Position numbers and translations under genes: made by a program. The notes below the pieces were generated by a model. That model did no database searches. It saw only the letters and a list, made by a program, of their open reading frames with translations, and was not told where the DNA came from. A stretch of 64,000 nt of DNA from Lewinellaceae bacterium (GTDB taxonomy: Bacteria > Bacteroidota > Bacteroidia > Chitinophagales > Saprospiraceae). Where the stretch lies: assembly GCA_020636435.1 (NCBI GenBank), contig JACJXX010000002.1, positions 2,722,921 through 2,786,920 of the forward strand. Reading direction: 5' to 3'. The first letter of the stretch is position 1; each line of letters starts with the position of its first letter. Of this stretch, positions 1 to 64,000 are shown piece after piece.

Positions 1-266
1 AAGAAGAATTTAAGGGCAATGGCTGTATAATGTTGAGAGAAGACGCCAGCCTTCAATCCCGGATTGCTTCCCTGCATTATGAATGCTATAAGAAAATAGA
101 AGAGGTGGAACGGGAAATAGAAAGCCGCAGTGAAGAAATCCAATGCATCGTCGCCCGCGAGGGCCTGCTCCGTCATCCTGCTTTTCCTTTTGGCCAAGCA
201 CAACAACCTGAACTATGGGATTATGCCGATGGAGTGGATACCCTGGCTTTTCTCCTGAATCTTTAA
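1..266 (+). CDS. C-terminal end of a hypothetical protein entering from upstream (partial)
   Basis: Frame 3 is open from the window edge to TAA at 264-266 (EEFKGNGCIMLREDASLQSRIASL...). No recognisable motif. Confidence 0.3.
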   Translation, partial: EEFKGNGCIMLREDASLQSRIASLHYECYKKIEEVEREIESRSEEIQCIVAREGLLRHPAFPFGQAQQPELWDYADGVDTLAFLLNL

Positions 267-285
267 TTGCACACAATCCCGGAAT

Positions 286-1353
286 ATGAAATTTTTATAC
301 TTACCTCTGATCCTATTGACTGTCCTCCAGCCAGGGTTTGGGCAAAACGACTACCGGGTCATTGGCGCGGCTCATGAGATCGAGGCATCGATCAGCAGCG
401 ACTATTACATTCAGGCCATTGAAGACCAGCGTGCCTTTCAGGCTAACCTGGGAATTGTCAACCGGGGATTGTGGAATGACCTCAAACGGCAGTTGATCCT
501 GGAAACCGGTTTCTGGGACAGCCTGCTGAAGCAAATGAATGCCTGGCTTTTGCCGCAGGAAAATGCCGAACCGATAGTGGTTAAGGTTCAGGAACTTTAC
601 CTTTGGGAAAACCGGGGAATGAAGGCGGAGCAGGGGTTCATCCGCCTGAAACTTTCTTTTGCTCCTGCCGGCAAAGAGGTGGAAACGGTAGTTGCGGTTG
701 AACTTTCGGGTAAGGAAACGACGGTGCTCGACGGCCATGCCAAACGCCTGGAAGCCGCTTTCTTTCGGTGTTTGCAGCAGTATGATGAGAAACGAAAAAA
801 TGACGGAGAGGGGATAGCCTCTGTTTTTTCGGCTCAGGACGGCGCCGGGAGAGCCGATATCCTGGCGGCCCGCAACTTTTTGAATCTCTGGAAAGGGGAA
901 CTTTTCCCTGCTTCCGGTTCCCTGCGAAATAAAGGCGTGCTATTCCGGTATCAGTTGTATCGCAGGGGCGCGCCGGCGGAGCAACCTTATTATGCTTTGC
1001 TGAGAAAGAATAAGCTGTACCTGTGGGCCGGCAATTACACCGGAGCAGGCGAATATTACACCCAGGTTCTGGAACAGGGCCGCTACCTGTTCCTGATCGA
1101 CGAATTATTTATAAAACAGGGGTCAGAACTGGCGGCAAAGTTAGGCGAGGCTACAAGCAGGGTAGGCATTCTCATCGATATGGAAACGGGCGCGCCTCAA
1201 ATCGTGGACGATGAATTGATGGAAAAGCTGATGAAGCCCTACCCGGCGTTGTCGGAAAAATACCTGTTCAAAGACATTCTGAAATTTCCTTTTCAACTCA
1301 CCAGAGTGCAGAACGTAATCGCGGAAATCAACCAGATGGAGCCGAAAAATTAA
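286..1353 (+). CDS. hypothetical secreted protein
   Basis: 355-aa ORF with N-terminal signal peptide MKFLYLPLILLTVLQPGFG. Amino-acid composition is typical of real coding sequence. No catalytic motif recognised. Confidence 0.7.
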   Translation: MKFLYLPLILLTVLQPGFGQNDYRVIGAAHEIEASISSDYYIQAIEDQRAFQANLGIVNRGLWNDLKRQLILETGFWDSLLKQMNAWLLPQENAEPIVVKVQELYLWENRGMKAEQGFIRLKLSFAPAGKEVETVVAVELSGKETTVLDGHAKRLEAAFFRCLQQYDEKRKNDGEGIASVFSAQDGAGRADILAARNFLNLWKGELFPASGSLRNKGVLFRYQLYRRGAPAEQPYYALLRKNKLYLWAGNYTGAGEYYTQVLEQGRYLFLIDELFIKQGSELAAKLGEATSRVGILIDMETGAPQIVDDELMEKLMKPYPALSEKYLFKDILKFPFQLTRVQNVIAEINQMEPKN

Positions 1354-1355
1354 TG

Positions 1356-1392
1356 ACAGGGGTGGCGCCACTTCCAATGACGCCACCCCTGT
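1356..1392. terminator. perfect 12-bp-stem hairpin between convergent genes
   Basis: ACAGGGGTGGCG (1356-1367) pairs with CGCCACCCCTGT (1381-1392) around a 13-nt loop. It lies between the stop codons at 1353 and 1412. Confidence 0.5.
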
Positions 1393-1411
1393 TGCTTAAT
1401 GAGCAAAGCTC

Positions 1412-2989
1412 TTATTCAAAAACCAATTTTTGCACAGCCACTCCTTCCTTGAACCTCAGCCGCAGGAAGTATATGCCCGCCGAGGCGCCTTCCCTTGGAA
1501 TCGTGAATTGATTGCTGTTCACATTAAAGAAGTTGCGCACCAGCCGGCCGTTTACATCGTACATTTCGATGGTGCGGATGGGATACGCAGCGTCGGCGCT
1601 GATGGCCACTTCTTCAGCGGCCGGGTTGGGGGCTACTTTGAGGTTGAGCTCCGCCGCATCCAGCGTTTTGATGCTGCTGAAGCTGCAGCCCAGGTTCATC
1701 GCCAGGCAGGCGCGGGGGCCGACATAAGCCATGATCGTATCCCAGTATATTTTGGCGCGCTCCGGGTTGGGCGGAGGGTTGGGCGGAACGTTGGGGCTGT
1801 CGGCTGCGTAGTAGTCCCAGGGCTGCTCGCCGGTTGGCCCGCCGTCAAAGGGGAAAGGAAACAGCCCGTTGTAGCCGTCGTTGCGGCTGTCGGCCACTTC
1901 TCTGTAGTCAACAATTCCAGCGGGGACGTTATCGAATAGGTCATTAATGCCCAGTTCATTCAAGCGCGCTTGAATATTGTAAGAGCCGGATACGTCTACC
2001 ACGGCAAAGTCATCTGAAGGGTCAATGGGGTCTTCTCCGGTGCCGGGCACAGTCAGGACGCCTTCGGTGTAGGGGGCGAAAATGTCATTGGGGTTGTGGA
2101 AAGAAATCCAGGGAAATGTATTTTCATCAATCCAGCTGATGTCGCCCAAAGCACCGCCGTTATTGACAACCAGGCTTACATCGGATGAAATGGCGGAGCC
2201 GTCGGCGTAGGTGACGTGGTTGGGATAGCAGAGCGTATCCCCGGCCGGAAGCACCGGGTAACCCGGAGGGACAATACCCACTGAGGTGCCGTTAATGTCG
2301 CCATTAACCTGTTGAATAACCATCGGGACAGTACCGCCTCCCAGGTTGATCAGGAATTTGGGAATAACGATTTCCGCGTACTCGTCAATCGTGGCGACAG
2401 CGGCGGTAATGTATCCGCCGGTGCCTATGCCCCACATGCCGACCTTGTCCGGGTCGATGTTATAAGGATTCCCCCCGTCGACGGCGAGCTTGCGCATGTA
2501 GCGCACCGCGGTGCGGGCATCCTGAACGCCCCGGTAGGCTGCATTGATCAGGAAAAACTTGCGAATATCCTGAGACGGGTCGACCGGGTTCCACCCCAGG
2601 CGGTAGTCTACCGAAGCGGCGACATACCCCCTTTGGGCAAGCCGCGTGCACACCTCTACTACGGTCGAGTCTCTGATCGTTCCTCCCGTCCCGTTGTTTT
2701 GTGGGAAAGGCAGAAAGTTGCCGGTGTGAAAAACCAACATGACAGGGCGAGCGCTGTTGTCGTCTCCTACTGGTTCATAAATGTCCATAATCAGCGGACG
2801 GGGAACTGCTTCCATGGTTTGCTGAAAGAGCACCGGCAGGATAGTCGCATTGACCCCGTAAACCTGATTGGTGGTCAACTGTACATCGTATAGCGCTTCC
2901 AGGTAGGGGCCTTGCTGAGCCCGCAGGGAAACCGCTAATGACAAGATTAAGGTTAGGAATAAAAAGTTAAGCTTCTTCATAGTTAGCAT
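1412..2989 (-). CDS. alpha/beta-hydrolase-fold (carboxylesterase-like) protein with T9SS C-terminal sorting domain
   Basis: 525 aa with a signal peptide. The HSL-like core reads VMLVFHTGNF ... DPDKVGMWGIGTGGY. The last ~80 aa are Por_Secre_tail-like (...GIYFLRLRFKEGVAVQKLVFE). It lies 19 nt downstream of the TonB-dependent receptor gene. Confidence 0.8.
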   Translation of the reverse strand: MLTMKKLNFLFLTLILSLAVSLRAQQGPYLEALYDVQLTTNQVYGVNATILPVLFQQTMEAVPRPLIMDIYEPVGDDNSARPVMLVFHTGNFLPFPQNNGTGGTIRDSTVVEVCTRLAQRGYVAASVDYRLGWNPVDPSQDIRKFFLINAAYRGVQDARTAVRYMRKLAVDGGNPYNIDPDKVGMWGIGTGGYITAAVATIDEYAEIVIPKFLINLGGGTVPMVIQQVNGDINGTSVGIVPPGYPVLPAGDTLCYPNHVTYADGSAISSDVSLVVNNGGALGDISWIDENTFPWISFHNPNDIFAPYTEGVLTVPGTGEDPIDPSDDFAVVDVSGSYNIQARLNELGINDLFDNVPAGIVDYREVADSRNDGYNGLFPFPFDGGPTGEQPWDYYAADSPNVPPNPPPNPERAKIYWDTIMAYVGPRACLAMNLGCSFSSIKTLDAAELNLKVAPNPAAEEVAISADAAYPIRTIEMYDVNGRLVRNFFNVNSNQFTIPREGASAGIYFLRLRFKEGVAVQKLVFE

Positions 2990-3008
2990 TTAGAGTTAAG
3001 TTGCTTAA

Positions 3009-5828
3009 TTATTGTTCATACAAAAAGGAAATATAGGCCAGGCGCCCGACCCGGGGGCCGCCGTAAGTTTGGAATACCTGGTTGTCCAGAATGTTGGTGG
3101 CGCCGACCTTGATGGTCGTGTTTAATTTTGGAATACTGAAATTGACCTGCCCGTCCAGCAACCCGTAAGAAGGAATGAAGCCGGTAAACTGCGGGGAGCC
3201 TTCAAAAAGGAAGCCCTCCATCCATTTGTAATTGACGTTAAAACCCCAGTTCCTCAGCTTGCCGGTCTGTATATTCCTGCCGGAAACGCCGATGTTGAAC
3301 TTGTGTTCCGGCGTGTTGAAGGCCGGAATAATAGGGTCGTCAGATTGAGAGACGATGGCGTTGTAGGAGTAATTTCCCGCCAGGGAAAAGTACGTCGCAA
3401 AATAGTAGTTCAGGCCCATCGAGAAGCCCTGGGTGGTGACTTTGTCCCGGGCATTGGAAGCAAAGCGGAATACCTGCACATCACTGGGCAAAAAGGAACT
3501 GGGGCTTTCGAACTCGGCCTGTATGGCAATATTGTATCCGATAAAATCCCGGTACACATTGTAATAATAGCCGGCATCTACAAAAAGGCGGTTCCAGAGG
3601 GTGGCCCGGTATCCGGCTTCCACGGTGCGCACTTTTTCCGGCTGTATGGGGTCAATGTCGTAATATTCGAGCAACCTGCGCTGCAGAAAGCCGCTGAGGT
3701 AGTCCTGGAAAGACTCCAGCGTAATGACACTGTCGGCGCCATTGAGGTTGCCTGCCAGGGTAGCCGGGCCGACATTAAGCGATAGGTACTGGTCGGAAAG
3801 GGTGGGGTTGCGCACCCCGGAGGAGAAACTCACCCGCATATAGTGGTTGGGTTTTGGCTTCCAGACCACCGAAGCCGCCGGAGTGAATACATGGTCGAAG
3901 TTTTCGTTTTTGTCCATCCGGAGGGTGACATTGGTGCGGAACCTTCCGCCGTCAAACATCTTGTTGATCCCGCCGTATACCCCGTATTCGGAGTTGGTGA
4001 TCTCGATCCCTGCCGTATCGTAAAAGATGGTGCCTCGGGAATCCGGCGTATACAGGCGGTAATTTCCGCCCACGATGAATTCGGCGAACTCGGGGTTAAA
4101 CCGCTTTTCGCCGTGTACGTGGTAAAGAGAGGACTTATCGTAGAACCGGGTGCCTTGCTGGTCATTGTTGAAGGCCGAGGTGATATCGTTGAAAACCTCC
4201 TCAAACTCCGGCGTGCCGGGAATATAGCGCCCCGGCAATCCGTTGGTTTCATTGGGTTTGTTGACGAAATCTCGCGCTCTTTGGTGGGCATCGTTCAGGA
4301 AATCCCGGTTGTCGGCCAGCCATTGTTGCGCGCCCTGGTCATCAAACTCAATGGTCACCTGGCCGGTTGCCGGGTCAAAGATGATGGTTTCCTGGGGATA
4401 GCCCATCATCACCATCGTGTCGGCGATGTTGTTGTCTTCCCACCATTTTTTGTACCGGTTAAAGTAGCTGCCGTCGGATTGAGCGCGCCTTTCCATCCGC
4501 AGGGCTGTAAAATAGGGGTCGTAGCTGTCGCCGGCATCTTCGCGGGACATATAGGCGCGGATGAAAAAATTATCGCGTTTTCTGAATTCAATGCGCGGTT
4601 GCATGAAGGTGATGTTCTTCAGGCTGAACCGGTTGTCGCCCTGGTATACTGTGGTGCCGGCACCGTAACTCATCCCCAGGATCAGCTCCGGCGATTCCTC
4701 CTGAAGTTTCGGGTTGGTGCGGAAATAAACGGAGCCCAGCGCCTTGAAATTGCGGGTGTTGTATTCCACCAGGTCGGCTTCCTGGTAGCCCATGCGGTGA
4801 ACCGTGCCCAGCCCGGCAGCATCGTTGAAAGAATTGGTGGTATTTTGAGTGAAGTCTCCAAACAGGATGTATTCATCGCCATAGGTGTTTACCGCGTCCC
4901 AACCGCCGGGGTTCCCGGTCGGGGTAGGGGTCCCGTCGACGGCGTCTCTGTTTTCCGCTTCCCAGTCATCAGCCTGCAGGTAGGACAGGGTAAATTTATA
5001 GGCTACAGATTTGTCCCCGTCTTTGTTTTTGAAGCTGTCCGCCCAGCGGATTTCGGGATTGAGCAGGTTGCGCTCGCCGACTTTTACCTGGGCGGAGAGG
5101 CCTTCCGTGAAGAAAGGGTTCTTGGTCTCCATGCTGATCACGCCATTGAAGGCGTTGGGGCCGTAAAAGGAAGAGCTTGCCCCCTGGATGATATCTACTT
5201 TCAGAACGTCCAGTTCAGGAGCGCCCAGGAAGTTGCCCAGGGAGAAGTTGAGGCCGGGCGCCTGGTTGTCCACGCCGTCAATAATCTGCAGCGACCGGAC
5301 CGGGCTGGTGCTGTTGAAACCCCGGGTGTTGATGATCTTGAAGCCCAGGCTGGCTGCGGTCAGGTCTACCCCTTTTAGGGTGCCCAGCCCATCGTAAAAG
5401 CTGCTGGCTGCTGTTTCCTTAATTGCCAGCACATCCAGAGACTCTACCGTAAGGGGAGAGGCTTTCTGCTTTTCAGAGACCCGTTGGCCACGGACTTCCA
5501 CAACTTCGGTAGTGATGGATTCTTCTTCCAACTGTGCTTTAATATTTTGATCCGCAGAATTTACAACCAAATCCTGGGCGGCATAACCCACATAAGAGAT
5601 GACGAGGGTGAAAGGGAATGGCTCTTTAGTCCGTATTTCAAATACGCCATCGAAGTCGGTGACCGTGCCGTCGGCTGTGCCTTTAATGATGACGCTGGCT
5701 CCAATGAGCCGGTCTCCATTAACTTTGTCGAAAACGGTTCCTCTGATGGTGGCCTGAGCAACAACCGGCGGCTGGAAACCGACGGCTAAAATAATATTAA
5801 GAAACAATCCCTTAATTGCGAATTTCAT
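3009..5828 (-). CDS. TonB-dependent receptor with N-terminal carboxypeptidase-regulatory-like domain
   Basis: 939 aa with a signal peptide. It has a CarboxypepD_reg-like segment (TIRGTVFDKVNGDRLIGASVIIKGTADGTVTDFDGVFEI), a plug region, and a long barrel with alternating hydrophobic pattern. Confidence 0.9.
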   Translation of the reverse strand: MKFAIKGLFLNIILAVGFQPPVVAQATIRGTVFDKVNGDRLIGASVIIKGTADGTVTDFDGVFEIRTKEPFPFTLVISYVGYAAQDLVVNSADQNIKAQLEEESITTEVVEVRGQRVSEKQKASPLTVESLDVLAIKETAASSFYDGLGTLKGVDLTAASLGFKIINTRGFNSTSPVRSLQIIDGVDNQAPGLNFSLGNFLGAPELDVLKVDIIQGASSSFYGPNAFNGVISMETKNPFFTEGLSAQVKVGERNLLNPEIRWADSFKNKDGDKSVAYKFTLSYLQADDWEAENRDAVDGTPTPTGNPGGWDAVNTYGDEYILFGDFTQNTTNSFNDAAGLGTVHRMGYQEADLVEYNTRNFKALGSVYFRTNPKLQEESPELILGMSYGAGTTVYQGDNRFSLKNITFMQPRIEFRKRDNFFIRAYMSREDAGDSYDPYFTALRMERRAQSDGSYFNRYKKWWEDNNIADTMVMMGYPQETIIFDPATGQVTIEFDDQGAQQWLADNRDFLNDAHQRARDFVNKPNETNGLPGRYIPGTPEFEEVFNDITSAFNNDQQGTRFYDKSSLYHVHGEKRFNPEFAEFIVGGNYRLYTPDSRGTIFYDTAGIEITNSEYGVYGGINKMFDGGRFRTNVTLRMDKNENFDHVFTPAASVVWKPKPNHYMRVSFSSGVRNPTLSDQYLSLNVGPATLAGNLNGADSVITLESFQDYLSGFLQRRLLEYYDIDPIQPEKVRTVEAGYRATLWNRLFVDAGYYYNVYRDFIGYNIAIQAEFESPSSFLPSDVQVFRFASNARDKVTTQGFSMGLNYYFATYFSLAGNYSYNAIVSQSDDPIIPAFNTPEHKFNIGVSGRNIQTGKLRNWGFNVNYKWMEGFLFEGSPQFTGFIPSYGLLDGQVNFSIPKLNTTIKVGATNILDNQVFQTYGGPRVGRLAYISFLYEQ

Positions 5829-6067
5829 GCTATTTGCCTGTCTGGTTCGGAAAATTTATTCGGTTCTCTGCACCAAAATAACAATTTTTCAATGGAATTA
5901 ACCTAGCCTTTACGTAAAATTATTCTGTATAACTTCCACCAGACATTAAGGGTTTTAGTAAAATTCTGATTCTCAACGCATGGCAGGATATTCGGTTTTT
6001 AGTGTTTCTACAGGAAGGTTGAAGATGGAATATGTTGGCCATTTCATATTAGTTCGTTAGATATGGT

Positions 6068-6115
6068 GTGCGGATGTACGAATACACGAATTCACGGATA
6101 CATGGATGTACGGAT
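6068..6115. repeat. octamer word array, 6 units (GTRCGRAT-like)
   Basis: Reads gtgcggat gtacgaat acacgaat tcacggat acatggat gtacggat, with strict 8-nt period. It abuts the left end of the A1 core. Confidence 0.85.
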
Positions 6116-6330
6116 GAGGGTGCTCCGGAAACTATTGATGGCGAAGAATATTTTGTCCACCCCCTAAATCCTCCCGAAACTCGTTCGGGACAGGCTCCGC
6201 CAGCGGGGGACATTTCCTCCGATTCAGGGGTGTGTTTTCCCCCGCTGGCGGGGGGCAGGGGGTGGAGTCCAAATAAAATTTCCCATTATTGGGCACAGGA
6301 GTTCCAAACTAGACTTTCCGGAGTAGCCTC
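6116..6330. mobile_element. family A palindromic MITE-like core, copy A1 (215 bp)
   Basis: Identical to 18076-18266 apart from 3 substitutions and one 24-nt indel. TIRs are GAGGGTGCTCCGGAAA and GAGGCTACTCCGGAAA (reverse complement). It has an internal 14-bp hairpin CCGCCAGCGGGGGA/TCCCCCGCTGGCGG. Flanking direct repeats are ACGGAT and ACGGGT. Confidence 0.8.
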
Positions 6331-6444
6331 ACGGGTACAGGGGTACACGGGTGCACGGGTGCACGGGTGCACGGGTGCACGGGTACACGGGTACACGGGT
6401 GCACGGGTGCACGGGTACACGGGTACAGGGGTGCACGGGTGCAC
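6330..6444. repeat. octamer tandem array (CACGGGTR) x14
   Basis: 115 bp of strict 8-nt period with two CAGGGGTR variants. It ends one base before the complement of the ZIP gene stop codon at 6445-6447. Confidence 0.95.
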
Positions 6445-7182
6445 TTAAAGCAAATCCGCCGCCAAAGCGAGGCTTATTCCCAATAGGATAACACCCATTT
6501 TGGCCCAGGAAACATGGTGTTGGCGGTCGTCATCGGCCTCAAAGAGGATGGTGGTGGAAATGTGCAGAAAAGAACCAACGACAAATCCCAGCAGGTTGGC
6601 CATAGCCGCCGGGCTAAGGGAAAAGCTGCCGGCAAGCAGCGCGCCGAGCGGAGACATAGCGGCGAAGAAGGCCAGGCAAAGCCAGGCCGTTATCCGCCGA
6701 AAGCTGGAGAGCAGCAACAGCGATACCAAAGCAAAGGCAGCGGGGAGTTTGTGCAGCACGATGCCGATTAGCAGATGCTGGTGCCCATGAGCGTGCCCGT
6801 GTTGCAGGGCGTAAAATTCGTCGTAATGGCTGAGCGGCATGCCTTCCAGGAAGGCGTGCAGAGACAAGCCGATCATCACCTGGAGGGCCAGGCTCGACCC
6901 GCTGTGGTGGTGGGCGTGAATGTGCCCGTGTTCGACGCCCTGGGTCAATTGCTCCAGCAGGAGCTGGACCAGAAAGCCGGCGAGTATCCAAAGGCTGGCG
7001 GACGCCTCGGGCACCGAGAACGCTCCCGGCATGAGGTGCAATACCGTGATGCCCAATAAATAAGCGCCACTGAAGGAAAGGACCAGCTTCAGCGTCGCCC
7101 GCGCCTGGCTGTGAAACCGAAACGCCAAAGCCCCACCCAAAAGGACGCAGAAAAAGAGCAGCAAATATTCCCAAATGGCCAT
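6445..7182 (-). CDS. ZIP-family divalent metal transporter (ZupT-like)
   Basis: 245 aa and multi-TM. It has the His-rich loop HGHIHAHHHSG and the HAFLEGM motif. Confidence 0.9.
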   Translation of the reverse strand: MAIWEYLLLFFCVLLGGALAFRFHSQARATLKLVLSFSGAYLLGITVLHLMPGAFSVPEASASLWILAGFLVQLLLEQLTQGVEHGHIHAHHHSGSSLALQVMIGLSLHAFLEGMPLSHYDEFYALQHGHAHGHQHLLIGIVLHKLPAAFALVSLLLLSSFRRITAWLCLAFFAAMSPLGALLAGSFSLSPAAMANLLGFVVGSFLHISTTILFEADDDRQHHVSWAKMGVILLGISLALAADLL

Positions 7183-7213
7183 TCAGGTAGTGTTATGTGG
7201 GTTAAAAGCTCGA

Positions 7214-7314
7214 CTAGTCCAAGCGGCACGAATTAACGGGGCAGTTAAGAGCCCTGGAAACCTGGCTATATGGGCTACCGAAACTGCCCGGTTATTTCGT
7301 TCTAGTCGCACTAG
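7214..7314. mobile_element. family H palindromic element, copy H1 (101 bp)
   Basis: Bounded by CTAG at each end. The last 78 nt match the reverse complement of 34510-34587 with 1 mismatch. Confidence 0.75.
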
Positions 7315-7393
7315 CTCCTTTCCCGGTTTCGGCAAGGCCTGGGCCCGCCGCTTCGTGCGATCTTTTACTATGGCAGGCAAATGGCACTGGAAA

Positions 7394-7447
7394 GGGCTAA
7401 AGGGCGGCCCCTTAGTCCTGCAATTGAAAAGGGCCGCCCTTTAGCCC
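7394..7447. terminator. 17-bp-stem hairpin overlapping the PAP2 stop codon
   Basis: GGGCTAAAGGGCGGCCC (7394-7410) pairs with GGGCCGCCCTTTAGCCC (7431-7447). Confidence 0.5.
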
Positions 7448-8022
7448 TAAAGAACAACGCGCACCGCGTCCCAGCGAAGGTAAACTTTTGCCATTACATA
7501 AGCAATCAAAGAACCAACCAGAGCGCCGAAGAAGACATCCAGCGGATAATGGACGCCGACATACACCTGGCCGTAGGCAATGCTGCCCGCCCAAATCAGC
7601 AGGGGCCAGCGTATGCGCCGGTAGGCCCGCCCCAGGGTGAGGGCCAGAAAAACAGCCATGGCGAAGTGGTTGGCGGCATGAGAGGAGGTAAAACTATAGC
7701 TGCGGCCGCAGCCTACCAGCAGGCGGGTTTCCGCCCTGACCTCCGTGTTCTGGCAGGGGCGCAGGCGTTCTACGCTCTTTTTCAGCACTTTGCTGCTCAC
7801 AATATCGGCCAGGCCTACCGTCAGCCCGACGGCGGCGGCCAGCGCCAACCCCTTCCACTTGTATTTGTAGAACAGGAAGCCCGCCAGCAATACGTAAAAA
7901 GGAATCCACGTCTTTTTATCCCGCCACAAAGGCATGACGGCATCGAGCCAGGGATGGTGCCATTGGCCGTTGATGAGGTGGAACAAATCCAGGTCGAGTT
8001 GCAGCAGGTCGTTGAGCATCAT
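7447..8022 (-). CDS. PAP2-family phosphatase (membrane)
   Basis: 191 aa. The three acid-phosphatase motifs are present: KKSVERLRP, SFTSSHAAN and VGVHYPLDV. It overlaps the upstream methyltransferase stop by 4 nt. Confidence 0.85.
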   Translation of the reverse strand: MMLNDLLQLDLDLFHLINGQWHHPWLDAVMPLWRDKKTWIPFYVLLAGFLFYKYKWKGLALAAAVGLTVGLADIVSSKVLKKSVERLRPCQNTEVRAETRLLVGCGRSYSFTSSHAANHFAMAVFLALTLGRAYRRIRWPLLIWAGSIAYGQVYVGVHYPLDVFFGALVGSLIAYVMAKVYLRWDAVRVVL

Positions 8023-8756
8023 TGCTTGTTTTGGGCCACCAGGATCAACCTAGGGCTTTCCTTCCGGTGAAAAGGCTGAAGCTGGTAATCGCCATAAGTT
8101 TTCTGGATGTCCAGCCCGGCGGCGCTGAACATCCGCTCAAAATCCTCCGGCATAAGCAGGCGGACGCGCTCCTCGAAATGCCAGTCTTTCCCCTGGTCCT
8201 GAAAGTCGATCGTTTTGAGGATGTGCCTGCCCTCTACTCTTTTGTGTATAGCAAACCGTATGCCGTCGATTTCCTTTTCCTCCCTTCCTGTCAGCCGGTC
8301 GGTCACGTATTGGGAGTTGAAAAAATCCAGGACAAAAACACCTCCGGGGCGCAAGCCGATAGCAACGTTGCGCAGGGTTTTGACGTCGTCCTTTTCCTGT
8401 TCAAAATACCCGAAACTGGTGAAAAAGTTGAAAATGTAATCGAAATAATTGGCCCGGAAAAGCTGGCGCATGTCATGGGTAAAAAAGGACAGGTTGCTTT
8501 GTTCGAACTGGCGGGCAAAGGCGATGCTTTGCACGGACAGGTCAATGCCCGTCACCTCGAAGCCCTTGTCGGCCAGGTGGCGGGAGTAGCGCCCTTTGCC
8601 GCAGGCCAGGTCCAGCACCCGGGCGCCGGGCGGAGGAGAAAACGTTTCCAGCAATTGGTCGATGAAGCCTTCGGCCTCCGATTCGTCCCGGTTCTTGTAC
8701 AGGATGTGATAATAAGGAGAGTCGAACCATGTTTCAAACCATTCGGCGGAGTCCAT
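8019..8756 (-). CDS. class I SAM-dependent methyltransferase
   Basis: Motif I is VLDLACGKGRYS. ATG at 8756 gives MDSAEWFETWFDSPYYH. An in-frame GTG at 8789 is an alternative start. Confidence 0.8.
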   Translation of the reverse strand: MDSAEWFETWFDSPYYHILYKNRDESEAEGFIDQLLETFSPPPGARVLDLACGKGRYSRHLADKGFEVTGIDLSVQSIAFARQFEQSNLSFFTHDMRQLFRANYFDYIFNFFTSFGYFEQEKDDVKTLRNVAIGLRPGGVFVLDFFNSQYVTDRLTGREEKEIDGIRFAIHKRVEGRHILKTIDFQDQGKDWHFEERVRLLMPEDFERMFSAAGLDIQKTYGDYQLQPFHRKESPRLILVAQNKQ

Positions 8757-8810
8757 CTGTTGCTGTTTATTAGAGGATGTTTGTATCACCTATGTTGTTT
8801 TTTGCCAGCG

Positions 8811-8818
8811 CAAATATA
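8811..8818 (-). promoter_or_regulatory. candidate Bacteroidota -7 box (TATATTTG on minus strand)
   Basis: Matches TAnnTTTG. It lies 22 nt (GTG start) or 55 nt (ATG start) upstream of the methyltransferase gene. Confidence 0.35.
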
Positions 8819-9018
8819 CCTCGGGAGAAGGGCTTTGCAAAATAGCCCGGCCCCGCTTGTTGGGCTGCCCCATTTCCAGGGGCGGCAAGCCCAAACAAAT
8901 TTCTTATTTTTGCAGGGAGGAGTGGGGCCGGTTTTAGAATGCCATAACAGGCCGCAAGCTTTCACAAAACCAACTTTTAAAAAAAAACTTAACTGTTCAG
9001 CATGAGGCATGAAATACA

Positions 9019-9108
9019 CCTGGCGCAAAATTTTGTAGGCTTTTCTGCTGGAACCCCTTCTCGTTCCCCTCGGGAGGGGAAGGATGGCTTACAAAATTTT
9101 GCGCCAGG
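9019..9108. repeat. singleton palindromic element G
   Basis: CCTGGCGCAAAATTTTGTAGGC (9019-9040) pairs with GCTTACAAAATTTTGCGCCAGG (9087-9108), 21/22 complementary. An inner hairpin TTCCCCT/AGGGGAA is present. It lies upstream of glmM. Confidence 0.7.
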
Positions 9109-9151
9109 CGTCATACAATCATGACTGAATAGTCGCAAAAAAACCGAAAAT

Positions 9152-10540
9152 TTGACACTTATTAAATCTATATCAGGAATCCGGGGCACCATCGGCGGAA
9201 AGGCCGGCGATAATCTGACGCCTCAGGACGTAGTCGAATGCACCGCCGCTTTTGGATACTGGCTGCTGAAAAATGGAGCCCCCGCCAAAGTGGTGGTCGG
9301 CCGTGATGGCCGCATCTCAGGGCCCATGGTAAGCCAGTTGGCCACCGCGGCGCTGATCGGCCTGGGCATCGACGTGGTCGACCTGGGCTTGTCGACCACC
9401 CCAACGGTGGAAATGGCGGTGCCGGCGGAAAAGGCGGGCGCCGGCATCATATTCACGGCCAGCCACAATGCCGCCGACTGGAACGCCCTGAAATTCCTCA
9501 ACCACAAAGGGGAATTCATTTCCCAGGCGGATGGGGAGGCGCTGCTCCGGCTGCTGGAAGAGGGAAATATCGAATATGCCCCGGTGGAGAACCTGGGCAC
9601 CTATCGGCAGGCAGAAGGCTATTTCGAATACCACATCGAAAAAATCCTTGCCCTGCCTTATGTCGATGCGGAAGCGGTGAGGGAGCGTGGATTTAAAGTG
9701 GTGGTCGATTGCATCAACAGCACCGGCGCACTGGCGCTGCCTCCCTTGCTGGAAGCCCTCGGCTGCAAAACCGTGCTGCTCAACGCCGAACCCAACGGCC
9801 GCTTCGCCCACAATCCCGAACCCTTGCCTCAGCACCTGCAGGAACTTTGCCAAACTGTAAAACGCGAACAGGCCGCCCTCGGCGTCGCTGTCGACCCGGA
9901 TGTAGACCGCCTGGCCCTGGTGTGCGAAGACGGGCAGCTCTTCGGTGAAGAATACACCCTGGTGGCCGTTGCGGATTACATCCTTCAGCAAAAAACCGGC
10001 AATACGGTCTCCAACCTTTCTTCCACCCGCGCCCTGCGCGACGTGACCCGCCGGCACGGCGGCGAGTACTACGCCAGCGCCGTGGGGGAGGTGAATGTAG
10101 TGGAGAAAATGAAAGAAATGGGCGCCGTTATCGGCGGGGAAGGCAACGGAGGCGTCATCGTCCCGGGCCTGCACTACGGGCGCGACGCGCTGGCGGGCCT
10201 GGCGATTTTCCTGACGCACCTGGCGCGATTCGGCGGACCGGCCAGCGCCCTGCGGTCTTCTTATCCGGATTATTACATGGTAAAGGACAAAGCTGCCCTG
10301 AAACCGGAGATCGACGTTGCCCGCTTGCTGGAGCAACTGGAAGAACGGTTCAAAAACGAAGACTACAGCACCATCGACGGACTCAAGATCGACTTCGAGC
10401 ACGGCTGGGTGCACCTGCGCAAATCAAATACGGAACCCATCATCCGGATTTACTCGGAAAGCAACAGCCCGGAAGCGGCGCAACAACTGGCCGAACGGAT
10501 GAAAACGGCCATGGAGGAGATATTGGGGGATGATGGATAA
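9152..10540 (+). CDS. glmM: phosphoglucosamine mutase
   Basis: 462 aa with a TTG start. The phosphoserine loop is FTASHNAADWNALKF, and the N-terminus is MTLIKSISGIRGTIGG. Confidence 0.9.
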   Translation: MTLIKSISGIRGTIGGKAGDNLTPQDVVECTAAFGYWLLKNGAPAKVVVGRDGRISGPMVSQLATAALIGLGIDVVDLGLSTTPTVEMAVPAEKAGAGIIFTASHNAADWNALKFLNHKGEFISQADGEALLRLLEEGNIEYAPVENLGTYRQAEGYFEYHIEKILALPYVDAEAVRERGFKVVVDCINSTGALALPPLLEALGCKTVLLNAEPNGRFAHNPEPLPQHLQELCQTVKREQAALGVAVDPDVDRLALVCEDGQLFGEEYTLVAVADYILQQKTGNTVSNLSSTRALRDVTRRHGGEYYASAVGEVNVVEKMKEMGAVIGGEGNGGVIVPGLHYGRDALAGLAIFLTHLARFGGPASALRSSYPDYYMVKDKAALKPEIDVARLLEQLEERFKNEDYSTIDGLKIDFEHGWVHLRKSNTEPIIRIYSESNSPEAAQQLAERMKTAMEEILGDDG

Positions 10541-10598
10541 ATTGTTATATTGCTAAATGGCTAAAGGGTTCCCGCCCACCGGCCCCGCCGAGCATCAG

Positions 10599-10640
10599 CA
10601 ATCGAACAATCGAACAATCTAACAATCTAACCATCCAACC
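10599..10640. repeat. octamer word array (CAATCNAA) x5 ending at a start codon
   Basis: Reads caatcgaa caatcgaa caatctaa caatctaa ccatccaa cc, immediately followed by ATG at 10641. Confidence 0.85.
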
Positions 10641-12143
10641 ATGCCCACCCTAACCAAAAACAAAACCACCCAGTTAGAACAATACTTCGCCCCCTTCCGG
10701 GAGAAGGTCATCGGCTACAACCAGCATTTTGAAACCCCTTATGGCACCCGGCGGATCATCTATGCCGACTGGACGGCCAGCGGGCGGCTCTACCAGCCGA
10801 TCGAAGAGCTGCTGTACAAAGGCATAGCGCCTTTCGTGGGCAACACCCATACAGAGACTACCGTGACCGGGTCTTGTATGACGATGGCCTACCATCAGGC
10901 CAAGGACATCATCAAGGCCCATGTCGGCGCCTACCCGAAAGACGTGCTGATCTCTTCCAATTCGGGGATGACGGGAGTGGTCAACAAATTCCAGCGCATC
11001 CTGGGGCTGAAAGTGCACGAACGCTACACCAGCCAGGTGCAGTTGCCTAAGGAGGAACGCGCGGTGGTCTTCGTCTCCCACATGGAGCACCATTCCAACC
11101 AGACTTCCTGGCTGGAAACCCTGGCCGACGTAGAAGTCATAGAACCTAACGAAGAAGGCCTGGTCGACTTGGCTTCCCTGGAAGCCTTACTGGAAAAATA
11201 CAGCGACCGGAAGACGAAAATTGCCGCCGTCACCTCCTGCTCCAACGTGACCGGCATCAAAACGCCATACTACCAGATTGCCGAGCTGATGCACCGCAAC
11301 GGAGGGTTGTGCTTCGTCGACTTTGCCTGCTCGGCGCCTTATATCGACATCGAAATGCGGCCGGAAAACAAGCTCCAGCACCTGGACGCCATCTATTTCT
11401 CTCCCCATAAGTTCCTGGGCGGCCCCGGCTCGACCGGCATCCTGGTCTTCGACCCGAAGCTGTACACCAACCGCGTGCCCGACAACCCCGGCGGCGGAAC
11501 GGTCGACTGGACCAACCCCTGGGGCGGCCATAAGTACATCGAGGAGATCGAGGCACGAGAGGATGGCGGGACGCCCGCCTTCCTGCAGACCATTCGCGTG
11601 GCGCTCTGCGTTCTGCTAAAAGAGAAGATGGGCGTGGAGAACATCCTGAAGCGGGAAGAAGAAATGCTGGAACGCATCTGGCGCCGCCTGGATCAGTTGC
11701 CCAACCTCCACATCCTGGCCGATAATGTACGCGAACGCCTGGGCGTGGTGTCGTTCTACATCGACGGCCTGCATTACAACCTGGGGGTGAAATTGCTCAA
11801 CGACCGCTTCGGCGTGCAGGTGCGGGGCGGTTGCTCCTGCGCGGGCACCTACGGGCATTACCTGCTGCACGTTTCTCAGCAGTACTCCCGGTCCATTACC
11901 GAAAAGATCAACCACGGCGACCTGTCCGAGAAGCCGGGCTGGATTCGCATGTCTATCCATCCCATTATGACTGATGAAGAGCTGGATCACATCCTGGATG
12001 CGATCGAGGCGGTTTATCGCCACCATGAAGAATGGGGCAAGGACTATAACTATATTTCCCACACCAACGAGTATACCTGCAAAGACGACCCCGGCTATGA
12101 AACCCAACTGGTGGCCGGCTGGTTTAGTAAGGAGTTATTGTGA
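10641..12143 (+). CDS. class V aminotransferase-fold PLP enzyme (cysteine desulfurase/selenocysteine lyase-like)
   Basis: 500 aa. The PLP-lysine motif is FSPHKFLGGPGSTGILVF. Confidence 0.85.
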   Translation: MPTLTKNKTTQLEQYFAPFREKVIGYNQHFETPYGTRRIIYADWTASGRLYQPIEELLYKGIAPFVGNTHTETTVTGSCMTMAYHQAKDIIKAHVGAYPKDVLISSNSGMTGVVNKFQRILGLKVHERYTSQVQLPKEERAVVFVSHMEHHSNQTSWLETLADVEVIEPNEEGLVDLASLEALLEKYSDRKTKIAAVTSCSNVTGIKTPYYQIAELMHRNGGLCFVDFACSAPYIDIEMRPENKLQHLDAIYFSPHKFLGGPGSTGILVFDPKLYTNRVPDNPGGGTVDWTNPWGGHKYIEEIEAREDGGTPAFLQTIRVALCVLLKEKMGVENILKREEEMLERIWRRLDQLPNLHILADNVRERLGVVSFYIDGLHYNLGVKLLNDRFGVQVRGGCSCAGTYGHYLLHVSQQYSRSITEKINHGDLSEKPGWIRMSIHPIMTDEELDHILDAIEAVYRHHEEWGKDYNYISHTNEYTCKDDPGYETQLVAGWFSKELL

Positions 12144-12286
12144 GGCGACGCCTTCCCGCCGGGTACTGCCGGGGCAAAAGGTGTCGCCTCCCGCCCCTTA
12201 GGCAGCAAAGGATTAGTGTCGAGGTGGCATCCCGTTAGAGGGTCAGTTGTAGTTTTATTAACAGAAAGGATAAAAGAAAAGGATAA

Positions 12287-12820
12287 ATGAAAAATCTTAA
12301 CACCTTCCTCCGCATCGTCCTCTCCCTGGCCTTTCTCGGCCTGGTAGGGTGGGGCATATACTGGAGCGTCCGCTCCATCAGCCGCATGTACCAGCAGTTT
12401 ACCCCCATGTGGGCTGCCGGGATGACCCTCGGCTCGCTGGTGCTCATCCTGTGCACCCTCATCCTGGCCTACGCCATCAACCGGGCTGCGGGTAAGAGGA
12501 GCAAGCCCATCCCTGCCGAAAAGGCGCGTGCCTATCAGCTATTTGTCGAAATGTGGCTGTCGAGAAACAGGAAGCCGTCGCGGGAAAAGCAGCACAAGCT
12601 GGCGCAAATGCTGGCCCTGTGGGCTGACGATGGTGTCATTGAGGCGTACATGTTATTTCAGGAGCTGGCCAGCGACCCGGAAAGCAGCTGGGACGATATA
12701 CATGACATGGCCGGGGAAGTGGTGCTGGCTATGCGGACGGACCTCGGGTTTTCAACCATCACCATTACCTCGGATGATTTGACGGAAATGCAGGCCAGTA
12801 GATCGTTGCCCGAGGACTAA
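12287..12820 (+). CDS. hypothetical membrane protein (two N-terminal TM helices)
   Basis: 177-aa ORF with hydrophobic segments LRIVLSLAFLGLVGWGIYW and AAGMTLGSLVLILCTLILAYAI. No motif recognised. Confidence 0.6.
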   Translation: MKNLNTFLRIVLSLAFLGLVGWGIYWSVRSISRMYQQFTPMWAAGMTLGSLVLILCTLILAYAINRAAGKRSKPIPAEKARAYQLFVEMWLSRNRKPSREKQHKLAQMLALWADDGVIEAYMLFQELASDPESSWDDIHDMAGEVVLAMRTDLGFSTITITSDDLTEMQASRSLPED

Positions 12821-12829
12821 ACCTAATAA

Positions 12830-12984
12830 GTGATGAGAAATAAATAACATAAGCCAATATGCTTCATCTTTTTCCGCCATACTTCGTTACTTCCTCGTTG
12901 CGTCCGTACGGATGCGCCTCGGAAAAGCCTCGTCTGGCGAAAAAATATTTTGCCTATTGGCTCACCTTATTTATGTCTCATCAC
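12830..12984. mobile_element. family C MITE-like element, copy C1 (155 bp)
   Basis: TIRs are GTGATGAGAAATAAATAACATAAGCCAATA and its imperfect complement ending ...TTATTTATGTCTCATCAC. It is flanked by TAA at 12827-12829 and 12985-12987. Its centre shares ATCCGTACGGATGCGCCTC with C2. Confidence 0.8.
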
Positions 12985-12997
12985 TAATGAACAAACC

Positions 12998-14140
12998 ATG
13001 AAACGCATATACTTCGACAACGCCGCCACCACCCCCCTGGCAGATGAAGTGATAGAAACCATGGCCCGCGCCATGCAGAATACTTTCGGCAACCCTTCTT
13101 CCATCTACGCTGAAGGGCGCAATGCCCGCGCTGCCATCGAGCAGGCCCGCAAAGAGGTAGCACACTACCTGGGCGCCTCAATAGGAGAAATCTTCTTCAC
13201 CTCCGGCGGCACCGAGTCGAACAACATGGCCCTCAAGTGCGCAGTGCGCGACCTGAAGGTGGAGCGCATCATTTCCTCACCCATCGAGCACCACTGCGTC
13301 CTGCATTCCCTGGATAGCCTGGAGCGGCTCGGACAGATCGAACGGGAGGAAGTTAAACTGGATGCTCAGGGGCATCCGGATATCGAGCGCCTGGAACAGT
13401 TACTGAAAAGCAGCGCCAAAAAAACAATGGTGTCCCTCATGCACTCCAATAACGAGATCGGAGCCATGATCGATCTGCAGGAAGTGGGGGAGCTGTGCCG
13501 GCAACACGGCGCCTTGTTCCACTCCGATACGGTCCAGACCATAGGATATTATCCGATCGACGTTTCCAAAACGCCCATCAGCTTCCTCTCCGGCTCGGCG
13601 CATAAGTTTTACGGGCCCAAAGGCGTAGGCTTCATCTACATCAACGGCGACAACATCATAAAACCCTACGTGGACGGCGGCGCCCAGGAGCGCAACATGC
13701 GCGGCGGCACGGAGAACATCTACGGCATTCTCGGCCTGGCGAAAGCCCTGAGCCTGGCTTATGGCAACCTGGAAGAACGCCGTCGAAAAGTAACGGATGT
13801 GCGCAACTACATGAAAACCCAACTGGAAGCCCACTTCGGCAACCTCCAGTTCAACGGAGATCCGGAAAACGGGCATTACAAACTATTGAGCGTGGCCTTC
13901 CCGCCTTCCGGCAAGGCCGATCTTTTGCTGTTGAGCCTCGACATCGCCGGGGTCAGCGTCTCGGGCGGCAGCGCCTGTAGTTCGGGCGCCGATGCGGGCT
14001 CGCATGTCATTGAAGCCCTGAAGGGCGACCCGGACCGAAAGACCATCCGCTTTTCTTTCTCGCACAACAATACCCGGGAGGAGGTGGATCAGGTGGTGGC
14101 GAAGTTGAAGGAGATACTGCCGGTGGGGGTGGGGGCGTAG
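12998..14140 (+). CDS. cysteine desulfurase (NifS/IscS family)
   Basis: Starts MKRIYFDNAATTPL at ATG 12998. The longer track ORF from 12950 begins inside element C1. PLP lysine is in SGSAHKFYGPKG and the catalytic Cys loop is VSGGSACSSG. Confidence 0.9.
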   Translation: MKRIYFDNAATTPLADEVIETMARAMQNTFGNPSSIYAEGRNARAAIEQARKEVAHYLGASIGEIFFTSGGTESNNMALKCAVRDLKVERIISSPIEHHCVLHSLDSLERLGQIEREEVKLDAQGHPDIERLEQLLKSSAKKTMVSLMHSNNEIGAMIDLQEVGELCRQHGALFHSDTVQTIGYYPIDVSKTPISFLSGSAHKFYGPKGVGFIYINGDNIIKPYVDGGAQERNMRGGTENIYGILGLAKALSLAYGNLEERRRKVTDVRNYMKTQLEAHFGNLQFNGDPENGHYKLLSVAFPPSGKADLLLLSLDIAGVSVSGGSACSSGADAGSHVIEALKGDPDRKTIRFSFSHNNTREEVDQVVAKLKEILPVGVGA

Positions 14141-14147
14141 AAAAGAC

Positions 14148-14234
14148 GGAACGCGGATGACGCGGATCTGGCGGATTTTCGCGGATAGCTCACGCGTCGC
14201 TTCCATATCTGCGTGTATTCGCAAAATTCGCGTT
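14148..14234. repeat. CGCGGAT-word palindrome K1 between convergent genes
   Basis: The left arm is GGAACGCGGATGACGCGGATCTGGCGGATTTTCGCGGAT. The right arm is ATATCTGCGTGTATTCGCAAAATTCGCGTT. The same module recurs at 15604-15642 (reverse complement) and twice in 32128-32271. Confidence 0.7.
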
Positions 14235-14262
14235 GTCCCTGCCGCGAGGCGCGTGTTCTGGT

Positions 14263-14928
14263 TTATCCATACTCCCGCTCCCCAAACAACAAGCTCCCAA
14301 TCCGCACCATCGTACTGCCTTCTTCCAGGGCGATCTTGTAGTCATCCGACATGCCCATGGAAATCTCGCGGAAGCTGTCCTGATTGGCGAAGAAGTTGTC
14401 TTTCAGGTATTGGAAGATTTTTCTAAGTTGTTGAAACTCCCGGCGCACCTGCTCCTCATTGTCGGTGAAAGTTGCCATGCCCATCACGCCCGCGATGCGA
14501 ATGTTCTTCAGGTTTTTAAATGTATCGGAGCGGAGCATCTCATAAGCTTCTTCGGGTTCGAAGCCGTATTTGGTGTCTTCCTCGGCGATCTTGAACTGCA
14601 GCAGGCAATCGACTACCCTTTTGTCCTGGGCAGCGCGTTTGTCGATCTCTTTCAGCACCTTGAAGCTGTCCACAGAGTGAATGAGATGCACCCAGGAGGT
14701 GATGTATTTCACTTTGTTGGTTTGCAGGTGCCCGATGAGGTGCCAGCGGATGTCTTTGGGCATCTGCTCGTACTTGTCGATCATTTCCTGCACCCGGTTT
14801 TCGCCGAAATCGCGCTGCCCGGCCTGGTACAGCTCCATGATCTTTTCCGGCGGGTGGGTTTTGGACACGGCGACGAGGGTAGCTTGGGTGGGCTCCAGTT
14901 CTTTGAGTAGGTCCTGCAGTTCTTTCAT
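14263..14928 (-). CDS. yggS: YggS-family pyridoxal-phosphate homeostasis protein
   Basis: 221 aa, with LVAVSKTHPPEKIMELYQAGQRDFGENRVQE. Confidence 0.9.
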   Translation of the reverse strand: MKELQDLLKELEPTQATLVAVSKTHPPEKIMELYQAGQRDFGENRVQEMIDKYEQMPKDIRWHLIGHLQTNKVKYITSWVHLIHSVDSFKVLKEIDKRAAQDKRVVDCLLQFKIAEEDTKYGFEPEEAYEMLRSDTFKNLKNIRIAGVMGMATFTDNEEQVRREFQQLRKIFQYLKDNFFANQDSFREISMGMSDDYKIALEEGSTMVRIGSLLFGEREYG

Positions 14929-14991
14929 GCTTGCTTTTTTTTCGCCACGAAGGCATCGCGAAGGCTTTGTGTTTTCAGGGTGGCGGCCTAA

Positions 14992-15179
14992 TTCTACTTT
15001 GTTACTTTAACACTGAGACCGCAGATTGTAGGCTGCTCAACTGCTGACCAGCAGTTGAGCAGCCTCTCTGCGTCCACGAATTTGAACCGCAGAGAGCGCT
15101 GGGATACGCAGAGAAAGTGCCGCCCCCCTGCGTCTCTCCGCGTCCCCTGCGGTTAATTTTTTAAAGTAACAAAGTAGTA
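14992..15179. mobile_element. family B element, copy B1
   Basis: Shell TIRs are CTACTTTGTTACTTTAA (14994-15010) and TTAAAGTAACAAAGTAG (15161-15177). CTAA direct repeats lie at 14988-14991 and 15180-15183. The interior carries a perfect 17-bp hairpin, AGGCTGCTCAACTGCTG (15030-15046) with CAGCAGTTGAGCAGCCT (15049-15065). Confidence 0.8.
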
Positions 15180-15275
15180 CTAAATAGTTGCGTTATTTTT
15201 AGAACAACACAACCTTCCAGTAGTTTGGCGCCCTCCACTTTTGGATTTCCTTAACTCCAGTCAGGAAATATTTTT

Positions 15276-15542
15276 ATGTTGCCTCTCGTTTATCCAACAT
15301 ACTTTCACCCTGATAACTGCTCGGCTATGTATACCTACAACCACAAGTTTGAACGCGCTGCCAGTGCCCGCCGGGCCACGGCAGTGTTTTTCACCATCCT
15401 GTTTCACCTCCTCCTGATCGGCGGCATCGCCTACAGCACCGGCGTGGATATGAACAAGTATACGCCGGAATTCGTCAAAACGCTGCTGGGCATGGAGGAT
15501 GACGGCGCTGCTACAGCGAAGGTGGAGGTACCGAAGCCTTGA
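15276..15542 (+). CDS. small membrane protein resembling a TonB N-terminal segment (possible truncated gene)
   Basis: 88-aa ORF, with an alternative ATG at 15327. It has a TM segment RRATAVFFTILFHLLLIGGIAY, then AATAKVEVPKP, then a stop. Repeat DNA begins 7 nt later. Confidence 0.35.
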   Translation: MLPLVYPTYFHPDNCSAMYTYNHKFERAASARRATAVFFTILFHLLLIGGIAYSTGVDMNKYTPEFVKTLLGMEDDGAATAKVEVPKP

Positions 15543-15548
15543 GAAGGG

Positions 15549-15580
15549 GTAAATGTGCGAAAGTGTAAACGTGTAAACGT
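15549..15580. repeat. octamer word array (GTAAANGT) x4
   Basis: Reads gtaaatgt gcgaaagt gtaaacgt gtaaacgt. The word is related to the arrays flanking the A2 core at 18015-18047. Confidence 0.75.
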
Positions 15581-15603
15581 GCCGCTTGCCGTTGGGCTGC
15601 CAA

Positions 15604-15642
15604 ATCCGCGTCAACCCGCCCGATCCGCGTCATCCGTGTTCC
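15604..15642. repeat. CGCGGAT-word module K2 (inverted copy)
   Basis: The reverse complement reads GGAACACGGATGACGCGGATCGGGCGGGTTGACGCGGAT, which aligns with K1 and the 32128/32229 copies. Confidence 0.7.
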
Positions 15643-15647
15643 ATCCA

Positions 15648-16298
15648 TCAGAACAGCCCGTGCAACTCCGCCCTCACCTGGTTGAGTATTTCCCCCAGGT
15701 CTTCCGGGTTGTGGATAAAATCCACGTCATCGGCATTGATGACCAGCAGGCGCCCTTCCTTATAATTTCCGATCCAGTTTTCGTAGCGTTGGTTGAGCCG
15801 TTTGAGGTAGTCCAGGCTCATATTGCCCTCGTAGTCGCGGCCGCGGTCCTGAATGTGGGCCACCAGGGTGGGGATGCTGGCCCGCAGGTAGATGAGCAGG
15901 TCGGGCGGCTGGATTTGGGAGGACATGGTCTTGAAGAGCTGAAAGTAGTTCTGAAAATCCCGGGTAGACATCAGCCCCATGTCGTGCAGGTTGGGGGCGA
16001 AGATGTAGGCATCCTCGTAGATGGTTCGGTCCTGCACGACCGTCCGGTCTCCGTTGAGGATTTTGAGCACCTGTTGGTAGCGGCTGTTGAGGAAGAAAAT
16101 CTGGAGGTTAAACGACCAGCGCTGCATGTCGTTATAGAAATCGCTCAGGTAAGGGTTGTCGTCGGTAGATTCGTAATGGACATCCCATCCGAAGTGCTTG
16201 GCCAATTGTTCAGTGAGGGTGGTCTTGCCGGCGCCGATGTTGCCGGCAATGGCTACGTGTTTGACCTTTAGCGTGGAATCTTGTTGAGGCTGGCTCAT
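15648..16298 (-). CDS. deoxynucleoside kinase
   Basis: ATG at 16298 gives MSQPQQDSTLKVKHVAIAGNIGAGKTT (P-loop). The longer track ORF from 16385 starts inside palindrome F. Confidence 0.9.
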   Translation of the reverse strand: MSQPQQDSTLKVKHVAIAGNIGAGKTTLTEQLAKHFGWDVHYESTDDNPYLSDFYNDMQRWSFNLQIFFLNSRYQQVLKILNGDRTVVQDRTIYEDAYIFAPNLHDMGLMSTRDFQNYFQLFKTMSSQIQPPDLLIYLRASIPTLVAHIQDRGRDYEGNMSLDYLKRLNQRYENWIGNYKEGRLLVINADDVDFIHNPEDLGEILNQVRAELHGLF

Positions 16299-16349
16299 AG
16301 TATCGTTTGGTTGTCCGCCACGAAAATATGTTGCCTGGGGGAAAATTTT

Positions 16350-16454
16350 AAACTTTTCTTTAAAAAATAAATCCGACGTCAACAAATGATGGTGAAGGCC
16401 GAAGGTCTGTGAGTGAAGGCCGATCCATCATTTGTTGACTTAAAGTGTCGAATT
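16350..16454. repeat. singleton palindromic element F
   Basis: TTAAAAAATAAATCCGAC..GTCAACAAATGATGG pairs with CCATCATTTGTTGAC..GTCGAATTTATTTTTTAA. The centre carries GAAGGCCGA twice. Confidence 0.75.
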
Positions 16455-16512
16455 TATTTTTTAATCACTATCCAGTGCTAAAGTTTCCTTTTTTGCGCAA
16501 TACCTTTGTTTA

Positions 16513-16667
16513 GGGATGAAAAATAAATAACTGACGCCAATTGCCGTTATCTTTTTCCGTTGGGCGGCGTTATTTTTTCGTTACATCCGTACGGATGCGC
16601 CTCAAAAATGCCTTGCCCAGCGAAAAAATATTTAGGCACTTGGCCCAACTTATTTAATTTTCATCCC
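16513..16667. mobile_element. family C MITE-like element, copy C2 (155 bp)
   Basis: TIRs are GGGATGAAAAATAAATAAC and CTTATTTAATTTTCATCCC (17/19). TTTA direct repeats lie at 16509-16512 and 16668-16671. It ends 39 nt upstream of gatC. Confidence 0.8.
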
Positions 16668-16706
16668 TTTACCGATTAAAACAGGGCAAACATCTAAAAA
16701 TCTGCA

Positions 16707-17000
16707 ATGAAGATAGATAAGCAGTTAATTTCGAAGCTTGAACACCTGGCGCGCCTGGAATTGTCAGATCAGGAAGCCGGGCGCCTGATGGCGGACCTCA
16801 ACAGCATCCTCGAAATGGTCGAAAAACTTCAGGAACTGGATACCTCTGAAACCGAGCCACTGGTGTACATCAATGAAGATGTCAATGTACTCCGGGAAGA
16901 CGCGGTGGCAGGGCAGGTGAGCCGGGAGGATGCCCTGCGCAATGCGCCGGATCAGGCGGGCGGCCACTTCCAGGTGCCGAAAGTCATAGATTTAGGATAA
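16707..17000 (+). CDS. gatC: Asp/Glu-tRNA amidotransferase subunit C
   Basis: 97 aa, with [42 protein letters not shown]. Confidence 0.9.
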
Positions 17001-17017
17001 AACGTAAAACGATTGGC

Positions 17018-17749
17018 ATGAGCGTAATGATCTCCGTTAAAGAATTGACCAAGACCTATATCATGGGCGCAGCTAAAGTGCACGCGCTGCAGGGCGTGTC
17101 GCTGGATATCCAACGCAACGAGTTCGTCGCGCTGATGGGCCCCTCGGGTTCCGGAAAATCCACCTTGATGAACCTGCTGGGCTGCCTCGACACGCCGACC
17201 AGCGGAGCGTACTGGCTCAACGGCATCAATGTAAGCACGATGGAAGACAATGACCTGGCCGAAGTGCGCAACAAAGAGATCGGCTTCATCTTCCAAACTT
17301 TCAACCTGCTGCCCCGGCTCAGCGCACTGGAAAATGTGGCTTTGCCGCTGGTTTACGCAGGAGTGAGCAAAGCCGATCGCCGCGAAAAGGCCATGCAGGT
17401 GCTGGATGCAGTCGGGCTGGGCGACCGGGTAGAACACAAACCCAACGAGCTGTCCGGCGGGCAGCGCCAACGGGTGGCCATCGCCCGCGCCCTGGTCAAC
17501 GACCCCTCCATCATCCTCGCCGATGAGCCCACCGGCAACCTCGACACCAAAACCTCCATCGAGATCATGGGCATCCTGGAGGAAATCCACCGGCAGGGCA
17601 ACACCGTCATCCTGGTCACCCATGAACCGGATATCGCCGAGCACGCCCACCGCGCCGTCCGCCTCCGCGACGGCATGGTGGAAAGCGACGAGATCAATGA
17701 AAATATCATTACGGTGGATGATCCTGAGCATCGGTACAAGCAGGGCTGA
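17018..17749 (+). CDS. ABC transporter ATP-binding protein (MacB/LolD-like)
   Basis: Walker A is GPSGSGKST, the signature is [15 protein letters not shown], and Walker B is IILADEPT. No permease gene is adjacent. Confidence 0.9.
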
Positions 17750-17816
17750 TTCGATTTTTGATTTTCGAAGTGTGACTTTTGATTTGGGAAGTTCGCAAAT
17801 TCCCATTGCCCACTTA

Positions 17817-17975
17817 GGCACGAGGAAAGAATAAAGTGTTCAATTATGGGGCAGTAATTTTTGTGCCAGGCAAGGCGCGAAGAATGAAGATAGCCAAAGC
17901 TACCTGAGTGATGAGCAACGCAGCATGGCGCAAAAAGGACAAGCCAGAATGGACAGTTTATTCTTTCGTCGTGCC
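17817..17975. mobile_element. family I MITE-like element (159 bp)
   Basis: TIRs are GGCACGAGGAAAGAATAAAGTG and CAGTTTATTCTTTCGTCGTGCC (20/22). TTA direct repeats lie at 17814-17816 and 17976-17978. Confidence 0.75.
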
Positions 17976-17986
17976 TTAATAGCATA

Positions 17987-18317
17987 CATACTACTGGACA
18001 TTTTAGGGGCTACCGTGTAAATGTGTGAAAGTGTAAACGTGTAAATGCTTGGGAATCCCGTTCTTTTACACATTTGAGGGTGCTCCGGAAACTATTGATG
18101 GCGAAGAATATTTTGTCCACCCCCTAAATCCCCCGCCAGCGGGGGACATTTCCTCCGATTCAGGGGTGTGTTTTCCCCCGCTGGCGGGGGTCAGGGGGTG
18201 GAGTCCAAATAAAATTTCCCATTATTGGGCACCGGAGTTCCAAGCTAGACTTTCCGGAGTAGCCTCACATTTACGCTCTTACACATTTACACGATCCGGC
18301 AAATGTCCAGTAGTATG
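17987..18317. mobile_element. composite MITE J (331 bp) carrying palindromic octamer arms and a nested A core
   Basis: The 17-bp TIR is perfect: CATACTACTGGACATTT (17987-18003) with AAATGTCCAGTAGTATG (18301-18317). The 9-bp TSD AATAGCATA is perfect, at 17978-17986 and 18318-18326. Confidence 0.9.
18076..18266. mobile_element. family A core, copy A2 (191 bp), nested in J
   Basis: Same sequence as 6116-6330 minus a 24-nt hairpin insert. It is flanked by a perfect 6-bp direct repeat ACATTT (18070-18075 and 18267-18272) within the GTGTAAAT/ACATTTAC octamer arms. Confidence 0.85.
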
Positions 18318-18356
18318 AATAGCATATCCAATCCTTCCCTGCTAACCTCTCTACCA

Positions 18357-18364
18357 TAGATTTG
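18357..18364 (+). promoter_or_regulatory. candidate -7 box TAGATTTG
   Basis: Exact TAnnTTTG match, 31 nt upstream of ATG 18396. Confidence 0.4.
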
Positions 18365-18395
18365 TTATGTTTGCCGGACAACAAACAAAACGACT

Positions 18396-18944
18396 ATGGC
18401 CTTTCGCATTTACACCAAGACAGGAGACCAGGGAGAAACCGGCCTTTTCGGCGGCAAGCGCCTGCCCAAGAGCCACATTCGCATCGATGCCTACGGGACG
18501 GTGGACGAACTGAATTCCTACCTCGGGCTGGTCCGGGATTACAGCGAGAGCGAAACCACCCGCAGCCTGCTCAAAGCGATACAGGACCGCCTGTTCGCCA
18601 TTGGTTCCAACCTGGCTTCCGACCCCGACAAAAATATGGCCGTGCCCGATATCAAGCCAGATGACATCAGCCTGCTGGAAAAAGAGATGGACCGGATGAA
18701 CGAATCCCTGCCGGAGCTTCGGAACTTTATCCTTCCGGGAGGGCACCCTGCCGTTTCTTTTTGCCACATCGCCCGTTGTGTTTGCCGCCGGGCGGAGCGG
18801 CTGGTAGTTGCCCTGGCTCAGCAGGAATGGGTGGCCCCCGTTATTGTGCCGTACCTGAACCGCCTCTCGGATTATCTTTTCCTGTTGGCGCGTCAAATAG
18901 CATTCCAACAGGGAGTGGAAGAAGTAACCTGGGCCCCGCGCTGA
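18396..18944 (+). CDS. ATP:cob(I)alamin adenosyltransferase, PduO type
   Basis: 182 aa. The N-terminus is MAFRIYTKTGDQGETGLFGGKRLPKSHIRIDAYGTVDELNS. Confidence 0.9.
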   Translation: MAFRIYTKTGDQGETGLFGGKRLPKSHIRIDAYGTVDELNSYLGLVRDYSESETTRSLLKAIQDRLFAIGSNLASDPDKNMAVPDIKPDDISLLEKEMDRMNESLPELRNFILPGGHPAVSFCHIARCVCRRAERLVVALAQQEWVAPVIVPYLNRLSDYLFLLARQIAFQQGVEEVTWAPR

Positions 18945-18988
18945 ATTTAAAAGTTGTTTATGCCGGCTATTGTCTATATTTGTATACT

Positions 18989-21100
18989 ATGAGTGCATGG
19001 AGAACGACGATAGAAGGCCTGCCTACCCTGGTAAAATACCTTATGGTCGCAGGAGTAGTGGCCTTCATTACCTTTTTGTTTCCCAATAATGCCAGATTCA
19101 AGTATGAATTTGACAAAGGGCAGCCCTGGCGGTACGAAGACCTCCGGGCGCCGTTTGACTTTGCCATCCGGAAGCCGGCGGAAGAAGTAGATGCCGAGAA
19201 AAATGCCCTGCGGGAAAATTTTACTCCTTTTTACGAACTGAACCTGGAAATCATCAAGGAGAAGAAACGAAGCCTGGCTGCGGAGTTCGACCACCAGTTG
19301 GAGTTGGTCATGGAAGAGGGGCAGTTTGAGGATGTAGTGAAAAAACCGGAGGAATACCTGCAATTTGGCAAGCGCTTTATGGAAAACCTCTTTAAACGCG
19401 GGATTTTACAACTGGCGCCCGAACATGAGGGCAGAGGAGGCGATTTTGTCATCAACGTCGTTCGCGGCAATACGACCCAGCCCCAAACCGTGGACAACCT
19501 GCTGTCGCTGGGAGAGGCCAAAGAATTGTTGAGCGATTCCCTGCCTTACAGCAAACTGGCGGAGCCCGAGTTCCTGTATCCCATCCTGGAAGGGCTGATC
19601 AGCCCCAACCTCACCTACAACGATACCCTGAGCCGGAAGATCATGGAGGAAGAGCTTTCGAAAGTGCCGGTTTACCGCGGCCGGGTCTCCAAAGGGCAAC
19701 TCATCGTGACGAAGGGAGCCTATATTACGGATGATATTTACCAGAAACTGATCTCCTTCCGGGCGCAGTACGAAGAGGAAATCACCAGCAAGCAGTCCTA
19801 TTGGGGAGTGCTCGTGGGATACCTGCTGCTGTCCTCCCTGATCATCGGCATTTTTCTCTTATACGTAAAGCTGTACGCCAGGCCGGTCTTTTCCAGCTTC
19901 AATAAGTTGATCTTCATATTGTTATGGCTGGTTGCCTACAGCTATATCGTTTATGCAGTGGAGCAGGTCGAGGTGTTGAGTACGTACATGATCCCTTTCT
20001 GCATATTGCCGATCGTAATCAAGAACTTTTACAATGAGCGGCTGGCGCTGTTCACCCATTTGGTGGTCGTGCTGTTGGCGAGTTTCCTGTCGAGCTTAGG
20101 GTACGAATTTGCCTTTCTGCAGATTCTGGCGGGCATCGTCGTTTTGCTGAGCGATGTGGAAACCCGGGAGTGGTCCCGTTTTTTCTATTCGATCTTTTTT
20201 ATCTTCCTGGTCTACGCCACCGGCTACCTGGGCTTGTCTCTGATCATAGAAGGCGACGTTATGGATGTGGACTGGACGGAGGTTTACTGGCTGGCGCTCA
20301 GCGCCTTTCTGACGCTTCTGGCCTATCCCCTTATCCCCTTGCTGGAGCGCTTCTTTGGTTTCACCTCCTCGATCACTCTGGTAGAACTGTCGGATATGAA
20401 CCGGCCACTGCTGCGGGAGTTGTCGCTGAAAGCGCCCGGCACCATGCAGCACTCTCTGCAGGTGGCCAACCTGGCGGATGAGGCCGCCCGGAAGATCGGA
20501 GCAAATCCCCTTCTGGTAAAAGTAGCAGCGCTGTACCACGATATTGGCAAAACCCTGAAACCAGAGTATTTTATCGAAAACCAAAGCGGCAAAAACCCCC
20601 ACGATGAACTTTCTGATTTAGAAAGCGCTCAGGTGATCATCAGCCACGTTTCGGAAGGCGTGAAGATGGCTAAAAAGGCCCGCCTGCCGTCTATCCTGGT
20701 CGATTTTATCAAAACCCACCACGGCACCACCCGGACAGAGTACTTCTACCGGAATTATGCCAATAAGCACCCGGATGAAAAGGTGGATGAGCATGATTTT
20801 CAATATCCCGGCCCCAAACCCCGAACCAAAGAAGAGACCATCCTGATGATGGCCGACTCTATAGAGGCTGCCTGCAAGAGCCTGAAAAGCCCTACTGAAG
20901 AAGGGCTCTTTAGCCTGATCGATAAAATCGTAGCCGGCAAGATCACCATGGGCCAGTTCGAGCATTCCAATATGACCTTTGAAGAACTGGAAGAATGCAA
21001 ACAGGTCTTCAAGCAGATGATGAAGTCGGTCCACCACGTGCGCATCGAGTATCCGGAAGAGAAAGCGGAAAAGGAGGAGGAGGAGCCGCAGAAGGGGTAG
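18989..21100 (+). CDS. 7TM-receptor/HDIG-domain phosphohydrolase (PgpH/YqfF-like)
   Basis: ATG at 18989 (MSAWRTTIEG). It has an extracellular N-domain, a multi-TM block, and a C-terminal HD domain with LYHDIGK and THHGT. Confidence 0.85.
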   Translation: MSAWRTTIEGLPTLVKYLMVAGVVAFITFLFPNNARFKYEFDKGQPWRYEDLRAPFDFAIRKPAEEVDAEKNALRENFTPFYELNLEIIKEKKRSLAAEFDHQLELVMEEGQFEDVVKKPEEYLQFGKRFMENLFKRGILQLAPEHEGRGGDFVINVVRGNTTQPQTVDNLLSLGEAKELLSDSLPYSKLAEPEFLYPILEGLISPNLTYNDTLSRKIMEEELSKVPVYRGRVSKGQLIVTKGAYITDDIYQKLISFRAQYEEEITSKQSYWGVLVGYLLLSSLIIGIFLLYVKLYARPVFSSFNKLIFILLWLVAYSYIVYAVEQVEVLSTYMIPFCILPIVIKNFYNERLALFTHLVVVLLASFLSSLGYEFAFLQILAGIVVLLSDVETREWSRFFYSIFFIFLVYATGYLGLSLIIEGDVMDVDWTEVYWLALSAFLTLLAYPLIPLLERFFGFTSSITLVELSDMNRPLLRELSLKAPGTMQHSLQVANLADEAARKIGANPLLVKVAALYHDIGKTLKPEYFIENQSGKNPHDELSDLESAQVIISHVSEGVKMAKKARLPSILVDFIKTHHGTTRTEYFYRNYANKHPDEKVDEHDFQYPGPKPRTKEETILMMADSIEAACKSLKSPTEEGLFSLIDKIVAGKITMGQFEHSNMTFEELEECKQVFKQMMKSVHHVRIEYPEEKAEKEEEEPQKG

Positions 21101-21375
21101 GGATTGTGGTGAAATGGAACGCGAATGCAATGCCTGCCCGCCAGGTGCTAATCTTTATACACAATTTTGGCCTGAGCCTGGTGGCGATCTCAACCTGCCG
21201 GGTTTTCAATAGGGTCCGGTTCGGCAAACCCGGCAGTGTTTATCGGAGAAATAACAAAGTGGCTTTACTTCAATAAACACTACCGGGTTCAGCCAAGAGG
21301 GGCTACCCCGCAAACCCGGCAGGTTAAGTTATCCATATAGCAGGCGGGCAGGAGGGTTCTTTTCGCATATTTTTT

Positions 21376-21492
21376 GGCTACCCGTCTAGCGTTGGACAAT
21401 AGCTGCCGGGGTTGTGTACGGTGTACGGGTCCAAAGTGGCTGTGTACGGTGTACGAAGCACCACCTGGCTGTCCAACATTAGAACGGTAGCC
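21376..21492. mobile_element. family D MITE, copy D1 (117 bp)
   Basis: TIRs are GGCTACCCGTCTAGCGTTGGACAA and CTGTCCAACATTAGAACGGTAGCC. The 8-bp TSD TATTTTTT is perfect, at 21368-21375 and 21493-21500. The interior carries GTGTACGG octamers. Confidence 0.9.
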
Positions 21493-21499
21493 TATTTTT

Positions 21500-21691
21500 T
21501 TATGCATTTCCTTCACTTTCCTGCCTTTGTTTATCCGGTACCGGCTCTTCTTTTCTGTATCCATAAGGGCAGTGCCGGCATCCGCTTTGGCAACAGTAGC
21601 CCCGTTTCAGCAGAAAGTGTTCTGTGAATACGAACAAGCCGTTTTCGGTATAGTAATCGATGCCCTCCCGGAGGGCTTGTGGCTTTGGCAT
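21500..21691 (-). CDS. small Cys-rich protein (DUF5522-like)
   Basis: ATG at 21691 gives MPKPQALREGIDYYTENGLFVFTEHFLLKRGYCCQSGCRHCPYGY. The family name is from memory. Confidence 0.55.
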   Translation of the reverse strand: MPKPQALREGIDYYTENGLFVFTEHFLLKRGYCCQSGCRHCPYGYRKEEPVPDKQRQESEGNA

Positions 21692-21797
21692 GGTAAGGCT
21701 CTGTTTAAGGATAACCTGGAACGTTGAACATAGAACCCGCCTGGCACAGCCGGGCAAACTCCGAACACTCCCTCCCTCCACCCGGAAGTTTCTTCTT

Positions 21798-22373
21798 CTA
21801 CCCCCGTTCCTCCGCCAGAACCAGAAACCGCCGCTGCAGCCATTCGTAGCCGCCGAAGAGCACGCCGGCGTAGAACAGGTCCCCCAGCAAGGTATTCCAG
21901 AAGAAAGGAATGCCGGCGCCGTAGGCCGCCATCAGGCCGGCTGCGGTCTTGGGGTATTGAGGGGCTGCCAGCCACGAGCCGAAGTTGGTTGCCAAAAAGA
22001 ACAGGACGGAGGCCAGCAGGCTGACCGCCAGCAGGTTCGTTGCTTTCACCCGGCGCAGCAGCGCCAGGCCGAGGACTACGATCGCGGCAAAGCTGGCGTA
22101 AACCCACAGGTTGCCGAACCAGACAAAGCTGTCGCCGTAAAATTCCGGATAAAGGCGGGCGTAGATAATGTTGTTCAGCGCCAGGTCGCTGGCCCACATC
22201 GCCAGGAAGGGAATCAGGAAAGCCAGATACTTCCTGGAAAGGTGCGCCGCGCCAAACAAGCCCATCGCCCCAATGGGCGTGAAGTTGTAGGGGTGGGGCA
22301 GCAGGCGGCTAAAGGCCGCTGCCAGGACTATGATCGAGATGATGCTGAGTCGAAGATTGATCTTGCCGTTCAT
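21798..22373 (-). CDS. polytopic membrane protein (DUF6580-like putative transporter component)
   Basis: 191 aa with about 6 TM helices. The N-terminus is LLPHPYNFTPIGAMGLFGAAH. The family name is from memory. Confidence 0.65.
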   Translation of the reverse strand: MNGKINLRLSIISIIVLAAAFSRLLPHPYNFTPIGAMGLFGAAHLSRKYLAFLIPFLAMWASDLALNNIIYARLYPEFYGDSFVWFGNLWVYASFAAIVVLGLALLRRVKATNLLAVSLLASVLFFLATNFGSWLAAPQYPKTAAGLMAAYGAGIPFFWNTLLGDLFYAGVLFGGYEWLQRRFLVLAEERG

Positions 22374-22415
22374 AAATACTTCAGGTTTTAGTTAGTTTGG
22401 CCTTCTGAATGGACT

Positions 22416-22506
22416 TGAAGCCGGAAGTGCGAAGTCGGAAGTCGGAAATAGCCAACGAATGGGCGTTCAGAGCCTGTTTTTCCGCCTTCCGAATTCCGCC
22501 TTCCGC
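22416..22506. repeat. heptamer word-array palindrome M
   Basis: The left arm is gaagccg gaagtgc gaagtcg gaagtcg gaaatag (22416-22450). The right arm is ttccgcc ttccgaa ttccgcc ttccgcc (22479-22506). The arms are approximately complementary. Confidence 0.75.
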
Positions 22507-22676
22507 CTTTGACGCCAGACTGTCCAAGGTCTAGCCTATGAATGTCGCAAAAATAACTCAATTCCCAAAAGAGGCCGTAAGATAACCCCACAAATTCTGG
22601 AAAATGAAACCTACAGGGCAGCCAACGGAATAATATAACAAAAATAAACCGGATTTGGATTGGCCGCGTTCCATAA

Positions 22677-22837
22677 GAGCGTGTTGGGATTTTCATGCTG
22701 AAGTTGAAAATGAGCAAATTTTGCCTCAATCAAGGCCCGTACGGGCAGTCGGATGCGGGCAATCCGGCGAAAAATTTAACGCCGAGTGAGGGAAAATTTG
22801 CCATTTGCAGGCCAGCAATGGAATTCCCAACACGCTC
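22677..22837. mobile_element. family E MITE-like element, copy E1 (161 bp)
   Basis: TIRs are GAGCGTGTTGGGA and TCCCAACACGCTC. It is flanked by TAA at 22674-22676 and 22838-22840. Confidence 0.8.
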
Positions 22838-22883
22838 TAAGGTGTATCCGGAAGCAGGCACGGCGCGTTGGGCGATCCCCTAA

Positions 22884-23045
22884 GAGCATGTTTGGAGGTG
22901 GTGCTTTGGAAGCGAAAATGGCAGATTTTGGGTTCTGATGAAGCTCATTTTCGAGCGCATAGCAGCGCTACGGGCGAGAAAATAGCTGAAATCAGGTTCC
23001 AAAAGTGGCCATTTGCAGCCCAAATGACTACCTCCAAACATGCTC
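22884..23045. mobile_element. family E MITE-like element, copy E2 (162 bp)
   Basis: TIRs are GAGCATGTTTGGAGG and CCTCCAAACATGCTC. It is flanked by TAA at 22881-22883 and 23046-23048. Internal blocks shared with E1 include GAAAATG.GCA.ATTTTG and GCCATTTGCAG. Confidence 0.8.
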
Positions 23046-23048
23046 TAA

Positions 23049-23428
23049 AACTACTTTCTTACTTTAAAATTTAGCTGGCTTGGGAGCGCGGGCCTCCAGG
23101 CCCGCCAGGGCAATTGCATTTGAATAAAACTGACCTCGAAGAGGTCATATATCTATAGAAAAGGAATGTTTGCCCCTTCGACCTCAAAGAGGTCGTACAA
23201 ATGGACATAAGTACGACCTCTTTGAGGTCGAAAATTCTCATAATCGGTGAATTTCTATAGATATTTGACCCGCTTTGGGGTCAATAACATTTAAATGCGA
23301 TTGCCCTGCCAGGCCCGCGAAGGCTGCCTCAGGCAGCCCTTAAAAGGCAGTTGTTTACTAAAAACCTGCTTCAAGCAGGTTTTCGCGGGCCTGGAGGCCC
23401 GCGCTCCTTTTAAAGTAACAAAGTAGTA
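23049..23428. mobile_element. family B element, copy B2 (380 bp), containing nested element Q
   Basis: Shell TIRs are CTACTTTCTTACTTTAA (23051-23067) and TTAAAGTAACAAAGTAG (23410-23426). The second layer is GGAGCGCGGGCCTCCAGGCCCGC with GCGGGCCTGGAGGCCCGCGCTCC. Outside Q, the interior is collinear with B3. Confidence 0.85.
23106..23308. mobile_element. element Q (203 bp) inserted inside B2
   Basis: TIRs are CAGGGCAATTGCATTTGAAT and ATTTAAATGCGATTGCCCTG (18/20). The 10-bp TSD CCAGGCCCGC is perfect, at 23096-23105 and 23309-23318; B3 has a single copy of this site. Inner layers are a 13-bp perfect palindrome ATATCTATAGAAA/TTTCTATAGATAT and a 22-bp perfect hairpin (23177-23198 with 23211-23232). 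Confidence 0.9.
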
Positions 23429-23440
23429 ATAAATAAATCT

Positions 23441-23448
23441 TAGATTTG
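23441..23448 (+). promoter_or_regulatory. candidate -7 box TAGATTTG
   Basis: Exact TAnnTTTG match, 23 nt upstream of ATG 23472 and just outside the right end of B2. Confidence 0.4.
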
Positions 23449-23471
23449 CACCGCAAAAATGAAAATGAGCT

Positions 23472-24548
23472 ATGAAAAGCTTTTCTTTTAACAACTCCTT
23501 CATTGCTGGGTTGATCGCTGCGGCCCTGCTGTCGTGCGCCGCCTGCGGCGGCGGCGGCGCCAATTCGGGAGCTGCTGGTGGCTCTTCCCGGCCCGATGGG
23601 GTTCTGACCATTTATACCTATCGCGCCCTGCCCGGGCAGGATTCCGTTTTTCAGCGGTTTGAGCAAAGGAGCGGCCTGAAGCTGGAAGTCGTGGAAATGC
23701 CGCCTTTTGAGTTGGCGGCCCGGCTGCGGAAAGAGGGGGCTGAGAGCCCCGCCGATATAGTGATCTTTCCGGAGGTGTCCATGGCGATCCGCGCCCGCCA
23801 GGAAGGCTTGTTGCAATCCTATAAACTGCCGGGCATCGACCAGTATTTCAAAGACGTGCTTGGCGATGAACAAGGATACTGGACCGGGCTGACCCGCATC
23901 GTGCCCGCCATTGCCTACAGCTACGAACGCCTGAACCCCGCCAACCTGAAAACCTGGGTAGACCTGGCGATGCCCCGTTTCCAGGGCAAGGTGCTGGCGC
24001 CTTCCTCGGAAGACCCCTATCTGCAATCGATTGTTGCCTCCTTCATCCTCCACAACGGAGATCAGGCGGCCCGCGCCTGGGCAACCGCTATGGTGCGCAA
24101 CTTCGCCCGGGAGCCGCAGGGCAATACCATGGACCAATTGCGCGGCCTGGCCGCCGGAGTGGGCGACGTGGCCATTACCACCGCCAGCGACCTGGGCTAC
24201 CTTCGGTATCCGCTTACCTACAATGAATACCTGATCGGGGAAGGCGCCCGGCTCATCATACCCAAAAATGGGCAATTCAACACGCATATCAACGTGACCT
24301 GCGCTACAGTTCCCAAAGGCGGGGAAGTTCGCAAAGCCGTTGCTTTTCTGGAATACATGACTTCCAGAGAAGCGCAAATGGATTATCCCCGGGTGGCTCA
24401 GGAGCATCCGGTAAACGTCATGGCCATTCCTTCCGATTACATCATCGAAGAAGTCGGGCCAGTGGAAGAAGATGACCTGGAACTCAACCTGCTTGGGCAG
24501 TACAACCAACAAGCCCGGCAGATACTGAAAGAGGTTGGGTGGAAATAA
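23472..24548 (+). CDS. ABC-type substrate-binding lipoprotein (Fe3+/thiamine SBP family 1-like)
   Basis: 358 aa. The lipobox-like signal is AAALLSCAACGG. The SBP-like pattern is VLTIYTYRALPGQDSVFQRFEQRSGLKLEVVE. No permease or ATPase gene is adjacent. Confidence 0.75.
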   Translation: MKSFSFNNSFIAGLIAAALLSCAACGGGGANSGAAGGSSRPDGVLTIYTYRALPGQDSVFQRFEQRSGLKLEVVEMPPFELAARLRKEGAESPADIVIFPEVSMAIRARQEGLLQSYKLPGIDQYFKDVLGDEQGYWTGLTRIVPAIAYSYERLNPANLKTWVDLAMPRFQGKVLAPSSEDPYLQSIVASFILHNGDQAARAWATAMVRNFAREPQGNTMDQLRGLAAGVGDVAITTASDLGYLRYPLTYNEYLIGEGARLIIPKNGQFNTHINVTCATVPKGGEVRKAVAFLEYMTSREAQMDYPRVAQEHPVNVMAIPSDYIIEEVGPVEEDDLELNLLGQYNQQARQILKEVGWK

Positions 24549-24559
24549 AAAACTTAACT

Positions 24560-25567
24560 ATGCCGTTTTTTCAAGCAGCCAGAAGGGGGGACAATGCCCC
24601 GTATAAATACGTATTGACGATTATTGCCGTAGTCGTCGGGGCTTTTATCGGGCAGATTCCTTTGGGGATTGCCGTAACCATGAAGATGAGGGAAAATGGC
24701 GTGGGATTGGAAGAAATGGAAGCCTTTCAGGAATCGCTCGACTTCTCCAGGCTGGGAATGGATTCCAACCTGGCGCTGTTTCTGATGCTGCTCTCTTTCG
24801 TGGCGGCTCTGGGGGCGCTCTTTCTCTGCGTGGCGGCCCTGCACAAAAAAAGAGCCGCAGACGTACTGACGGGACGACGCCGGCTGGATTGGGGCCGGAT
24901 TGCCTTTGCCTTTGCCTTCTGGTTTGCCCTCAGCGCCGGGCTGGAAGTGGTGGCCTACCTGCTCGACCCCGGCAATTACACTTTGCAGTTCGAGCTTTCC
25001 AGTTTTATGCCCTTGCTGCTGATCTCCCTGCTGGTATTGCCGCTGCAAACTACTTTTGAGGAGGCTTTGTTTCGCGGCTACCTCATGCAGGGTTTCGGGC
25101 TGTTGTTTGGCAACCGCTGGCTGCCCCTGCTGCTGACCTCGGCAGCCTTTGGCCTGCTGCACTTCGCCAATCCGGAGGTCGGCGAGTTTGGTTTTGGCCT
25201 CATGATGTCGTACTACATCGGCACAGGCCTGTTGTTGGGGCTGTGCACGCTCATGGATGAAGGCACGGAGCTGGCGCTGGGGCTGCACGCCGCCACCAAT
25301 ATTTACGGGGCTACTGTGGTTAGTTTTGCCGGCTCGGCTTTGCAAACCCAGGCCATTTTTCGGGTAAAAGAGCTGGATGTAGCCCTGATGTTGGCAATTG
25401 CTGTTGCCAGCGGAGCGTTATTCCTTTTGGTTTCCGCCCGGAAATACGGATGGCAGGACTGGGGCAAGCTCTTCCGCCGGATAGAATTTGAAGAAGTTGC
25501 GGTTTCCGGCGAAGCTGCGGGCAGCGAACAAACGGGCAATATTTTACCCGAAGACGAAGCGTTATAA
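24560..25567 (+). CDS. CPBP-family intramembrane glutamic endopeptidase (CAAX protease-like)
   Basis: Motifs are EEALFRGYL, FGLLHFANP and LGLHAATN. ATG is at 24560; a GTG at 24539 is possible. Confidence 0.8.
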   Translation: MPFFQAARRGDNAPYKYVLTIIAVVVGAFIGQIPLGIAVTMKMRENGVGLEEMEAFQESLDFSRLGMDSNLALFLMLLSFVAALGALFLCVAALHKKRAADVLTGRRRLDWGRIAFAFAFWFALSAGLEVVAYLLDPGNYTLQFELSSFMPLLLISLLVLPLQTTFEEALFRGYLMQGFGLLFGNRWLPLLLTSAAFGLLHFANPEVGEFGFGLMMSYYIGTGLLLGLCTLMDEGTELALGLHAATNIYGATVVSFAGSALQTQAIFRVKELDVALMLAIAVASGALFLLVSARKYGWQDWGKLFRRIEFEEVAVSGEAAGSEQTGNILPEDEAL

Positions 25568-25648
25568 CGCTTACCTTTCGCAGCGCCTCATAACCCTTTT
25601 TTTATTTTTCGTTTTTCTACTCAAAGCAACTAAAAAGAACGGCATAGC

Positions 25649-27499
25649 ATGAGCACCTGGAAATTATTGGCCCTTCTGCTTTTTTCGGCTGCCTGCCTGC
25701 AGGCGCAGCCCGAGCGTTGGCAGCAAAGGGTAGAGTACAAAATGGCGATCGATTTTGATGTGAAAGACCACCAGTTTAGCGGTACGCAGCAATTGGCCTA
25801 TTACAACAATTCTCCGGACACCCTGGACCGGGTTTTCTACCATCTTTACTTCAATGCTTTTCAGCCCAACAGCATGATGGATGTGCGTTCGCGCACCATT
25901 CTGGATTCCGACCCGCGGGTAGGCAGCCGTATTTTCGAGTTGAAAGAAAAGGAGATCGGTTATCACAAGATTCGTTCCCTGCGAATGGATGGGGAGCCTG
26001 TCGATTTCGAAGTGGCAGGCACCATTCTGGAAGTCCAGTTAGATCGCCCTATACTGCCCAACAGCAAAGCTGTTTTTGAGATGGAATTCCAATCTCAGGT
26101 GCCGTTGCAGGTGCGCCGCTCCGGCCGGGACAATTCCGAAGGCATTGCCTACTCTATGTCGCAATGGTACCCGAAAATGTGCGAATACGATTACCAGGGT
26201 TGGCACGCCAACCCTTACATCGGCCGGGAATTCTACGGGGTGTGGGGCGATTTTGACGTCACCATTAATATAAACCGGGATTATACCGTTGCGGCCAGCG
26301 GTTATTTGCAGAATCCCGAAGAGATCGGGCATGGATACAGCAGCGCCTCTGCCCGGAGCAACAGCAAAAAGCTGAGTTATCATTTTGTAGCGCCGCAAGT
26401 ACACGATTTTGTCTGGGCCGCCGACCCGGATTACACCCACGACACCTTTACCCGAAAGGACGGCACCGTGCTCCACTTTTTCTATCAGAAAAACGAAAAC
26501 ACGGAAGAAGCCTGGGGCCGCCTGCCGGCGATCATGGACAAAGCCTTTGATTTCATCAATGCCAATTACGGGCAATACCCCTACAAACAGTATTCCTTCA
26601 TTCAGGGCGGCGATGGCGGCATGGAATACCCCATGGCCACCCTCATCACCGGGGAGCGGAGCCTGGGCAGCCTGGTCGGCGTTTCCGTCCACGAGCTGAT
26701 GCACAGCTGGTATCAGATGGTGCTCGGAACCAACGAAAGCCTCTACGCCTGGATGGACGAAGGCTTCACCAGCTGGGCTTCCGACGAGGTCATGAACTAC
26801 CTGCGGGGCGAAGGGCTTATCCCCGGGCGCAAGTTAGCCAACCCTCACGCCAGCGATTACCAGGGGTACGTCAATTTTGCGAAAAGTGGTTTTGAAGAGC
26901 CGCTCATCATCCACGCCGACCATTTCGTGACCAACACGGCTTATGGCATTGCCTCTTATACCAAGGGGGCGGTGTTCCTCGCCCAGCTCGAATACATCAT
27001 TGGGCCGGATGCCTTCCGGAAAGGCATGCGGAGGTACTTCAACACCTGGAAATTCAAACACCCCAATGCCAATGATTTCATACGGATAATGGAAAAGCAA
27101 TCGGGCCTGGAACTGGATTGGTACCGGGAGTACTGGATCAATACTACTCATACGATTGACTACGCCGTGAGAAGCGTTGGCGAGTTGGAGGATTCAGCCG
27201 GGAAGTCCGTGGTCACGCTGGAAAAGGCCGGCATCATGCCCATGCCGCTGGATGTGCTCGTCCTCTATGCGGATGGGAAAAAAGATCTGTTCAATATTCC
27301 CCTTCGGATCATGAGGGGCCACAAGCCGGCGCAAGCTTCCGATGCTGGCTTTAAAGTGCTGGAAGACTGGCCCTGGGTCAATCCAACATACCAATTCATC
27401 CTCGACGTTGCCCCTTCTGAAATCCTCGACGTCATCATCGATCCTGACGGCGGCATGGCGGATGTCAACCGGGATAATAATTCCTTGAAGGCGAAGTGA
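25649..27499 (+). CDS. M1-family zinc metallopeptidase
   Basis: 616 aa with a signal peptide. It has HELMHSWY followed 18 residues later by WMDEGF (the HEXXH-E signature). Confidence 0.9.
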   Translation: MSTWKLLALLLFSAACLQAQPERWQQRVEYKMAIDFDVKDHQFSGTQQLAYYNNSPDTLDRVFYHLYFNAFQPNSMMDVRSRTILDSDPRVGSRIFELKEKEIGYHKIRSLRMDGEPVDFEVAGTILEVQLDRPILPNSKAVFEMEFQSQVPLQVRRSGRDNSEGIAYSMSQWYPKMCEYDYQGWHANPYIGREFYGVWGDFDVTININRDYTVAASGYLQNPEEIGHGYSSASARSNSKKLSYHFVAPQVHDFVWAADPDYTHDTFTRKDGTVLHFFYQKNENTEEAWGRLPAIMDKAFDFINANYGQYPYKQYSFIQGGDGGMEYPMATLITGERSLGSLVGVSVHELMHSWYQMVLGTNESLYAWMDEGFTSWASDEVMNYLRGEGLIPGRKLANPHASDYQGYVNFAKSGFEEPLIIHADHFVTNTAYGIASYTKGAVFLAQLEYIIGPDAFRKGMRRYFNTWKFKHPNANDFIRIMEKQSGLELDWYREYWINTTHTIDYAVRSVGELEDSAGKSVVTLEKAGIMPMPLDVLVLYADGKKDLFNIPLRIMRGHKPAQASDAGFKVLEDWPWVNPTYQFILDVAPSEILDVIIDPDGGMADVNRDNNSLKAK

Positions 27500-27529
27500 T
27501 TGGGTTGAGGTTAAGGTTGAGGTTGCTTG

Positions 27530-27564
27530 CCCTGTAGCAAAGCCCTGTGCGCTGTGCTACAGGG
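27530..27564 (+). terminator. 10-bp-stem hairpin after the M1 peptidase gene
   Basis: CCCTGTAGCA (27530-27539) pairs with TGCTACAGGG (27555-27564). It is preceded by a GTTGAG/GTTAAG hexamer run. Confidence 0.45.
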
Positions 27565-27619
27565 AGAAATGCTATTTCGACGTTTTATTTTACTCAGTTA
27601 AAGTTTTCTTGACAAATAT

Positions 27620-27985
27620 ATGATTAAAAAAACACTCCAAAACATCGAATCCTTTACTGCAGGCGACGACACGCTGATCCGGGAAGTGCTGCATCCAAAA
27701 AATGATGGCTTGTCTCTGGGCTACAGCCTGGCTTTTGCGACATTGGAACCGGGCCAGGCCTCCTTGCCTCACGTACTTCTCAGCAGTTCGGAAGTTTATG
27801 TCATTCAGAAGGGTAGGGGGCGGGCCTATATCGAAGAGGAAACGGCTGACGCCAACCCCGGGGAGGTGCTCTTCATCCCCGCAGGCGCGCGCCAGTATAT
27901 TGAGAATACGGGCGAGGAGGCCCTGGAGTTTTGGTGCATCGTTTCTCCGCCCTGGAGTGGGGAGGACGAGTGTTTGGTTGACTAA
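27620..27985 (+). CDS. cupin-domain protein
   Basis: 121 aa, with a cupin_2-like pattern: LEPGQASLPHVLLSSSEVYVIQKGRG ... GEVLFIPAGARQYIENTG. Confidence 0.75.
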   Translation: MIKKTLQNIESFTAGDDTLIREVLHPKNDGLSLGYSLAFATLEPGQASLPHVLLSSSEVYVIQKGRGRAYIEEETADANPGEVLFIPAGARQYIENTGEEALEFWCIVSPPWSGEDECLVD

Positions 27986-28000
27986 TTCTATCTATCTGGC

Positions 28001-28101
28001 GGCTACCCTTCTAAGGTTGGACAGCCACAGGCTCGGTCTTGGCTGGCATCGTACATCGTACACAGTCCATGCAATTTTTGTCCAACGTTAGACGAGTAGC
28101 C
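28001..28101. mobile_element. family D MITE, copy D2 (101 bp)
   Basis: TIRs are GGCTACCCTTCTAAGGTTGGACAG and TTGTCCAACGTTAGACGAGTAGCC. The 8-bp TSD TATCTGGC is perfect, at 27993-28000 and 28102-28109. Confidence 0.9.
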
Positions 28102-28454
28102 TATCTGGCTAGAATGGCCTTCCTGATTTGGGCCTCCGCTCCAGCTTGCAATCGGAAGACATACACGCCTGGCGCCAATTTGCCCGCTTCAAAAGAGCGT
28201 TCATAACGGCCAGCCGGCAGGCGCTCGTTGGCCAGTGTTGCCACTTTCCGACCCGTCGCGTCGTGTTCGCTGAGAGTTACCTGTGCAGAATACGGCACTC
28301 GAAACCGAGCCCAGGTTACTGCCTTAAACGGATCGGGGTAGCAATCGAGTACGAGGCCACCTGCTGTGGTAGGGGAAGAAATGCCAGTTAGTGTATTTTG
28401 AAATCTCGCCACGGCAAGGTCATAACTTGTTCCAACGCTCGCGCCGGACATCAC
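28101..28454 (-). pseudogene. orphan T9SS C-terminal sorting domain (remnant of a cargo gene)
   Basis: 117-aa ORF. The last ~80 aa are Por_Secre_tail-like (CYPDPFKAVTWARFRVPYSAQVTLSEHDATGRKVATL...GVYVFRLQAG). It has no signal peptide and no passenger domain. The stop codon spans the D2/TSD junction. Confidence 0.5.
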
Positions 28455-28489
28455 GATCCTGCCGTCTATACAAAGTTGAAGAAAAAGGC

Positions 28490-28497
28490 TATTTTTG
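28490..28497 (+). promoter_or_regulatory. candidate -7 box TATTTTTG
   Basis: Exact TAnnTTTG match, 46 nt upstream of ATG 28544. Confidence 0.35.
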
Positions 28498-28543
28498 CAA
28501 CCCCGGAAAAGAGCCTTTAAAAGCTCTCAAACAAGCAAACTGC

Positions 28544-29758
28544 ATGAAAATACTTCAACTTTGCAAAAAATTTCCCTACCCGCTGAAGGATGGCGAGTCA
28601 ATCGCAGTGAATACGTTGAGCCGGCCTCTTCACAACCTGGGCTGCGAAGTATCTCTGCTGGCCATGAATACCCATAAGCACTATTTTCAGGAGGACGCAT
28701 ATCCCGAGGCGCTGAGCCACTATCAGGACATTATTAAAGTACCGGTGGACAGCCGGGTGAAACCCACCGATGCCTTTCTAAACCTCTTTTCCCGGGAATC
28801 CTATCATATATCCCGTTTCGTATCGCCGGCGTTCCGGCAGCAACTCATTGAGCTGCTCCGGAGCAATACCTTTGACCTTATTCAGTTGGAGACGCCTTAC
28901 CTGGCGCCGTACATCCCAACCATCCGCCAATACTCGGATGCCCTGGTCGCCATGCGGGCGCACAATGTGGAGCACGAGATTTGGGAGCGCATCGCCGAAA
29001 ACACCGCCTTCCTGCCCAGGCGCTGGTATTTGAAATACCTGGCGAATAAGTTGCGCCGCTACGAGGCGCGGCAATTGCAGCAATACGATATGCTGGTGGC
29101 CATCACCCAGCGCGACCTCGAACGCTTCCGAAAGCTGGGCTACCAGAAGGCGGCGGCGGTGGCGCCTATCGGCATCTGCTCCGAGGCCTATCAGCCCGAT
29201 TACAGCAGCTACCGGCGGCCTTTGTCGATTTCTTTTATCGGCTCTCTGGATTGGATGCCCAACCAGGAGGGGCTGCTGTGGTTCCTCAGCCAGGTGTGGG
29301 AGCCGTTGGCCAGAAAATACCCGGAACTGGAACTCCACATTGCCGGCCGGAATACGCCCGCAGACTGGGAAACCAAACTGGCGGGCAACCAGGTGTTCAT
29401 TCACGGCGAAGTGCCCGATGCGGCTCAATTCATCAATGGCCACAGCTTGATGGCCGTCCCCTTGCTTTCCGGTAGCGGAATGAGGGCCAAAATCCTGGAG
29501 GGCATGGCCCTGGGCCGGGTAGTGCTGACGACCAGCGTAGGGCTGGAGGGCATCGCCGCGCGCCCTGGCAAAGAGGTGCTGCTCGCCGATACCGCAGAGC
29601 AGTTTATCCGGCAAATTGAGCATTGCCGCCTTCAGGGCCAGCAGATGGAAAGCATGGGGCGGCGGGCCCGTAGCTTCGTCACAGTCGAGTATGACAGCCA
29701 GGCCATCGCCCGACGGCTCCTGGACGCTTACCTGGCTTTAACCATGGAAGTAGCCTGA
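28544..29758 (+). CDS. glycosyltransferase family 4 (GT-B, GT1 clan)
   Basis: ATG at 28544 gives MKILQLCKKFPYPLKDGESIAV. The C-terminal half reads SGSGMRAKILEGMALGRVVLTT. Confidence 0.85.
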   Translation: MKILQLCKKFPYPLKDGESIAVNTLSRPLHNLGCEVSLLAMNTHKHYFQEDAYPEALSHYQDIIKVPVDSRVKPTDAFLNLFSRESYHISRFVSPAFRQQLIELLRSNTFDLIQLETPYLAPYIPTIRQYSDALVAMRAHNVEHEIWERIAENTAFLPRRWYLKYLANKLRRYEARQLQQYDMLVAITQRDLERFRKLGYQKAAAVAPIGICSEAYQPDYSSYRRPLSISFIGSLDWMPNQEGLLWFLSQVWEPLARKYPELELHIAGRNTPADWETKLAGNQVFIHGEVPDAAQFINGHSLMAVPLLSGSGMRAKILEGMALGRVVLTTSVGLEGIAARPGKEVLLADTAEQFIRQIEHCRLQGQQMESMGRRARSFVTVEYDSQAIARRLLDAYLALTMEVA

Positions 29759-30975
29759 TGATGAACTGGATTCTGGGTATTGTTTTCTGGTTGAGTTTGT
29801 TGGGTATCCTGCATTCCTATCTTTTTTACCCTTTGCTGCTCCGCTGGCTGGCCAGGGGAAAAAAAGCCAACCGGCTGGTGTATGCTCCGGAGGACGACTG
29901 GCCGCAAGTTTCCGTTCTCCTGTCGGCTTACAACGAGCAGGCAGTTATCCGCCAGAAAATGGACAGCCTGCTCCAATTGTCGTATCCAAAGGAAAAACTC
30001 AACTTTTATATCGGCTCCGATTGTTCCAGCGATGGGACCAACGCCATTCTGGAAACTTACGCGGCAAAGACTCCCCGCCTTCACTTTTTCCCTTTTGCAG
30101 AGCGCCGGGGAAAGCCCGGCGTGATCAATCAGTTGGCGGAGATGGCTGCAGAAGGCCAGGATAAAAACCCGGAACACATTTTCATCCTTACCGACGCCAG
30201 CGTGATGATGGATCCTGGCTGCTTGCGGGCTTTGGTGCGCCACTTCAAAAACCCGGAGATCGACATCGTAGACGCCCACATGATCCACGTCGGGATGAAA
30301 GAGGAAGGCATTTCCCAGGCGGAAGATGAATACATTTCCTCCGAAGTGCGGCTCAAACACCGGGAAGGGCTGGTGTGGGGCAAGATGATCGGTCCGTTCG
30401 GAGGCTGCTTTGCCCTGCGGGCCAGCCGCTTTTCCAAAGTGCCTGCCAACTTCCTGGTGGACGATTTTTACCTCACCATGAAGGTTTTTGAACAGGGAGG
30501 AAAGGCGATCAACGACCTGGAGGCCACCTGCCGGGAGCCCGTTTCCCACGAGTTGCGGGAAGAGTTTCGCCGAAAGGCCCGCATCTCCGCCGGCAATTTT
30601 CAGAACATGACTACTTTTCCTCACCTCTGGTGGCCGCCGCTGCGCCCTTTGTCCTTTGCCTTCTTTTCCCACAAGGTGCTGCGCTGGCTCGGCCCCTTTC
30701 TCATTCTGGCCATCCTGCTCAGCTCCGCCCTTTTGGCACTGGGAGGCAACTTATTTTATTGTCTGCTGTTTTGGGTTATGGCGGGCGGTTCGATATTGTT
30801 ACCTTTGCTCGACCTGTTGTTTAACGCTCTGGGGTTAAACATCTTACCGCTGAGAGGCGCCCGTTACTTTGTAATGATGAACCTGGCCCTGCTCCAGGGT
30901 TTTATTAAATTCATAAAAGGTATTCGTTCTAATGTCTGGGAACCAACTAAAAGAAGCCATCCAACCAAGCCTTAA
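29758..30975 (+). CDS. glycosyltransferase family 2 with C-terminal TM helices
   Basis: 405 aa, with VSVLLSAYNEQAVIRQKMDSLLQLSYPKEKLNFYIGSDCSSDGT. Its start overlaps the GT4 stop codon. Confidence 0.85.
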   Translation: MMNWILGIVFWLSLLGILHSYLFYPLLLRWLARGKKANRLVYAPEDDWPQVSVLLSAYNEQAVIRQKMDSLLQLSYPKEKLNFYIGSDCSSDGTNAILETYAAKTPRLHFFPFAERRGKPGVINQLAEMAAEGQDKNPEHIFILTDASVMMDPGCLRALVRHFKNPEIDIVDAHMIHVGMKEEGISQAEDEYISSEVRLKHREGLVWGKMIGPFGGCFALRASRFSKVPANFLVDDFYLTMKVFEQGGKAINDLEATCREPVSHELREEFRRKARISAGNFQNMTTFPHLWWPPLRPLSFAFFSHKVLRWLGPFLILAILLSSALLALGGNLFYCLLFWVMAGGSILLPLLDLLFNALGLNILPLRGARYFVMMNLALLQGFIKFIKGIRSNVWEPTKRSHPTKP

Positions 30976-32107
30976 GCTGAATGCGATCGAAGAGGCCATA
31001 GCCGACATCAAGGCCGGCAAAGTGATCATTGTAGTCGATGACGAGGATCGGGAAAACGAGGGCGATTTTATCTGTGCGGCGGAGTGCGTAACCCCGGAGA
31101 TCATCAACTTCATGGCCACCCATGGCCGGGGCCTCATCTGCGCTCCTATCGACGAGAAACGGGCCGACCAGCTGGAGCTCGAAATGATGGTCTCTTCCAA
31201 TACCGCCCTGCACGAGACGGCCTTTACCGTTTCGATCGACCTGATCGGCCAGGGGTGCACCACCGGCATTTCGGCCTACGACCGGGCCACCGGCATCCGG
31301 GCATTGGTCGACCCCAAAACCAAGCCGTCCGATTATGCCCGTCCCGGGCATATTTTCCCGCTGCGGGCCAAGACGGGCGGCGTGCTGCGGCGCACCGGCC
31401 ATACCGAGGCGGCCATCGACCTGGCTCGCCTGGCCGGCTACGCTCCCGCCGGCGTTCTGGTGGAAATCCTAAACGAAGACGGCACCATGGCCCGCCTGCC
31501 GCAACTGATGGAGATCGCCGAACGGTTCGGCCTCAAGATCATCGCCATCAAAGACCTGGTGGCCTACCGCATGCGCACCGAGCGCATCGTCAAGCGGGAA
31601 GTGTCGGTCCACCTGGAGACGAAGTACGGCAATTTTGAGGTCATCGCCTTCCGGCAGATCACCACCAACGACATCCACCTGGCCATCAAGTGCGGAGACT
31701 GGCAGCCGGAAGAGCCGGTGCTCGTCCGCGTGCATTCCTCCACCGAAACCGGAGATATCCTGGGCGCCCTCTTCGATGATTATGGCGTGCAACTGCAACG
31801 CTCCATCGAGATGATATCGGCAGAAGGCCAGGGCCTGCTGCTCTACATGCGGCACGGCGAAAAAGCAGATACCATCCTGCACCGCCTGGAGTCTTACCGC
31901 CAGAAGGAGGAAAAGGGGGAGAATGTCGCCCTGGAGAAAAAAGGGGAGATGACCCAGCGGGATTTTGGGGTAGGCGCTCAAATCCTGCGGGAACTCGACA
32001 TCTGCAAGATACGGCAGATTACCAACAACCCGAAACGCCGTATCGGGCTGATCGGGTATGGGCTGGAGATTGTGGAGAATGTGCCCCTCGTGTTGCGATC
32101 ATCCTGA
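30932..32107 (+). CDS. ribB: 3,4-dihydroxy-2-butanone-4-phosphate synthase fused to a degenerate GTP-cyclohydrolase-II-like domain
   Basis: The N-terminal half has VVDDEDRENEGDFICAAE. The C-terminal half aligns to RibA but reads RVHSSTETGD...FDDYG where RVHSECLTGD...RCDCG is expected. The last 7 codons and the TGA stop lie in repeat DNA. Confidence 0.85.
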   Translation: MSGNQLKEAIQPSLKLNAIEEAIADIKAGKVIIVVDDEDRENEGDFICAAECVTPEIINFMATHGRGLICAPIDEKRADQLELEMMVSSNTALHETAFTVSIDLIGQGCTTGISAYDRATGIRALVDPKTKPSDYARPGHIFPLRAKTGGVLRRTGHTEAAIDLARLAGYAPAGVLVEILNEDGTMARLPQLMEIAERFGLKIIAIKDLVAYRMRTERIVKREVSVHLETKYGNFEVIAFRQITTNDIHLAIKCGDWQPEEPVLVRVHSSTETGDILGALFDDYGVQLQRSIEMISAEGQGLLLYMRHGEKADTILHRLESYRQKEEKGENVALEKKGEMTQRDFGVGAQILRELDICKIRQITNNPKRRIGLIGYGLEIVENVPLVLRSS

Positions 32108-32320
32108 TCGCCCGGCATGTCGGAGGGAATGGAACGCGGATGAACGCGGATGCGGCGGGTTGTCGCGGGTTTGGAGGTGCTCCTGCTCTCGTGCTGCGAT
32201 CATCCTGATCGCCCGGCATGTCGGAAGGAAGGGAACGCGGATGAACGCGGATGCGGGGGATTGTCGCGGGTTTGGAGGTGCTCCTGCTCTCGTGCTGCGG
32301 CCATTCTGGCTGCCCGGCAT
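32095..32320. repeat. 101-bp tandem repeat, about 2.2 copies
   Basis: Unit 1 (32095-32195) and unit 2 (32196-32296) match at 97/101 positions. A partial third unit runs to about 32320. Each unit starts with the hairpin GCGATCA-TCC-TGATCGC and contains a CGCGGAT-word module. Confidence 0.9.
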
Positions 32321-32396
32321 AACGCTACTATTGGTTATTGATTTCATAGCACCCTATTTGCCCTGGAAATCAATAACCAATAGTCAACCAACACCT

Positions 32397-33044
32397 ATGC
32401 GGTACGAACGGAAATACAAACTCGATAGCCTCCATCCTTCCGCTTTCGAGCAGGCCATCCGCCTGCACCCGGCCAGCTTTCGCCCCATCTATTCCCCCCG
32501 CCAGGTCAACAACCTCTATTTTGACACGCCCGATTTCATCGCTTTCCACGATAATGCCGCCGGCGTTTCCCAACGGGTAAAGCACCGCCTGCGCTGGTAT
32601 GGGCGGCCTTTTGAGGTTATCAATGACCCCGTGTTGGAAACCAAGGTGAAAGACAACCTGTTGGGGCGAAAGGAGAGCTTCCCCCTGCCGCCTGGCCAAT
32701 ACCGGGCCGATAAGTTGGATGGCTTGCTGGGGCAGGTACGGCAGCACCTCGGCTACGGTCTGGAACTGCAGCCCGTACTTTTCAATTCCTACCACCGCTC
32801 TTACTGGACCACCCCCAACGGCCGCTTTCGCATTACTGTAGACAGCGAACTGCAATTCGGGGCTTACCGGGAGCAGGAGGGCAGGTTGTTGCCTTATAGC
32901 CTGCCGGCTGTGATCCTGGAACTGAAGTACGAGCAGGAAGAGGAGGAGGAGAGTGATTTCATCCTCCAGCACCTTCCCTTCCGGCAGACGAAGAGTTCGA
33001 AGTATGGAATGGGGGTGGAGGTGTGTTATGGAGGGGTGCTATAA
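32397..33044 (+). CDS. VTC-domain (polyphosphate polymerase-like, CYTH-fold) protein
   Basis: ATG at 32397 gives MRYERKYKLDSLHPSAFEQAIRLHP...NNLYFDTPDF. The longer track ORF from 32058 reads through the tandem repeat. Confidence 0.7.
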   Translation: MRYERKYKLDSLHPSAFEQAIRLHPASFRPIYSPRQVNNLYFDTPDFIAFHDNAAGVSQRVKHRLRWYGRPFEVINDPVLETKVKDNLLGRKESFPLPPGQYRADKLDGLLGQVRQHLGYGLELQPVLFNSYHRSYWTTPNGRFRITVDSELQFGAYREQEGRLLPYSLPAVILELKYEQEEEEESDFILQHLPFRQTKSSKYGMGVEVCYGGVL

Positions 33045-33053
33045 CTGGTGAAA

Positions 33054-33109
33054 AGTATTGCCAGTGGGCCATATTCCGGAAACTTGGTCGATGATCCACT
33101 GACAATACT
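33054..33109. terminator. hairpin between convergent genes
   Basis: AGTATTGCCAGTGG (33054-33067) pairs with CCACTGACAATACT (33096-33109), 13/14, around a 28-nt loop. Confidence 0.35.
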
Positions 33110-33131
33110 ATTGCCGAAGACAATCAGCTTC

Positions 33132-34277
33132 TTACTTTTTCATAATAAGCTGAGATCTGCGCCAATTGGTGCTTCCAGTACCCGAAATAACTACATTGTA
33201 CATTCCTGAAGAAAAATCCGCTATAGAAATCCGTTCGATTGAATTGACGGCTTCCAAAGTTTGCTCAAAAACAATCCTACCAAAAGGATCGAAGAGCTGT
33301 ATCGTTGCGGGATGCCCTTGAAACATCGCCGAAAATGGAATATGCAGCTGGTCTTCCGCTGGATTCGGAAAGATAAATCGATTTCCACAATCTTCAACAG
33401 TAAAAGATGCACCGGTCACGTCGAGTGCGCCGCAGATGGTTCCACCGCCCTGCACGAGCAGGCCGTTGACGTCAAACCCGGTAGTAACGCCAAACTGCAC
33501 GATGCCCAGGTCAAGGGTGTTTGGGTCGTAGACCAGGGTGTGAATGGTGTACCTGCCGGTGGCATTTACATTGAACTCCGGCTCGTCGCTGACATCCCGT
33601 ATAACCAGCCCGCTGCCCTGGGTCAATACGTAGATGACTTCATAGCCGTCGGGCACTTCGGGGCCGTCGTCTTTTTCCGCTTCGATCGCCGCTGTGCCAT
33701 TGCCAAGGCAATCCTGATCTTCGGGTTCTAGGGTGCCGGCGTCGGCTTCGCAGGAGCAGTCGTCGACGGTAAACTGTGCGCCGGCCACGTCGAGGGCGCC
33801 GCAGATGGTTCCGCCGCCCTGCACGAGCAGGCCGTTGACGTCAAAGCCGGTGGTGCTGCCGAACTGCACGATGCCCAGGTCGAGGGTGTTGGGGTCGTAG
33901 ACCAGGGTGTGGATGGTGTAGTCGCCTGTGGCGTCGACGGTAAATTCCGGCTCGCCGCTGACGGCCTGGATGACCAGCCCGCTGCCCTGGGTCAGCACGT
34001 AGATGACTTCGTAGCCGTCGGGCACTTCGGGGCTGTCGTCTTTTTCCGCTTCGATCGCCGCTGTGCCATTGCCAAGGCAATCCTGATCTTCGGGTTCTAG
34101 GGTGCCGGCGTCGGCTTCGCACCGGCGATTTTCAAATGCGAATCCGCTTTCGCCCGCATCCATAGAAACCATCGGGTGAAGGCTTGTAGCTGTCAGCGGT
34201 TTAAACAAGAGGCCGTTACAAAGGAAAAGAGCCAGCAAGTACAGCTTGAAACTTTTTGAGTAGATTACTAATGCCAT
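33132..34277 (-). CDS. T9SS cargo protein with two tandem 123-aa repeats
   Basis: 381 aa with a signal peptide. The repeats (aa 53-175 and 176-298) begin CEADAGTLEPEDQDCLGNGTAAIEAEKDD. The C-terminus is Por_Secre_tail-like (FPNPAEDQLHIPF...GMYNVVISG). Confidence 0.8.
   Translation of the reverse strand: MALVIYSKSFKLYLLALFLCNGLLFKPLTATSLHPMVSMDAGESGFAFENRRCEADAGTLEPEDQDCLGNGTAAIEAEKDDSPEVPDGYEVIYVLTQGSGLVIQAVSGEPEFTVDATGDYTIHTLVYDPNTLDLGIVQFGSTTGFDVNGLLVQGGGTICGALDVAGAQFTVDDCSCEADAGTLEPEDQDCLGNGTAAIEAEKDDGPEVPDGYEVIYVLTQGSGLVIRDVSDEPEFNVNATGRYTIHTLVYDPNTLDLGIVQFGVTTGFDVNGLLVQGGGTICGALDVTGASFTVEDCGNRFIFPNPAEDQLHIPFSAMFQGHPATIQLFDPFGRIVFEQTLEAVNSIERISIADFSSGMYNVVISGTGSTNWRRSQLIMKK
33384..34121. 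repeat. 369-bp tandem duplication inside the cargo CDS
   Basis: There are two in-frame units. Stretches such as CTTTTTCCGCTTCGATCGCCGCTGTGCCATTGCCAAGGCAATCCTGATCTTCGGGTTCTAGGGTGCCGGCGTCGGCTTCGCA are identical in both (starting 33671 and 34040). Confidence 0.9.
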
Positions 34278-34509
34278 AGTTTTGAGATTGTTATGAAAAG
34301 GAGATATTGCATGTTTTCAATATAGCCCAGGCTTTCCAGCCGAGAAGCCCATCGCTGCAAATGCGAGAACCGGCTTTTTATGAGAGCGTACAAATACTGA
34401 AAAGGCGAACAACAGAGGCAAGGAACCTGTTCACGCCAACATCGAAACACGATGGCAGAAGTTGCAGAAAAGACAACTACTTTGCAAAATGGAGATTTAA
34501 CCGACCTGG

Positions 34510-34610
34510 CTAGTGCGACTATAACGAAATAACCGGGCAGTTTCGGTAGCCCATATAGCCAGGTTTCCAGGGCTCTTAACTGCCCCGCTATTTAGTGCGC
34601 GAGGCACTAG
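34510..34610. mobile_element. family H palindromic element, copy H2 (101 bp, inverted relative to H1)
   Basis: Bounded by CTAG. The right-hand CTAG (34607-34610) contains the TAG stop codon of the PorP/SprF gene. Confidence 0.75.
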
Positions 34611-35641
34611 AACTTCGGGCACAACACCACCTCATCCTCATACTCGCCCAAATAAGCGATAGAAATCTCAATAGCCCCGCTGCGCTGCCGCTGCGTACCC
34701 AGGGCGCTCGCCCGGGCGTCGTAACTAACACCCAGGAGGAAGCTGTTGTATTCGATGCCCACCATGGCGACGATGGCGTCGAGAGAGAAGCTGTCGTCGG
34801 CATTTCTTACCGGGCGCAGCCAGCCGCCGACGTGCAGAGCGGTGCCATTGATGTCGTCGATCAGGAAGCGGATGTTGCTGCCGGCATTGAGCGCCAGGTG
34901 CGGGCCCTGGTTGTACACCAGGGCGCGGGGATGGAACTGGATGGACTCTCCAACGGGAATTCTCAGGTTGAGGTAGGCGGAGTATTTCCGCAGCAGGGTG
35001 TTGCTCTCCGCCCGGTCGGGATCCTGGTCGCTGGCGAAAAAGCTCACTTCGGGTTCGAGGATGTGGTGCATGGCCGCTCCGGCAAACAGGCCGATGGAGC
35101 GCTCGGGAGCGTAGGAGTAGTTGAGGCCTACTGCAAAATCGGCGACGGCGAAGTTGTTTTCGGGAAAAATCTCCGCTGTGGGGTTGTCATAACCCGAGGA
35201 ACCGGAAAACTGGTCTTCGAAGAAGAGATTGCCATAGCTGAAGTTGCGCTGGGAAATGCCCGCCTGGGCGCCGATGCTCAGAAACTCGTTGTTGCGCGGG
35301 CTGAGGGATTTGTGGAAACCGCCGGAGATGTTGATCTGGTTGTTGGAGTAGCCCACTTCGGGCACTTTGTCGTTGTAAAAAACGACGCCCACGCCAAAGG
35401 CGTCCTTGTACCGTTTGCCCACATTCCGGAAGTTAAACCGCAGATCGATGGCGCCGGCGAAAGTCTTGTACGGCTCCTGGTCGCGGTAGATCAGGGCGAC
35501 GCGGTACTTGCCGTCGAAGGTGCCGGTGAGCGCCGGGTTGAGCGTCAGAGGGGAGGCGAAGAATTGGGTGAAGTGCTGGTCCTGAGCCTTCCCCGTGGCG
35601 GCGATGGCCAGGACAAAAATAATCGGTAATAATTTCCTCAT
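34607..35641 (-). CDS. type IX secretion system membrane protein, PorP/SprF family
   Basis: 344 aa. The signal peptide is followed by QDQHFTQFFASPLTLNPALTG, the hallmark PorP/SprF N-terminal motif. The remainder is beta-barrel-like. Confidence 0.9.
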   Translation of the reverse strand: MRKLLPIIFVLAIAATGKAQDQHFTQFFASPLTLNPALTGTFDGKYRVALIYRDQEPYKTFAGAIDLRFNFRNVGKRYKDAFGVGVVFYNDKVPEVGYSNNQINISGGFHKSLSPRNNEFLSIGAQAGISQRNFSYGNLFFEDQFSGSSGYDNPTAEIFPENNFAVADFAVGLNYSYAPERSIGLFAGAAMHHILEPEVSFFASDQDPDRAESNTLLRKYSAYLNLRIPVGESIQFHPRALVYNQGPHLALNAGSNIRFLIDDINGTALHVGGWLRPVRNADDSFSLDAIVAMVGIEYNSFLLGVSYDARASALGTQRQRSGAIEISIAYLGEYEDEVVLCPKF

Positions 35642-35667
35642 AAGATTGCTGGTACGTAACGTTCGCG

Positions 35668-35675
35668 CAAATGTA
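35668..35675 (-). promoter_or_regulatory. candidate -7 box (TACATTTG on minus strand)
   Basis: Exact TAnnTTTG match, 26 nt upstream of the PorP/SprF start at 35641. Confidence 0.4.
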
Positions 35676-35812
35676 GTGGATAAATTGTAAAGAAGACAAC
35701 GGACTTTCCCCGATAATTATTATTTTTGAAATTGCGGTAACAATAATTTCCAAAAAGAACCCAGCATGCAGCAGGAGGAAATGAGCTGTTTTGGAGGTGG
35801 AAAACGGCACAG

Positions 35813-36661
35813 ATGTCTTATGTAATTTGCCCGGTAAGTATTGTTCCCATCCGGAACAGCTCCTCGAATAAAAGCGAGATGATCTCTCAGCTCCTGTTCG
35901 GCGAACTGGCCGAGGTGCTGGAAACCAAGGGCCGTCAATGGACGAAAGTCCGCTGCGCGTGGGACAACTTCGTGGGCTGGGCGGCCACCAACCAACTCAG
36001 GCCCGTCACGCCTACCGAGTTCAAGCGCTTTCAGCACGACTTTGCCTACAGCCTGGAACTCTTCCACACCATTCTCGCCAACGATTTCTGCGTGCCCATC
36101 GTGATGGGCGCCCAACTGCCGGGCTTCGACGGCATGCGCTTCAAAATGGAGGAACACTACTTCACCTTCAGCGGCCAGGCCGTTTTTCCGGAACACATCG
36201 AGCAAACCCCGGAATTTATCATCAAGATCGCCCGCAAATACCTGCATGCGCCTTTCCTCTGGGGAGGCCGCTCGCCCATGGGCATCGACGGGCCCGGCCT
36301 GATCCAGATGGTCTTCAAACTGACGGGCATCTCCATGCCCCGGGAAGCCGAGCAGCAGGTCTACCTGGGAGAAGCGGTCGATTTCGTCGAGCAGAGCCGC
36401 CCGGGCGACATCGCTTTTTTTGAAAATAAAACCGGGAGGATAACCCACTGCGGCATCATCCTGCCCAACCGTGAAGTGCTGCACGCCTATGGCAGCGTCC
36501 GCATTGATGCCATCGACCACTTTGGGATTTATAATAAGAAACAGGGCCGGTATACTCACCGGCTGCGGGTGGTCAAGCGCATGCTGAAAGGCAAGGTAGA
36601 AAAGCAGGATACGGTGGAAAAGGCCGTGGAAAAAGCGGAGGGGCAGTTTGAACTCTTTTAA
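35813..36661 (+). CDS. NlpC/P60 (C40) family protein with SH3b-like N-domain; nucleophile Cys substituted
   Basis: 282 aa, with FLWGGRSPMGIDGPGLIQMVF where the family has G.DCSG. The downstream GDIAFF...ITHCGII...LHA His motifs are present. Confidence 0.8.
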   Translation: MSYVICPVSIVPIRNSSSNKSEMISQLLFGELAEVLETKGRQWTKVRCAWDNFVGWAATNQLRPVTPTEFKRFQHDFAYSLELFHTILANDFCVPIVMGAQLPGFDGMRFKMEEHYFTFSGQAVFPEHIEQTPEFIIKIARKYLHAPFLWGGRSPMGIDGPGLIQMVFKLTGISMPREAEQQVYLGEAVDFVEQSRPGDIAFFENKTGRITHCGIILPNREVLHAYGSVRIDAIDHFGIYNKKQGRYTHRLRVVKRMLKGKVEKQDTVEKAVEKAEGQFELF

Positions 36662-36668
36662 TCACTCC

Positions 36669-38027
36669 TCACACCGCCTGAATAATATCGTATTTCGTCA
36701 GAATATGCAACGCCCCGGCTTTGTCCCGCGCCATGACAGCAGGAATCGTCCGGCTGACGAACTGGCTCAACTGGCTGAAGGGCAGGTCGACGCTGACAAC
36801 GGGGAAGGGGTCGCCCATAATGTCTCCCACTTTGTTTTCGGAATTGTCGAAGGGGTTTTCCAGCAGGTAGGACAGCACGGCTGTTTCCGTTATAGAGCCC
36901 ACCATTTCCTCTCCTTTCATGACCGGCATCTGAGAGATGTCGTATTCCTTCATGATTTTGAAGGCCTGCCGCACGGTATCGTCAATATGGACGGCGATGA
37001 ACGGCGCTCCCTTTTTTAGGGCCAGGATATCCTTGACGCTCAACTCGCGCTCCAGGAAGCCACGCTCCCGCATCCAGTCGTCGTTGTAAATCTTTCCGAC
37101 GTAGCGGCTGCCGTGGTCGTGGATCACTACCACCACCACATCGTCTTTGGTGAGTTTGCCTTTCAGCTGGAGCAGGCCCGCCATAGCCGATCCGGCGGAG
37201 TAACCCAGCAGCAGGCCTTCCTCGCGGGCCAGGCGGCGCGCCATCAGAGCCCCGTCTTTGTCAGTTACCTTTTCAAAGTAGTCGATCACCTCGAATTCTA
37301 CATTCTTGGGCAGGATGTCCTCGCCGATGCCTTCGGTGATGTAGGGGTAAATCTCCTTCTCGTCGAACTCCCCGGTTTCGTGGTATTTTTTAAATACAGA
37401 ACCGTAGGTGTCGATACCCCAGACCTTGATATCGGGGTTTTGCTCCTTGAGGTATCTGCCGGTGCCGGAAATGGTGCCGCCGGTGCCTACGCCCACGACC
37501 AGGTGCGTTATTTTGCCTTCGGTTTGCTTCCAGATTTCCGGGCCGGTCGATTCGTAGTGGGCCTGCTTGTTGGACAGGTTGTCGTATTGGTTGCACCAGT
37601 AGGAGTTGGGGATTTCTTCGCTCAGCCGCCGCGCTACGGAATAATAAGAACGAGGGTCATCCGGCTCCACGTTGGTGGGGCAGACGATCACCTCGGCGCC
37701 GACGGCCTTCAGCAGGTCGATCTTCTCTTTGGACTGCTTGTCGCTGGTGGTGAAGATGCACTTGTAGCCCTTTACTGCCGCCGCCAGGGCCAGGCCCATG
37801 CCGGTATTGCCGGAAGTGCATTCGATGATGGTGCCCCCGGGCTGTATATCGCCCCGCTCTTCGGCGTCGGCCAGCATTCGGACCGCCATCCGGTCCTTGA
37901 TGGAATGCCCCGGGTTGAAAGTTTCCACCTTCATCAGCACCAGGGCAGGAACCTCTGCCGTTACCTTGTTGATCCTTACCAGTGGCGTATTGCCAATGGT
38001 TTCCAGTATGTCATTCTTGTAATTCAT
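36669..38027 (-). CDS. cystathionine beta-synthase-like PLP enzyme with tandem CBS domains
   Basis: ATG at 38027 gives MNYKNDILETIGNTPLVRINKV. The PLP lysine is in NPGHSIKDRMA. The C-terminal ~120 aa form a CBS pair. Confidence 0.9.
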   Translation of the reverse strand: MNYKNDILETIGNTPLVRINKVTAEVPALVLMKVETFNPGHSIKDRMAVRMLADAEERGDIQPGGTIIECTSGNTGMGLALAAAVKGYKCIFTTSDKQSKEKIDLLKAVGAEVIVCPTNVEPDDPRSYYSVARRLSEEIPNSYWCNQYDNLSNKQAHYESTGPEIWKQTEGKITHLVVGVGTGGTISGTGRYLKEQNPDIKVWGIDTYGSVFKKYHETGEFDEKEIYPYITEGIGEDILPKNVEFEVIDYFEKVTDKDGALMARRLAREEGLLLGYSAGSAMAGLLQLKGKLTKDDVVVVVIHDHGSRYVGKIYNDDWMRERGFLERELSVKDILALKKGAPFIAVHIDDTVRQAFKIMKEYDISQMPVMKGEEMVGSITETAVLSYLLENPFDNSENKVGDIMGDPFPVVSVDLPFSQLSQFVSRTIPAVMARDKAGALHILTKYDIIQAV

Positions 38028-38063
38028 GCATTTCGTTTTTAAAATGTGCCCGGCGAGGCGATC

Positions 38064-38118
38064 GCGCAAAGGCGCGCAGATATGAAGTTCTTGCACCCCA
38101 ACCTCTGCGCCTTTGCGC
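38064..38118. repeat. CTGCG/CGCAG-word palindrome N
   Basis: GCGCAAAGGCGCGCAGA pairs with TCTGCGCCTTTGCGC. The word content is related to the interior of B1. Confidence 0.6.
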
Positions 38119-38156
38119 CTCTGCGTGCCAATCCCCGCAAAGGTATTCAAACATTC

Positions 38157-39008
38157 TCAACGATAATATTTGATCTTTACAAAAAAGCGGGGATCGATAG
38201 CGCCCAGCAATTTGGCAGCCAGAGGAGAAAGGATGACGGTTACCTCGTCGCGGTAGGCCGTCAGGGGGATTTTTCCTATGACTTTCACATAAACAGTGCG
38301 GTTGTTCATTGGGTTGAGCACTTCGATGATAGAATTTTTCGGAGCATAGCTGTGCAAGCCGTAAAGGTCGGAATCTTCCTTGCTTTCCTTTTGCCAGACG
38401 GCGACGCCCTGGCTGTCGTATTGCCGTTTGTTGACGGATTCGTACTGGTAAATTTTGCGCAGGGCGGCGTTGCGCCGGGCGAGCGGGCCGCCGGCGTGTT
38501 GCCGCAGGCTGTCGGGAACGCCGAAGACGCTGATCCATCCGACGTGCAGTTGCTGGCCCTCCTTTAGGCTATAATCGGCAAGGTTGTTGCGCGCCATTAC
38601 CAGCTCTATCGGCATGCGGAAATAAACTTTGGCGATGCGAAACAAGGTGTCGCCTTTTTTAACCACGTAAAACACCGGGACATTTTCGTTGGGCCGGAAG
38701 CCGGATTCCATATACCGTTTGATGGCGGCATTCGGGATGGGCACCCGGATGGGCATGCCGATCTTCACGGTCTGGTCTTTCAACCCGGGGTTGAAATAAT
38801 AAAGCTCCTCAACCGACAGGCCGTAAAACTGGGCCAGCGAATAGAGGGTCTGCTTGGGCGCCATGAAGTGTTCGAAGAATTTTTCCTCGAAGGCCCCAAT
38901 GCTCAGAAATATGGTATCTTTAGCGGTCAGGTAGCTCAGGCTGTCGCCGGTTGCCGATGATGGCCTGCCGGAAAAAAGCAGGAGCGCGAAGAACAAGAAT
39001 TTTCTCAT
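38157..39008 (-). CDS. LysM-domain peptidoglycan-binding protein
   Basis: 283 aa with a signal peptide. It has two LysM repeats (YSLAQFYGLSVEELYYFNPGL and TLFRIAKVYFRMPIELVMARNNL). Confidence 0.8.
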   Translation of the reverse strand: MRKFLFFALLLFSGRPSSATGDSLSYLTAKDTIFLSIGAFEEKFFEHFMAPKQTLYSLAQFYGLSVEELYYFNPGLKDQTVKIGMPIRVPIPNAAIKRYMESGFRPNENVPVFYVVKKGDTLFRIAKVYFRMPIELVMARNNLADYSLKEGQQLHVGWISVFGVPDSLRQHAGGPLARRNAALRKIYQYESVNKRQYDSQGVAVWQKESKEDSDLYGLHSYAPKNSIIEVLNPMNNRTVYVKVIGKIPLTAYRDEVTVILSPLAAKLLGAIDPRFFVKIKYYR

Positions 39009-39031
39009 AGTGTTTCAAGCTTATTTACTCG

Positions 39032-39039
39032 CAAATATA
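39032..39039 (-). promoter_or_regulatory. candidate -7 box (TATATTTG on minus strand)
   Basis: Exact TAnnTTTG match, 23 nt upstream of the LysM gene start at 39008, in the 30-bp divergent spacer shared with kdsB. Confidence 0.35.
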
Positions 39040-39788
39040 TGAAAACCGTAGGTATCATTCCCGCTCGTTTTGCTTCTTCCCGTTTTCCGGGCAAACCTTT
39101 GGTGGAAATCGACGGCAAATCGGTGCTTCAGCGGGTCTACGAGCAGGCCCAGCGCGCCCGCCGCCTGGACGGCCTCCTCGTAGCCACCGACGACGCCCGC
39201 ATCCGGGAGCACGTGGAGGGCTTCGGAGGCAACGTGGTGATGACGGCTGCCCACCACCGCAGTGGCACGGAGCGCTGCGCTGAAGCTGCCGCCCGCCTGG
39301 ACGATGCCGGCGCCATCATCAATATTCAGGGAGATGAGCCTTTCATCGCCCCGGAACAGATCGACCTCGTGGTGGAACCTTTGGCCCGCAGGCAGGCGGT
39401 GCAGATCAGCACGCTGGCGAAAAGGATAGAAAAACAGGACGAGTTGAACAACCCCAATGTGGTGAAGGTGGTTTTCGGCCGGCTGCAGATGGCTTTGTAT
39501 TTCAGCCGCAGCACCATTCCTTATCTTCGGGATGTGCCCCCGGCGGATTGGCTGGCGCACGCACAATATTACAAACACATTGGTTTGTACGGGTTCCGCC
39601 GGGAGGTGTTGCTGGAATTGGCCAAGCTGCCGCCTTCCAATTATGAGCGTTGGGAATCGCTGGAACAGCTCCGCTGGCTGGAGTTTGGCTTTTCCATTTT
39701 TGTCAACCTGACCGAAAAGGAAACAATCGGCATCGATACGCCGGAAGACCTGGCGCGGGCTATAGATATGATAAAACCGGAGGAATGA
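39039..39788 (+). CDS. kdsB: 3-deoxy-manno-octulosonate cytidylyltransferase
   Basis: 249 aa. The N-terminus is MKTVGIIPARFASSRFPGKPL. Confidence 0.9.
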   Translation: MKTVGIIPARFASSRFPGKPLVEIDGKSVLQRVYEQAQRARRLDGLLVATDDARIREHVEGFGGNVVMTAAHHRSGTERCAEAAARLDDAGAIINIQGDEPFIAPEQIDLVVEPLARRQAVQISTLAKRIEKQDELNNPNVVKVVFGRLQMALYFSRSTIPYLRDVPPADWLAHAQYYKHIGLYGFRREVLLELAKLPPSNYERWESLEQLRWLEFGFSIFVNLTEKETIGIDTPEDLARAIDMIKPEE

Positions 39789-40321
39789 ATTTTTGCAGCC
39801 ATTGCGGGTCGGATCAACTGGAGTTCAGGGTGCCGGAAGGAGATAACCGCCCGAGGCATATCTGCTCCAACTGCGGCGCCATTCACTACTCCAACCCCAA
39901 GATTGTCACCGGCTGCCTGCCGGTTTGGGAAAACAAAGTCTTGCTGGCCAGGCGCGCCATCGAACCGAGAAAGGGCTACTGGAATGTGCCCAGCGGATAT
40001 ATGGAAAATGGAGAAACCGTAGAGCAGGGTGCCGAAAGGGAGGTATGGGAAGAAACCCTGGCAAAGGTGAAGGGGCTCCACCTGCACACCGTTTTCAGCA
40101 TTCCCCACATCAACCAGGTGTACATCCATTTTCTGGCAGAGCTGGGCAGCCCGGAATTCGGGGTAGGAGAGGAGTCGCTCGATGTACGGCTGTTTGCCGA
40201 AGAGGAGATTCCCTGGAAGGAGATCGCGTTCGCCTCCTCGGTTTTCACCCTGGAACATTACTTCGAAGACCGGCGCAAGGGGCGCAGGGCAGTACATACT
40301 GGCGTAATGGAGTGGCGGTAA
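39785..40321 (+). CDS. NUDIX hydrolase with N-terminal zinc-ribbon
   Basis: ATG at 39785 overlaps the kdsB stop (ATGA). It has CSHCGS...CSNCG and the Nudix box GYMENGETVEQGAEREVWEETLA. Confidence 0.85.
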   Translation: MNFCSHCGSDQLEFRVPEGDNRPRHICSNCGAIHYSNPKIVTGCLPVWENKVLLARRAIEPRKGYWNVPSGYMENGETVEQGAEREVWEETLAKVKGLHLHTVFSIPHINQVYIHFLAELGSPEFGVGEESLDVRLFAEEEIPWKEIAFASSVFTLEHYFEDRRKGRRAVHTGVMEWR

Positions 40322-40403
40322 GCAGAAAATATCTTCGGCTTAAATTGTCCTTCAGATACACCCAACGTTTTCAACTCCAACTGTAGTCTTCTTTAAAAAT
40401 GTT

Positions 40404-40733
40404 ATGAGAAGACTATTTTTATTTTTATCCGTTCTTACTGCCTGTACGGTGTTGCCCCATATTGCTTGTCGCAACAACAATAACGACGAAGCGCCCGCCC
40501 CTTGTTCAAATAAAGGAGCCCTCCTCGGGCCGGACTATCGCCGGTGTGCCTGCTGCGGTGGTTGGTTGATGGAAATATCGGGTGATACGTTGGTTGCCTG
40601 GGCAGTACCTGAAACGTTTACCCGGGACATCCAACCTGAAGAGTTGCCGTTGCCGGTGTTTTTGGAATGGAAAGATGTGGCAGGGCCATGCCAGGGAGGG
40701 GTGATCGAAGTGGAATGCATCCGAAGGAGGTGA
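40404..40733 (+). CDS. small Cys-rich putative lipoprotein
   Basis: 109 aa with signal/lipobox-like LFLFLSVLTAC. It contains seven further Cys residues. No motif recognised. Confidence 0.55.
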   Translation: MRRLFLFLSVLTACTVLPHIACRNNNNDEAPAPCSNKGALLGPDYRRCACCGGWLMEISGDTLVAWAVPETFTRDIQPEELPLPVFLEWKDVAGPCQGGVIEVECIRRR

Positions 40734-41216
40734 TTACAGGAACCCGCCATGAAACCCAATCGGCAGGAGCGCCTTTCCCGAATCCAGCCAATACACCTCG
40801 CCTTCAGACCCCTGCAGGATAACGATCATATTTTTTTTCTGCCGGTCTTCCGTTTCGCTGATGACCTGCCGGCAGGCCCCGCAGGGAGAGGCCGGTTGGG
40901 CAATGGCTTTTTTATCGCTTTGGACCGTCACGGCAATGGCCCGGACGGCAGCCCCGGGATGCTGCATGGCTGCGTTGCCGAGCGCCGTCCGCTCGGCGCA
41001 GATGCACATGGAATAGGCGGCGTTCTCCAGGTTGGCGCCCTGTACGACCGCGCCGTTGTCCAATAGTGCCGCTGCGCCCACCCGAAAATTGGAATAGGGA
41101 GCATAAGCCAGATTTCTGGCGGCCCGGGCGCTTTCCAGTAAATTTTGGTATTCGACGGGGAGTTCTTTGGCCGATTCGTAGACTTTAATTTTCGTGCTGA
41201 TCGTTATTTCTTTCAT
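40734..41216 (-). CDS. cdd: cytidine deaminase
   Basis: ATG at 41216 (MKEITIST...). The zinc motifs are CAERTALG and PCGACRQVISE. Confidence 0.9.
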   Translation of the reverse strand: MKEITISTKIKVYESAKELPVEYQNLLESARAARNLAYAPYSNFRVGAAALLDNGAVVQGANLENAAYSMCICAERTALGNAAMQHPGAAVRAIAVTVQSDKKAIAQPASPCGACRQVISETEDRQKKNMIVILQGSEGEVYWLDSGKALLPIGFHGGFL

Positions 41217-41306
41217 TGCTTTACCTGAAGTAAATAAAACAGTATATTGCGCTTTTGCTCTATCCGAAACAAGCAAATTACCTCATTGTTAAGACAAAAC
41301 CAACTT

Positions 41307-42641
41307 ATGAACAGCATATTGATTATCGGCGCAGGGCGTTCTGCCACTGCATGCATCAAATATGTGCTGGAAAAGGCCAGGGAGCGGAACTGGTTTGTCA
41401 CCGTTGCCGACGCCGACCCTCAACTGGCCGACGCCAAGGTAGCCGGGCACCCCAACGGCCGCGCCACCTGGCTGGATGTACTGAAAGTCAATGACCGGCG
41501 GGAATTGATCGGCCGGGCAGATGTGGTCGTTTCTCTCCTTCCTGCCCACCTTCACCTGGAAGTGGCGCACGACTGCATCAAGCTGAAGAAGCACCTTATC
41601 ACCGCCTCTTACGTTTCCCAGGAAATGTACCGGCTGGGCGACGAAGCCCGCGACCGGGAACTGATTTTCATGGGGGAGATGGGGCTGGATCCCGGCATCG
41701 ACCACATGTCCGCCATGAGGCAGATCGCCCGCATCAAGGCGGAGGGCGGAAAGGTGACTGCCTTCCGCTCCTATACCGGCGGGTTGGTCGCTCCGGAGAG
41801 CGACGACAACCCCTGGAATTATAAATTTACCTGGAATCCACGCAATGTGGTGCTCTCCGGGCAGGGCACCGCTCAGTACCTGGAGGATGGCAAGTTTAGG
41901 TTTATCCCCTATAACCGCCTTTTTGTAGAATACCGCACTGTACAGGTTCCGGGAATGGGCGAGTACGAGGCTTACGCCAACCGGGACTCTCTGCTGTACC
42001 GGGAGGTTTATGGCCTGGCCGGCATCCCGAATATCCTGAGAGGGACCATGCGCACCAAAGGGTTCTGCGAAGCCTGGAATGCGCTGGTCAAGATCGGCCT
42101 GACCGACGGCGGTTACCCGATCGTCGATTCTGACAAGCTGACCTACCACGAATTGATGGAAGGTTACCTCAGCCCGGAAGACAACGCCGGCTCGGTGAAA
42201 GACCGAATCGCCCGGCTGATCGGGGAAGAGCCCGACTCGGTGGTGATGAAAAAGCTGGAATGGCTGGGCCTGTTTCGAAAGAAAAAAGTGCGAATACCCA
42301 ACGCAACGCCGGCTCTGATCCTGGAAAACCTGCTGCTCGATAAATGGAAACTCAAGCCTAAGGACAAGGATATGATCATCATGCAGCACGAATTCGAATA
42401 CGAGTTGCATGGAAAGCTGAAAGAGGTGGTTTCCACCCTGGTGATGAAGGGAGAGGATGGGCAACACACCGCCATGTCGAAACTAGTAGGCCTGCCAATG
42501 GGCATTTTTGTCAAGCTGGTGATGGAAGGCAAGATCACCTCTACGGGCGTCAATATCCCGGTAATGCCTGAGGTGTACGAGCCGGTGCTCGACGAGCTGG
42601 AGCAGTTCGGGGTTGTCTTCTCAGAGCATGAAAAAGCATAG
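41307..42641 (+). CDS. saccharopine dehydrogenase family oxidoreductase
   Basis: ATG at 41307 gives MNSILIIGAGRSATACIKYVLE (Rossmann fold). 444 aa. Confidence 0.85.
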   Translation: MNSILIIGAGRSATACIKYVLEKARERNWFVTVADADPQLADAKVAGHPNGRATWLDVLKVNDRRELIGRADVVVSLLPAHLHLEVAHDCIKLKKHLITASYVSQEMYRLGDEARDRELIFMGEMGLDPGIDHMSAMRQIARIKAEGGKVTAFRSYTGGLVAPESDDNPWNYKFTWNPRNVVLSGQGTAQYLEDGKFRFIPYNRLFVEYRTVQVPGMGEYEAYANRDSLLYREVYGLAGIPNILRGTMRTKGFCEAWNALVKIGLTDGGYPIVDSDKLTYHELMEGYLSPEDNAGSVKDRIARLIGEEPDSVVMKKLEWLGLFRKKKVRIPNATPALILENLLLDKWKLKPKDKDMIIMQHEFEYELHGKLKEVVSTLVMKGEDGQHTAMSKLVGLPMGIFVKLVMEGKITSTGVNIPVMPEVYEPVLDELEQFGVVFSEHEKA

Positions 42642-42707
42642 CACAAGCTGAAAATCTTTCAACCTCTGTACAGCAGCAATATCCGGGCCCTGCAGCTGTT
42701 TCATCTC

Positions 42708-43961
42708 ATGCGGCAGGGCGCCACCATTCTCATTGCCGTTTTCCTGGCGAAAAGCCCTTTGTCTACCGAAGAAATCGGCATCTATGAGATGCTGTTGTAC
42801 ATTGGCTTCACGTTGACGACCTTCTGGGTGACGGGCCTGATGCAGGGCTTCCTGGCCCAGTATCCTCAGCTTCCCAAAGAGCAGCAACCCGTCTTTTTAT
42901 TCAATGCCTATTTGTTGTTCCTGCTGGCCAGTTCGCTGGTGCTGGCCCTGATGATTTGGGGCAAGGCCGGGATCCTCATTGTGCTGACCGGCCAGCCGGA
43001 GTTGCCTTACTACGAGCTGTTTGCCGTGTTTCTGTGGCTGAATGTCCCGGCTTACCTGGTAGAGAACTTCTATCTGGTGCTGCGCAAGCCCAGGTCTATC
43101 TTTTGCTTTGGCCTCTTTGCTTTTGGCCTGCAGGCACTGGCGGTGCTGGCCCCGGTTTTCCTGGGCTACGGCCTGTTGTGGAGTTTTTACGCCCTCCTGG
43201 CGCTGGGCATTTTAAAATATGCCTGGCTGGCCTTGCAACTGGCGCGCTGGGGCGCTTTTAAGCTCGACGTGGGGCTGGCTCTGCGCTGGGCTTCTCTCAG
43301 CATCCCGCTGATGCTCTACGCCCTGATGGGCAGCTTCAACCAATCATTCGACAACTGGCTGGTCAACTTCTGGTTTAAAGGCGACGAACACGCCTTTGCC
43401 ATCTTCCGCTATGGCGCCCGGGAACTACCCCTGGCCCTGGCCCTCACCAATGCCTTTAGCTCCGCTATGCTGCCCGAAGTAGCTGCCAACCTGCCAGTTG
43501 CCCTGGCCTCCATCAGGAAAAAATCCCTGAAACTTTTTCACCTGCTCTTCCCCTTGTCTATCGGGCTGGCCCTTGCCAGCGGCTGGGTCTTCCCCCTGGT
43601 TTTTAATGAAGATTTCCGCGCCAGCGTCCCTGTTTTTAACCTCTTCCTGCTGGTATTGGTGAGCCGCCTCATTTTCTCCCGGACCATCCTGGTGGGCCTG
43701 AACGCCAACCGCATGATCTTTTACATCTCCATCCTGGAGCTGGCCTTCAACGTCGCCCTCAGTTTTGCCCTGGTTCCCTTTCTGGGCCTTTCGGGTATCG
43801 CCATCGGCACCGTGGCGGCCTACTCCCTGGAAAAAGCGCTGCTTTGCTGGTATCTTTACCGCAAATTCGGCATCGGCATCGGCCAGTATACGGATATGCG
43901 TTGGTATCTTGCTTATTCGGCCCTGCTGATACTAAGTTTTGTGGCGGCCTTCCTGAGGTGA
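42708..43961 (+). CDS. polysaccharide/oligosaccharide flippase (MOP/Wzx-like)
   Basis: 417 aa with about 12 TM helices. The frame is open for 22 further codons upstream, but no ATG, GTG or TTG is available there. Confidence 0.7.
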   Translation: MRQGATILIAVFLAKSPLSTEEIGIYEMLLYIGFTLTTFWVTGLMQGFLAQYPQLPKEQQPVFLFNAYLLFLLASSLVLALMIWGKAGILIVLTGQPELPYYELFAVFLWLNVPAYLVENFYLVLRKPRSIFCFGLFAFGLQALAVLAPVFLGYGLLWSFYALLALGILKYAWLALQLARWGAFKLDVGLALRWASLSIPLMLYALMGSFNQSFDNWLVNFWFKGDEHAFAIFRYGARELPLALALTNAFSSAMLPEVAANLPVALASIRKKSLKLFHLLFPLSIGLALASGWVFPLVFNEDFRASVPVFNLFLLVLVSRLIFSRTILVGLNANRMIFYISILELAFNVALSFALVPFLGLSGIAIGTVAAYSLEKALLCWYLYRKFGIGIGQYTDMRWYLAYSALLILSFVAAFLR

Positions 43962-44064
43962 CGCTTCCGCTTCTGCTCCTCCATCGCCAAAGAAGTGTCG
44001 CCTCCATAAGAAAACCCCCTGAAAAAAAAAACACAGTCAACGCCATTTAAAAAAAAACTACCTC

Positions 44065-44883
44065 ATGATCCAATACCGCACCCCCAACGTCACCGTCTTC
44101 GAAAGCGCCCTCTACCGCACCACCAGCACCGTTCTTCAGACAGAGGACATTGTGCTTGTCGTAGACCCCAGCTGGTTGCCGGCAGAGGTCAGCCGCATCC
44201 GGCAGTTCGTGCAGGAGAGTCGACGCGGCAGACCTCTGTACCTGCTCTTCACCCATTCCGACTACGACCACATCCTGGGCTGGCAGGCTTTTCCGGAGGC
44301 CACTGCAATCGCTTCCAAAGCCTTTGTCAACAACCCAAACAAGGAAGAAACCCTGGAGCAAATCCGGCAGTTCGATGAGGAGTACTACATCCGCCGAAAT
44401 TACCCCATTGCTTATCCGGAAGTAGACATTGTAATCTCCGAAGACGGGCAGGTAGCTGAGCTGGGGCAGACCCGCATGCGCTTTTTCCCGGCGCCTGGCC
44501 ATACCGCCGACGGCTTGTTTACCCTGGTAGAAAACACCGCCACCTGGATTGCCGGCGATTACCTCAGCAATATGGAGTTCCCTTTTGTTTATGACAGCAG
44601 CCTCGCCTACGAAGAAACATTGCAGAAAGCCCAACGCATCATTGAAGCGTACGAACCCGCCCTGCTCATTCCCGGCCATGGCGATGCTACTTCCCGCCCG
44701 GCTGAAATGCGGTGGCGCTGTACCGAGTCTTTGGAATACCTGCACAACCTCCGGCAAGCCGCCCGCTCCGGCGAGCCGTTTCCCGAGGAGAAACTCTGGA
44801 AGCGCTATGGGAATAAAAGGGGGCTGGCCGGGCCGCATCGGGAAAATTTGGAGTTTGTGAGGAAGGAGATGGAGGGTTCTTGA
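44065..44883 (+). CDS. MBL-fold metallo-hydrolase
   Basis: 272 aa. The metal motif is LLFTHSDYDHILGW, with downstream APGHTADG and PGHG. Confidence 0.8.
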   Translation: MIQYRTPNVTVFESALYRTTSTVLQTEDIVLVVDPSWLPAEVSRIRQFVQESRRGRPLYLLFTHSDYDHILGWQAFPEATAIASKAFVNNPNKEETLEQIRQFDEEYYIRRNYPIAYPEVDIVISEDGQVAELGQTRMRFFPAPGHTADGLFTLVENTATWIAGDYLSNMEFPFVYDSSLAYEETLQKAQRIIEAYEPALLIPGHGDATSRPAEMRWRCTESLEYLHNLRQAARSGEPFPEEKLWKRYGNKRGLAGPHRENLEFVRKEMEGS

Positions 44884-44948
44884 GCTCCCGGAATGTCTTT
44901 ACATAGCAGCTTTGCCTACCCAATCAACTAATTTTACCAGGCTCATAG

Positions 44949-45124
44949 TTCTACTTTGTTAACTTAACAGGAGCGCGGACCTCCAGGTCCGCGAAGGCTG
45001 CCTTTGGCAGCCCTTTAAAAGGCAATATCGTACTAAAAACCTGCTTCAAGCAGGTTTACGCGGACCTGGAGGTCCGCGCTCCAGGCTCTCCGGCCATGCG
45101 GAATTTTAAGTTGACAAAGTAGAA
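44949..45124. mobile_element. family B element, copy B3 (176 bp)
   Basis: TIRs are TTCTACTTTGTTAACTTAA and TTAAGTTGACAAAGTAGAA. The 4-bp TSD ATAG is perfect, at 44945-44948 and 45125-45128. The interior is collinear with B2 minus element Q. Confidence 0.85.
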
Positions 45125-45139
45125 ATAGAGACGGTCAAC

Positions 45140-46183
45140 TTATTCAACCAACCCACTAACCCCCATCAAATTCCCCAACCTATAAGCCAGCAACGCCCCC
45201 GCCTGCCCATCCCGGGCGTGTCCCAGTCCGGCTACCCCGCACAGGCCGAAACCGATGATCTCCAATTCTGCATCCAGCAGGCGTTTGACGAGGTATAGGG
45301 CTTCCTCGATCTCAAAGCCGCCGGGCATGGTGTGGGAAGCATTGGGGCCGTATTGAGGTTTCAGGGCGTCGATGTCGAAACTGAGGTATACCCGATCGGG
45401 CAGGCCGCGGATGATGTCGCCGCAGATTTGGCTGAAGGCATGGCCCCGGTAGAGGCGGCGGCGGATGTCATGATCGTGGAAAACGGAGATGTGCTCCCGG
45501 CTGTGGGCCGTTTTTTCTTCCTGCGGGAAAGCGCAGCGGATGCCGGCCAGGGAGAGCTGTTTCAGGCTATCGAAGTGCAGGGCATGAGCAAACAGGGTTT
45601 CCGGAGAACAAGCCGGGCCGGGCCAGGAAGCATTCAACCCCATGCGGGCGCCGAGGTGCAGAATGCCGAACTCCGTGTACCGCTCGGCCAGCGCCTGCAG
45701 CAGGCCCAATTGGGCGCTGCTGTCTCCTCCGATGAGGCCTACCCGTTTTTTCTGATCCAGCAGAGCATTGGCCTCCTGTTTGAGCCATTTTTGCAAAACG
45801 GCAATTTCTTTGTCGATCTCTTCGAAAGAAGTTTGTACATAACCGTCTTTGGGGGAGGCTTTTCCGTTTTCAGCAAAAAGAGTGACGGACGCCGTTTTTT
45901 CCAGAAGTTGGCGGCACCGCTCCGCCATAGGCTCTTCGGGCAGCCGCAGGCACAGGCCAGCCTGCGGCGCATCCGGGTCGTAGGGAGACAGGAGGTAAGA
46001 AGCCTCCAGGATGTTGGCGGCGGCGGTTGAGGCGTTGCTGTCCAAATGGATGCCGCTGCCCCAGGGGGCGGAAAGCAGCACCACTTCCGCTTCTGCTTCG
46101 GTAAAGGGCAGGCCCATGAAGTGGCCGTTGCGTTGGCGGGGCGCGTCGGGGTTGAATTTTCCGGCCTTCTCGGCTTTGTTCAT
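45140..46183 (-). CDS. arginase-fold, agmatinase-like protein lacking four of six Mn ligands
   Basis: ATG at 46183 (MNKAEKAGKFNPD...). It reads GGDSS where the family has GGDHS. Exactly 23-27 residues later it reads GARMG where DAHxD is expected. SFDID is retained. Confidence 0.8.
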   Translation of the reverse strand: MNKAEKAGKFNPDAPRQRNGHFMGLPFTEAEAEVVLLSAPWGSGIHLDSNASTAAANILEASYLLSPYDPDAPQAGLCLRLPEEPMAERCRQLLEKTASVTLFAENGKASPKDGYVQTSFEEIDKEIAVLQKWLKQEANALLDQKKRVGLIGGDSSAQLGLLQALAERYTEFGILHLGARMGLNASWPGPACSPETLFAHALHFDSLKQLSLAGIRCAFPQEEKTAHSREHISVFHDHDIRRRLYRGHAFSQICGDIIRGLPDRVYLSFDIDALKPQYGPNASHTMPGGFEIEEALYLVKRLLDAELEIIGFGLCGVAGLGHARDGQAGALLAYRLGNLMGVSGLVE

Positions 46184-46270
46184 AGTATGAGGGATTATGA
46201 TGTTGGCAAGATATTTATACGGGCTTTTGATTTTACTTGTTGCATGGCCCAATTGCCGCTTCAAAATAAC

Positions 46271-46278
46271 TACATTTG
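46271..46278 (+). promoter_or_regulatory. candidate -7 box TACATTTG
   Basis: Exact TAnnTTTG match, 38 nt upstream of ATG 46317. Confidence 0.4.
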
Positions 46279-46316
46279 CGTGAAAATAGGCAAGAACTAA
46301 AATTCTGATTTGTGTT

Positions 46317-47525
46317 ATGTCAAAAGTCCTGATCATTGGCGCAGGCGGAGTAGGGCGGGTAGTCGCCTACAAATGCGCCCAGCACCCGGAAGTTTTTTCG
46401 GAAATCCTGCTGGCCAGCCGCACCCAGTCCAAATGCGACGACATCGTTGCGGATGTGAAACGAGATACCGGCCATTCCAAAATGCAAACGGCGAAAGTGG
46501 ATGCCGGCAATGTGCCCGAGTTGGTGCAGTTGATCCGAAAATTTGAGCCGAAGATGGTCATCCACGTGGCCCTGCCTTATCAGGACCTGACCATCATGGA
46601 CGCCTGCCTGGAAACCGGCGTGCACTACCTCGATACGGCCAATTATGAGCCTAAAGACGAGGCCAAGTTCGAATACAGCTGGCAATGGGCCTATCAGGAC
46701 AGGTTTAAAGAAAAAGGCCTGCTGGCAGTGCTGGGCTGTGGCTTCGACCCGGGAGTGACCAGCATCTTTACCGCCCGTGCCGCCAAACACCATTTCGATG
46801 AAATCCATTACCTGGACATCGTCGATTGCAATGCCGGCGATCACGGAAAGGCATTCGCCACCAACTTCAACCCGGAGATCAACATCCGCGAGGTCACTCA
46901 GAAAGGGCGTTATTACGAAAACGGCAAATGGGTGGAAACCGAGCCCCACGAGATCAGCAGAATGCTGACCTACCCGGAGATCGGGCCGAAGAACTCCTTC
47001 GTCATTTACCACGAAGAGCTGGAATCGCTGGTCAAGAACTTCCCCACGCTCAAGCGCGCCCGCTTTTGGATGACCTTCGGCGAAGAATACCTTACCCACC
47101 TGCGGGTGATCCAGAATATCGGCATGTCCCGCATCGACCCGGTCAAATACAAAGGGGTGGATGTCATCCCTCTGGAATTCCTCAAAGCAGTGTTGCCCGA
47201 CCCGGGCGAACTGGGAGAGAACTATACCGGACATACCTCCATCGGCTGCCGCATCCGGGGCATTAAGGACGGAAAGGAGCGCACGTACTACATCTGGAAC
47301 AATTGCAGCCACGAGGCAGCTTATAAGGAGACTGGCGCTCAGGGGGTGTCTTATACCACCGGCGTGCCGGCTGCGCTGGGCGCCATGATGATGCTCGCCG
47401 GCAAGTGGGCCGGCCAGGGCGTTTTTAATGTAGAAGAGTTCAACCCGGACCCCTTCCTGGACCAGCTCGGCCAGATGGGCCTGCCCTGGGAGGAGGAGTT
47501 TGATTTGGATTTGGAGATGGATTGA
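46317..47525 (+). CDS. carboxynorspermidine/carboxyspermidine dehydrogenase (saccharopine dehydrogenase fold)
   Basis: 402 aa. The N-terminus is MSKVLIIGAGGVGRVVAYKCAQHPEVFSEILLASR. It is followed by the decarboxylase gene. Confidence 0.85.
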   Translation: MSKVLIIGAGGVGRVVAYKCAQHPEVFSEILLASRTQSKCDDIVADVKRDTGHSKMQTAKVDAGNVPELVQLIRKFEPKMVIHVALPYQDLTIMDACLETGVHYLDTANYEPKDEAKFEYSWQWAYQDRFKEKGLLAVLGCGFDPGVTSIFTARAAKHHFDEIHYLDIVDCNAGDHGKAFATNFNPEINIREVTQKGRYYENGKWVETEPHEISRMLTYPEIGPKNSFVIYHEELESLVKNFPTLKRARFWMTFGEEYLTHLRVIQNIGMSRIDPVKYKGVDVIPLEFLKAVLPDPGELGENYTGHTSIGCRIRGIKDGKERTYYIWNNCSHEAAYKETGAQGVSYTTGVPAALGAMMMLAGKWAGQGVFNVEEFNPDPFLDQLGQMGLPWEEEFDLDLEMD

Positions 47526-47533
47526 GGGGGGGG

Positions 47534-47589
47534 CAGTGTATCAGTGTATCAGTGTTGCAGTGTATCAGTGTATCAGTGTTGCAATGTTC
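47534..47589. repeat. octamer word array (CAGTGTWK) x7
   Basis: Reads cagtgtat cagtgtat cagtgttg cagtgtat cagtgtat cagtgttg caatgttc, which is also a 24-nt higher-order repeat x2. It lies between the dehydrogenase stop and the decarboxylase start. Confidence 0.9.
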
Positions 47590-47619
47590 TCCTAATGTGA
47601 AAAGGTGGAACAAGAATTT

Positions 47620-48756
47620 ATGATCGACTATAAAAAGATACCATCCCCGGCATTTGTGCTGGACGAGAAGCTGCTGCGGCAGAACCTGGAGCTGATCCGG
47701 GGCGTGCAGGAGCGCGCCGGGGTGTCCATCATTCTGGCGCTGAAGGGGTTTTCCATGTGGAAGGTGTTTCCCATGGTAGCCGAATACCTGAAGGGGGCGA
47801 CAGCCAGCTCGTTGCATGAAGCGCGGCTGATCTACGAGGAGATGGGCGTACGGGCCCATACGTATTCCCCCGCCTATATTCCGGAGGAGTTTGAAGAGAT
47901 CAAACGCTACAGCAGCCACCTTACGTTCAACTCCCTGAACCAGTATCACTTGTATAAGGAGAAGTTGGCAGGCGCCTCCCACCAGATTTCCCCTGGCCTG
48001 CGGGTCAACCCCGAGTATTCGGAAGTAGAGGTAGACTTGTACAACCCCGCTGCTAAAGGCTCCCGCCTGGGCGAAGCGCCGGACAATTTCGGCGATTCGC
48101 TGCCGGCAGGCATCGAGGGGCTGCACTTCCACACCCTCTGCGAATCCTCCTCCTACGACCTGGAGAAGGTGCTGGCGGCTTTCGAAAAGCACTACAGCCG
48201 TTTCTTCCCGCAACTCAAGTGGGTAAACTTCGGCGGAGGCCACCTGATGACCCGCCAGGGGTACGACATCGATCACCTCGTCGGGCTTTTGAAGGCCTTC
48301 CGGGAGAAGCATGGCCTGGAAGTCATCCTGGAGCCAGGCAGCGCCATCGCCTGGGAAACCGGAGACCTGGTTTCCACAGTGCTGGATATTACTAACAACC
48401 GGGGCGTTAAAACCGCCATCGTCGACGTATCCTTCACCGCTCACATGCCGGACACACTAGAGATGCCCTACCGCCCCCGCATTGCAGGCGCTACTGACGT
48501 CCAGCCCGGCAAGCCTGCCTACCGCATCGGCGGCGTCAGTTGCCTGGCCGGCGATTATATGGAGGCTTATTCCTTCGAAAAGGAACTGCAAATAGGCCAT
48601 CAGGTTATTTTTAAAGACATGATCCATTATACCATGGTGAAAACGAGCACCTTCAATGGCGTCAGGCATCCCAGTATCTGTATCTGGCATGAGGACGGCA
48701 CCTTAGAAGTAGTGCGGGCGTTCGGTTACGAGGATTTTAAAGGGCGCTTGTCCTAG
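47620..48756 (+). CDS. nspC: carboxynorspermidine/carboxyspermidine decarboxylase
   Basis: ATG at 47620 (MIDYKKIPSPAFVLDEKLLRQNLELI); a GTG at 47605 is possible. It has a PLP-dependent decarboxylase fold-III-like pattern. Confidence 0.85.
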   Translation: MIDYKKIPSPAFVLDEKLLRQNLELIRGVQERAGVSIILALKGFSMWKVFPMVAEYLKGATASSLHEARLIYEEMGVRAHTYSPAYIPEEFEEIKRYSSHLTFNSLNQYHLYKEKLAGASHQISPGLRVNPEYSEVEVDLYNPAAKGSRLGEAPDNFGDSLPAGIEGLHFHTLCESSSYDLEKVLAAFEKHYSRFFPQLKWVNFGGGHLMTRQGYDIDHLVGLLKAFREKHGLEVILEPGSAIAWETGDLVSTVLDITNNRGVKTAIVDVSFTAHMPDTLEMPYRPRIAGATDVQPGKPAYRIGGVSCLAGDYMEAYSFEKELQIGHQVIFKDMIHYTMVKTSTFNGVRHPSICIWHEDGTLEVVRAFGYEDFKGRLS

Positions 48757-48947
48757 CCTCGTGTCGCGATCATCCTTGCCTCCGCAGGCAGAAGCCTGCC
48801 AGTGCAGGCGAAGGCCTGATCGCAAGATCGCAAGACAGTACGCGAAGTTACTTCGTTGCCGGGCTCTTTGTTGACAGTTGTTCGTTGTTTGTTGCCCGAG
48901 CGGTTGGGGTTGTCGAACCAACAACCAACAACAACCAACAAACAACC
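48757..48947. repeat. composite palindromic word region P
   Basis: It starts with CCTCGTGTCGCGATCATCCT, the same word as the ribB 3' end at 32086. It then has GATCGCAA x2, followed by a GTTGTT-word arm (48867-48894) facing a CAACAA-word arm (48916-48947). Confidence 0.7.
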
Positions 48948-48976
48948 GAGTTACATCACATCCTGAACCAAGACCC

Positions 48977-49831
48977 TTGACCATCGACCAGGCATACCAC
49001 CAACTCACCGCTACCCTGGAAAAGCTCTACGCCCCCGGCGAAGCGAAGAGCATCGCCCGTATCGTTTTTGAAGATGCCTTCAACATCTATAACTTCCGCC
49101 GGCAGGACGCCCTGCCTCCCGAACAGGCAACCCACTTACAGCAAATGACTACCCGCTTGCTGGCCCACGAGCCGGTCCAGTACATCCTGGGCATGGCGGA
49201 TTTTTACGACCTCAAATTCAAAGTTGATGCCCGCGTACTGATCCCCCGCCCGGAAACGGAAGAGCTGGTGCACTGGATGCTGGAAACGCTGGAAAAGAAG
49301 GAACTGAAAATACTGGATATCGGCACCGGCAGTGGATGTATCCCCATTGCCCTTAAGAAACACCGCCCGGAATGGGAAGCCTGGGCCATAGACATCAGCC
49401 CGGAAGCCCTGGAACTGGCAAAGGAAAACGCCCGGCTGAATGGGGTGGAGGTGTCCTTTCAGCAAGTGGATATTTTGGATGAAGCCCAATGGGCCGGGCT
49501 GGGCCGGTTTGATGCCATTGTCAGCAATCCGCCCTATATCCCGGAGCGGGAGGCCGGCCTGATGCCGGAAAACGTGAAGCGCTATGAGCCTCGCCAGGCT
49601 TTGTTTGTAGGCAATGAAGACCCTCTGGTCTTTTACCGGGCCATTGCTTTATTGGCCAGCCAGCACCTTCGGCCAAGGGGATGGCTCTTCTTCGAAACCA
49701 ATGAGTTTAATGCAGCCGAGGTGGCGGAAATTGTTCGCAACCAAGGCTTTAAGGAGGTTGAGTTGAAGCAAGATTTGAGCAAGAAGGAGCGGATGGTGCG
49801 GGGGAGGGGGGGTATGATGTTTGATGTTTGA
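48977..49831 (+). CDS. prmC: peptide chain release factor N5-glutamine methyltransferase
   Basis: Motifs are DIGTGSGCI and SNPPYIP. A TTG at 48977 gives (M)TIDQAYHQLTATLEKLY. The track ATG at 48878 lies inside repeat region P. Confidence 0.8.
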   Translation: MTIDQAYHQLTATLEKLYAPGEAKSIARIVFEDAFNIYNFRRQDALPPEQATHLQQMTTRLLAHEPVQYILGMADFYDLKFKVDARVLIPRPETEELVHWMLETLEKKELKILDIGTGSGCIPIALKKHRPEWEAWAIDISPEALELAKENARLNGVEVSFQQVDILDEAQWAGLGRFDAIVSNPPYIPEREAGLMPENVKRYEPRQALFVGNEDPLVFYRAIALLASQHLRPRGWLFFETNEFNAAEVAEIVRNQGFKEVELKQDLSKKERMVRGRGGMMFDV

Positions 49832-50011
49832 TTTGCGATGTGCTGGAGGTGGCCCGCCTGGAAGTTCCCTGCCGGAAGGCCAAAAATCAAACGGGATGGG
49901 TATAAAAAGAGCGCTCTAAGGCGAAGCCTTCCCGGAAGGCCCAACCTGGGAAAAAGGTGTCGCCTTCATCTCAGGCTACTCTGGTTTTCCGTTTCCGGAC
50001 TGCCCGTCCCG

Positions 50012-50689
50012 TCAAAAAAACGACTCCACCAACTCCACCAGCACTTCATTCAGCTTTTCAATAGCCAGCGGAACATCCCAGTTCTCCCGGTTCCGGGCCT
50101 CGACGTAATTAGAAATAGCCCGAATCTCCAGAAACGGAATGCCCTCCGACAAGCAGGCGTAAAAAAAAGCAGCCCCCTCCATGCTCTCCACCTCCGCCTC
50201 CGGGTACTTCGCCCGGATGGCCTCGATGTCGGGCGGATAACCGTGCACTTTGTTGACGCTGATGCCCTGGGCGGCAGGAAGGAAGGCAAATTGACTGGCT
50301 GCTTCATTGACGAGCTTGCCTTCCGCAAATGGCCCTTCGTTAGCCTCGATCAACCCCAGTTCATGGACGTCCGTAAAGCCGCCGCTGGCCTCCTGCACGC
50401 CCAGGTCGGCGAAGCGCTCGCTGGCCACCTGCACTACGTCGCCGATTTGCAGCCCGCGGTTTAAGGCCCCGGCAATGCCGGCGTTGATGGCCAGGTGCAC
50501 CTCCTTGCCGGCCAGCACTTTGCCCATGCCGTATGCCATCAGCGGCAGGCCCACGCCAGTAACCAGAACGGAGGCTTCCATTTCTCCCTTCTGGAAAGCG
50601 AAGTGCCCGCTGGGGATGAATTTTTTATTCAGGTAGTTGAGCAGGGGCTGGATTTCGAAGGGGGTGGCGGCGGCGAATAGGATGTTCAT
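50012..50689 (-). CDS. nucleoside phosphorylase-fold protein, futalosine hydrolase (MqnB)-like
   Basis: 225 aa. The N-terminus MNILFAAATPFEIQPLL and the overall PNP_UDP_1-like pattern support the call. The specific assignment is from memory of family length and N-terminus. Confidence 0.6.
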   Translation of the reverse strand: MNILFAAATPFEIQPLLNYLNKKFIPSGHFAFQKGEMEASVLVTGVGLPLMAYGMGKVLAGKEVHLAINAGIAGALNRGLQIGDVVQVASERFADLGVQEASGGFTDVHELGLIEANEGPFAEGKLVNEAASQFAFLPAAQGISVNKVHGYPPDIEAIRAKYPEAEVESMEGAAFFYACLSEGIPFLEIRAISNYVEARNRENWDVPLAIEKLNEVLVELVESFF

Positions 50690-50753
50690 GAAGAGGGTTT
50701 TGATAATTTGAAGCCTTTGAGGTTTAGAACGTATTTGTTTAGTACTTCAGTTT

Positions 50754-50927
50754 GATGCTCACTGCTTTCGGCTTTGCCGAAGGCAGTGATGCTACGCCCT
50801 AAGGGCGGTTGATGCTATTGATGCTCAAACGGGGCTATCCACGACGGCGGATAAACATCAACCGGCCCGAAGGGACTTGGTATCCTTTTGAGCTTTCATA
50901 GCTCAAAAGCAGAGCATCAATAGCATC
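50754..50927. repeat. GATGCT-punctuated hairpin cluster O
   Basis: GATGCT occurs four times on the plus strand, and twice more as AGCATC in the distal arm. It separates the hairpins CACTGCTTTCGG/CCGAAGGCAGTG and CGCCC/GGGCG. An outer 16-bp perfect inverted repeat joins GATGCTATTGATGCTC (50811-50826) and GAGCATCAATAGCATC (50912-50927). Confidence 0.75.
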
Positions 50928-50932
50928 GGGCA

Positions 50933-51742
50933 TCATTTATTAAAAATGATGCCCGCAGCGGGCGTAAAGCCCAGCACCTGGTGATAGCTGGATGCAATAT
51001 CAAGGCGCAGCCCGTTGGGCAGGGCGTACCCCAGGCCAAAGCTCATGGAGGTAGGCTGGGTAGCTGCGCCCAGCCGCAGGAAAAGCGGTTCGGCGATCTG
51101 GTACTCCACGCCGAATTTGGCACGGGCGGCATAGTCGATGTCCTTTTCCAGTTCGGCCAGCAGGGTCAGTTTATCGGAAGGCAGGTAGCTCAGCCCCAGC
51201 TTTAAGACGGTGGGCAGGTTGTCTTCGTTCGTCACCTGTATCCGGGCGGGGCTGAACAGGTGGAAACCCAGGTTCAACTGCGGCAAGAGTTCCGCCAGGG
51301 CACCCACTTCGAAAGTGAAAACGGCTTTGTTTCCATACTCCGGAATACGCGTATTCAGCATCAGGAACTGTGCGCCGATGGATAATTTTTCCAGTAGCTT
51401 GCGCCCGTAAGCCAGGCCGATCCGCTGTTCGTTGTATTGGTCGAAACCAAAGTAATGCAGGGTCAGCCCGAAGGTTCCCGAAGCCGTGGGCAGGGCGGCG
51501 CCCAATCCGATGGACCGGATTTCGCTTACCAGGAACCGCTGTTCGCCGTAGGCCGTTATCGCCATGCTTTCCAGGTGCGCCAGACCGGCCTGGTTGGCAA
51601 AAATGCTGTTGATGTCGGTGAAGGTGGCGCCAGTTTGCCCCATGGCCACGGCCCGGGCGCCGGCTGCCGGCGGAGCGCCGTTTTGGGCATTTAGGCAATG
51701 GAAGCCGGATAGAAAGAGCAGGATGTAGAAGTATTTCATCAT
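50933..51742 (-). CDS. PorV/PorQ-family outer-membrane beta-barrel
   Basis: ATG at 51742 (MMKYFYILLFLSGFHCLNAQ). It has the motif GARAVAMGQTGATFTDINSIFANQAGLA, typical of the PorV/PorQ family, and C-terminal aromatic barrel strands. Confidence 0.7.
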   Translation of the reverse strand: MMKYFYILLFLSGFHCLNAQNGAPPAAGARAVAMGQTGATFTDINSIFANQAGLAHLESMAITAYGEQRFLVSEIRSIGLGAALPTASGTFGLTLHYFGFDQYNEQRIGLAYGRKLLEKLSIGAQFLMLNTRIPEYGNKAVFTFEVGALAELLPQLNLGFHLFSPARIQVTNEDNLPTVLKLGLSYLPSDKLTLLAELEKDIDYAARAKFGVEYQIAEPLFLRLGAATQPTSMSFGLGYALPNGLRLDIASSYHQVLGFTPAAGIIFNK

Positions 51743-51838
51743 CTGGTTGTATTGTTCGCCCGGCATAGCCGGCGGCTGTATGGTTATTTTGGGAGTGTCC
51801 AACGTTCTGTGTCCGAAGTTCGAAATCACGTCATAAAA

Positions 51839-52549
51839 TCACCCCTTTTCCCCTTCCTCTTCCAACGTCGCCTTCCGGGCCTTTTTCTGCTCGTTATTGC
51901 TCTCGTAGATGCAGTAGTTTTCGTACTTCACCGGGTCGCGTTCCACCCAGATGTCCTTGCCGATATTGCAGAGGGTGATCAGTTCGTCGTACAATTTGTT
52001 GCCCTGTTCGATGCGGCGCTCCACGGAGATGTCGCGGTCGGCAACCTTGTCCTGCTGGATGTTGACGGCCATTTCAAAATCGCGGGTGGCGTCCGTCACT
52101 CTTTTGATCACATTTTCATTTACGCCCACATCCGCCAGGAAGTCGATCTGCTGGCGCGCCACGCGCACCACCCGGCGGCCGCAGAAGATGAGCTGGGCGT
52201 CGGTCATGTCGCCCATTTTGGCGGTGCCGAATTTACGGTAGCGGCCGCTTCGGTTGTTGTACTTTATTTTCACCCGCGTCATCAGGCTGCGGATGGCGGT
52301 TTTCAGGCTCTCGGCCGCCTTGTATTTTTTGTCGGTGGTGATCATCTGGTCGCCCAGCAGCTCGTCGTCGTCAGGCAGGCCGCGGAACTTGCCGCACAAA
52401 GCCTGGAAGCCCTTCAGGCGGTCGATGTCATAACCGTATTGAGTGAACAGGGCCAGGTCGCGCTGGGCGTATTTGATGCGTTCCACGCATTGCAGGTAAA
52501 GGTCGGCATCGGGAAAGTTGTACTGGCGGTGGGCGCTTTGCTTTTTCAT
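51839..52549 (-). CDS. hypothetical cytoplasmic protein
   Basis: 236 aa with K/E/D/Y-rich real-looking composition. The overlapping plus-strand ORF is A/V/G/H-rich shadow sequence. No motif recognised. Confidence 0.65.
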   Translation of the reverse strand: MKKQSAHRQYNFPDADLYLQCVERIKYAQRDLALFTQYGYDIDRLKGFQALCGKFRGLPDDDELLGDQMITTDKKYKAAESLKTAIRSLMTRVKIKYNNRSGRYRKFGTAKMGDMTDAQLIFCGRRVVRVARQQIDFLADVGVNENVIKRVTDATRDFEMAVNIQQDKVADRDISVERRIEQGNKLYDELITLCNIGKDIWVERDPVKYENYCIYESNNEQKKARKATLEEEGEKG

Positions 52550-52572
52550 CTTATCGCGATTTGATGATAAAG

Positions 52573-52580
52573 CAAATTTA
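52573..52580 (-). promoter_or_regulatory. candidate -7 box (TAAATTTG on minus strand)
   Basis: Exact TAnnTTTG match, 23 nt upstream of the start at 52549. Confidence 0.4.
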
Positions 52581-52680
52581 TGTCATGTTCTTGATAAAAA
52601 CAAGTTTTTGCAAAGGCGAAAACTTAATGGGTTTATTTGAAGGCGACATTTACTCAGGCAAGGTTTTCTGTCTTGCCAAG

Positions 52681-52716
52681 CCTAAACCTAAACCTGAACC
52701 TCCACCTGAACCTCAC
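52681..52716. repeat. hexamer word array (CCTNNA) x6
   Basis: Reads cctaaa cctaaa cctgaa cctcca cctgaa cctcac. It ends 3 nt before the stop codon complement of the acyltransferase-like gene. Confidence 0.8.
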
Positions 52717-52719
52717 TCT

Positions 52720-53916
52720 TCACTCCTCCCCCGAAGCCTGATAAGCAGAATAAACCCGCCGCAAGTACCAGCGCACTACCCGGACCCGGGCAACCCGCCA
52801 GGCAAAAACTGCTTTTTCCCAAACGGCCACACCCGTTTCTTTACCCCAATTCCACCCCAGGCGGGCGGCGGTGGCGAGCTTCTCCCGCCACCAGGGCCAG
52901 CGGTACTGCCGGATTCGGTCGATATTGGCGATAAGCAGGAAGAAGAATGCAATAAACAAAGCGGCGCCGAAGGCGGCCTGCCAGGGCGTAAGGCTGCGGT
53001 ACCAGAAAGTGGACAGGCCAATGCCAAACCAGGTGCTGTACAGCAAGACGAAGTGCACCTCGTAAATGACCAGCGTTTCGCTGCCGATGCGCAGGAGGAG
53101 TTTGGGGATATTTTGCCACAGCTGGGCGATCCAGATGAAGATGGCAACGGCGATGAAGACATGCCCCAGCCGCCACGCCAGGAAGTTGAAGTTGGCGTGT
53201 GCCAGGAAGTTCTGCCAGCCGGTCGCTTCGTACAGTTGCACCAGCACCCAGGAGGAACAATAGTGGGTGAACAAGCCAGAGGCTAAGAGCGCCAATGGCA
53301 GGATTTGCCCGAATGCCCATTGGGGGCGGCGGTTCAGGGCGTAGCCCAGCACCCCCCCGAGCATGGAATAGCCAACCCAGGGGATGGGGGTGAAAACGGA
53401 GCCATTGGATTGGGTAAAGTAGTTCTCCAGCGCCAGGGGCAGAAAGGTCCAGTCGGCATTTTTAAATTCGAAATGAAAGTAAAATACCAGCGCCCCGCCC
53501 AGCCCCAGCAGCAAGGGGTAGGAAAGCCGGAAGTAACGGCTCAGCCCAAAAACGGCGATGAGGGACAACAAAGACAGCCCGATGCAGTGCAGCACGTCGA
53601 CGGCAAAAAGCGCCGGATAAATATGGAACGTGAGCAGCTGAGGGAAGCTGAGCCGGAGGATATACCCGATGACGATCAACTCCACCCCCCGGCGCAGCCC
53701 TTTCCTCACCCGCCCATTCTCCCGGAACGGCGCCTTGTCCCGCATCAGCAGGAAGACGAAGATCAACCCGCTGGCGAAAAAGAAAATGGGGGCGGTCATG
53801 CCCCGCATAAAGGACCAGGCGCTAAAGACGGGGTTGCCCAGGTCGCGGAATGACGGCGCCAGCAGGGTGTCAATAAAGTGGCCCTGCAGCATCATCAGGA
53901 TGGCGTAGGCGCGCAA
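52720..53916 (-). CDS. DUF1624/heparan-alpha-glucosaminide N-acetyltransferase-like membrane protein
   Basis: 398 aa and polytopic, with LRAYAILMMLQGHF near the N-terminus. The only canonical start is TTG at 53916. Confidence 0.7.
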   Translation of the reverse strand: MRAYAILMMLQGHFIDTLLAPSFRDLGNPVFSAWSFMRGMTAPIFFFASGLIFVFLLMRDKAPFRENGRVRKGLRRGVELIVIGYILRLSFPQLLTFHIYPALFAVDVLHCIGLSLLSLIAVFGLSRYFRLSYPLLLGLGGALVFYFHFEFKNADWTFLPLALENYFTQSNGSVFTPIPWVGYSMLGGVLGYALNRRPQWAFGQILPLALLASGLFTHYCSSWVLVQLYEATGWQNFLAHANFNFLAWRLGHVFIAVAIFIWIAQLWQNIPKLLLRIGSETLVIYEVHFVLLYSTWFGIGLSTFWYRSLTPWQAAFGAALFIAFFFLLIANIDRIRQYRWPWWREKLATAARLGWNWGKETGVAVWEKAVFAWRVARVRVVRWYLRRVYSAYQASGEE

Positions 53917-54427
53917 TAGGTCGATGAAGGTGACGCGCCGGTTGGCGAAAGGAGCGGATATCGGTCTGATGGCTGTATGTTTTTTTTAAAGAATCACTGA
54001 TCAATGATACCGGAAATTACAGACGTAAAATAACCTTTTTGTAACGTTCGGGATCGGAAAAAAACAGCTCATATCTGAAATTAGTTTTAGGGCCGTCCGG
54101 TATTTTGTGTTTATGTTTAAGTGGTAATGGTTCGGTGAGATTTGTTTGGGAACAACTGTTGTTTTAAGCCGGGCTTTTTATGAGTAAAACTCTGGCTGCC
54201 ATTTGTTTGCGGGGCAAAGTTAGGGAAAATCATCCTGGCAAGTGGTTTTTTGAGAAATTATTTGATGCCTCTCAGATAGGATAATCGCACAGGATTTGGG
54301 GGTATTGGAATTTGATTATGTAGTGCCGCTTTCCTTTTCATCGAATGGAACAGGCATAATGTCTAATACTTTTAGAACCAATAAGTTATAATTGTTTCGA
54401 AAATTTTCCAAATGGTATTATCATAAA
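53917..54427. other. 510-bp AT-rich spacer without ORFs of 60 aa or longer
   Basis: Hand counts give 22/60 G+C for 54001-54060 and 20/60 for 54061-54120. The flanking coding DNA is clearly GC-rich. None of the palindromic families recognised elsewhere is present. Confidence 0.6.
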
Positions 54428-55936
54428 TTAATATTCATTCAAGACTTTAAATGCGCTACTCAAACTTTCTGTAATATCCCCCGCCACCATCGCCTCCTGC
54501 CCGAACTCCCGGGCCGCAAGATCCCCCGCCAGCCCATGCAAGAATACTCCAAGCAATGCAGCATGTAGCGGTTCATAACCCTGCGCCAGTAAGCCGGTGA
54601 TCATGCCCGTCAGCACATCCCCGCTGCCCGCCGTGGCCATGCCCGGGTTGCCGGTGCTGTTGAAATAACAACACCCGTCCGGGGCGGCGATGCAGGTGTG
54701 GGCACCCTTGAGCACGATGTGAATGCCCAGTTCCTGTGCTTTTTTTCGCTGCATTTCGTTGCGTTCGAAACCATTAGAAGCCTTGCCGAAGAGGCGTTCG
54801 AACTCCTTGGGGTGGGGGGTGAGGATGCTGCCCTTGGGGATATGCTGCTGCCACTCCGGGCGCTTTCCCAGGATGTTGAGGGCGTCGGCGTCGATCACCA
54901 GGGGTTGGTTGGCCTTTTTCAGCAATTCCAGCACGGCTTTCCGGGTGGCCTTCTTCTGGCCCAGGCCGCAGCCCAGGCCAATGGCGGCATATCCTTCCAG
55001 TTTGGGGATTGCAGAAAGCAGGAATTGGTGGCGGTCGACGTTAACCATCGCTTCCGGCACGCTGATCTGCATGATCTCGTACCCGCATTTGGGCACGTGC
55101 AGGCTTACCAGCCCGGCGCCGGCGCGCAGGCAGGCGCGGCCGGAAAGCACGGCGGCGCCCATCTTGCCGTAGCTGCCCACGAGGAGCAGGGCATGGCCAT
55201 AGGTGCCCTTGTGGCCGTACTTGTGGCGAGGCCTAAGCAACAGTTTTATAAAAGCCTCATCCATAAAGAAATATGGTGTTTGCGCCTCTTCAATCGCTTT
55301 GGCGTGCAGGCCAATACTTCGGGCTGTCCATGTCCCTACCCGCTGCTGGTTTTCCGGAAAGAAAAAGGCGAACTTGGGCATTTCGAAGCTGAAAGTATAG
55401 TCGGCATGGAAGACAATGCTCTCTGTAGGCCGGTCAGCGAAGAGCCCCGAAGGGATGTCGATGGCCACTCGGGTGCCCGACTGCCGGTTGAGGTGCTCCA
55501 GCAGCTCCGCCCAGAAGCCCTCCACCGGGCGGTTGAGGCCGGAGCCGAAGATGCCGTCGATGATAATAGCGCCCTTGGGCAATTCCGGCAGGGCGCCGTT
55601 CTTTTCAATATCTTGAACAGGCACGCCGCCGTGGGCGGGCAATCGGCCGAGGTTGACGTCAAAATCTTCAGAAGTGCTGCTGCCGATGCGGCAACGGTAA
55701 ACTTTCACATCGTAGAAGCGGTGGTGCAGCATTCGGGCGATGGCCAGGCCGTCGCCCCCGTTGTTGCCCGGCCCGCAGAAGATGTGAATTGGCCTTTGTA
55801 CATCGGGAAACTGTTCAGTAAACCAGTAGGCAAAGGCGAGGGCTGCCCGCTCCATCAGGTCAATGGAAGCAATGGGCTCGTTCTGGATGGTGTACGCGTC
55901 GAGTTGGCGGATTTGTTCTGCGGTGAAGATTTTCAT
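54428..55936 (-). CDS. nnr: bifunctional NAD(P)H-hydrate epimerase / ADP-dependent dehydratase
   Basis: 502 aa. It has a YjeF_N half (MKIFTAEQIRQLDAYTI..., GPGNNGGDG) and a C-terminal carbohydrate-kinase-like half (GSGDVLTGMI). Confidence 0.9.
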   Translation of the reverse strand: MKIFTAEQIRQLDAYTIQNEPIASIDLMERAALAFAYWFTEQFPDVQRPIHIFCGPGNNGGDGLAIARMLHHRFYDVKVYRCRIGSSTSEDFDVNLGRLPAHGGVPVQDIEKNGALPELPKGAIIIDGIFGSGLNRPVEGFWAELLEHLNRQSGTRVAIDIPSGLFADRPTESIVFHADYTFSFEMPKFAFFFPENQQRVGTWTARSIGLHAKAIEEAQTPYFFMDEAFIKLLLRPRHKYGHKGTYGHALLLVGSYGKMGAAVLSGRACLRAGAGLVSLHVPKCGYEIMQISVPEAMVNVDRHQFLLSAIPKLEGYAAIGLGCGLGQKKATRKAVLELLKKANQPLVIDADALNILGKRPEWQQHIPKGSILTPHPKEFERLFGKASNGFERNEMQRKKAQELGIHIVLKGAHTCIAAPDGCCYFNSTGNPGMATAGSGDVLTGMITGLLAQGYEPLHAALLGVFLHGLAGDLAAREFGQEAMVAGDITESLSSAFKVLNEY

Positions 55937-56027
55937 TTGGGAGTTGTTGATTGGTTATGATTAACCGGGCCTGCTAATAAAGTTTATCAGTAATTTAGGA
56001 AATTGCCTTACTAAAAAACACAAGCCA

Positions 56028-57134
56028 ATGGAGTTATCCAAATTTTTTGAAGGGTTAAAAGTCGTAGAGCTGGCCAGCGTCCTGGCGGGCCCGGCAGTCG
56101 GCATGTTTTTTGCCGAGCTGGGCGCCGAGGTCATCAAAGTAGAAAACCCGCTTACCGGGGGCGACGTCACCCGCCGCTGGAAATTGCCCAATGAAAGCCC
56201 CGATGCAGCGTTGTCGGCCTATTACTGCTGTGTCAATTATCAAAAAAAGGTGCGCTTCATCAATTTAAAAACAACGGAAGGGCAGGCGGAAGTTTACGCG
56301 TTGGCCAAAGAAGCCGATATCGTCATCAGCAATTATACCGGCAGGGACGCTGGAAAGCTGGGCATGAGTTACGAGGCGCTGGCCCGGCTGAACCCCCGCC
56401 TGATTTACGCCCATCTGACCGCCTTCGGGGAGGAGGTCGAACGCCCGGCATTCGACGTGGTGCTGCAGGCCGAGGCCGGCTACCTCTTCATGTCGGGCGA
56501 GCCTGGCCGGGAGCCCTCCAAAATGCCGGTGGCGCTGATCGATATCCTGGCGGCTCATCAGCTGAAGGAAGGCATCTTGCTGGCCCTGCTGCGCCGCCAG
56601 CAAACCGGGCAGGGCGCCTACGTCAGCACTTCCCTGCTCGAATCCGCCATCGCCTCTCTGGCCAACCAGGCTACCAACTGGCTGATGGCGGGGTTTATTC
56701 CTCAGCCCATGGGCAGCCAGCACCCCAACATCGCTCCCTACGGCGATATTTTTCTGACACAAGACCGGAAAGCGCTGGTCATCGCCGCCGGCACGGAGCG
56801 GCAGTTTCAAACCCTTTGCCGCGTGCTTCAACTCGCCGGCCTGCCGGAGGACGAACGCTTCTCCACCAACGCCAGGCGGGTAAAGAACCGGGAAGCCCTT
56901 AACGCCGTCCTGAGCAGCAGTTTCCTCAAATATACACGGCAGGAGGCCCTCGATATCCTTCTGGAAGCCAAGGTGCCTGTGGGCTGCATCCGCAATATGG
57001 AGGAAGTCTTCGAGCAGCCCCGCGCCCGGGCTATGGTCCTGGAAGAACTGCTGCCGGGAGGGGAACGGACGAAGAGAGTGAAGACCGTAGCTTTTCAGGC
57101 AAGAGGGCTCAATCCAGACACTGAATTTGATTGA
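56028..57134 (+). CDS. family III CoA-transferase (CaiB/BaiF)
   Basis: 368 aa. The N-terminus is FEGLKVVELASVLAGPAVGMFFAELGAEVIKVENP. Confidence 0.85.
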   Translation: MELSKFFEGLKVVELASVLAGPAVGMFFAELGAEVIKVENPLTGGDVTRRWKLPNESPDAALSAYYCCVNYQKKVRFINLKTTEGQAEVYALAKEADIVISNYTGRDAGKLGMSYEALARLNPRLIYAHLTAFGEEVERPAFDVVLQAEAGYLFMSGEPGREPSKMPVALIDILAAHQLKEGILLALLRRQQTGQGAYVSTSLLESAIASLANQATNWLMAGFIPQPMGSQHPNIAPYGDIFLTQDRKALVIAAGTERQFQTLCRVLQLAGLPEDERFSTNARRVKNREALNAVLSSSFLKYTRQEALDILLEAKVPVGCIRNMEEVFEQPRARAMVLEELLPGGERTKRVKTVAFQARGLNPDTEFD

Positions 57135-58284
57135 TAAAGAACCCCATCTCAAAAATCTCATACTCCTCGTAGCCGCTGCTCCAGGAAACGATGACCGAAT
57201 CGGCCTCGCTTTGCCGGACGATGTTGAGCTGGCCCTGGCTGATGGGGTAGTGGACGAGGTAGGACAGCAGGCCCGTCTCGGTGTTGTAGGTGCCCTTGTC
57301 CATTTTTCCGGAAAACAGGGTAATGAACTGGCCGTTCAGCAATTTGATCATGAGGTAACTGCCCTTTTCAATAAAACCGTAGGCCTCGCGGGCATTGGGG
57401 TAAGCAAAGGTGAATTCCAGCGTGAGGTAACGAAATCCGCCCAGTTGGGTGAAATACCCTTCGCAGGTGAGGTATTCCTGGTTTTTGAGCACGGACCGGA
57501 GGCGGTCGTCGGTATGGGTGAAGAGCAGTTGTTTCTGCAGGTCCCGGCGAAAGCGCCCCTGGTTGTCTTTTCCTTCATAGGCAAACTGGCAGGCAGGCGG
57601 CGGCGGGTTGATGATCACATTGTCAGTGGAAGTGAAGGGGTTGTAATTGTCGTCTAATAGCAGGTGTTCATAGGAAGCGCCGGCGGTTACCTTCAGATTT
57701 TCGTACTGTTTGGCCTGTTGTTTTTTGAGTTCCTGTTGTTTGGCGTAATCTTCCACGTAATTTCCCCGCCGGGTGATGGATTCGGCACGGCTTGCCTCCG
57801 AGAGGGCCATCTGGGCCTCCCGGGCGGCTTCCGCCTCCGCCAGCCTCGCCGATTCCAGCCTTGTTGCCAGTTGCCCGGTGGCGGCGCTTCCGGGGTTGCT
57901 CTGCCGCGCCCGGCGGTATTCTTCCTCCAGCCTTGCCCGCTGGCGGCTGGCCTCATCGGCGCGGTCCTGAGCGATGTGGGCAGCATCCCGGGCAATCTGC
58001 GATTTGCGGTCGGCGATCCGCCGAAGGTCCTCTTCGGTGACGGGAATGCTTCCTTCCAGCGGGGCGATCCGGATGTCGGAAACCGGATACTTCCCTTCGG
58101 CTTGTGCCGGCGCCTGCCCTTCAGCAGCGCCGGAGAATTCGGAAAACACCTGGGTGGCGCCGTCCGGAAAAACAATGATGGTTTCTCCTTTTTCATTGGT
58201 GCGCATAACGGGCTGCGCGGCCAGCGGCGCCAATACGCCTCCCATAATAACGGCCAGAAGCCCAAAAAAAAGCCTAAATTGCAT
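57109..58284 (-). CDS. hypothetical secreted protein with central coiled-coil-like region
   Basis: 391 aa with signal peptide MQFRLFFGLLAVIMGGVLAPLAAQ. It has an R/E/A-rich segment, then a globular C-terminal half. Its 3' end overlaps the convergent CoA-transferase gene by 26 nt. Confidence 0.7.
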   Translation of the reverse strand: MQFRLFFGLLAVIMGGVLAPLAAQPVMRTNEKGETIIVFPDGATQVFSEFSGAAEGQAPAQAEGKYPVSDIRIAPLEGSIPVTEEDLRRIADRKSQIARDAAHIAQDRADEASRQRARLEEEYRRARQSNPGSAATGQLATRLESARLAEAEAAREAQMALSEASRAESITRRGNYVEDYAKQQELKKQQAKQYENLKVTAGASYEHLLLDDNYNPFTSTDNVIINPPPPACQFAYEGKDNQGRFRRDLQKQLLFTHTDDRLRSVLKNQEYLTCEGYFTQLGGFRYLTLEFTFAYPNAREAYGFIEKGSYLMIKLLNGQFITLFSGKMDKGTYNTETGLLSYLVHYPISQGQLNIVRQSEADSVIVSWSSGYEEYEIFEMGFFINQIQCLD

Positions 58285-58422
58285 GGTTCGTAATGGTTTT
58301 GGGAAATTACCCTATTTTTAGTGCCGGATAAACGCTGTAGTTTTCCTGCATATTTATACGTTAAGGCAGGGCATTTGGTTGCAAACATCAAACGGCCTCG
58401 CCGAATTAAAACCAAACGAATA

Positions 58423-60600
58423 ATGAGAAAAACCGTATGGGCCATTTTACTGCTAAGCCTGTTCTCCTGTGAGACGGACCCCAGGGAAGGCGAAACAGGC
58501 ATTTTACCCGAATTTAAGGATATCCAGGTCCAGTACCCCGATACCTACCGCGACACCACCGTGGTGGACGACTATTTTGGCATGAAGGTAGCCGACCCCT
58601 ACCGCTGGCTGGAGGAGGAAGATTCGCCTTCCACCCGCCGGTGGGTCGGCCAGGAGCAATCGCTTACCAACAACTACCTGAAATACATTCCCTATAGGGA
58701 TGCCATTCGGCAGCGGCTCACCCGGCTGTGGAATTATGAGCGCTACGCTCCTCCCGTAAAAAGAGGGGATTATTACTACCTCTTTAAAAACGACGGGTTG
58801 CAAAACCAGGACATCCTCTTTCGGATGGCCAGGCTGGACAGCCCGCTGGAGGTTGTGCTCGACCCCAACCGCTTCTCCAGTGACGGCACTGTTTCCCTGG
58901 GAGAATACGCTTTTTCGCAGGACGGATCCATGCTCGCCTACCAGGTGTCCGAAGCGGGTTCCGACTGGCGGTCCATCCTGATCCGCGACCTGAGCGCCGG
59001 CCGCAACCTCCAGGACACCGTGCACTGGGTAAAATTTTCGGAGATCGCCTGGTTCCGCGACGGCTTTTTTTACTCCCGCTATCCGGAACCCCGCCCGGGA
59101 GAAGCCCTCACCGGCTCCAACGAGTTCCATCAGGTTTATTATCACAAGGTGGGCACGCCGCAGTCGGAAGACGTACTTGCCTTTGCCGACCGCCGCAACC
59201 CGAAGCGAAACGTTAACGCTACCACCACCGACGACGAGCGCTTCCTGGCGCTCAGCGTGATGGAATCGACCAGCGGCAACGCGCTTTACTTCCGGGACCT
59301 TCGCACAGACGACCTGTCCTTCATCCCGATTGTCGAAAATTTCGACAACGATTTTGAAGTGGTCGGCAGCGATGAGAACAACCTCTATGTGCTCACCAAC
59401 TACAAAGCCTCCAATCAGCGCCTGCTGCGGATCAATACCCGCGAACCCGGCGCCCGTTACTGGCAGGAGGTCATCCCCGCTTCCGGCGATGTGCTGCAGG
59501 AGGTTTATTTCTTCGGAGGCAAACTCATCGCCCATTACCTGCACGACGCTTACAGCCAGCTGAAAGTGTTTTCGACGGAAGGCCAGGAGGAAAAAACCAT
59601 TGAGCTGCCCGGCATCGGCGCCGTCCTCAGCGTCGCCGGCCGCAAAGACAGCCCCGAGGTTTTTTACGAGTTCTCCTCCCTCATTCAACCCGGCACGATC
59701 TACCGGCTCGACCTGGATACTTATGCCCAGTCGGTGTATAAACAACCCGGATCGGATTTTGACACCGACGCCTATGAGGTCCGGCAGGTGCGGTATCAAA
59801 GTTATGACGGAACGGAAATACCCATGTTTATCGTGCACCGCAAGGGGCTCAAGCCCGGCGGCGCCCATCCTACTTTGCTGTATGGATATGGCGGGTTCAA
59901 CATCCCCGTCCTGCCTGTTTTCAACCGCACCCGGTACATGCTGTTCCCGGTGGTGCTGGAAAACGGCGGGGTGTGCGCCATAGCCAGTATCCGCGGGGGT
60001 GGAGAGTTCGGAGCAGCCTGGCACGAGGCGGGAACCAAACACCGCAAGCAGAATGTCTTCGACGACTTTCAGGCGGCGGCGGAATACCTCATTGCCAACC
60101 AGTATACCAACCCCTCCAAGCTGGCGATCCACGGCGCATCCAACGGCGGATTGCTGGTGGGCGCCTGCCTGGTGCAGCGCCCCGACCTCTACGCCGTAGC
60201 CCTGCCGGCGGTGGGCGTAATGGATATGCTGCGCTATCAGAAATTCACCATCGGATGGGCATGGGCCGATGACTATGGCCTGAGCGACAACAAAGAGGAC
60301 TTCGACTACCTCTTCGCGTACTCTCCTTTGCACAACATTGCCCGGGAAAAGTATCCGGCCACCATGATCACTACTGCCGACCACGACGACCGGGTGGTGC
60401 CGGCTCATTCTTTTAAATTCGGGGCTACGCTACAGGCCCGGCAGGAGGGCGGCGCCCCCATTCTGATCCGGATCGAGACGAGCGCCGGGCATGGCGCCGG
60501 CAGCCCCACCTCGAAACGCATCGAGGCCGGAGCGGATATGCTGGCCTTTATGCTGTACAATATGAAGGAGGGTGTCATTTATTCCGCCGCTTCCGAGTGA
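58423..60600 (+). CDS. prolyl oligopeptidase (S9A) lipoprotein
   Basis: ATG at 58423 (MRKTVWAILLLSLFSC). It has a beta-propeller N-half and a catalytic half with GASNGGLL and ADHDDRV. Confidence 0.9.
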   Translation: MRKTVWAILLLSLFSCETDPREGETGILPEFKDIQVQYPDTYRDTTVVDDYFGMKVADPYRWLEEEDSPSTRRWVGQEQSLTNNYLKYIPYRDAIRQRLTRLWNYERYAPPVKRGDYYYLFKNDGLQNQDILFRMARLDSPLEVVLDPNRFSSDGTVSLGEYAFSQDGSMLAYQVSEAGSDWRSILIRDLSAGRNLQDTVHWVKFSEIAWFRDGFFYSRYPEPRPGEALTGSNEFHQVYYHKVGTPQSEDVLAFADRRNPKRNVNATTTDDERFLALSVMESTSGNALYFRDLRTDDLSFIPIVENFDNDFEVVGSDENNLYVLTNYKASNQRLLRINTREPGARYWQEVIPASGDVLQEVYFFGGKLIAHYLHDAYSQLKVFSTEGQEEKTIELPGIGAVLSVAGRKDSPEVFYEFSSLIQPGTIYRLDLDTYAQSVYKQPGSDFDTDAYEVRQVRYQSYDGTEIPMFIVHRKGLKPGGAHPTLLYGYGGFNIPVLPVFNRTRYMLFPVVLENGGVCAIASIRGGGEFGAAWHEAGTKHRKQNVFDDFQAAAEYLIANQYTNPSKLAIHGASNGGLLVGACLVQRPDLYAVALPAVGVMDMLRYQKFTIGWAWADDYGLSDNKEDFDYLFAYSPLHNIAREKYPATMITTADHDDRVVPAHSFKFGATLQARQEGGAPILIRIETSAGHGAGSPTSKRIEAGADMLAFMLYNMKEGVIYSAASE

Positions 60601-60662
60601 CGGGAAAAACAAGAATATTTCCCCCCGGCCGCCGGCCGGAATAACCATGGACTTGAACCTAC

Positions 60663-61457
60663 ATGTTGTATCTGTTTAATATAGGCTTTCTTCCCGTTCG
60701 CATCTGGGATGTCCTGGACATCCTGATCGTCGGTTACCTGATCTATCAGATCTACAAGCTGCTGAAAGGGAATATCGCCTTCAATATTTTTGTCGGGGTG
60801 ATGACCCTCTACGTCGTGTGGTGGCTGGTCAATCAGCTGGACATGGACCTGCTCGCGGCCGTGCTGGACCAGTTCGTCAGCGTAGGGGTGATCATCATCA
60901 TCATCATTTTCCAGCCGGAGGTCCGGCGGTTTTTGCTCTTCCTCGGCAACACGACGCTGCGGCAGCGCTCCAATTTCGTCGGGCGCATCATCGACCGCAA
61001 CCTGGAGAATACCGAAGAGAAAGCCCGCCAAATCCGGGCGATGCGCTCCGCGCTGCTGCGGATGAGCAAGAAGAAGACCGGCGCCCTCATCGTGCTGGCC
61101 GGCAACCTGAGCCTCGACGGGCTGGTCAGCTCCGGCGTGGGGCTCGACGCGGAGATCAGCGAACCCATCCTGGAGAGCATTTTCAACAAGGAAAGCCCTC
61201 TGCACGACGGAGCGGTGCTTATCGCCAACGGCAAGCTGAAATCTGCCAGCTGCATCCTGCCGGTTTCCGAAAACCCCAACCTGCCCAAATCGGCGGGCCT
61301 GAGGCATCGCGCCGCCGTGGGCATCTCGGAACGGGCCAATGTGGCTGCTTTTGTCGTCTCCGAAGAAACCGGATACATCTCCTATGCAGTTGACGGGGAG
61401 CTGCGAAGGAAGGTCTCAGAGGATGCCCTGCAGGAGTTGCTCAATCAATATTTTTAG
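60663..61457 (+). CDS. cdaA: diadenylate cyclase (c-di-AMP synthase), membrane-anchored
   Basis: 264 aa with three N-terminal TM helices. The DAC domain has TGALIVL, PLHDGAVLI, RHRAAVGISE and VVSEETG. Confidence 0.9.
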   Translation: MLYLFNIGFLPVRIWDVLDILIVGYLIYQIYKLLKGNIAFNIFVGVMTLYVVWWLVNQLDMDLLAAVLDQFVSVGVIIIIIIFQPEVRRFLLFLGNTTLRQRSNFVGRIIDRNLENTEEKARQIRAMRSALLRMSKKKTGALIVLAGNLSLDGLVSSGVGLDAEISEPILESIFNKESPLHDGAVLIANGKLKSASCILPVSENPNLPKSAGLRHRAAVGISERANVAAFVVSEETGYISYAVDGELRRKVSEDALQELLNQYF

Positions 61458-61476
61458 CGCAATACTATCCGTATCT

Positions 61477-62007
61477 ATGAAACTTCAGCGCCTCCAGGAA
61501 TTTGAGATTGAAGAGGCTACCGAATTGGCCATTGCCGGCCTGCTGGGCGATTGCTTCCCGGAGTATCCGCAGGGGCGTATCTATTTCAAACAGCTACCGG
61601 ATTTCCGTTTCCTGTGCTGGGAAAACGAGTCGCTCATCGCCCACATGGCGGTGGAACACCGCATCATCGACAACGATGGCCAAGCCCTCCGCATTTTCGG
61701 CATAGCTGACCTCTGCGTGGCCGAAGCCTTCCAGCACCGCCGCCTGGCCAGCCGAATGATCTCTGAACTCGCCATCCTGGGCCTGCGCCACCGGATCGAT
61801 TTCCTCCTGCTAATGGCAAAAGACCACGGGCTCTACGAGAGCAACGGATTCCAATTGGTGTCCAATACCTGCCAGTGGTTGATGATCAGCGAAAACCGCA
61901 CCCTGGGCATTGCCCACCGCCGGGTCAGGTCGAGCCTCATGATCAAAGCCCTGGGCAAAAAAGAATGGAAGCCCGGGCTGGTGGACTTTCTGGGGCACGT
62001 GTTTTAA
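61477..62007 (+). CDS. GNAT-family N-acetyltransferase
   Basis: ATG at 61477 (MKLQRLQEFEIEE...). The acetyl-CoA motif A-like segment is CVAEAFQHRRLASRMISEL. Confidence 0.7.
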   Translation: MKLQRLQEFEIEEATELAIAGLLGDCFPEYPQGRIYFKQLPDFRFLCWENESLIAHMAVEHRIIDNDGQALRIFGIADLCVAEAFQHRRLASRMISELAILGLRHRIDFLLLMAKDHGLYESNGFQLVSNTCQWLMISENRTLGIAHRRVRSSLMIKALGKKEWKPGLVDFLGHVF

Positions 62008-62093
62008 TTTTCCGGGGCTGGCAAATTCAACAAATTTCGTACTTTAGCCATCCGCTAAAAAACTAAAACGATCAAATAAATACCAATACGAAC

Positions 62094-63479
62094 ATGCAAC
62101 AAGTACAGGATTACATTCAGCAGAACAAGGAGCGTTATCTGGAAGAACTCTTTGGCCTGCTGCGCATCCCTTCCATTAGCGCCGACTCCGATTATAAAGA
62201 AGACGTCGTCAAAGCCGCCGAATTTGTGGCCGAAAGCCTGCGGCAGGCCGGCGCCGACAAAGTGGAAATCTGCACCACCCCCGGCAACCCCATTGTCTAC
62301 GGCGAAAAGATCATCGGCCCCGATAAACCGACGGTGCTGGTCTACGGCCACTACGACGTGCAGCCGCCCGACCCGCTGGAGCTTTGGGAGTCCGGGCCCT
62401 TCGAGCCGGTCATCAAAAAGACGGAAGAGCATCCCGCCGGCGCCATTTACGCCCGCGGCTCCTGCGACGATAAGGGGCAATTCTTCATGCACATCAAAGC
62501 CTTCGAGGCCATGAACGCCAAAGGAGCCCTGACCTGCAACATGAAGTTCATGATCGAAGGCGAAGAGGAGGTAGGGTCCAGCCACCTGGGCACGTTCTGC
62601 CGGGAGAACGCCGGCAAACTAGCCTGCGACACCATCCTCATCTCCGATACTTCCATCATTGCCAACGACGTGCCGTCGATCACCGTCGGGCTGCGCGGGC
62701 TGAGTTACGTCGAGGTGGAAGTCACCGGCCCCAACCGCGACCTGCACTCCGGGGTGTACGGCGGCGCGGTGGCCAACCCCATTAACGTGCTCTGCGACAT
62801 GATCGCCTCCCTGCAGGATGAGAACCGCCGCATTACCATACCTGGCTTTTATGATGATGTGGTAGCGCTGAGCGCCGCCGAACGGGCTAAGATGAATGAA
62901 GCCCCGTTCGACCTGGAGCATTATAAAAAAGACCTGGCTATTGGCGACATACAGGGCGAAACCGGGTTCACTACCCTGGAACGGGTCTCCATCCGCCCGA
63001 CGCTGGACGTCAACGGCATCTGGGGGGGCTACATCGGCAAAGGGGCCAAGACCGTGCTGCCTTCCAAGGCTTCCGCCAAGATCAGCATGCGCCTGGTACC
63101 CAACCAGGATCCGGACAAGATCACCGAGCTCTTCACCCGGCATTTCGAAAGCATCGCCCCCCCCTCGGTTAAAGTTAAGGTGATACCCCATCACGGCGGC
63201 CAGCCGGCGGTGACGCCGACAGATACCCCGGAATATAAGGCGGCCTCGAAGGCTATGGAAAAGGCCTTTGGAAAAACGCCGATCCCCGCGCGCGAAGGCG
63301 GCAGCATTCCCATTGTAGCCCTGTTCGAGGAAGTGCTCGGCGCCAAGAGCATCCTTATGGGCTTCGGGCTGGACTCCGACGCCATCCACTCGCCAAACGA
63401 GCACTACGGGCTGTTTAATTTTTACAAAGGGATAGAAACGATTCCGTACTTTTATGATTATTATGCGAAAATGAAGTAA
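62094..63479 (+). CDS. M20-family dipeptidase
   Basis: 461 aa, with VLVYGHYDVQP, GSCDDKGQ and MIEGEEEVGS metal/catalytic motifs. Confidence 0.85.
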   Translation: MQQVQDYIQQNKERYLEELFGLLRIPSISADSDYKEDVVKAAEFVAESLRQAGADKVEICTTPGNPIVYGEKIIGPDKPTVLVYGHYDVQPPDPLELWESGPFEPVIKKTEEHPAGAIYARGSCDDKGQFFMHIKAFEAMNAKGALTCNMKFMIEGEEEVGSSHLGTFCRENAGKLACDTILISDTSIIANDVPSITVGLRGLSYVEVEVTGPNRDLHSGVYGGAVANPINVLCDMIASLQDENRRITIPGFYDDVVALSAAERAKMNEAPFDLEHYKKDLAIGDIQGETGFTTLERVSIRPTLDVNGIWGGYIGKGAKTVLPSKASAKISMRLVPNQDPDKITELFTRHFESIAPPSVKVKVIPHHGGQPAVTPTDTPEYKAASKAMEKAFGKTPIPAREGGSIPIVALFEEVLGAKSILMGFGLDSDAIHSPNEHYGLFNFYKGIETIPYFYDYYAKMK

Positions 63480-63630
63480 GGGGTGAGGAAATAAATAAGC
63501 TACTCAAAATGACGAAGGTATTTTTTCTTCGCGCATTTGACGCGCATAGTGGGGCTACGTAAGGAAAATGCAACGAAGCATAAAGGAAAAAGACCAAGTC
63601 AGATGGGTAGGTTATTTGTTACGTCACCCC
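63480..63630. mobile_element. family C MITE-like element, copy C3 (151 bp)
   Basis: TIRs are GGGGTGAGGAAATAAATAAG... and ...GTTATTTGTTACGTCACCCC. It is flanked by TAA at 63477-63479 (the dipeptidase stop codon) and 63631-63633. Confidence 0.7.
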
Positions 63631-63650
63631 TAAACAATTTTTAGGCAAAA

Positions 63651-63674
63651 AAACCGGCCACAACCGGCCGGTTT
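63651..63674. terminator. bidirectional intrinsic-terminator-like hairpin
   Basis: AAACCGGCC (63651-63659) pairs with GGCCGGTTT (63666-63674). On the minus strand the GC stem is followed by a 7-nt T run. Confidence 0.55.
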
Positions 63675-63827
63675 CCAAAAGAGCTTTGAGAGGCTATCTA
63701 CATGCCAAAATTGAGGGCGTCCTTTGATACCCCCGAAATCTTTCATAGGAATTTAATTGCATTCGCGGGATTTGCACCTGCGATTGCCCCACCTTTCCTG
63801 TAAATCCCGTTTATCCCGTCATCCTGT

Positions 63828-64000
63828 CTACTGTTTCACCATAACCGCTACCTCGATATCCTCTCCATCACTGATTACAATCGAATAAAAACCGGCCGGC
63901 AGGCCTTTGAATTCCAGTACCACTTCATCCCCTTCCATCCGGCGACGGAACGGAACCGGTTCGCCGAGCAGGGTGAAAACGCCGATTTGCAGCTTTTCGG
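63828..64000 (-). CDS. C-terminal T9SS sorting domain of a cargo protein continuing beyond the window (partial)
   Basis: The minus-strand frame is open to the window edge and ends ...EKLQIGVFTLLGEPVPFRRRMEGDEVVLEFKGLPAGFYSIVISDGEDIEVAVMVKQ, with the stop at 63828-63830. Confidence 0.6.
   Translation of the reverse strand, partial: EKLQIGVFTLLGEPVPFRRRMEGDEVVLEFKGLPAGFYSIVISDGEDIEVAVMVKQ

Follow-up and report, generated by a model that had tools for sequence, protein, structure and literature searches.

The spacers of this Lewinellaceae genome contain an unusually dense, lineage-specific burst of short palindromic elements. With a probability of about 80%, the discrete members are mostly MITEs of several transposase classes, moved by enzymes whose genes lie outside the window, that is, the whole 64-kb stretch of DNA analysed here. 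A first-pass annotation had read them as MITE-like and of several classes, which is supported by terminal inverted repeats (TIRs), target-site duplications, empty sites, dispersed copies and, for family G, an autonomous insertion sequence (IS). Such transposon hallmarks are confined to about half of the ∼38 features; the rest are terminator-like hairpins, word arrays and unduplicated palindromes. The MITEs are new for the Lewinellaceae lineage, but the type of system is already known.

Palindromes and word arrays in the spacers

After correction of the gene map by synteny, 24 of the 31 spacers longer than 80 nt harbor at least one palindromic element or short-period word array, as had been claimed for most spacers above ∼80 bp. 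The 38 elements and arrays add up to 4,376 nt, corresponding to 6.8% of the window and 47% of its spacer DNA, so that most spacers are occupied but the earlier term "saturated" is somewhat strong. Repeat finders returned 94 inverted pairs and 24 tandem rows, mostly within spacers, and together with fold energies confirmed the annotated positions of the palindromes and arrays. Spacer DNA folds much more stably than shuffled sequences or coding controls: the median z-score of 50 spacer tiles was –1.81, with 44% below –2, compared with 8% of length-matched coding controls (Mann-Whitney p = 5.8e-7).

The genes between the elements are ordinary, and the host is Phaeodactylibacter-like. The ∼58 ORFs scanned in the window yielded no transposase, integrase or Y1 domain, in agreement with the first-pass annotation. 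Rfam covariance models gave no match at the gathering threshold, only two sub-threshold microRNA-hairpin look-alikes. A CRISPR array was rejected because the units are 7-13 nt long and run head to tail without spacers, whereas CRISPR repeats measure 25-40 nt and alternate with unique spacers; the window ORFs also lack cas domains.

Terminal inverted repeats and target-site duplications

At least 17 elements combine a TIR with a flanking target-site duplication, in classes of 3 bp (TAA/TTA), 4, 6, 8, 9 and 10 bp. An adjacent direct repeat of at least 3 bp flanks 12 of 35 TIR-defined elements (10% in displaced controls), and one of at least 8 bp flanks three of the 35 (less than 1% in the controls). 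The perfect end repeats of distinct lengths reported earlier are therefore real and above chance; those of 3, 4, 8, 9 and 10 bp were checked at exact coordinates and the 6-bp TGAATG pair was located. Duplications are perfect for G1 and G2 (8 bp), S (9 bp), E23106 (10 bp) and A2, C14989, C44946 and F16513 (4 bp). The six length classes support the earlier proposal of more than one mobilising enzyme, and the combined TIR and duplication classes imply five or more enzyme specificities. Counting against the MITE reading, around half of the features show no duplication, for example E9016, E21192, E16360 and the 50.7-kb cluster; H is ambiguous.

TIR arms of 17-54 nt delimit A, C, F, G, S, E17816, E22676, E22884, E23106 and E63480. 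Element sizes range from 101 to 380 nt, and no ORF with a family match lies inside them. Each family has two to four copies in the 64 kb, and further copies occur in related genomes and metagenomes. The 3-bp class comprises the following elements:

12830-12984: F12830, a 155-nt long-TIR MITE with a TAA duplication.
16513-16667: F16513, a 155-nt long-TIR MITE with a TTTA/TTTA duplication.
17817-17975: E17816, a 159-nt MITE with the F-type TIR GGCACGAGGAAAGAATAAAG and a TTA duplication.
22677-22837: E22676, a 161-nt MITE with the TIR GAGCGTGTTGGG and a TAA duplication.
22884-23045: E22884, a 162-nt MITE with the TIR GAGCATGTTTGG and a TAA duplication, inserted in the ancestral sequence GGGCGATACCCTAAATATATC.
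63480-63630: E63480, a 151-nt MITE with the F-type TIR GGGGTGAGGAAATAAATAAG and a TAA duplication.

In all six F-type and E228-type window copies, TAA/TTA stands at a constant offset from the G...C terminus, in F16513 extended to TTTA. The same duplications accompany F-type and E228-type copies in L141 and L176, including E22884 copies with TAA/TTA flanks in both, and an E228-type copy with a TTA duplication lies in an unrelated marine contig. F12830, F16513, E17816 and E63480 have TIR and duplication type in common. Between such same-TIR copies the interiors are entirely different. Simple copy amplification would not usually give this pattern, which counts against the MITE reading.

Families A, S and H and the word arrays

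Several elements are built from, or embedded in, arrays of short words:

6071-6114: period-8 word array of the CGGATGTA type, left of A1.
6115-6331: A1, a 217-nt MITE with the TIR TGAGGGTGCTCCGGAAA, within a period-8 word array; flanks CGGA/CGGG.
6332-6444: period-8 word array CACGGGTR, 14 units, right of A1; a direct-orientation relative of the left array.
7214-7316: H1, a palindromic element of ∼100 nt bounded by CTAG at either end; H2 is its mate.
10599-10639: word array CAATCGAA, five units, directly upstream of a start codon.
14145-14186: CGCGGAT word array, with an inverted partner at 15604-15645 and related arrays in the 32087-32320 tandem repeat.
17987-18317: S, a MITE with GTGTAAAN word arrays in its arms and a perfect duplication of 9 bp, AATAGCATA; it encloses A2.
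18075-18267: A2, a 193-nt A copy nested in S, with a CATT/CATT duplication.
22412-22538: array-armed hairpin (GAAGTCG... / ...TTCCGCC) with TGAATG on both sides.
32086-32320: 101-nt tandem repeat, 2.3 copies, holding the GCGATCATCCTGATCGC hairpin and CGCGGAT arrays; its start falls within the final codons of ribBA, and a related head is found at 48757.
34509-34611: H2, an inverted copy of H1.
47533-47588: word array CAGTGTAT, about six units, between two genes.

The two A copies are near-identical, as described before, although they differ by four substitutions rather than three, in addition to the one 24-nt indel; the latter is an extra hairpin insert of A1 (about 6171-6194) that A2 lacks. 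In silico excision of A2 restores a period-8 array. Over 90 nt, H1 and H2 share 96% identity, and their near-identity held up, with one mismatch in the last ∼80 nt. A partial S-like copy occupies a non-orthologous site in L141.

Family G and its autonomous partner

Two copies of family G lie in the window:

21376-21492: G1, a 117-nt MITE with the 23-bp TIR GGCTACCCGTCTAGCGTTGGACA and the 8-bp duplication TATTTTTT.
28001-28101: G2, a 101-nt copy with the 8-bp duplication TATCTGGC.

With a third copy in another Lewinellaceae genome, which has its own 8-bp duplication, all three Lewinellaceae copies show this length. The G TIR also turned up in metagenomes, in at least 120 stretches; of 18 copies there with paired ends, 13 have perfect 8-bp duplications. 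An autonomous IS with matching TIRs was found for this family only, in other organisms, and none is present in the 64 kb. Its forms measure 1,693 bp (L264, 1447-3139) and 1,666 bp (L195, 257-1922), the 1.69-kb form encoding an HTH protein and a DUF6399 protein; L161/L204 carry a 264-bp internal-deletion derivative. A Saprospiraceae MAG contains a related DUF6399 element with similar, not identical, ends. Examination of the DUF6399/HTH partner of G demonstrated no transposase fold. Since DUF6399 proteins sit inside IS with 23-bp ends and 8-bp duplications, they are probably transposases missed by current annotation.

C elements contain a REP-type hairpin

The C family has 4-bp duplications, two perfect and one matching at three of four positions, and two of its copies enclose a REP-like doublet:

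14992-15179: C14989, a MITE with the outer TIR TTCTACTTTGTTACTTTAA, a CTAA/CTAA duplication and its own inner palindromes.
23049-23428: C23046, a composite in which C outer TIRs, flanked by CTAA/ATAA, enclose a REP-like doublet and a further insertion.
23083-23407: REP-like hairpin pair GGAGCGCGGGCCTCCAGGCCCGC, arms at 23083-23105 and 23385-23407.
23106-23308: E23106, 203 nt, with the TIR CAGGGCAATYGCATTT and the perfect 10-bp duplication CCAGGCCCGC, inserted in the REP hairpin.
44949-45124: C44946, a compact C element of 176 nt with an ATAG/ATAG duplication and a REP-like doublet at 44970-44993 and 45059-45082.

The compact sister copy C44946 represents the empty site of E23106, whose interior accounts for the palindromes at 23143-23270 and 23177-23232. 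Independent duplications prove nesting of two to three levels only, namely A2 in S and E23106 inside the REP hairpin of C23046. "Recursively nested" thus applies to these levels, whereas the deeper, innermost shells reflect palindromy built into single elements. As nesting is no commoner than expected from random insertion into spacer DNA consisting of 30-47% elements, no special recursive mechanism is needed.

The REP-like unit consists of a GGAG head, an 8-bp stem and a TCCA loop and forms inverted doublets (23083/23385 and 44970/45059). Doublets of this unit were found in other genomes, in at least 120 stretches. The identical doublet, which abounds in Alphaproteobacteria and also in other phyla, is present in Reyranella, Brevundimonas, Planctomycetota and others, for the most part in pairs with spacers of 6-57 nt. 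One inner family therefore matches a catalogued class, the known REP/REPIN-type doublet, an outcome that the first-pass annotation had named as contrary to its reading.

The entire set could accordingly be of REP/BIME type, with hairpins moved without duplication by a Y1 (RayT) single-strand transposase and mosaics accruing. Besides the identity of the C inner hairpin with the widespread doublet, 37 of 46 alphaproteobacterial REP doublets are without duplication, as are the window doublets, which have none of their own; a sister hairpin (GCGAGCC-TCCG-GCTCGC) stands on both sides of a Reyranella RayT gene; and Bacteroidetes-specific RayT subclasses have been described (PMC6006769). We nevertheless consider this origin unlikely for the whole set, since the hairpin is carried by only two of ∼38 window features, clear duplications of 3-10 bp, which are not made by Y1 transposition, flank at least 17 other elements, and no RayT/Y1 ORF was found in the window or the Lewinellaceae loci examined.

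Empty sites and spacer turnover in relatives

In a 21-gene syntenic block, the window has 5,431 nt of spacer with 28 inverted repeats, whereas three relatives have 1.8-2.5 kb of spacer with 0-5 inverted repeats. Besides the one for E23106, empty (pre-insertion) sites, which the first-pass annotation had proposed to look for, were recovered for F16513 (a clean one, CCTTTGTTTGGCGATTAAAAC, in L139, and others in L135 and L137), for E22884 and C23046, which lie within the conserved block GGGCGATACCCTAAATATATC left uninterrupted in relatives, and for the array-armed hairpin, whose site is empty in four relatives and which has a homologous copy in L105. The reverse also occurs, with a MITE in L141 where the window site is empty, and copies of window families are found at non-orthologous places in related genomes.

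Spacer content turns over even between strains whose flanking genes are 98-100% identical. E9016 is present in contig L001, while in strain L002 the entire spacer stretch is swapped for a different word-array hairpin. Such whole-spacer replacement between very close strains, instead of clean presence or absence, counts against the MITE reading.

The palindromes are long and sometimes perfect, and assemblies of this organism from short reads are interrupted there (at least five contigs end at 44975-44978, inside C44946), as might be expected if the elements were long-read assembly artefacts such as fold-back chimeras or collapsed repeats. We find this hardly credible: independent short-read contigs from several other samples match at 99.9-100% through E9016, G2, half of A2/S, several arrays and the right arm of C23046 (one, L004, spans the G2 stretch at 99.98% identity), and the same families are found in other genomes.

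Terminator-like hairpins and palindromes without duplication

Three features represent the terminator-like hairpins and the unduplicated palindromes:

9016-9111: E9016, a 96-nt palindrome with arms of 19-25 nt.
12142-12190: terminator-like hairpin just past a stop codon, with a mate at 49919-49965.
50752-50955: GATGCT-word hairpin cluster with 16-nt perfect arms at 50811 and 50912.

The 3′ arm of the hairpin at 12142 is conserved after the orthologous gene in L135. Many other hairpins immediately follow stop codons, relatives have array-armed hairpins past stop codons in the same spacers with other words, and compensatory changes maintain the pairing of the REP stem. All this would fit functional structures (terminators, RNA stabilisers or protein-binding sites) evolving in place by slippage or template switching. 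Such an origin likely holds for a minority, the terminator-like hairpins and possibly the arrays. As a general explanation it is quite improbable, given the three unrelated sites where identical 23-bp G ends are flanked by different 8-bp duplications, the autonomous IS with the same ends, the copies at non-orthologous places and the empty sites in relatives.

A model for the filling of spacers

Returning to mobilised MITEs, we propose that the elements are short non-coding IS derivatives whose TIRs would be recognised in the host by transposases encoded elsewhere and acting in trans, possibly to this day; each insertion would duplicate a few target bases. The 3-bp TAA/TTA class would unite three TIR types under one enzyme specificity. 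C, A and perhaps H would form 4-bp classes, G the 8-bp class with its HTH/DUF6399-encoding autonomous partner, and S and E23106 separate 9-bp and 10-bp classes; the REP-type doublet, of the no-duplication, RayT-associated kind, would have become embedded in C elements. As genes are packed, insertions into them would be purged and new copies survive only in spacers, where, with increasing filling, newcomers would land in older copies and create nested and side-by-side palindromes. The remaining palindromic signal would stem from ordinary terminator-like hairpins and short-period word arrays.

Comparison with known systems

From the length and target of its duplication and from its ends (G-N-GC-N-TGTTTGG type), we take the TAA/TTA class to resemble IS5/PIF-Harbinger "Tourist-like" MITEs; the 4-bp CTAA/CTAG/ATAG targets presumably correspond to the IS5 target YTAR. 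No IS5-type transposase matching the window ends was found.

Heterocystous cyanobacteria, studied by Elhai, Mazel and colleagues, have nested small dispersed repeats and heptamer STRR arrays. Their tiny hairpin inserts in larger repeats are comparable with the 24-nt insert of A1, and abundant 7-8-nt arrays in spacers and nesting are likewise shared. Phylum and sequences differ, however, and most nested units here have a classical TIR and duplication.

Bacterial MITEs such as Correia of Neisseria, Nezha and other cyanobacterial elements, and BrickBuilt of Porphyromonas gingivalis (PMC4596501) are likewise short, non-coding and intergenic and have TIRs and duplications; they occur in several copies and depend on an IS transposase in trans, as is probable for the elements here. 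BrickBuilt contains an internal tandem repeat, and the G and S elements carry word arrays. In contrast to these systems, the 64 kb combine at least eight TIR families with six duplication lengths, and the interiors of same-TIR copies are unrelated. Were the window typical, the density would be ∼250-340 elements/Mb and 4.3% of the DNA, compared with a maximum of 123/Mb and 1.23% (Wolbachia) in a MITE census that used different methods (PMC11602168). We found no paper on MITEs in Lewinellaceae or Phaeodactylibacter. The earlier statement that no such system is described for this lineage is in line with this result, although the kind of system is known.

The REP-like unit (GGAGC followed by CGCGGRCC-TCCA-GGYCCGCG) shares with REP/REPIN/BIME sequences and their RayT (TnpA-REP) partners (PMC3116915, PMC3733652, PMC6006769) the short GC-rich hairpin with a fixed 5′ head, the inverted doublets, the duplication-free alphaproteobacterial copies and the sister hairpin flanking a RayT gene. 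It differs in its head, GGAG(C) instead of the described GTAG or CGTC tags (PMC3733652), which are absent from the window hairpin, and in a doublet with a 65-nt structured spacer inside a MITE that makes 4-bp duplications. Moreover, several phyla share the identical 23-mer, whereas descriptions of REPIN-RAYT systems give vertical inheritance as the prevailing mode.

Implications

On a wider and tentative reading, which we think possible but doubtful, a recent multi-family burst would place the clade among the most MITE-dense bacterial genomes, and the REP hairpin and G would be shared by inter-phylum traffic. The REP hairpin is identical to the one in Alphaproteobacteria, Planctomycetota and Acidobacteriota, and G, which low-GC marine bacteria also have, would be driven by an unrecognised, putative DUF6399 transposase family. 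On the same reading, the 7-8-nt word arrays in and around the elements could be filler from abortive gap repair or slippage during transposition. Sharing across phyla would imply traffic of small non-coding mobile DNA and horizontal REP-type spread; one REP hairpin common to several phyla bears on the horizontal movement of REP/RayT systems.

For the Saprospirales/Lewinellaceae, which are abundant in activated sludge and on marine particles, the window provides a well-documented case of MITE proliferation where none appears to have been described. This accounts for the fragmentation of the organism's short-read assemblies at nearly every spacer, and the turnover of spacers between strains could quickly rewire promoters and terminators.

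Spacer palindromes and the genes between them

Repeat finders located 94 inverted pairs and 24 tandem rows in the window, and these lie overwhelmingly in spacers, as the first-pass annotation had described. On a gene map corrected by synteny, 24 of the 31 spacers longer than 80 nt hold at least one element, and 38 elements or arrays account for 47% of the spacer DNA and 6.8% of the window. Folding is much more favourable in spacer tiles than in dinucleotide shuffles, with a median z of -1.81; 44% of these tiles fell below -2, as against 8% of the tiles in coding controls (p = 5.8e-7). Re-comparison of the copies of palindromic families A and H showed their earlier pairwise figures to be essentially right.

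Metagenomic short-read contigs of 1.5–6 kb match the window at 98.6–100%. Several of them end inside repeats (at least five at 44975–44978, others at 23397, 10642, 9095 and 27529). The elements are not assembly artefacts: several of them recur at 99.9–100% identity in independent short-read contigs. A plasmid search with A2, one of the two A copies, returned no match.

The window has a G+C content of 51–57%. Family scans of its ORFs bore out the view that the genes between the elements are ordinary housekeeping genes and added envelope genes, with the Bacteroidota hallmarks of T9SS sorting tails, a SusC-like receptor and PorP/SprF. For the PgpH-like gene, the closest named relatives (86–90% amino-acid identity) come from MAGs designated Phaeodactylibacter sp. 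and Lewinellaceae bacterium. The window holds no tRNAs and no Rfam families at the gathering threshold or at E<=1, save two chance microRNA-hairpin look-alikes. Within a gene having a T9SS sorting tail, a tandem duplication of 369 nt is 90% identical (33408–34121).

Transposon hallmarks

Direct repeats of at least 3 bp adjoin 12 of 35 TIR-defined elements, compared with 10% in displaced controls; for repeats of at least 8 bp the figures are 3 of 35 and less than 1%.

Elements and their flanking direct repeats (window coordinates)
G1, 21376–21492: duplication TATTTTTT, 8 bp
G2, 28001–28101: duplication TATCTGGC, 8 bp
S, 17987–18317: duplication AATAGCATA, 9 bp
E23106, 23106–23308: duplication CCAGGCCCGC, 10 bp
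A2, 18075–18267: duplication CATT
A1, 6115–6331: flanks CGGA / CGGG
C14989, 14992–15179: flanks CTAA / CTAA
C23046, 23049–23428: flanks CTAA / ATAA
C44946, 44949–45124: flanks ATAG / ATAG
F12830, F16513, E17816, E63480, E22676, E22884: TAA or TTA at the same offset from the G...C terminus (F16513: TTTA)
Array-armed hairpin, 22412–22538: flanks TGAATG, 6 bp

The duplication length classes proposed at first reading (10, 9, 8, 6 and 3–4 bp) agree with these verified flanks. F12830, F16513, E17816 and E63480 have in common a TIR of the form GGNRTGARRAAATAAATAA around unrelated interiors, and E22676 and E22884 (E228-type) share the TIR GAGCRTGTTKGG. We rejected a promoter reading of the outer arms of the C elements on two grounds: the genes on either side of C44946 converge, and every C copy carries duplications.

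Empty sites in relatives and spacer replacement in strains

We compared the window with three relatives having about 80% nucleotide identity in genes (L135, L137 and L139) and with the closer L141; between the ZIP transporter and VTC genes, gene order is conserved in all four. Empty, pre-insertion sites could be recovered. The dNK/gatC spacer of L139 reads CCTTTGTTTGGCGATTAAAAC, the empty site of F16513, and that of the window reads CCTTTG-TTTA-(155-nt F16513)-TTTA-CCGATTAAAAC. The compact C44946 has an uninterrupted hairpin, and E23106 is inserted in the same hairpin in C23046. The block GGGCGATACCCTAAATATATCTTAG, intact in the relatives, holds E22884 and C23046 in the window. The array-armed hairpin is missing at the same site in four relatives, with a homologous copy elsewhere in L105. 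The reverse case also occurs: an E228-type MITE stands beside an array in L141 where the window has none. Also in L141, a partial S-like copy occupies a non-orthologous site.

Within the same syntenic block, spacers total 5,431 nt (21.5%) with 28 inverted repeats in the window, as against 1.8–2.5 kb (8.6–12%) with 0–5 inverted repeats in three relatives. The expansion of elements is therefore lineage-specific.

Exact empty sites were not found in the same-species strains (L002, L143/L144), where whole spacers are replaced instead: flanking genes are 98–100% identical and spacer sequences entirely different. Window 9016–9138 differs in this way from L002 1–114, and where window 21099–21560 is replaced by L143 2886–3026, the exchanged stretch reaches exactly from one stop codon to the other of two convergent genes, as it does in L144.

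Extent of nesting

Independent duplications prove that A2 lies in S and E23106 in C23046, so that this part of the recursive nesting claimed in the first-pass annotation stands. The deeper concentric shells recur in both A copies and are therefore the internal palindromy of single elements. E23106, lying in the hairpin of the REP doublet, adds a further level provided that this doublet came into C separately. A hairpin of 24 nt is inserted in A1; E22676, E22884 and C23046 are adjacent in series, the last two with one TAA in common. About 3 nested cases among roughly 19, with elements forming 30–47% of spacer DNA, are no more than random insertion would give, and a dedicated recursive mechanism is needless.

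A REP-like hairpin inside C elements

The inner arms of C23046 and C44946, both 4-bp-duplication MITEs, are GGAGCGCGGRCCTCCAGGYCCGC (23083–23105, 23385–23407, 44970–44993 and 45059–45082), a hairpin of the type GGAGCGCGG; in the window it occurs within C elements only. We found at least 120 stretches matching GGAGCGCGGRCCTCCAGGYCCGC in species-representative genomes. Among the matches listed, most are in Reyranella, Rhodospirillales and Brevundimonas, and others in Planctomycetota, Acidobacteriota, Actinomycetota, Armatimonadetes and three Saprospirales loci. A REP doublet abundant in genomes of Alphaproteobacteria, Planctomycetota and Acidobacteriota shares its exact sequence with the 23-nt C-element hairpin.

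Elsewhere the unit typically forms an inverted doublet with a short spacer (13 nt most often) directly after stop codons, and it is often nested with sister hairpins in which the TCCA/TCCG loop is kept and the stems are compensated. No duplication accompanies 37 of 46 doublets, and no gene recurrently adjoins them among 120 loci. Close to such hairpins, a motif scan detected a single RayT-like Y1_Tnp ORF, of a family annotated RayT, in a Reyranella MAG. A second Reyranella genome has its RayT gene between two copies, in inverted orientation, of the sister hairpin GCGAGCC-TCCG-GCTCGC (L265 1945–1970 and 2545–2570). Because the doublets lack duplications and RayT is flanked by a sister hairpin, the inner component of the C elements is REP/REPIN-like. 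Described REP/REPIN units carry the tags GTAG and CGTC, whereas the window unit has a GGAG head. We found no paper containing the REP string. In systems whose inheritance is described as mostly vertical, one REP sequence common to several phyla is unexpected.

Family G and a probable transposase

The 23-bp TIR of family G (GGCTACCC...) has at least 120 matching stretches in metagenomes; 13 of 18 paired copies there show perfect 8-bp duplications, and AACAACCT is the separate 8-bp duplication of a third G copy, found in another Lewinellaceae genome. An autonomous IS with matching TIRs, which the first-pass annotation had not seen in the window, was found for G outside the window organism. The element L264 1447–3139 (1,693 bp) has ends identical to the 23 bp of G and an 8-bp duplication, and encodes a 180-aa HTH-like ORF and a 345-aa ORF. 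In a 1,666-bp version (L195 257–1922) the second ORF matches Pfam DUF6399 (E = 2.7e-44); internal deletion of this IS has given the 264-bp derivatives L161 and L204. A marine metagenome contig bearing a G-type end also carries a Y1_Tnp (RayT-like) ORF (L172 204–722, minus strand).

For the G-partner protein, NCBIfam gave no match and Pfam only DUF6399 and a weak HTH. More than 1000 homologues exist, mostly on contigs of 1.6–2.1 kb; where named (plasmids, Saprospiraceae, Bacteroidota MAGs), they are called just "DUF6399 domain-containing protein", and the homologue on a Crinalium plasmid lacks matching ends. The AlphaFold model (pLDDT 67.7) is poor outside its helical middle, and Foldseek against the PDB returned nothing below E = 1 and no transposase fold. 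We found no paper mentioning DUF6399. Because it sits within an IS having 23-bp ends and 8-bp duplications, the DUF6399 protein is probably a transposase of a family missed by annotation.

Hairpins and word arrays of other kinds

A stop codon precedes the hairpin at 12142–12190, whose 3' arm is conserved downstream of the orthologous gene in L135; this hairpin, its mate at 49919 and those at 1356 and 63651 look like terminators. Alongside the first of them and the F12830 MITE, a 177-aa ORF lacking a family match occupies the space that separates the SufS-like gene from the NifS gene (12144–12989), a space of just 14–50 nt in L135 and L137. Adjoining the right end of G2, an orphan ORF (28101–28454, minus strand), missing from the same spacer in relatives, resembles by eye just a C-terminal T9SS sorting domain, which suggests a gene remnant.

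Word arrays of 7–13-nt units are frequent and often make both arms of a hairpin. Relatives have arrays at the same spacers with different words, and hairpins with array arms as well (L137 9290–9370; L139 9240–9330 and 17700–17800; L141 2415–2520). L137 has a long (TTCC)n run at a word-array hairpin site. G and S elements contain arrays, and both A copies lie inside period-8 arrays (6071–6444 and 18009–18293), which hints at a target preference or a common origin of arrays and insertions. As a guess, arrays might form by slippage or by filler synthesis in gap repair. A 101-nt unit repeated 2.3 times (32087–32320) starts within the final codons of ribBA, whose stop codon it provides; the gene that ends at 48756 has an identical 26-nt head at its stop codon (48751–48776).

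Comparison with known systems

The elements are MITEs in the ordinary sense, together with a REP-type doublet. The MITE-like interpretation is upheld with qualifications, as terminator-like hairpins and word arrays occur besides. In another Bacteroidota species, a MITE containing an internal minisatellite has been described (PMC4596501). In a census of 183,232 genomes the maximum, in Wolbachia, was 123 MITEs per Mb or 1.23% of the genome (PMC11602168); the window extrapolates to about 250–340 per Mb and 4.3%, by methods that differ from those of the census and from one, possibly atypical, window. Our literature search turned up no report of such elements for Lewinellaceae or Phaeodactylibacter, in line with the initial statement, which knew of no repeat system of this kind described for the lineage. 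The window is an unusually dense, multi-family example, new in itself, of a kind of system already known. Its main points of interest are this density, the REP hairpin found across phyla and a probable unannotated transposase family.

Follow-up and report, generated by a model that had tools for sequence, protein, structure and literature searches.

We have identified a 331-bp element, J, that is very probably a non-autonomous MITE of an IS4-family IS widespread in Saprospiraceae, Lewinellaceae and Haliscomenobacter, and that carries a second, foldback element nested within it. A first-pass annotation, made from the sequence alone, had read J as a MITE, and our analysis agrees: J has TIRs and a target-site duplication (TSD) of fixed 9-bp length, is small and non-coding, is multi-copy in relatives and has an IS partner.

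All of the coordinates and sequences given in the first-pass annotation for perfect 17-bp TIRs and a 9-bp TSD around 331 bp were reproduced (Table 1). The two TIRs of J match perfectly (17/17), and the inverted repeat ends at 17 bp with a mismatch at position 18. A longer, 20-nt arm was considered and rejected, as the extra length reflects the partly palindromic duplication. Within the window (the whole 64-kb stretch of DNA that was analysed), the TIR has just two matches at three or fewer mismatches, compared with 0.06 expected in shuffles, and the duplicated 9-mer occurs exactly twice, with each copy abutting a TIR of J. An exact 17-nt inverted pair no more than 800 bp apart is expected ~0.006 times per 64 kb, and for such a pair together with an abutting 9-bp direct repeat the rough expectation is ~2e-8 per window. 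Searches of the window for degenerate copies of the TIR (five or fewer mismatches, and also a 10-mer core) returned chance-level matches only; thus, J's TIR does not border any of the other octamer arrays there.

Table 1. Anatomy of element J and its flanking duplication, in window coordinates.
Feature	Position	Strand	Remarks
TSD, left copy, AATAGCATA	17978..17986	.	one of two window copies; 9 bp is the family rule
Left TIR, CATACTACTGGACATTT	17987..18003	+	identical to the right end of the 1195-bp IS in L078 and to ends of 69 short elements
Left subterminal spacer, TAGGGGCTACC	18004..18014	+	no pairing with the right spacer; partly conserved in L114
Left-arm array, four octamers GTGTAAAT GTGTGAAA GTGTAAAC GTGTAAAT	18015..18046	+	TRF period 8; 1 difference in 31 nt relative to L114
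Central loop with small hairpin, GCTTGGGAATCCCGTTC	18047..18063	+	variable region relative to L114
Right-arm array part a, TTTTACAC ATT	18064..18074	+	last 4 nt, CATT (18071-18074), are the left flanking repeat of the nested element
Nested foldback element, TGAGGG...CCTCA ("A2 core" of the first-pass annotation)	18075..18267	+	own imperfect 17-bp TIRs at 18075-18091 and 18251-18267
Right-arm array part b, CATT TACGC TCTTACAC ATTTACAC G	18268..18293	+	TRF period 8; first 4 nt, CATT, are the right flanking repeat of the nested element
Right subterminal spacer, ATCCGGC	18294..18300	+	read from sequence
Right TIR, AAATGTCCAGTAGTATG on the + strand	18301..18317	-	exact reverse complement of the left TIR
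TSD, right copy, AATAGCATA	18318..18326	.	abuts the right TIR

J was stated to have no coding capacity, which is consistent with the absence of any Pfam match at E ≤ 1 for its two ORFs (89 aa and 57 aa) and with a tblastn search of the 64-kb window using the 372-aa transposase described below, in which no homologue was found. As single-stranded DNA, J has a predicted fold of -91.9 kcal/mol, with a z-score of -12 relative to shuffles. Rfam gave nothing for J at the gathering score, and only sub-threshold chance matches in E-value mode. Scans for sigma-70 promoter and intrinsic-terminator consensus elements gave counts no higher than those in shuffles, and no terminator-like T-run was found in J by the scan. 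REP/BIME-type palindromes are ~20-40 nt long and imperfect, have neither TIRs nor duplications, and are linked to a RAYT (Y1) transposase. J falls outside this class, given its TIRs, its 9-bp duplication and a partner that is a DDE enzyme.

The arms of J had been described as octamer arrays that mirror each other, and TRF recovered period-8 arrays in both, at 18015-18045 (3.9 copies) and 18266-18292 (3.4 copies), that are mutually inverted. Part b of the right-arm array is inverted with respect to 18014-18041, with 86% complementarity. The right arm had also been described as interrupted by a core sequence, an interpretation strengthened by the presence of a second copy of that core at 6115-6331 and by the restoration of four octamers upon its excision. 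Removal of 18075-18267 and one CATT leaves a 134-bp backbone, the right arm of which reads TTTTACAC ATTTACGC TCTTACAC ATTTACAC, in register with the four octamers of the left arm. In this backbone, the TIRs and short spacers enclose two arms of four GTGTAAAT-type octamers each, mutually inverted, around a 17-nt loop.

The J backbone aligns through TIR, spacer and arrays with a homologue of 172 bp from a Phaeodactylibacter MAG (L114:7769-7940). The homologue has its own duplication, GCGATAGGC, and is devoid of the nested element. Besides the TIRs, the arrays are the best-conserved part between J and this homologue. Since the homologue possesses the arrays without the nested element, the arrays are inherited parts of J's MITE subfamily rather than a product of this locus, and the 193-bp element was inserted later. 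Smaller relatives were also found, namely a 75-bp deletion derivative in a Lewinellaceae MAG (L036) and, in the window, a TIR-less fragment of a J-type arm at 15549-15577 (28/29 nt). The copies of J visible within the 64 kb are thereby one intact element and one arm fragment.

A second J-like left arm is present at L009:600-760, where it reads GTGTAAAA GTGTAAGG GTATAAAT GTGTAAAA, followed by a loop and ATTTACAC GTTTACGC GTT. It has a degenerate end, CAAACTA..CTGGATATTT, and is joined to J's right side via an identical nested element, which starts at about position 735 of L009. L009 is either a chimeric assembly that brings in another J-type copy of the same population or a real recombinant, and a second J-type copy is accordingly possible there. 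With its different J-like arm, it was rejected as uninterpretable when considered as an alternative left flank of J.

The nested foldback element is 193-217 bp in length with ends TGAGGGTGCTCCGGAAA ... TTTCCGGAGTAGCCTCA, and the two window copies differ by four substitutions and one 24-bp indel. It folds as a near-perfect foldback (RNA fold z-score of -9.6). In J it is flanked by identical CATT repeats, and the copy at 6115 has CGGA and CGGG as its flanks. Six metagenome contigs that encode a PduO protein identical to that of the window (L001, L002, L004, L005, L007 and L008) end inside the nested element, which shows that it is multi-copy. In JGI metagenomes, a 20-mer of the element had one match, unrelated and due to chance. 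A 28-mer was unmatched in IMG/VR, blastn found no copy in 120 fetched loci, and no Rfam match was obtained. Three left junctions of the nested element are known (the two window copies and L009). All three lie inside period-8 arrays, in the same unit phase, 3 nt past a ...YAC or ...YGC unit end, which suggests that the element targets such arrays. The converse idea, that the arrays are transposition footprints of the nested element, was rejected, as L114 has the same arrays without it.

The window contains other repeats of interest. A 159-bp hairpin element at 17817-17975 (within 17814-17978) has imperfect inverted ends of 26-27 nt, GGCACGAGGAAAGAATAAAGTGTTCA..., and TTA/TTA flanks. It directly adjoins J's target duplication, was seen in one copy, and may be a further MITE, one that makes a 3-bp duplication. 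Three copies of another TIR-bounded element, with ends approximating TAnTTCTACTTTGTTACTTTAA and GC-rich internal palindromes, occur at 14989-15186, 23046-23435 and 44946-45131. The orthologous spacer of a Lewinellaceae MAG (L142) has just 66 bp in place of 44873-45183, which marks the latter as an insertion. Intergenic arrays of 7-8-bp units were noted at 6071-6116, 6330-6444, 10533-10639, 22417-22509, 38063-38125, 47534-47587 and 48818-48947. Each has a different unit, they often form inverted pairs that would fold into hairpins, and none has a J-type TIR. The orthologous spacers of L142 are short and free of these arrays. At 47534, (CAGTGTAT)x6 corresponds to a single GCAGTGTATCA in L142; hence, this array would have expanded locally.

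The family to which J belongs was delimited by an exact 17-mer scan of one genome per bacterial species (596 Gb). Among the matches listed, the 17-mer was found in at least 120 stretches from ~60 species-representative assemblies. The carriers among these matches are all Bacteroidota except for three, and mostly Saprospiraceae, Lewinellaceae, Haliscomenobacter, Neolewinella, Phaeodactylibacter and Lewinella. The three exceptions (Planctomycetota, Bacilli and Anaerolineae) are single, unpaired matches and were taken as chance, ~70 chance matches being calculated for a 17-mer in 596 Gb. Five matches in viral contigs, which lie in one conserved phage region without a partner repeat, were likewise dismissed as chance. 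Short elements were called where an exact 17-mer at one end was paired with a partner end at three or fewer mismatches. This gave at least 69 TIR-bounded elements of 75-471 bp among the matches listed, with length modes of ~91, 103 and 132 bp, the apparent invariance of their ends being partly a matter of ascertainment through the exact 17-mer.

The flanking repeats of these 69 short elements are perfect at exactly 9 bp in 33 cases and have one mismatch in 14 more. Perfect flanks at 10-12 bp, or with the right flank shifted by 1, 2, 3 or 20 bases, were found in none of the 69. All 33 perfect duplications are distinct in sequence. The duplicated sites show a weak palindromic bias, in which T is absent from position 1 and A is scarce at position 9, with an excess of T at position 2 and of A at position 8. 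Several copies with differing duplications, inserted at unrelated sites, were seen both across the ~60 related species genomes and within single MAGs, such as EUL_115, which has at least eight copies of a 101-104-bp subfamily. The first-pass annotation had proposed a search for further copies of the TIR and for different 9-bp duplications at those copies, and both were found in related genomes. Shared ends combined with varied 9-bp duplications read as the signature of transposition.

The interiors of the family are diverse. Across loci L011-L130 (for example, L046, L011, L032, L121, L093, L042 and L061), one 17-bp end is associated with dozens of unrelated, mostly palindromic interiors. One group consists of related hairpins, AGACCTATAAGGTTT, AGACTTTCCAAGTTT, AGACCTTCCAGGTTT and AAACCTTCCAGGTCT, in which the changes between stems are paired. 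In another, the arms are built of short-period arrays (CACAACGN, CACAGAT.., CGCAAAGN and AGAGNAG).

A candidate autonomous partner emerged from the unpaired 17-mer matches. Many of these are located k-1 bases away from the end of a contig, as is usual for repeats that exceed the assembly k-mer in length, and their subterminal sequence matches that of the two ends of one complete element at L078:5875-7069. This IS is 1195 bp long, and its right end is exactly J's 17-mer. Its two ends have ~25 bp in common (CAYACTACTRGACATTTTTGAAAAG) and are free of arrays. A single ORF of 372 aa runs into the right repeat and encodes a transposase that matches Pfam DDE_Tnp_1 at 61.4 bits (cut-off of 23). The best NCBIfam model, NF033591 (IS4-family transpos_IS4_2), scores 147.9 bits, which is under its cut-off of 152, and the next model scores 51.5. 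At E ≤ 1e-20 there are 407 homologues, nearly all of which are 372 aa in length, and many of these lie on contigs of ~1195 bp that represent the IS assembled alone. A PDB sequence search with the transposase detected no homologue.

Fifteen homologues with identities down to 50% were aligned, and all share D100, D164 and E269 as well as Y262-x2-R265-x3-E269-x6-K276, which constitutes a complete YREK motif. The Y-(2)-R-(3)-E-(6)-K motif sets the IS4 family apart from IS701, ISH3 and IS1634 (PMC2266710). The 9-bp duplication also lies within the IS4-family range (8-13 bp, or about one helical turn, rather than 4-6 bp). Two homologues (66% and 54-57% identical) were located in a total of ten genomic insertions, each 1194-1195 bp long with the same ends, and seven of the ten have perfect 9-bp duplications. 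Transposase fragments abutting the TIR were found at nine or more further loci. Copies of the IS and of the MITE occur together in the same MAGs, including GFS_9293, GFS_13524 and bins.310. The nearest annotated relatives are plasmid-borne and 30-37% identical (Spirosoma and Persicobacter transposases and an ISLpn9-like transposase). The transposase gene flanked by the same TIR that the first-pass annotation had advised looking for, with producers of 9-bp duplications as first candidates, was thereby located in relatives, and it is of the IS4 family. On these sequence comparisons, the 372-aa IS4-type transposase is the likely mobiliser of J in trans. The interior of J has no similarity to the interior or subterminal regions of the IS, and J is therefore not a simple internal-deletion derivative.

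J is bordered by two housekeeping genes of the + strand, one for an ABC-type ATPase (17018-17749) and the other for a PduO-type cob(I)alamin adenosyltransferase (18396-18944; PF01923), and the spacer that contains it is 646 bp long. Mobile palindromes, stacked or nested, fill ~500 of these 646 bp, as compared with entire spacers of 122-211 bp in relatives. A saccharopine dehydrogenase encoded in the window (41238-42638) is 92% identical to a Lewinellaceae MAG protein and 82% identical to a Phaeodactylibacter protein; the window organism belongs to the same lineage as the carriers of the 17-bp-end family. TAnnTTTG is the Bacteroidota -7 promoter consensus. Two such boxes (TAGATTTG and TATGTTTG) are present at 18357-18373, 23-39 bp upstream of the PduO start and 31 bp downstream of J, in a segment that is conserved in two allelic contigs, L003 and L010. 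TAnnTTTG is not found in the window above the chance count, and the two boxes would be putative promoter elements of PduO.

Further metagenome contigs with an identical PduO protein were compared with the window at this locus. L006 carries J unchanged and is 100% identical over 1707 bp. L003 and L010 are free of J and have unrelated spacers of 211 and 122 bp, respectively. The pattern named in the first-pass annotation as contrary to a MITE, in which relatives have AATAGCATA already doubled with no element, was not seen in L003 and L010, neither of which contains any AATAGCATA. Compared with window positions 16100-19100, these two contigs show 99.1-99.7% identity on the right-hand side of 18332 or 18344, and just 83-84% in the ABC-ATPase gene on the left. 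This break in identity beside J points to an inter-lineage recombination breakpoint or an assembly join. Because their spacers are entirely different and cannot be aligned with that of the window, L003 and L010 are best regarded as alternative alleles and not as a base-precise empty site. The spacer of L010 is itself a period-8 palindrome (GGAATGA / TCATTCC units). The empty site is predicted to read ...GTGCCTT-AATAGCATA-TCCAATCC..., with J absent, and a 25-mer spanning it, CGTGCCTTAATAGCATATCCAATCC, had no match in JGI metagenomes.

We hypothesize the following history for J. The 17-bp termini would be the recognition ends for the 372-aa DDE transposase of the 1194-1195-bp IS. The transposase, supplied in trans, would excise J and integrate it into a target cut with a 9-bp stagger, and repair of that cut would yield the AATAGCATA duplication. 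Tn5 and Tn10, which belong to the same IS4 family, are known biochemically to move by cut-and-paste via hairpins at the transposon ends, and by analogy J may be moved by the same chemistry. J would have landed in the ABC-ATPase/PduO spacer, 31 bp upstream of a TAnnTTTG box. The 193-bp foldback element later entered the first octamer of J's right arm, duplicating CATT. The perfection of both the TIRs and the duplication indicates that the insertion of J is recent. The anatomy of J, its place in the family as judged from ends and duplication length, the association of these ends with the transposase, and the nested insertion are shown by the data; that J is mobilised in trans in its own host, the catalytic mechanism and possible effects on adjacent genes are features that we infer.

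A broader reading of the same data is that the IS4-type ends act as a portable frame that gains unrelated palindromic modules, together with a foldback element that targets the arrays. J would then be part of a lineage-specific system that generates arrays, mobilises them and provides landing pads, possibly with a structural or regulatory role, and would not be a plain MITE. We regard this extension as rather unlikely. Within it, the 17-bp ends may repeatedly pick up, or be colonised by, unrelated palindromic modules in this lineage. These modules include inverted arrays built of 7-8-bp units, with a unit sequence that varies by subfamily.

Mobilisation of J as a MITE by the IS4-type transposase was also weighed against movement by another enzyme, for example one that reads the octamer arrays as multiple binding sites in the manner of foldback, Tn7 or Mu-like ends. 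Conservation of the arrays between J and L114, second only to that of the TIRs, and the occurrence of short-period arrays in the arms of several subfamilies would fit such an enzyme. However, the array units differ completely among subfamilies that have the same 17-bp ends, and many members have no arrays at all. J also matches the IS exactly in its ends and duplication length, and the ends of the full-length IS are array-free. We consider this alternative very unlikely.

J could instead have arisen on the spot, from a full-length IS that inserted here and then shed its internal part, without ever having moved as a short element, and its ends and 9-bp duplication are indeed those of the 1.2-kb IS. 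An in-place remnant would be at odds with the interior of J, which is unlike that of the IS or its subterminal regions, and with the existence of a homologous short element, L114, at another locus in another genome with its own 9-bp duplication. A truncated J-type arm is also present at 15549-15577. Such an origin is extremely improbable. Finally, the very strong single-strand fold of J and its position between two co-directional genes might suggest a native, non-mobile structured element (a terminator, regulatory hairpin or small RNA gene) with an incidental flanking repeat, but this is almost certainly not the case, given the lack of an Rfam match or terminator-like T-run, the same ends at many unrelated loci with differing 9-bp duplications, and the allelic contigs without J. 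A secondary, exapted role may nevertheless have been acquired by J as a MITE.

J's family and its 1.2-kb IS are of practical relevance for annotation and assembly. Both are abundant in Saprospiraceae and Lewinellaceae, bacteria that are frequently encountered in metagenomes from activated sludge and aquatic habitats. The family breaks short-read assemblies, with contigs that extend just k-1 bases into the IS or stop within the nested element, and it can cause chimeric joins, of which L009 is a likely case. The lineage is well suited to the study of how MITEs remodel promoter-proximal DNA. In addition, exact 17-bp ends, a small transposase and a weakly palindromic 9-bp target offer a compact test of the minimal needs of an IS4-type transposase for moving foreign DNA.

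No description of this MITE family or of its IS was found in the searchable literature. J and its IS are apparently undescribed, and the element type itself is known. The partner IS is like the IS4 family in having a single DDE_Tnp_1 transposase, a complete YREK motif, short TIRs that start with 5'-CA, a length of 1194-1195 bp and a 9-bp duplication. It is unlike the named IS4 members in that its nearest annotated relatives are just 30-37% identical and its NCBIfam score is 4 bits under the cut-off. IS10 and ISAba1 are familiar IS4-family examples with 9-bp duplications. The IS10 subgroup is characterized by lengths of 1200-1350 bp, 9-bp repeats and CT ends, and the IS4Sa subgroup by lengths of 1150-1750 bp, ends of the form CA------T and repeats of 8-10 bp (PMC2266710 Table 1). 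By its size, 5'-CA ends and duplication length, the partner IS would be placed closest to the IS4Sa subgroup.

Within the IS4 family, a parallel to J's family is provided by MIC231, an IS231-derived element of Bacillus cereus in which IS4-family ends surround heterologous, transposase-less DNA that is mobilised in trans. MIC231 elements are kilobase-sized cassettes that carry genes, with different cargos within one pair of ends. J's family is similar in that IS4-family ends frame foreign, transposase-less DNA, and one end is associated with different cargos. It is dissimilar in that its members are 75-471 bp long, non-coding and mostly palindromic, as opposed to kilobase gene-bearing cassettes. 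Inverted arrays of short tandem units and elements within elements are known from eukaryotic Foldback elements and nested plant MITEs. J resembles these in architecture only, with its inverted-array arms and element-in-element structure, and differs from them in kingdom and transposase superfamily.

The closest likeness in overall form is to bacterial MITEs, which are short, non-coding, TIR-bounded, multi-copy and intergenic, with target-site duplications (PMC3184786), as is J. A MITE of Porphyromonas gingivalis contains a minisatellite (PMC4596501), and this serves as a precedent within the Bacteroidota for the tandem repeats inside J. Relative to the P. gingivalis element and other bacterial MITEs, J is distinguished by its own ends, duplication length and partner IS. 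Compared with the P. gingivalis MITE in particular, J has 8-bp units set in inverted arrays on both arms and a second element nested inside.

Follow-up and report, generated by a model that had tools for sequence, protein, structure and literature searches.

Dispersed 8-bp-duplicating MITEs in a Lewinellaceae genome and their probable relation to insertion sequences encoding DUF6399 proteins

IS256 elements are prokaryotic insertion sequences (ISs) that generate target duplications of 8-9 bp, and ISL3 elements generate duplications of 8 bp and have ends beginning GGCT. The hAT elements, which are eukaryotic, also duplicate 8 bp of target, and the Hermes transposase has the same core-plus-helical-insertion layout as the protein model presented below. 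REP elements are moved by tyrosine transposases and leave no target duplication. IS892 of Anabaena PCC 7120, reportedly described by Cai in 1991, is said to measure 1,675 bp, to carry two reading frames, to have inverted repeats of ~24 bp and to duplicate 8 bp of target; it is filed under ISNCY in ISfinder. Shorter elements of the MITE type are known from bacteria, for instance MITEAba12 of Acinetobacter (PMC6382973), and have been reviewed (PMC10969869).

The window analyzed here, a stretch of 64,000 nucleotides from a Lewinellaceae bacterium, contains two elements, D1 and D2, which resemble bacterial MITEs in being ~100 bp long and non-coding, in their terminal inverted repeats and duplication of fixed length, in a dispersed and mostly intergenic distribution, and in sharing their ends with an IS. 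They differ from known MITEs in the sequence of the ends, in the host clade (Saprospiraceae/Lewinellaceae) and in the parent family, as well as in the many subfamilies with unrelated interiors that stand here behind one pair of ends.

Anatomy and genomic context of D1 and D2

The initial annotation had reported two inverted-repeat elements in the window, and their coordinates, sequences and inverted ends were recovered as described, the arms measuring 23 bp where about 24 bp had been claimed. D1 spans 21376-21492 (117 bp) with the layout TATTTTTT / GGCTACCCGTCTAGCGTTGGACA ... TGTCCAACATTAGAACGGTAGCC / TATTTTTT, and D2 spans 28001-28101 (101 bp) with the layout TATCTGGC / GGCTACCCTTCTAAGGTTGGACA ... 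TGTCCAACGTTAGACGAGTAGCC / TATCTGGC. The exact 8-bp duplications said to adjoin both elements were verified, TATTTTTT at D1 and TATCTGGC at D2. The individual features, in window positions, are as follows:

21368-21375, no strand: D1 left target-site duplication TATTTTTT, a single copy of which stands at the empty site in contig L135
21376-21398, plus strand: D1 left terminal inverted repeat GGCTACCCGTCTAGCGTTGGACA, matching the consensus at every position, nhmmer E 1.3e-7
21410-21427, plus strand: D1 internal direct repeat, copy 1, GGTTGTGTACGGTGTACG, with two GTGTACG heptamers (repeat family D10)
21438-21455, plus strand: D1 internal direct repeat, copy 2, GGCTGTGTACGGTGTACG, mostly inside the 16-column gap opposite D2
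21470-21492, minus strand: D1 right terminal inverted repeat, GGCTACCGTTCTAATGTTGGACA in minus-strand reading, matched by consensus and profile
21493-21500, no strand: D1 right target-site duplication TATTTTTT
27993-28000, no strand: D2 left target-site duplication TATCTGGC, 7 bp past the cupin stop (27985)
28001-28023, plus strand: D2 terminal inverted repeat GGCTACCCTTCTAAGGTTGGACA, which, extended by the 3 bases that follow, agrees with the right end of the L059 IS at 25 of 26 positions
28050-28063, minus strand: D2 heptamer pair, GTGTACGATGTACG in minus-strand reading
28079-28101, minus strand: D2 second terminal inverted repeat, GGCTACTCGTCTAACGTTGGACA in minus-strand reading
28102-28109, no strand: D2 right target-site duplication TATCTGGC

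D1 and D2 are crossed by short spurious ORFs only and are thus non-coding. The left and right arms of the 23-bp repeat agree at 19 of 23 positions in D1 and at 20 of 23 in D2. The repeat consensus matched the window exactly four times, at the four D1/D2 arms, and found no match in 100 dinucleotide-preserving shuffles; likewise, a profile built from 156 arms of related elements reached a significant E-value in the window only at these same four sites. In the family profile, the near-fixed arm positions 1-7, 10-13 and 16-23 read GGCTACC, TCTA and GTTGGACA, and the mismatches in the D1/D2 arms are found at positions 7-9 and 14-15, which are mostly family-variable.

The two interiors had been taken to differ, and this proved to be wrong: D2 is a reverse-oriented D1 with one internal repeat fewer. 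The plus strand of D1 and the minus strand of D2 could be aligned end to end, with identity at 75 of 101 aligned positions (74%) and one 16-nt gap, and an 18-bp unit, GGYTGTGTACGGTGTACG, is present in two copies in D1 and in one copy in D2. The GTACGG/CGTACA-type words that had been noted in both elements do occur in both, but they are not separate words, since they represent the heptamer GTGTACG on opposite strands. A length variant of D1 with eight additional internal bases was observed in two metagenome contigs.

Regarding genomic context, D1 lies between a 7TM-HD receptor gene (plus strand, ending at 21100) and a DUF5522 gene (minus strand, 21500-21781), whose TAA stop codon has as its third base the last base of the D1 right octamer (21500); a gene call in contig L137 ends at the same base. 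D2 is located 7 bp past the stop of the cupin gene and on its other side directly adjoins the TAG stop codon of an ORF of 116 aa (minus strand, 28101-28451), this TAG being composed of the TA of the D2 right duplication and the last base of the repeat. Both copies are found at stop codons of convergent genes. At D1 the insertion leaves the stop codon unchanged, as seen by comparison with contig L135, and at D2 the same TAG would be expected at the unoccupied site, as predicted from its sequence. No transposase gene was found within the 64-kb window. The 116-aa ORF itself gave a weak match to a type IX secretion C-terminal sorting domain (E 0.0034, which does not reach the cut-off) and is possibly a lineage-specific fragment.

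Several other repeats were observed in the window. The segment 22412-22530 is a 119-bp indel polymorphism: it is absent from contig L138, which carries a single TCTGAATG there between flanks 99.9% and 100% identical to the window, and in the window its left border is TCTGAATG and its right border TATGAATG. A shortened D-type repeat, GGCTAGACCTTGGACAG, forms one of its ends, the other end is without a repeat, and the interior holds GGAAG-type heptamer repeats, as does D subfamily 2. Positions 6115-6332 and 18075-18268 form a repeat pair of ~195-218 bp (98% identity over 136 bp) with the ends TGAGGGTGCTCCGGAAA...TTTCCGGAGTAGCCTCA, probably representing another MITE family. Within a region of dense nested inverted repeats (22676-23430) sits a 164-bp element (22883-23046) with 27-bp inverted ends, AGAGCATGTTTGGAGGTGGT, of which an 84% identical copy is present in the Phaeodactylibacter contig L113. 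Additionally, we observed an inverted pair of ~102-bp repeats (7214-7315 and 34509-34610) with the ends CTAGTCC...GCACTAG, a 345-bp tandem duplicate of 90% identity (33408-34121), and a 111-bp segment (63647-63757) common to two Lewinellaceae loci.

The empty D1 site and the distribution of the family

Relatives of the D1 region were located via the neighboring DUF6580 gene; an exact-sequence look-up of the DUF5522 protein came back empty because gene callers had picked a later start. Activated-sludge contigs, including those of assembly GCA_020436565.1, are 98.7-100% identical to the window, and a Phaeodactylibacter contig is about 80% identical to it over 4 kb. Contig L135 (ENA ERZ28655789), with 98.6% identity to the window over 1.7 kb beside D1, reads TTCTTTTCGCA TATTTTTT TATGCATTTCC at the D1 site (longer left flank, GGAGGGTTCTTTTCGCA), that is, one octamer and no element, and this allele corresponds exactly to the window sequence less D1 and less one octamer. 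Other contigs of the same population carry D1, and five of the ten contigs covering its neighboring gene end inside it, as is expected of assemblers at repeated or polymorphic sequence. The empty D1 site constitutes direct evidence of recent movement for this family.

The comparison with empty sites that had been suggested for both copies was thus successful at D1, with a precise empty site, and not at D2, for which no empty allele was found: D2 is present in all ten of the ten cupin-bearing contigs, and the predicted 22-mer of its empty site, TTCTATCTATCTGGCTAGAATG, had no exact match in the metagenome collection. The nearest orthologous cupin loci are only 62-64% identical at the protein level. 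In distant orthologous loci the cupin gene is followed directly by the glycosyltransferase gene, at about 40-120 bp, and between the two genes of the orthologous loci neither a D-type repeat nor a homologue of the 116-aa ORF was detected; judged by sequence, these loci show what would be the ancestral arrangement, the cupin gene directly followed by the glycosyltransferase gene. The case named beforehand as speaking against transposition, a related genome with the octamer duplicated and the element missing, was not encountered.

For the family scan, one genome per species was searched with the query GGCTACNNNTCTANNGTTGGACA, and the same terminal repeat was found at no fewer than 120 loci in these species-representative genomes; among the matches listed, nearly all are in assemblies named Saprospiraceae, Lewinellaceae or Phaeodactylibacter. 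Pairing of the arms, with four mismatches allowed per arm and with the window plus the 120 listed related loci as input, yielded at least 91 paired elements of 93-258 bp. It had been anticipated that additional copies would keep the 8-bp duplication, and they do: among the 91 listed paired elements, the 8-bp flanks are perfect in 63 and carry one mismatch in 14, and none fits a 9-bp duplication. The duplicated octamers have a G+C content of 41% versus about 54% for the genome and exhibit a weak G...C preference at their outer positions. When insertion sites were restored by removing the element and one octamer, an open frame of at least 150 codons was present at 16% of them versus 74% of random positions in the same loci.

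Alignment separated at least six subfamilies with unrelated interiors and common ends. The subfamily of D1 and D2, GTGTACGRTGTACG, has members of 113-126 bp at many unrelated loci in several assemblies. The earlier argument that these elements reflect transposition and not chance symmetry is therefore upheld by the shuffles (0 of 100 matched), by the empty D1 site and by the family-wide 8-bp duplications. Likewise, the features by which MITEs are recognized were all observed, namely a short non-coding body, inverted repeats, a constant duplication, dispersed copies, ends shared with an IS and, for D1, an empty site, and the interpretation of D1 and D2 as MITEs is supported.

Regarding the interiors, a strong lag-7 periodicity was observed across 78 D-superfamily elements (D1/D2 of the window and loci L003-L118), being present in 44 of the 78, with a match fraction of 0.367, other lags giving 0.24-0.28 and shuffles 0.267 +/- 0.006. 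The tandem heptamers vary by subfamily and include GTGTACG, GAAGTCG, GGTTCGC, GAACTAT and GTTGCCG. Heptamer repeats have been reported as over-represented in bacteria, with polymerase slippage proposed as the cause (PMC4692102). In the assembly JAOZMU01, labelled Bacteroidales, twelve contigs (L001, L005, L014, L020, L021, L023, L041, L043, L071, L102, L106 and L120) terminate 24-31 bp into a D-type repeat with two recurring interiors, which suggests that a multi-copy full-length element breaks this assembly.

Insertion sequences with related ends and their DUF6399 protein

Protein-coding elements with the same or closely related ends were found, 1.67-1.71 kb in length and with 8-bp duplications. 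At L110:1-1670, in a Chitinophagales assembly, lies an element whose 24-bp ends, GGCTACCCGTCTAAAGTTGGACAG, are perfect and which has two overlapping frames of 187 and 360 aa. In L059, which belongs to a MITE-rich Lewinellaceae assembly, a homologous C-terminus runs into the end GGCTACCCGTCTAAGGTTGGACAGCC, which shares 25 of 26 positions with the D2 arm and is also found at contig ends of a Phaeodactylibacter assembly. The P0002 element (L141:2385-4096) is 1,712 bp long, has a perfect repeat of 25 bp, GGCTACCCACCAAAAGTTGGGCAAG, and encodes a protein of 44% identity; three copies are present in one long-contig assembly, each with a perfect 8-bp duplication. The L144 element is flanked by the duplication GGGTGCTT. 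In the full-length elements examined, the only coding content between the ends is the DUF6399 protein together with its upstream frame. Matching 8-bp flanks were absent from seven full-length copies on contigs of short-read metagenomes (L146-149 and L209-211), a probable outcome of chimeric assembly across a multi-copy repeat, which is supported by the right flank of L148 being the left flank of L149. Two further candidates for full-length ISs were rejected as separate elements: L093:738-2182 has no transposase-like ORF between its repeats and gave no tblastn match, and for L067:83-4691 a tblastn search across all loci returned no transposase.

A split of the reading frame recurs at one position in four elements, whose proteins share 42-61% identity with that of L110. 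Measured against the upstream frame, the downstream one is -1 in every case, and the overlap holds T7G, within CCTTTTTTTGAAGAA or TATTTTTTTGAAAA, at L110:571-600 and at the equivalent site in L144, L146 and L150; the intact relative L209 has T6 at this position. From its sequence, the T7G motif may be a programmed -1 frameshift or transcriptional slippage site giving OrfA and OrfAB.

The protein has ~520 aa, in which Pfam recognizes an N-terminal helix-turn-helix, the C-terminal DUF6399 and no other domain. Its homologues number 847 in a word-indexed search and 3,337 clusters at 50% identity in a full profile search; the source names shown are "hypothetical", "DUF6399 domain-containing" and, in two rows, an ArsR-type regulator, with none other. 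In RefSeq, multi-copy DUF6399 genes are found on plasmids of the cyanobacteria Acaryochloris and Crinalium. An alignment of 30 full-length members revealed invariant DET (D143), SD (D199) and EGRN (E443) motifs (P0002 numbering). A confident AlphaFold model computed with 81 aligned sequences (pLDDT 92, pTM 0.87) predicts a five-stranded RNase-H-like sheet with D143 on the first strand and D199 after the fourth, and places E443 on a helix that follows an all-helical insertion of ~215 residues. On the basis of this predicted fold and of the conserved residues, the DUF6399 protein looks like a transposase. Curated NCBIfam and Pfam transposase models did not recognize it (the best, ISL3, reached 16.7 bits, the cut-off being 180), a profile search against PDB sequences returned only helix-turn-helix and coiled-coil noise, and a literature search gave no mention of DUF6399 and nothing relevant on a new 8-bp-duplication family.

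When the model was compared with the PDB using Foldseek, the best match was the hAT transposase Hermes (4d1q; E 6.8e-4, probability 1.00), the predicted protein sharing with it an RNase-H-like DDE core split by an all-helical insertion. It differs from hAT in an identity of 13%, a TM-score of 0.32 and a winged helix-turn-helix N-terminus, and Pfam, searched up to E 1, listed neither a hAT nor a zinc-finger (BED) family. The second match was ISCth4 of IS256 (6xgx; E 1.9e-3), with a helical insertion in the catalytic domain that the model would share; Mu, retroviral integrases and Mos1 came next. The protein differs from IS256 transposases in its larger size and in the frameshifted, two-frame organization of some members, and the NCBIfam IS256 model gave E 1.4 at 8 bits, so that IS256 was rejected as parent by sequence model and the similarity is structural only. 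Among the transposase models, a sequence signal was obtained with ISL3 only (E 0.003, in the region of the first two catalytic aspartates), and this family was likewise rejected as parent, NF033550 scoring 16.7 bits against the cut-off of 180 in one of three proteins and no ISL3 family appearing in Pfam at E up to 1.

In its reported dimensions only, IS892 is almost the same as the L110 element (1,670 bp, 24-bp ends, 8-bp duplication, two frames), and DUF6399 proteins are also present in cyanobacteria, but the terminal bases reported for IS892, CTAG, bear no obvious match to GGCTAC. The parent IS family may thus already be known under another name, such as IS892, to which it is likened by reported dimensions. 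As a broader and tentative proposal, to which we give slightly less than even credence, DUF6399 proteins could be the transposases of a widespread prokaryotic IS family missed by curated resources, which would be characterized by a length of 1.67-1.71 kb, ~24-bp GGCTAC ends, an 8-bp duplication, a hAT/IS256-like DDE fold, a U7G -1 frameshift in one clade and many heptamer-built MITE subfamilies in Saprospiraceae.

Proposed mode of movement and alternative explanations

We regard it as very likely that D1 and D2 are two opposite-orientation copies of a non-autonomous MITE, for which the transposase would be provided in trans by a DUF6399-encoding IS. In D1 and D2, the ~23-bp ends (GGCTACC..TCTA..GTTGGACA) would be the sole part recognized by the transposase, which would be supplied from elsewhere by a 1.67-1.71 kb IS with the same ends as a ~520-aa protein composed of an N-terminal helix-turn-helix, an RNase-H-like DDE core, an all-helical insertion and a C-terminal DUF6399. 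The enzyme would bind both ends and join them to a target cut with an 8-bp stagger, the repair of which would produce the 8-bp duplication. The targets used are AT-rich, and the surviving insertions are mostly intergenic. That the DUF6399 protein moves D1 and D2 is suggested by the shared ends in combination with the structural model.

The identity of these ends with those of a 1.7-kb IS would also be expected if D1 and D2 were remnants of such ISs, with the interior deleted in place, that never moved as short elements, and MITEs are indeed thought to arise in this way. However, the short GTGTACGRTGTACG interior (113-126 bp) is found at many unrelated loci in several genomes, which implies that it spread as a short element; past the ~24-27 bp ends, no similarity to the subterminal sequence of L110 or L059 was visible where these were read; and the empty D1 site bears no trace of a larger element. 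Deletion in place is thus largely refuted, and we consider it highly improbable. A different objection concerns the DUF6399 protein, since genuine MITEs might be moved by another, recognized transposase, for instance of the ISL3 family, with DUF6399 as a passenger or regulator. ISL3 likewise combines 8-bp duplications with GGCT ends, its model gave the weak match at E 0.003, and the transposase role of DUF6399 is a prediction from sequence and model. Against this stand the DDE fold with its invariant D, D and E, the DUF6399 protein being the sole coding content of every full-length element examined, and the extension of its reading frame into the right-hand repeat in L059; we judge such an arrangement extremely unlikely.

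Finally, D1 and D2 could be REP/BIME-type palindromes, structured RNAs or terminators with a host function, their symmetry being that of a hairpin. Both are indeed located directly 3' of genes and between convergent genes, D2 folds more stably than shuffled versions of itself (z -3.8), and a run of T follows D1. Hairpin folding of D1, however, is no better than that of shuffles (z -1.5), the T run is target sequence, an Rfam search of the window returned zero families, and a promoter and terminator scan of the window revealed nothing above shuffles and no terminator-like site at D1 or D2. The conservation of ends between subfamilies with unrelated interiors points to recognition of the ends by a protein, and a near-identical strain lacks D1. 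REP/BIME elements with a tyrosine transposase were also rejected on the grounds that 8-bp duplications are the rule here and that the ends belong to a DDE-type element. A host function of this kind therefore appears to us very unlikely, and movement as a MITE with transposase supplied in trans is retained as the preferred explanation.

The D1/D2 family is real and recently mobile, and elements of this kind are ordinary. Both copies are selfish repeats; they lie at the 3' ends of genes in convergent orientation and leave the coding sequences unaltered. They should be masked and not annotated as genes or RNAs, and they explain the breaks of the population's short-read contigs at these positions. 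The MITE family is new, and the added value, which is modest, lies with its parent: DUF6399, the sole annotation that the parent protein carries in the records seen here, appears to be the transposase of an unannotated IS family. A concrete, testable role is given to a Pfam domain of unknown function, and the ends, the duplication length and a candidate frameshift site are defined for an IS family missed by current annotation pipelines. Once recognized, the family would allow mobile elements to be better annotated in Saprospiraceae (activated sludge, marine) and cyanobacteria, and would help to explain the fragmented metagenome-assembled genomes of both groups.

Follow-up and report, generated by a model that had tools for sequence, protein, structure and literature searches.

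We found that a 388-bp unit in the genome of a Lewinellaceae/Phaeodactylibacter MAG (Bacteroidota, 54.9% GC) consists, with a probability that we put at roughly 85%, of small selfish DNAs of three kinds, unrelated to one another, that were stacked by successive events: a miniature inserted element (Q), a doublet of REP units and an outer shell. The window, that is, the whole 64-kb stretch of DNA analyzed here, to which all positions refer, is identical to contigs of GCA_020436565.1. It contains three copies of the shell (B1, B2 and B3), and the unit described here is copy B2, which spans 23046-23431 and lies within a 1.1-kb intergenic region extending from a DUF6580 gene to a solute-binding-protein gene; this region is a pile-up of small elements. 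As a whole the unit was predicted to fold as a single hairpin of -126.9 kcal/mol, compared with -46 +/- 4 kcal/mol for shuffled sequences (z = -18). The first-pass annotation had counted five concentric palindromic layers. This count could not be maintained, as three of the five are the internal symmetry of Q itself; the elements that are left number three, namely the shell, the REP doublet and Q. The block should be annotated accordingly, as three stacked mobile elements, and labels such as gene, RNA or single exotic palindrome should be avoided.

The element Q (203 bp, 23106-23308, unstranded) is bounded by the terminal inverted repeats CAGGGCAATTGCATTTGAAT (23106-23125, plus strand) and CAGGGCAATCGCATTTAAAT (23289-23308, minus strand). 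These agree at 18 of 20 positions when compared on opposite strands; 0.01 chance matches were expected, and no other match was present in the window. Directly on each side of Q lies CCAGGCCCGC, a perfect duplication (10/10) whose first copy (23096-23105, plus strand) comprises three loop bases and the 3' half-stem of the left REP hairpin, and whose second copy (23309-23318, plus strand) belongs to a site that is single in B3. The uniqueness of the 203-bp block to B2, its 20-bp ends and its 10-bp duplication had all been proposed in the first-pass annotation and were borne out, every coordinate that it gave being correct, and two inverted repeats that it had placed inside Q proved to be longer than described: the perfect 13-bp repeat is part of one of 19 nt with 95% identity, and the perfect 22-bp hairpin belongs to a central hairpin (23177-23232, unstranded) with 27-nt arms at 93%. 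Pairwise alignment revealed that the two halves of Q are inverted copies of each other (approximately 70% identity), which gives Q its look of three concentric palindromes. Three small perfect palindromes of the form GACCTC-NNN-GAGGTC are also present (23132, 23180 and 23215), two of them within the central hairpin, and Q alone was predicted to fold at -60.6 kcal/mol (z = -13.9). The longest ORF across Q is a spurious frame of 56 aa, for which a search of protein space returned nothing.

Elements of the ISAs1 family have terminal repeats of 14-22 bp that begin with CAGGG and are flanked by direct repeats of 10 bp (PMC11946415), ISArsp11 being a worked example (PMC6305408). Q has ends of this length that start with CAGGG, and its duplication falls within the 8-10 bp typical of the family. 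When one genome per species was scanned with the 20-mer CAGGGCAATYGCATTTRAAT, in which two positions were two-fold degenerate, at least 120 contigs from many phyla were matched, compared with approximately 4 expected by chance (2 x 596 Gb). Rhodothermales, Bradyrhizobium, Porphyromonas, Lewinellaceae, Saprospiraceae, Chloroflexota, Planctomycetota, Acidobacteriota and others were represented among the matches listed. At each match, similarity ceased just inside the 20-mer and the outer flanks were unrelated, which is the behavior of a transposon terminus. The matches were frequently close to contig ends. In genomes other than the host, the same termini enclose full-length elements of 1314-1598 bp (L039, L125, L008 and L047), whose proteins match the ISAs1 family transposase model NF033564 (E = 9e-119) as well as the Pfam domains DDE_Tnp_1_assoc (PF13808) and DDE_Tnp_1 (PF01609), so that Q shares its ends with autonomous, DDE-encoding elements. 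Among the matches listed, 41 relatives had both ends (82-1711 bp, mostly MITE-sized); 18 of these were flanked by perfect 10-bp duplications, and 4 more by repeats agreeing at 8-9 of 10 positions. A mini-element of only 55 bp, flanked by the duplication CCAACCTCCT, was found in a Saprospiraceae MAG.

Judged by sequence, Q is a non-autonomous derivative of the ISAs1 family, given its ends, the length of its duplication and its lack of a transposase ORF, and with its small size and known empty site it has the properties of a MITE. The earlier view that Q is an inserted miniature element with a genuine 10-bp duplication is thus upheld by the ISAs1-type ends and the duplication length. Q occurs once in the window. 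No ISAs1 transposase was present among the 304 ORFs of the window, no second copy of the Q interior among the at least 120 genome loci listed, and no match to this interior in viral contigs. The subgroup of ISAs1 elements to which the Q ends belong is characterized by a 20-nt terminus that is exactly conserved across many phyla and by many short derivatives.

The layer that Q entered is of a different kind. The GGAGCGCGG arms of B2 form a perfect 23-nt inverted repeat: the left unit, GGAGC-GCGGGCC-TCCA-GGCCCGC (23083-23105, plus strand), is intact upstream of Q, and the right unit (23385-23407, minus strand) is its reverse complement. They are separated, apart from Q, by an asymmetric spacer of approximately 65 nt (23319-23384, plus strand), which is kept in B3 and contains two hairpins of its own, GGCTGCC-TCA-GGCAGCC (23322-23338) and AACCTGCTTCAAGCAGGTT (23363-23381). 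The corresponding units of B3 (44970-44992, plus strand; 45060-45082, minus strand) carry the A/T variant of a covarying base pair. The pattern of the 23-mer is GGAGCGCGGNCCTCCAGGNCCGC. When metagenomes were scanned with the 23-mer, leaving free the two positions at which B2 and B3 differ, at least 120 contigs (GC 58-72%) were matched. Among the matches listed, the 23-mer occurred in single palindromes of 28 nt, in inverted doublets and in tandem arrays; there were 46 inverted doublets, with spacers of 12-127 nt (median 15). These loci elsewhere match B2 and B3 in the arms only and not in the spacer.

The two free positions, 10 and 19, form the third base pair of the 7-bp stem GCGGRCC-TCCA-GGYCCGC. 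Among the matches listed, this pair could be read in 177 units and was Watson-Crick in 170 of them (A-T in 143, G-C in 26 and C-G in 1), with G-T in 4 and mismatches in 3. Some doublets carry different alleles of the pair in their two arms. Together with the covariation, this means that the conserved unit is the hairpin of each arm and not the long stem between the arms. What was found is an imperfect palindrome, short and rich in GC, whose 5' tail is conserved (GGAGC-GCGGRCC-TCCA-GGYCCGC), as in REPs, and which is arranged in B2 and B3 as an inverted pair with a short spacer, as in REPINs, the 65 nt lying within the range of 12-127 nt. No duplication flanks the doublet. RayT-type elements, whose transposases are IS200/IS605-like Y1 enzymes, are expected to leave no target duplication. 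On these features we assign the GGAGCGCGG layer to a RayT-associated REP family, the units of which form an inverted doublet here, like that of a REPIN. A reading of this layer as the terminal repeat of a MITE was rejected, as the 23-mer is a REP hairpin that occurs elsewhere as singles, doublets and arrays and flanks RayT genes. The description "MITE within MITE" consequently holds for the inserted element, Q being a MITE, and fails for the layer entered, which is a REP hairpin doublet.

Two REP doublets were seen in the 64 kb of host sequence. Contig break points inside the arms were considered as further evidence of copy number and discarded, since breaks in short-read assemblies are equally explained by poor coverage over hairpins. 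Comparison of the REP doublet with plasmids gave no match, a literature search with the REP sequence gave unrelated eukaryotic matches only, and no copies of the B interior were found in viral contigs, nor did a search with its spurious ORFs return anything.

The association with RayT comes from other genomes. Two contigs (L213 and L192), which were found with a RayT sequence as query and then confirmed with Pfam, each encode a Y1 transposase (PF01797) that has the HUH and Y..NPV motifs of RayT, and the exact 23-mer lies on both sides of its gene in inverted orientation. The nearest named homologues of their protein are annotated as RayT or "transposase" of Reyranella. Homologues at approximately 70% identity (L261-L267) have the same hairpin in their flanks with a different 5' tail, GGACC. 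In the 64-kb window no RayT was found, and probing for Y1 transposases with IS200 TnpA gave nothing. Two large contigs with the 23-mer (JAESFW01) are Brevundimonas, and in one of them 28 consecutive bases are the same as in B3. The host REP unit is thus the same over 23-28 nt as the RayT-flanking REP of Alphaproteobacteria (soil contigs resembling Reyranella, and Brevundimonas), with both alleles of the stem pair represented.

According to one study (bioRxiv 10.1101/2021.07.10.451892), REPIN-RayT systems are specific to their lineages and are inherited almost only vertically. We consider, as a tentative idea that we regard as rather doubtful, that a REPIN has crossed phyla and now spreads without its RayT, carried by a transposon to which it is unrelated. 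Such a crossing, if true, would run contrary to the vertical inheritance reported in that study. The cross-phylum reading is a lead rather than a result, a resident RayT with a normal REPIN population being possible as well; if a census confirmed the identity across phyla, it would bear on whether REPINs move horizontally or hitch-hike on other transposons.

The ends of the outermost element, the shell, form an inverted repeat of 20 nt (95% identity). In B2 its left end (23046-23069, plus strand) consists of TA (23046-47), three variable nucleotides and the inverted repeat CTACTTTCTTACTTTAAAA, which pairs with 23408-23427; its right end (23408-23431, minus strand) has the inverted repeat, three nucleotides and TA (23430-31). 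The inverted end of approximately 20 bp, CTACTTTGTTACTTTAA, is present in three copies in the window, two of them around a REP doublet (B2 and B3) and one not. The latter, B1 (14989-15182, unstranded), has TA-bounded shell ends and an unrelated 146-nt interior without REP units. Left ends of the shell recur at 14989-15012 (B1) and 44946-44969 (B3). The end pattern is CTACTTTGTYAMYTTAA, and all three copies read TA, three nucleotides, CTAC ... GTAG, three nucleotides, TA. Three copies are available and an empty site is not, so the terminal TA could be either a duplication or the outermost bases of the repeat. Of the insertion scars that had been proposed for the palindromic layers, at least two in number, only the duplication of Q is demonstrable, the doublet having none and the TA of the shell being ambiguous. 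A scan of viral sequences with the shell pattern gave nothing. Other small elements share the intergenic region of B2: a 127-bp block (22412-22538) that is absent in another strain, and two diverged copies (A1 and A2) of another inverted-repeat element, the left end of the B2 shell adjoining the last base of A2.

How the shell and the doublet came to be combined is a matter on which the evidence points in two directions. B2 and B3 have in common the shell, the doublet and the asymmetric 65-nt spacer, and this spacer is absent from all alphaproteobacterial doublets among the matches listed. Since B2 and B3 have both shell and doublet and B1 has the shell only, the REP doublet is most likely cargo of the shell in this genome, and the simplest reading of the sequences, resting on two doublets and three shells, would be that shell and doublet multiplied as one unit. 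The linkers between them differ, which counts against such joint movement: B2 has 13 nt on the left (TTTAGCTGGCTTG, 23070-23082, unstranded), missing at this place in B3, and B3 has 21 nt on the right. A weak likeness, seen by eye, between the 13-nt linker of B2 and the reverse complement of the 21-nt linker of B3 would imply a flipped interior; these sequences are too short, and we make no claim from it.

The difference of the linkers in both side and length could also be explained if the doublets belonged to an independent, active REPIN population with a resident RayT, members of which entered two shells separately. The stem-pair alleles, G/C in B2 and A/T in B3, both of which are found in REP populations elsewhere, and the free-standing position of doublets elsewhere are in line with this explanation. 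Nevertheless, both doublets of the window lie inside shells (2/2), both have the same asymmetric 65-nt spacer, which alphaproteobacterial doublets lack, and no RayT is present in the window. We regard separate entry as a possible but distinctly less favored explanation than carriage of the doublet by the shell.

Less likely still is that the shell is no element at all but an immobile palindromic site of the host of approximately 40 bp, for example an operator or a terminator, into whose center other elements were inserted. The unrelated interiors of B1 and of B2/B3 agree with this, and the two half-sites, if joined, would give a near-perfect palindrome. However, the window contains no shell palindrome that is uninterrupted, no duplication is seen where the interiors meet the shell, and the outer TA in all three copies, together with their varied contexts (divergent, convergent and tandem gene pairs), fits a transposed element better.

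Copy B3 (44946-45127, unstranded; identical in the MAG GCA_020436565.1, L127) has the shell and the REP doublet without Q; it contains CCAGGTCCGC once, with GAAGGC directly after it. After removal of Q and one copy of the duplication, the core of B2 is identical to that of B3 at 100 of 113 positions (88%). Thus, the earlier observation that B2 and B3 are collinear except for the 203-bp block, and that B3 can serve as the empty-site control, was substantiated, B3 being a paralogous empty site. A precise loss of Q from B3, by excision or by recombination between the 10-bp repeats, would restore a single site and look the same; we consider this very unlikely, because B3 has the other REP-pair allele on all four half-stems, because differences at 13 of 113 core positions mark it as an old paralogue, and because REP-bearing loci elsewhere (at least 120) show no similarity to Q. 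Whether B3 was never occupied or is a derivative, Q counts as an insertion that is flanked by a duplication.

At this site Q is no assembly artefact, since four additional assemblies, made independently, include contigs (L001, L271 and L272) that enter Q from one flank or the other at an identical position and contain part of it. One of them (L001) differs by approximately 1% over 5.9 kb and carries three substitutions within Q, which indicates that the insertion is older than the split from that strain. No B2 without Q was seen among the assemblies covering the site. Q therefore provides a clean and datable example of an ISAs1-derived MITE, with terminal inverted repeats, a 10-bp duplication, a paralogous empty site and fixation in several strains.

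A preference of ISAs1 elements for hairpin targets was rejected as a general rule: 5 of 121 ends adjoined hairpins, compared with 2.2% of control positions. With no general hairpin preference in the subgroup of Q, the choice of a REP as target was possibly due to chance, and the landing of Q on it may be incidental. Several Bradyrhizobium copies do adjoin hairpins.

Taken together, these observations are compatible with the following order of events. Shell and doublet would have been combined first and duplicated into B2 and B3, after which Q would have entered B2. In this last step, an ISAs1 DDE transposase, presumably supplied in trans, would have recognized the 20-bp CAGGG... ends of Q; the element would have been integrated in the left REP hairpin, at cuts staggered by 10 bp across its loop and 3' half-stem, and gap repair would then have doubled CCAGGCCCGC.

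None of these features indicates a cellular function, which is unnecessary to explain the unit, although its intergenic placement may affect transcription of the neighboring genes. That the unit instead functions as a structured RNA or as a regulatory palindrome (for example an sRNA, a riboswitch or an attenuator) is highly improbable: its predicted folds are very stable and it occupies the space between two divergent genes, at a position 40 nt upstream of the gene for the solute-binding protein, yet no Rfam family matched anywhere in the window at the gathering threshold, terminator and promoter scans did not exceed the expectation from shuffled sequences, and every layer is accounted for by a known mobile-element signature. 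At a relaxed threshold, Rfam gave sub-threshold, micro-RNA-like chance matches to the central hairpin only.

Each of the three stacked elements can be compared with known systems. TA-flanked MITEs include Correia elements and RUP. The shell resembles such elements of the IS630/Tc1-mariner type in its inverted ends of approximately 20 bp, its outer TA in all three copies and its variable interiors; it differs from them in lacking a known transposase partner, and with three copies the TA is indistinguishable from the end of the repeat.

The doublet resembles REPIN/RayT systems in having paired short GC-rich inverted hairpins with a covarying stem and, here, no duplication (Bertels and Rainey, 2011, PMC3116915; Nunvar et al., 2010, PMC2817692). 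Four differences were observed. First, the local spacer has 65 nt and two hairpins of its own, compared with a median of 15 nt elsewhere. Second, both local doublets are enclosed by another inverted-repeat element. Third, the host is a member of Bacteroidota, whereas every nameable host among the matches listed is alphaproteobacterial. Finally, the window contains no RayT. In joining mixed palindromic units in one intergenic block, the unit is also similar to BIMEs and other mosaic repeats of intergenic DNA, but one of its layers is a transposon with terminal repeats and a duplication and not another REP. Nested REP-type hairpins were also seen in two soil contigs (L177 and L245).

It is well established that IS elements of other families insert into REPs (PMC1525189). 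As with IS1397, ISKpn1, ISPpu9, ISPpu10 and ISRm22, a transposable element lies here in a REP hairpin with a duplication of REP sequence (Tobes and Pareja, 2006, PMC1525189), although ISAs1 is outside the five families of that study. With ISAs1, ISEc1/H-repeat and ISArsp11, Q shares the terminal inverted repeat of approximately 20 bp starting with CAGGG, the 10-bp duplication and the terminus of NF033564-encoding elements; it differs from them in its length of only 203 bp, its lack of a transposase, its halves that are inverted copies at approximately 70% identity and its three GACCTC-NNN-GAGGTC palindromes. Q is a further case of a known type, and one mobile element inside another is a familiar arrangement; the one surprising point is the identity of the REP units between Alphaproteobacteria and Bacteroidota.

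A genome scan with the 20-nt end of Q, the 203-bp transposase-less ISAs1-family element inside B2, revealed that this terminus, CAGGGCAATYGCATTTRAAT, was exactly conserved in one ISAs1 subgroup found in at least eight phyla (loci L007-L126). Among the matches listed, this subgroup had also given rise to numerous short derivatives, 55-495 bp in length and carrying 10-bp duplications. Immediately interior to the 20-mer, the lineages had unrelated sequences at these loci.

Further features lay beside the TA-bounded shell elements B1 and B2. Directly upstream of B2, two diverged copies of a ~163-bp element (22676-22838 and 22883-23046; 64% identity), with inverted ends AGAGCRTGTTKGGA, were arranged in tandem, the second adjoining the TA of B2. 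Further upstream, a 127-bp block (22412-22538), which had the direct repeat TGAATG at its boundaries and abundant CGGAAG/CTTCCG repeats, was missing in L275, a contig of another sample; either a further small element inserted here, L275 then showing the orthologous empty site, or the block was deleted between the 6-bp repeats. B1 lay, together with a YggS-like gene and a small ORF, in a 1.4-kb segment between 42-nt inverted repeats (14145-14186 and 15604-15645; 86% identity) made up of GCGGAT-type short repeats. Contig L138 (1-628), also from another sample, departed from the window right after the right end of B1 (15187), where other DNA with a LysM-domain gene replaced the window sequence; either the DNA was rearranged at the edge of the element, or the join in the metagenome contig is chimeric.

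Elsewhere in the window, a 90-nt repeat in inverted orientation (7226-7315 and 34509-34598; 96% identity, 27 kb apart) is probably one more dispersed repeat family. Several intergenic tandem arrays with an 8-nt period (6314-6465, 47533-47588, 15549-15577 and 18009-18045; CACGGGTG-, TCAGTGTA- and GTAAATGTG-like) are unrelated to the B2/Q finding. One such array adjoined a copy of a ~240-bp direct repeat (6115-6357 and 18075-18293; 91-98% identity, 12 kb apart).

With regard to the REP unit GGAGCGCGGRCCTCCAGGYCCGC, high-GC soil contigs (L141-L260) were rich in singlets, doublets and tandem arrays, the last with a 30-nt period in L192, L210 and L258. The unit also flanked genes for RayT, the REP-associated tyrosine transposase (L213:53-704; L192:6349-7129). 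Finally, it was nested with further REP types, GGGAGCGCGCCACTCCGTGGCGC and CCGGACCGCGAGCCTCCGGCTCGC, in these soil contigs, an arrangement that resembles BIMEs.
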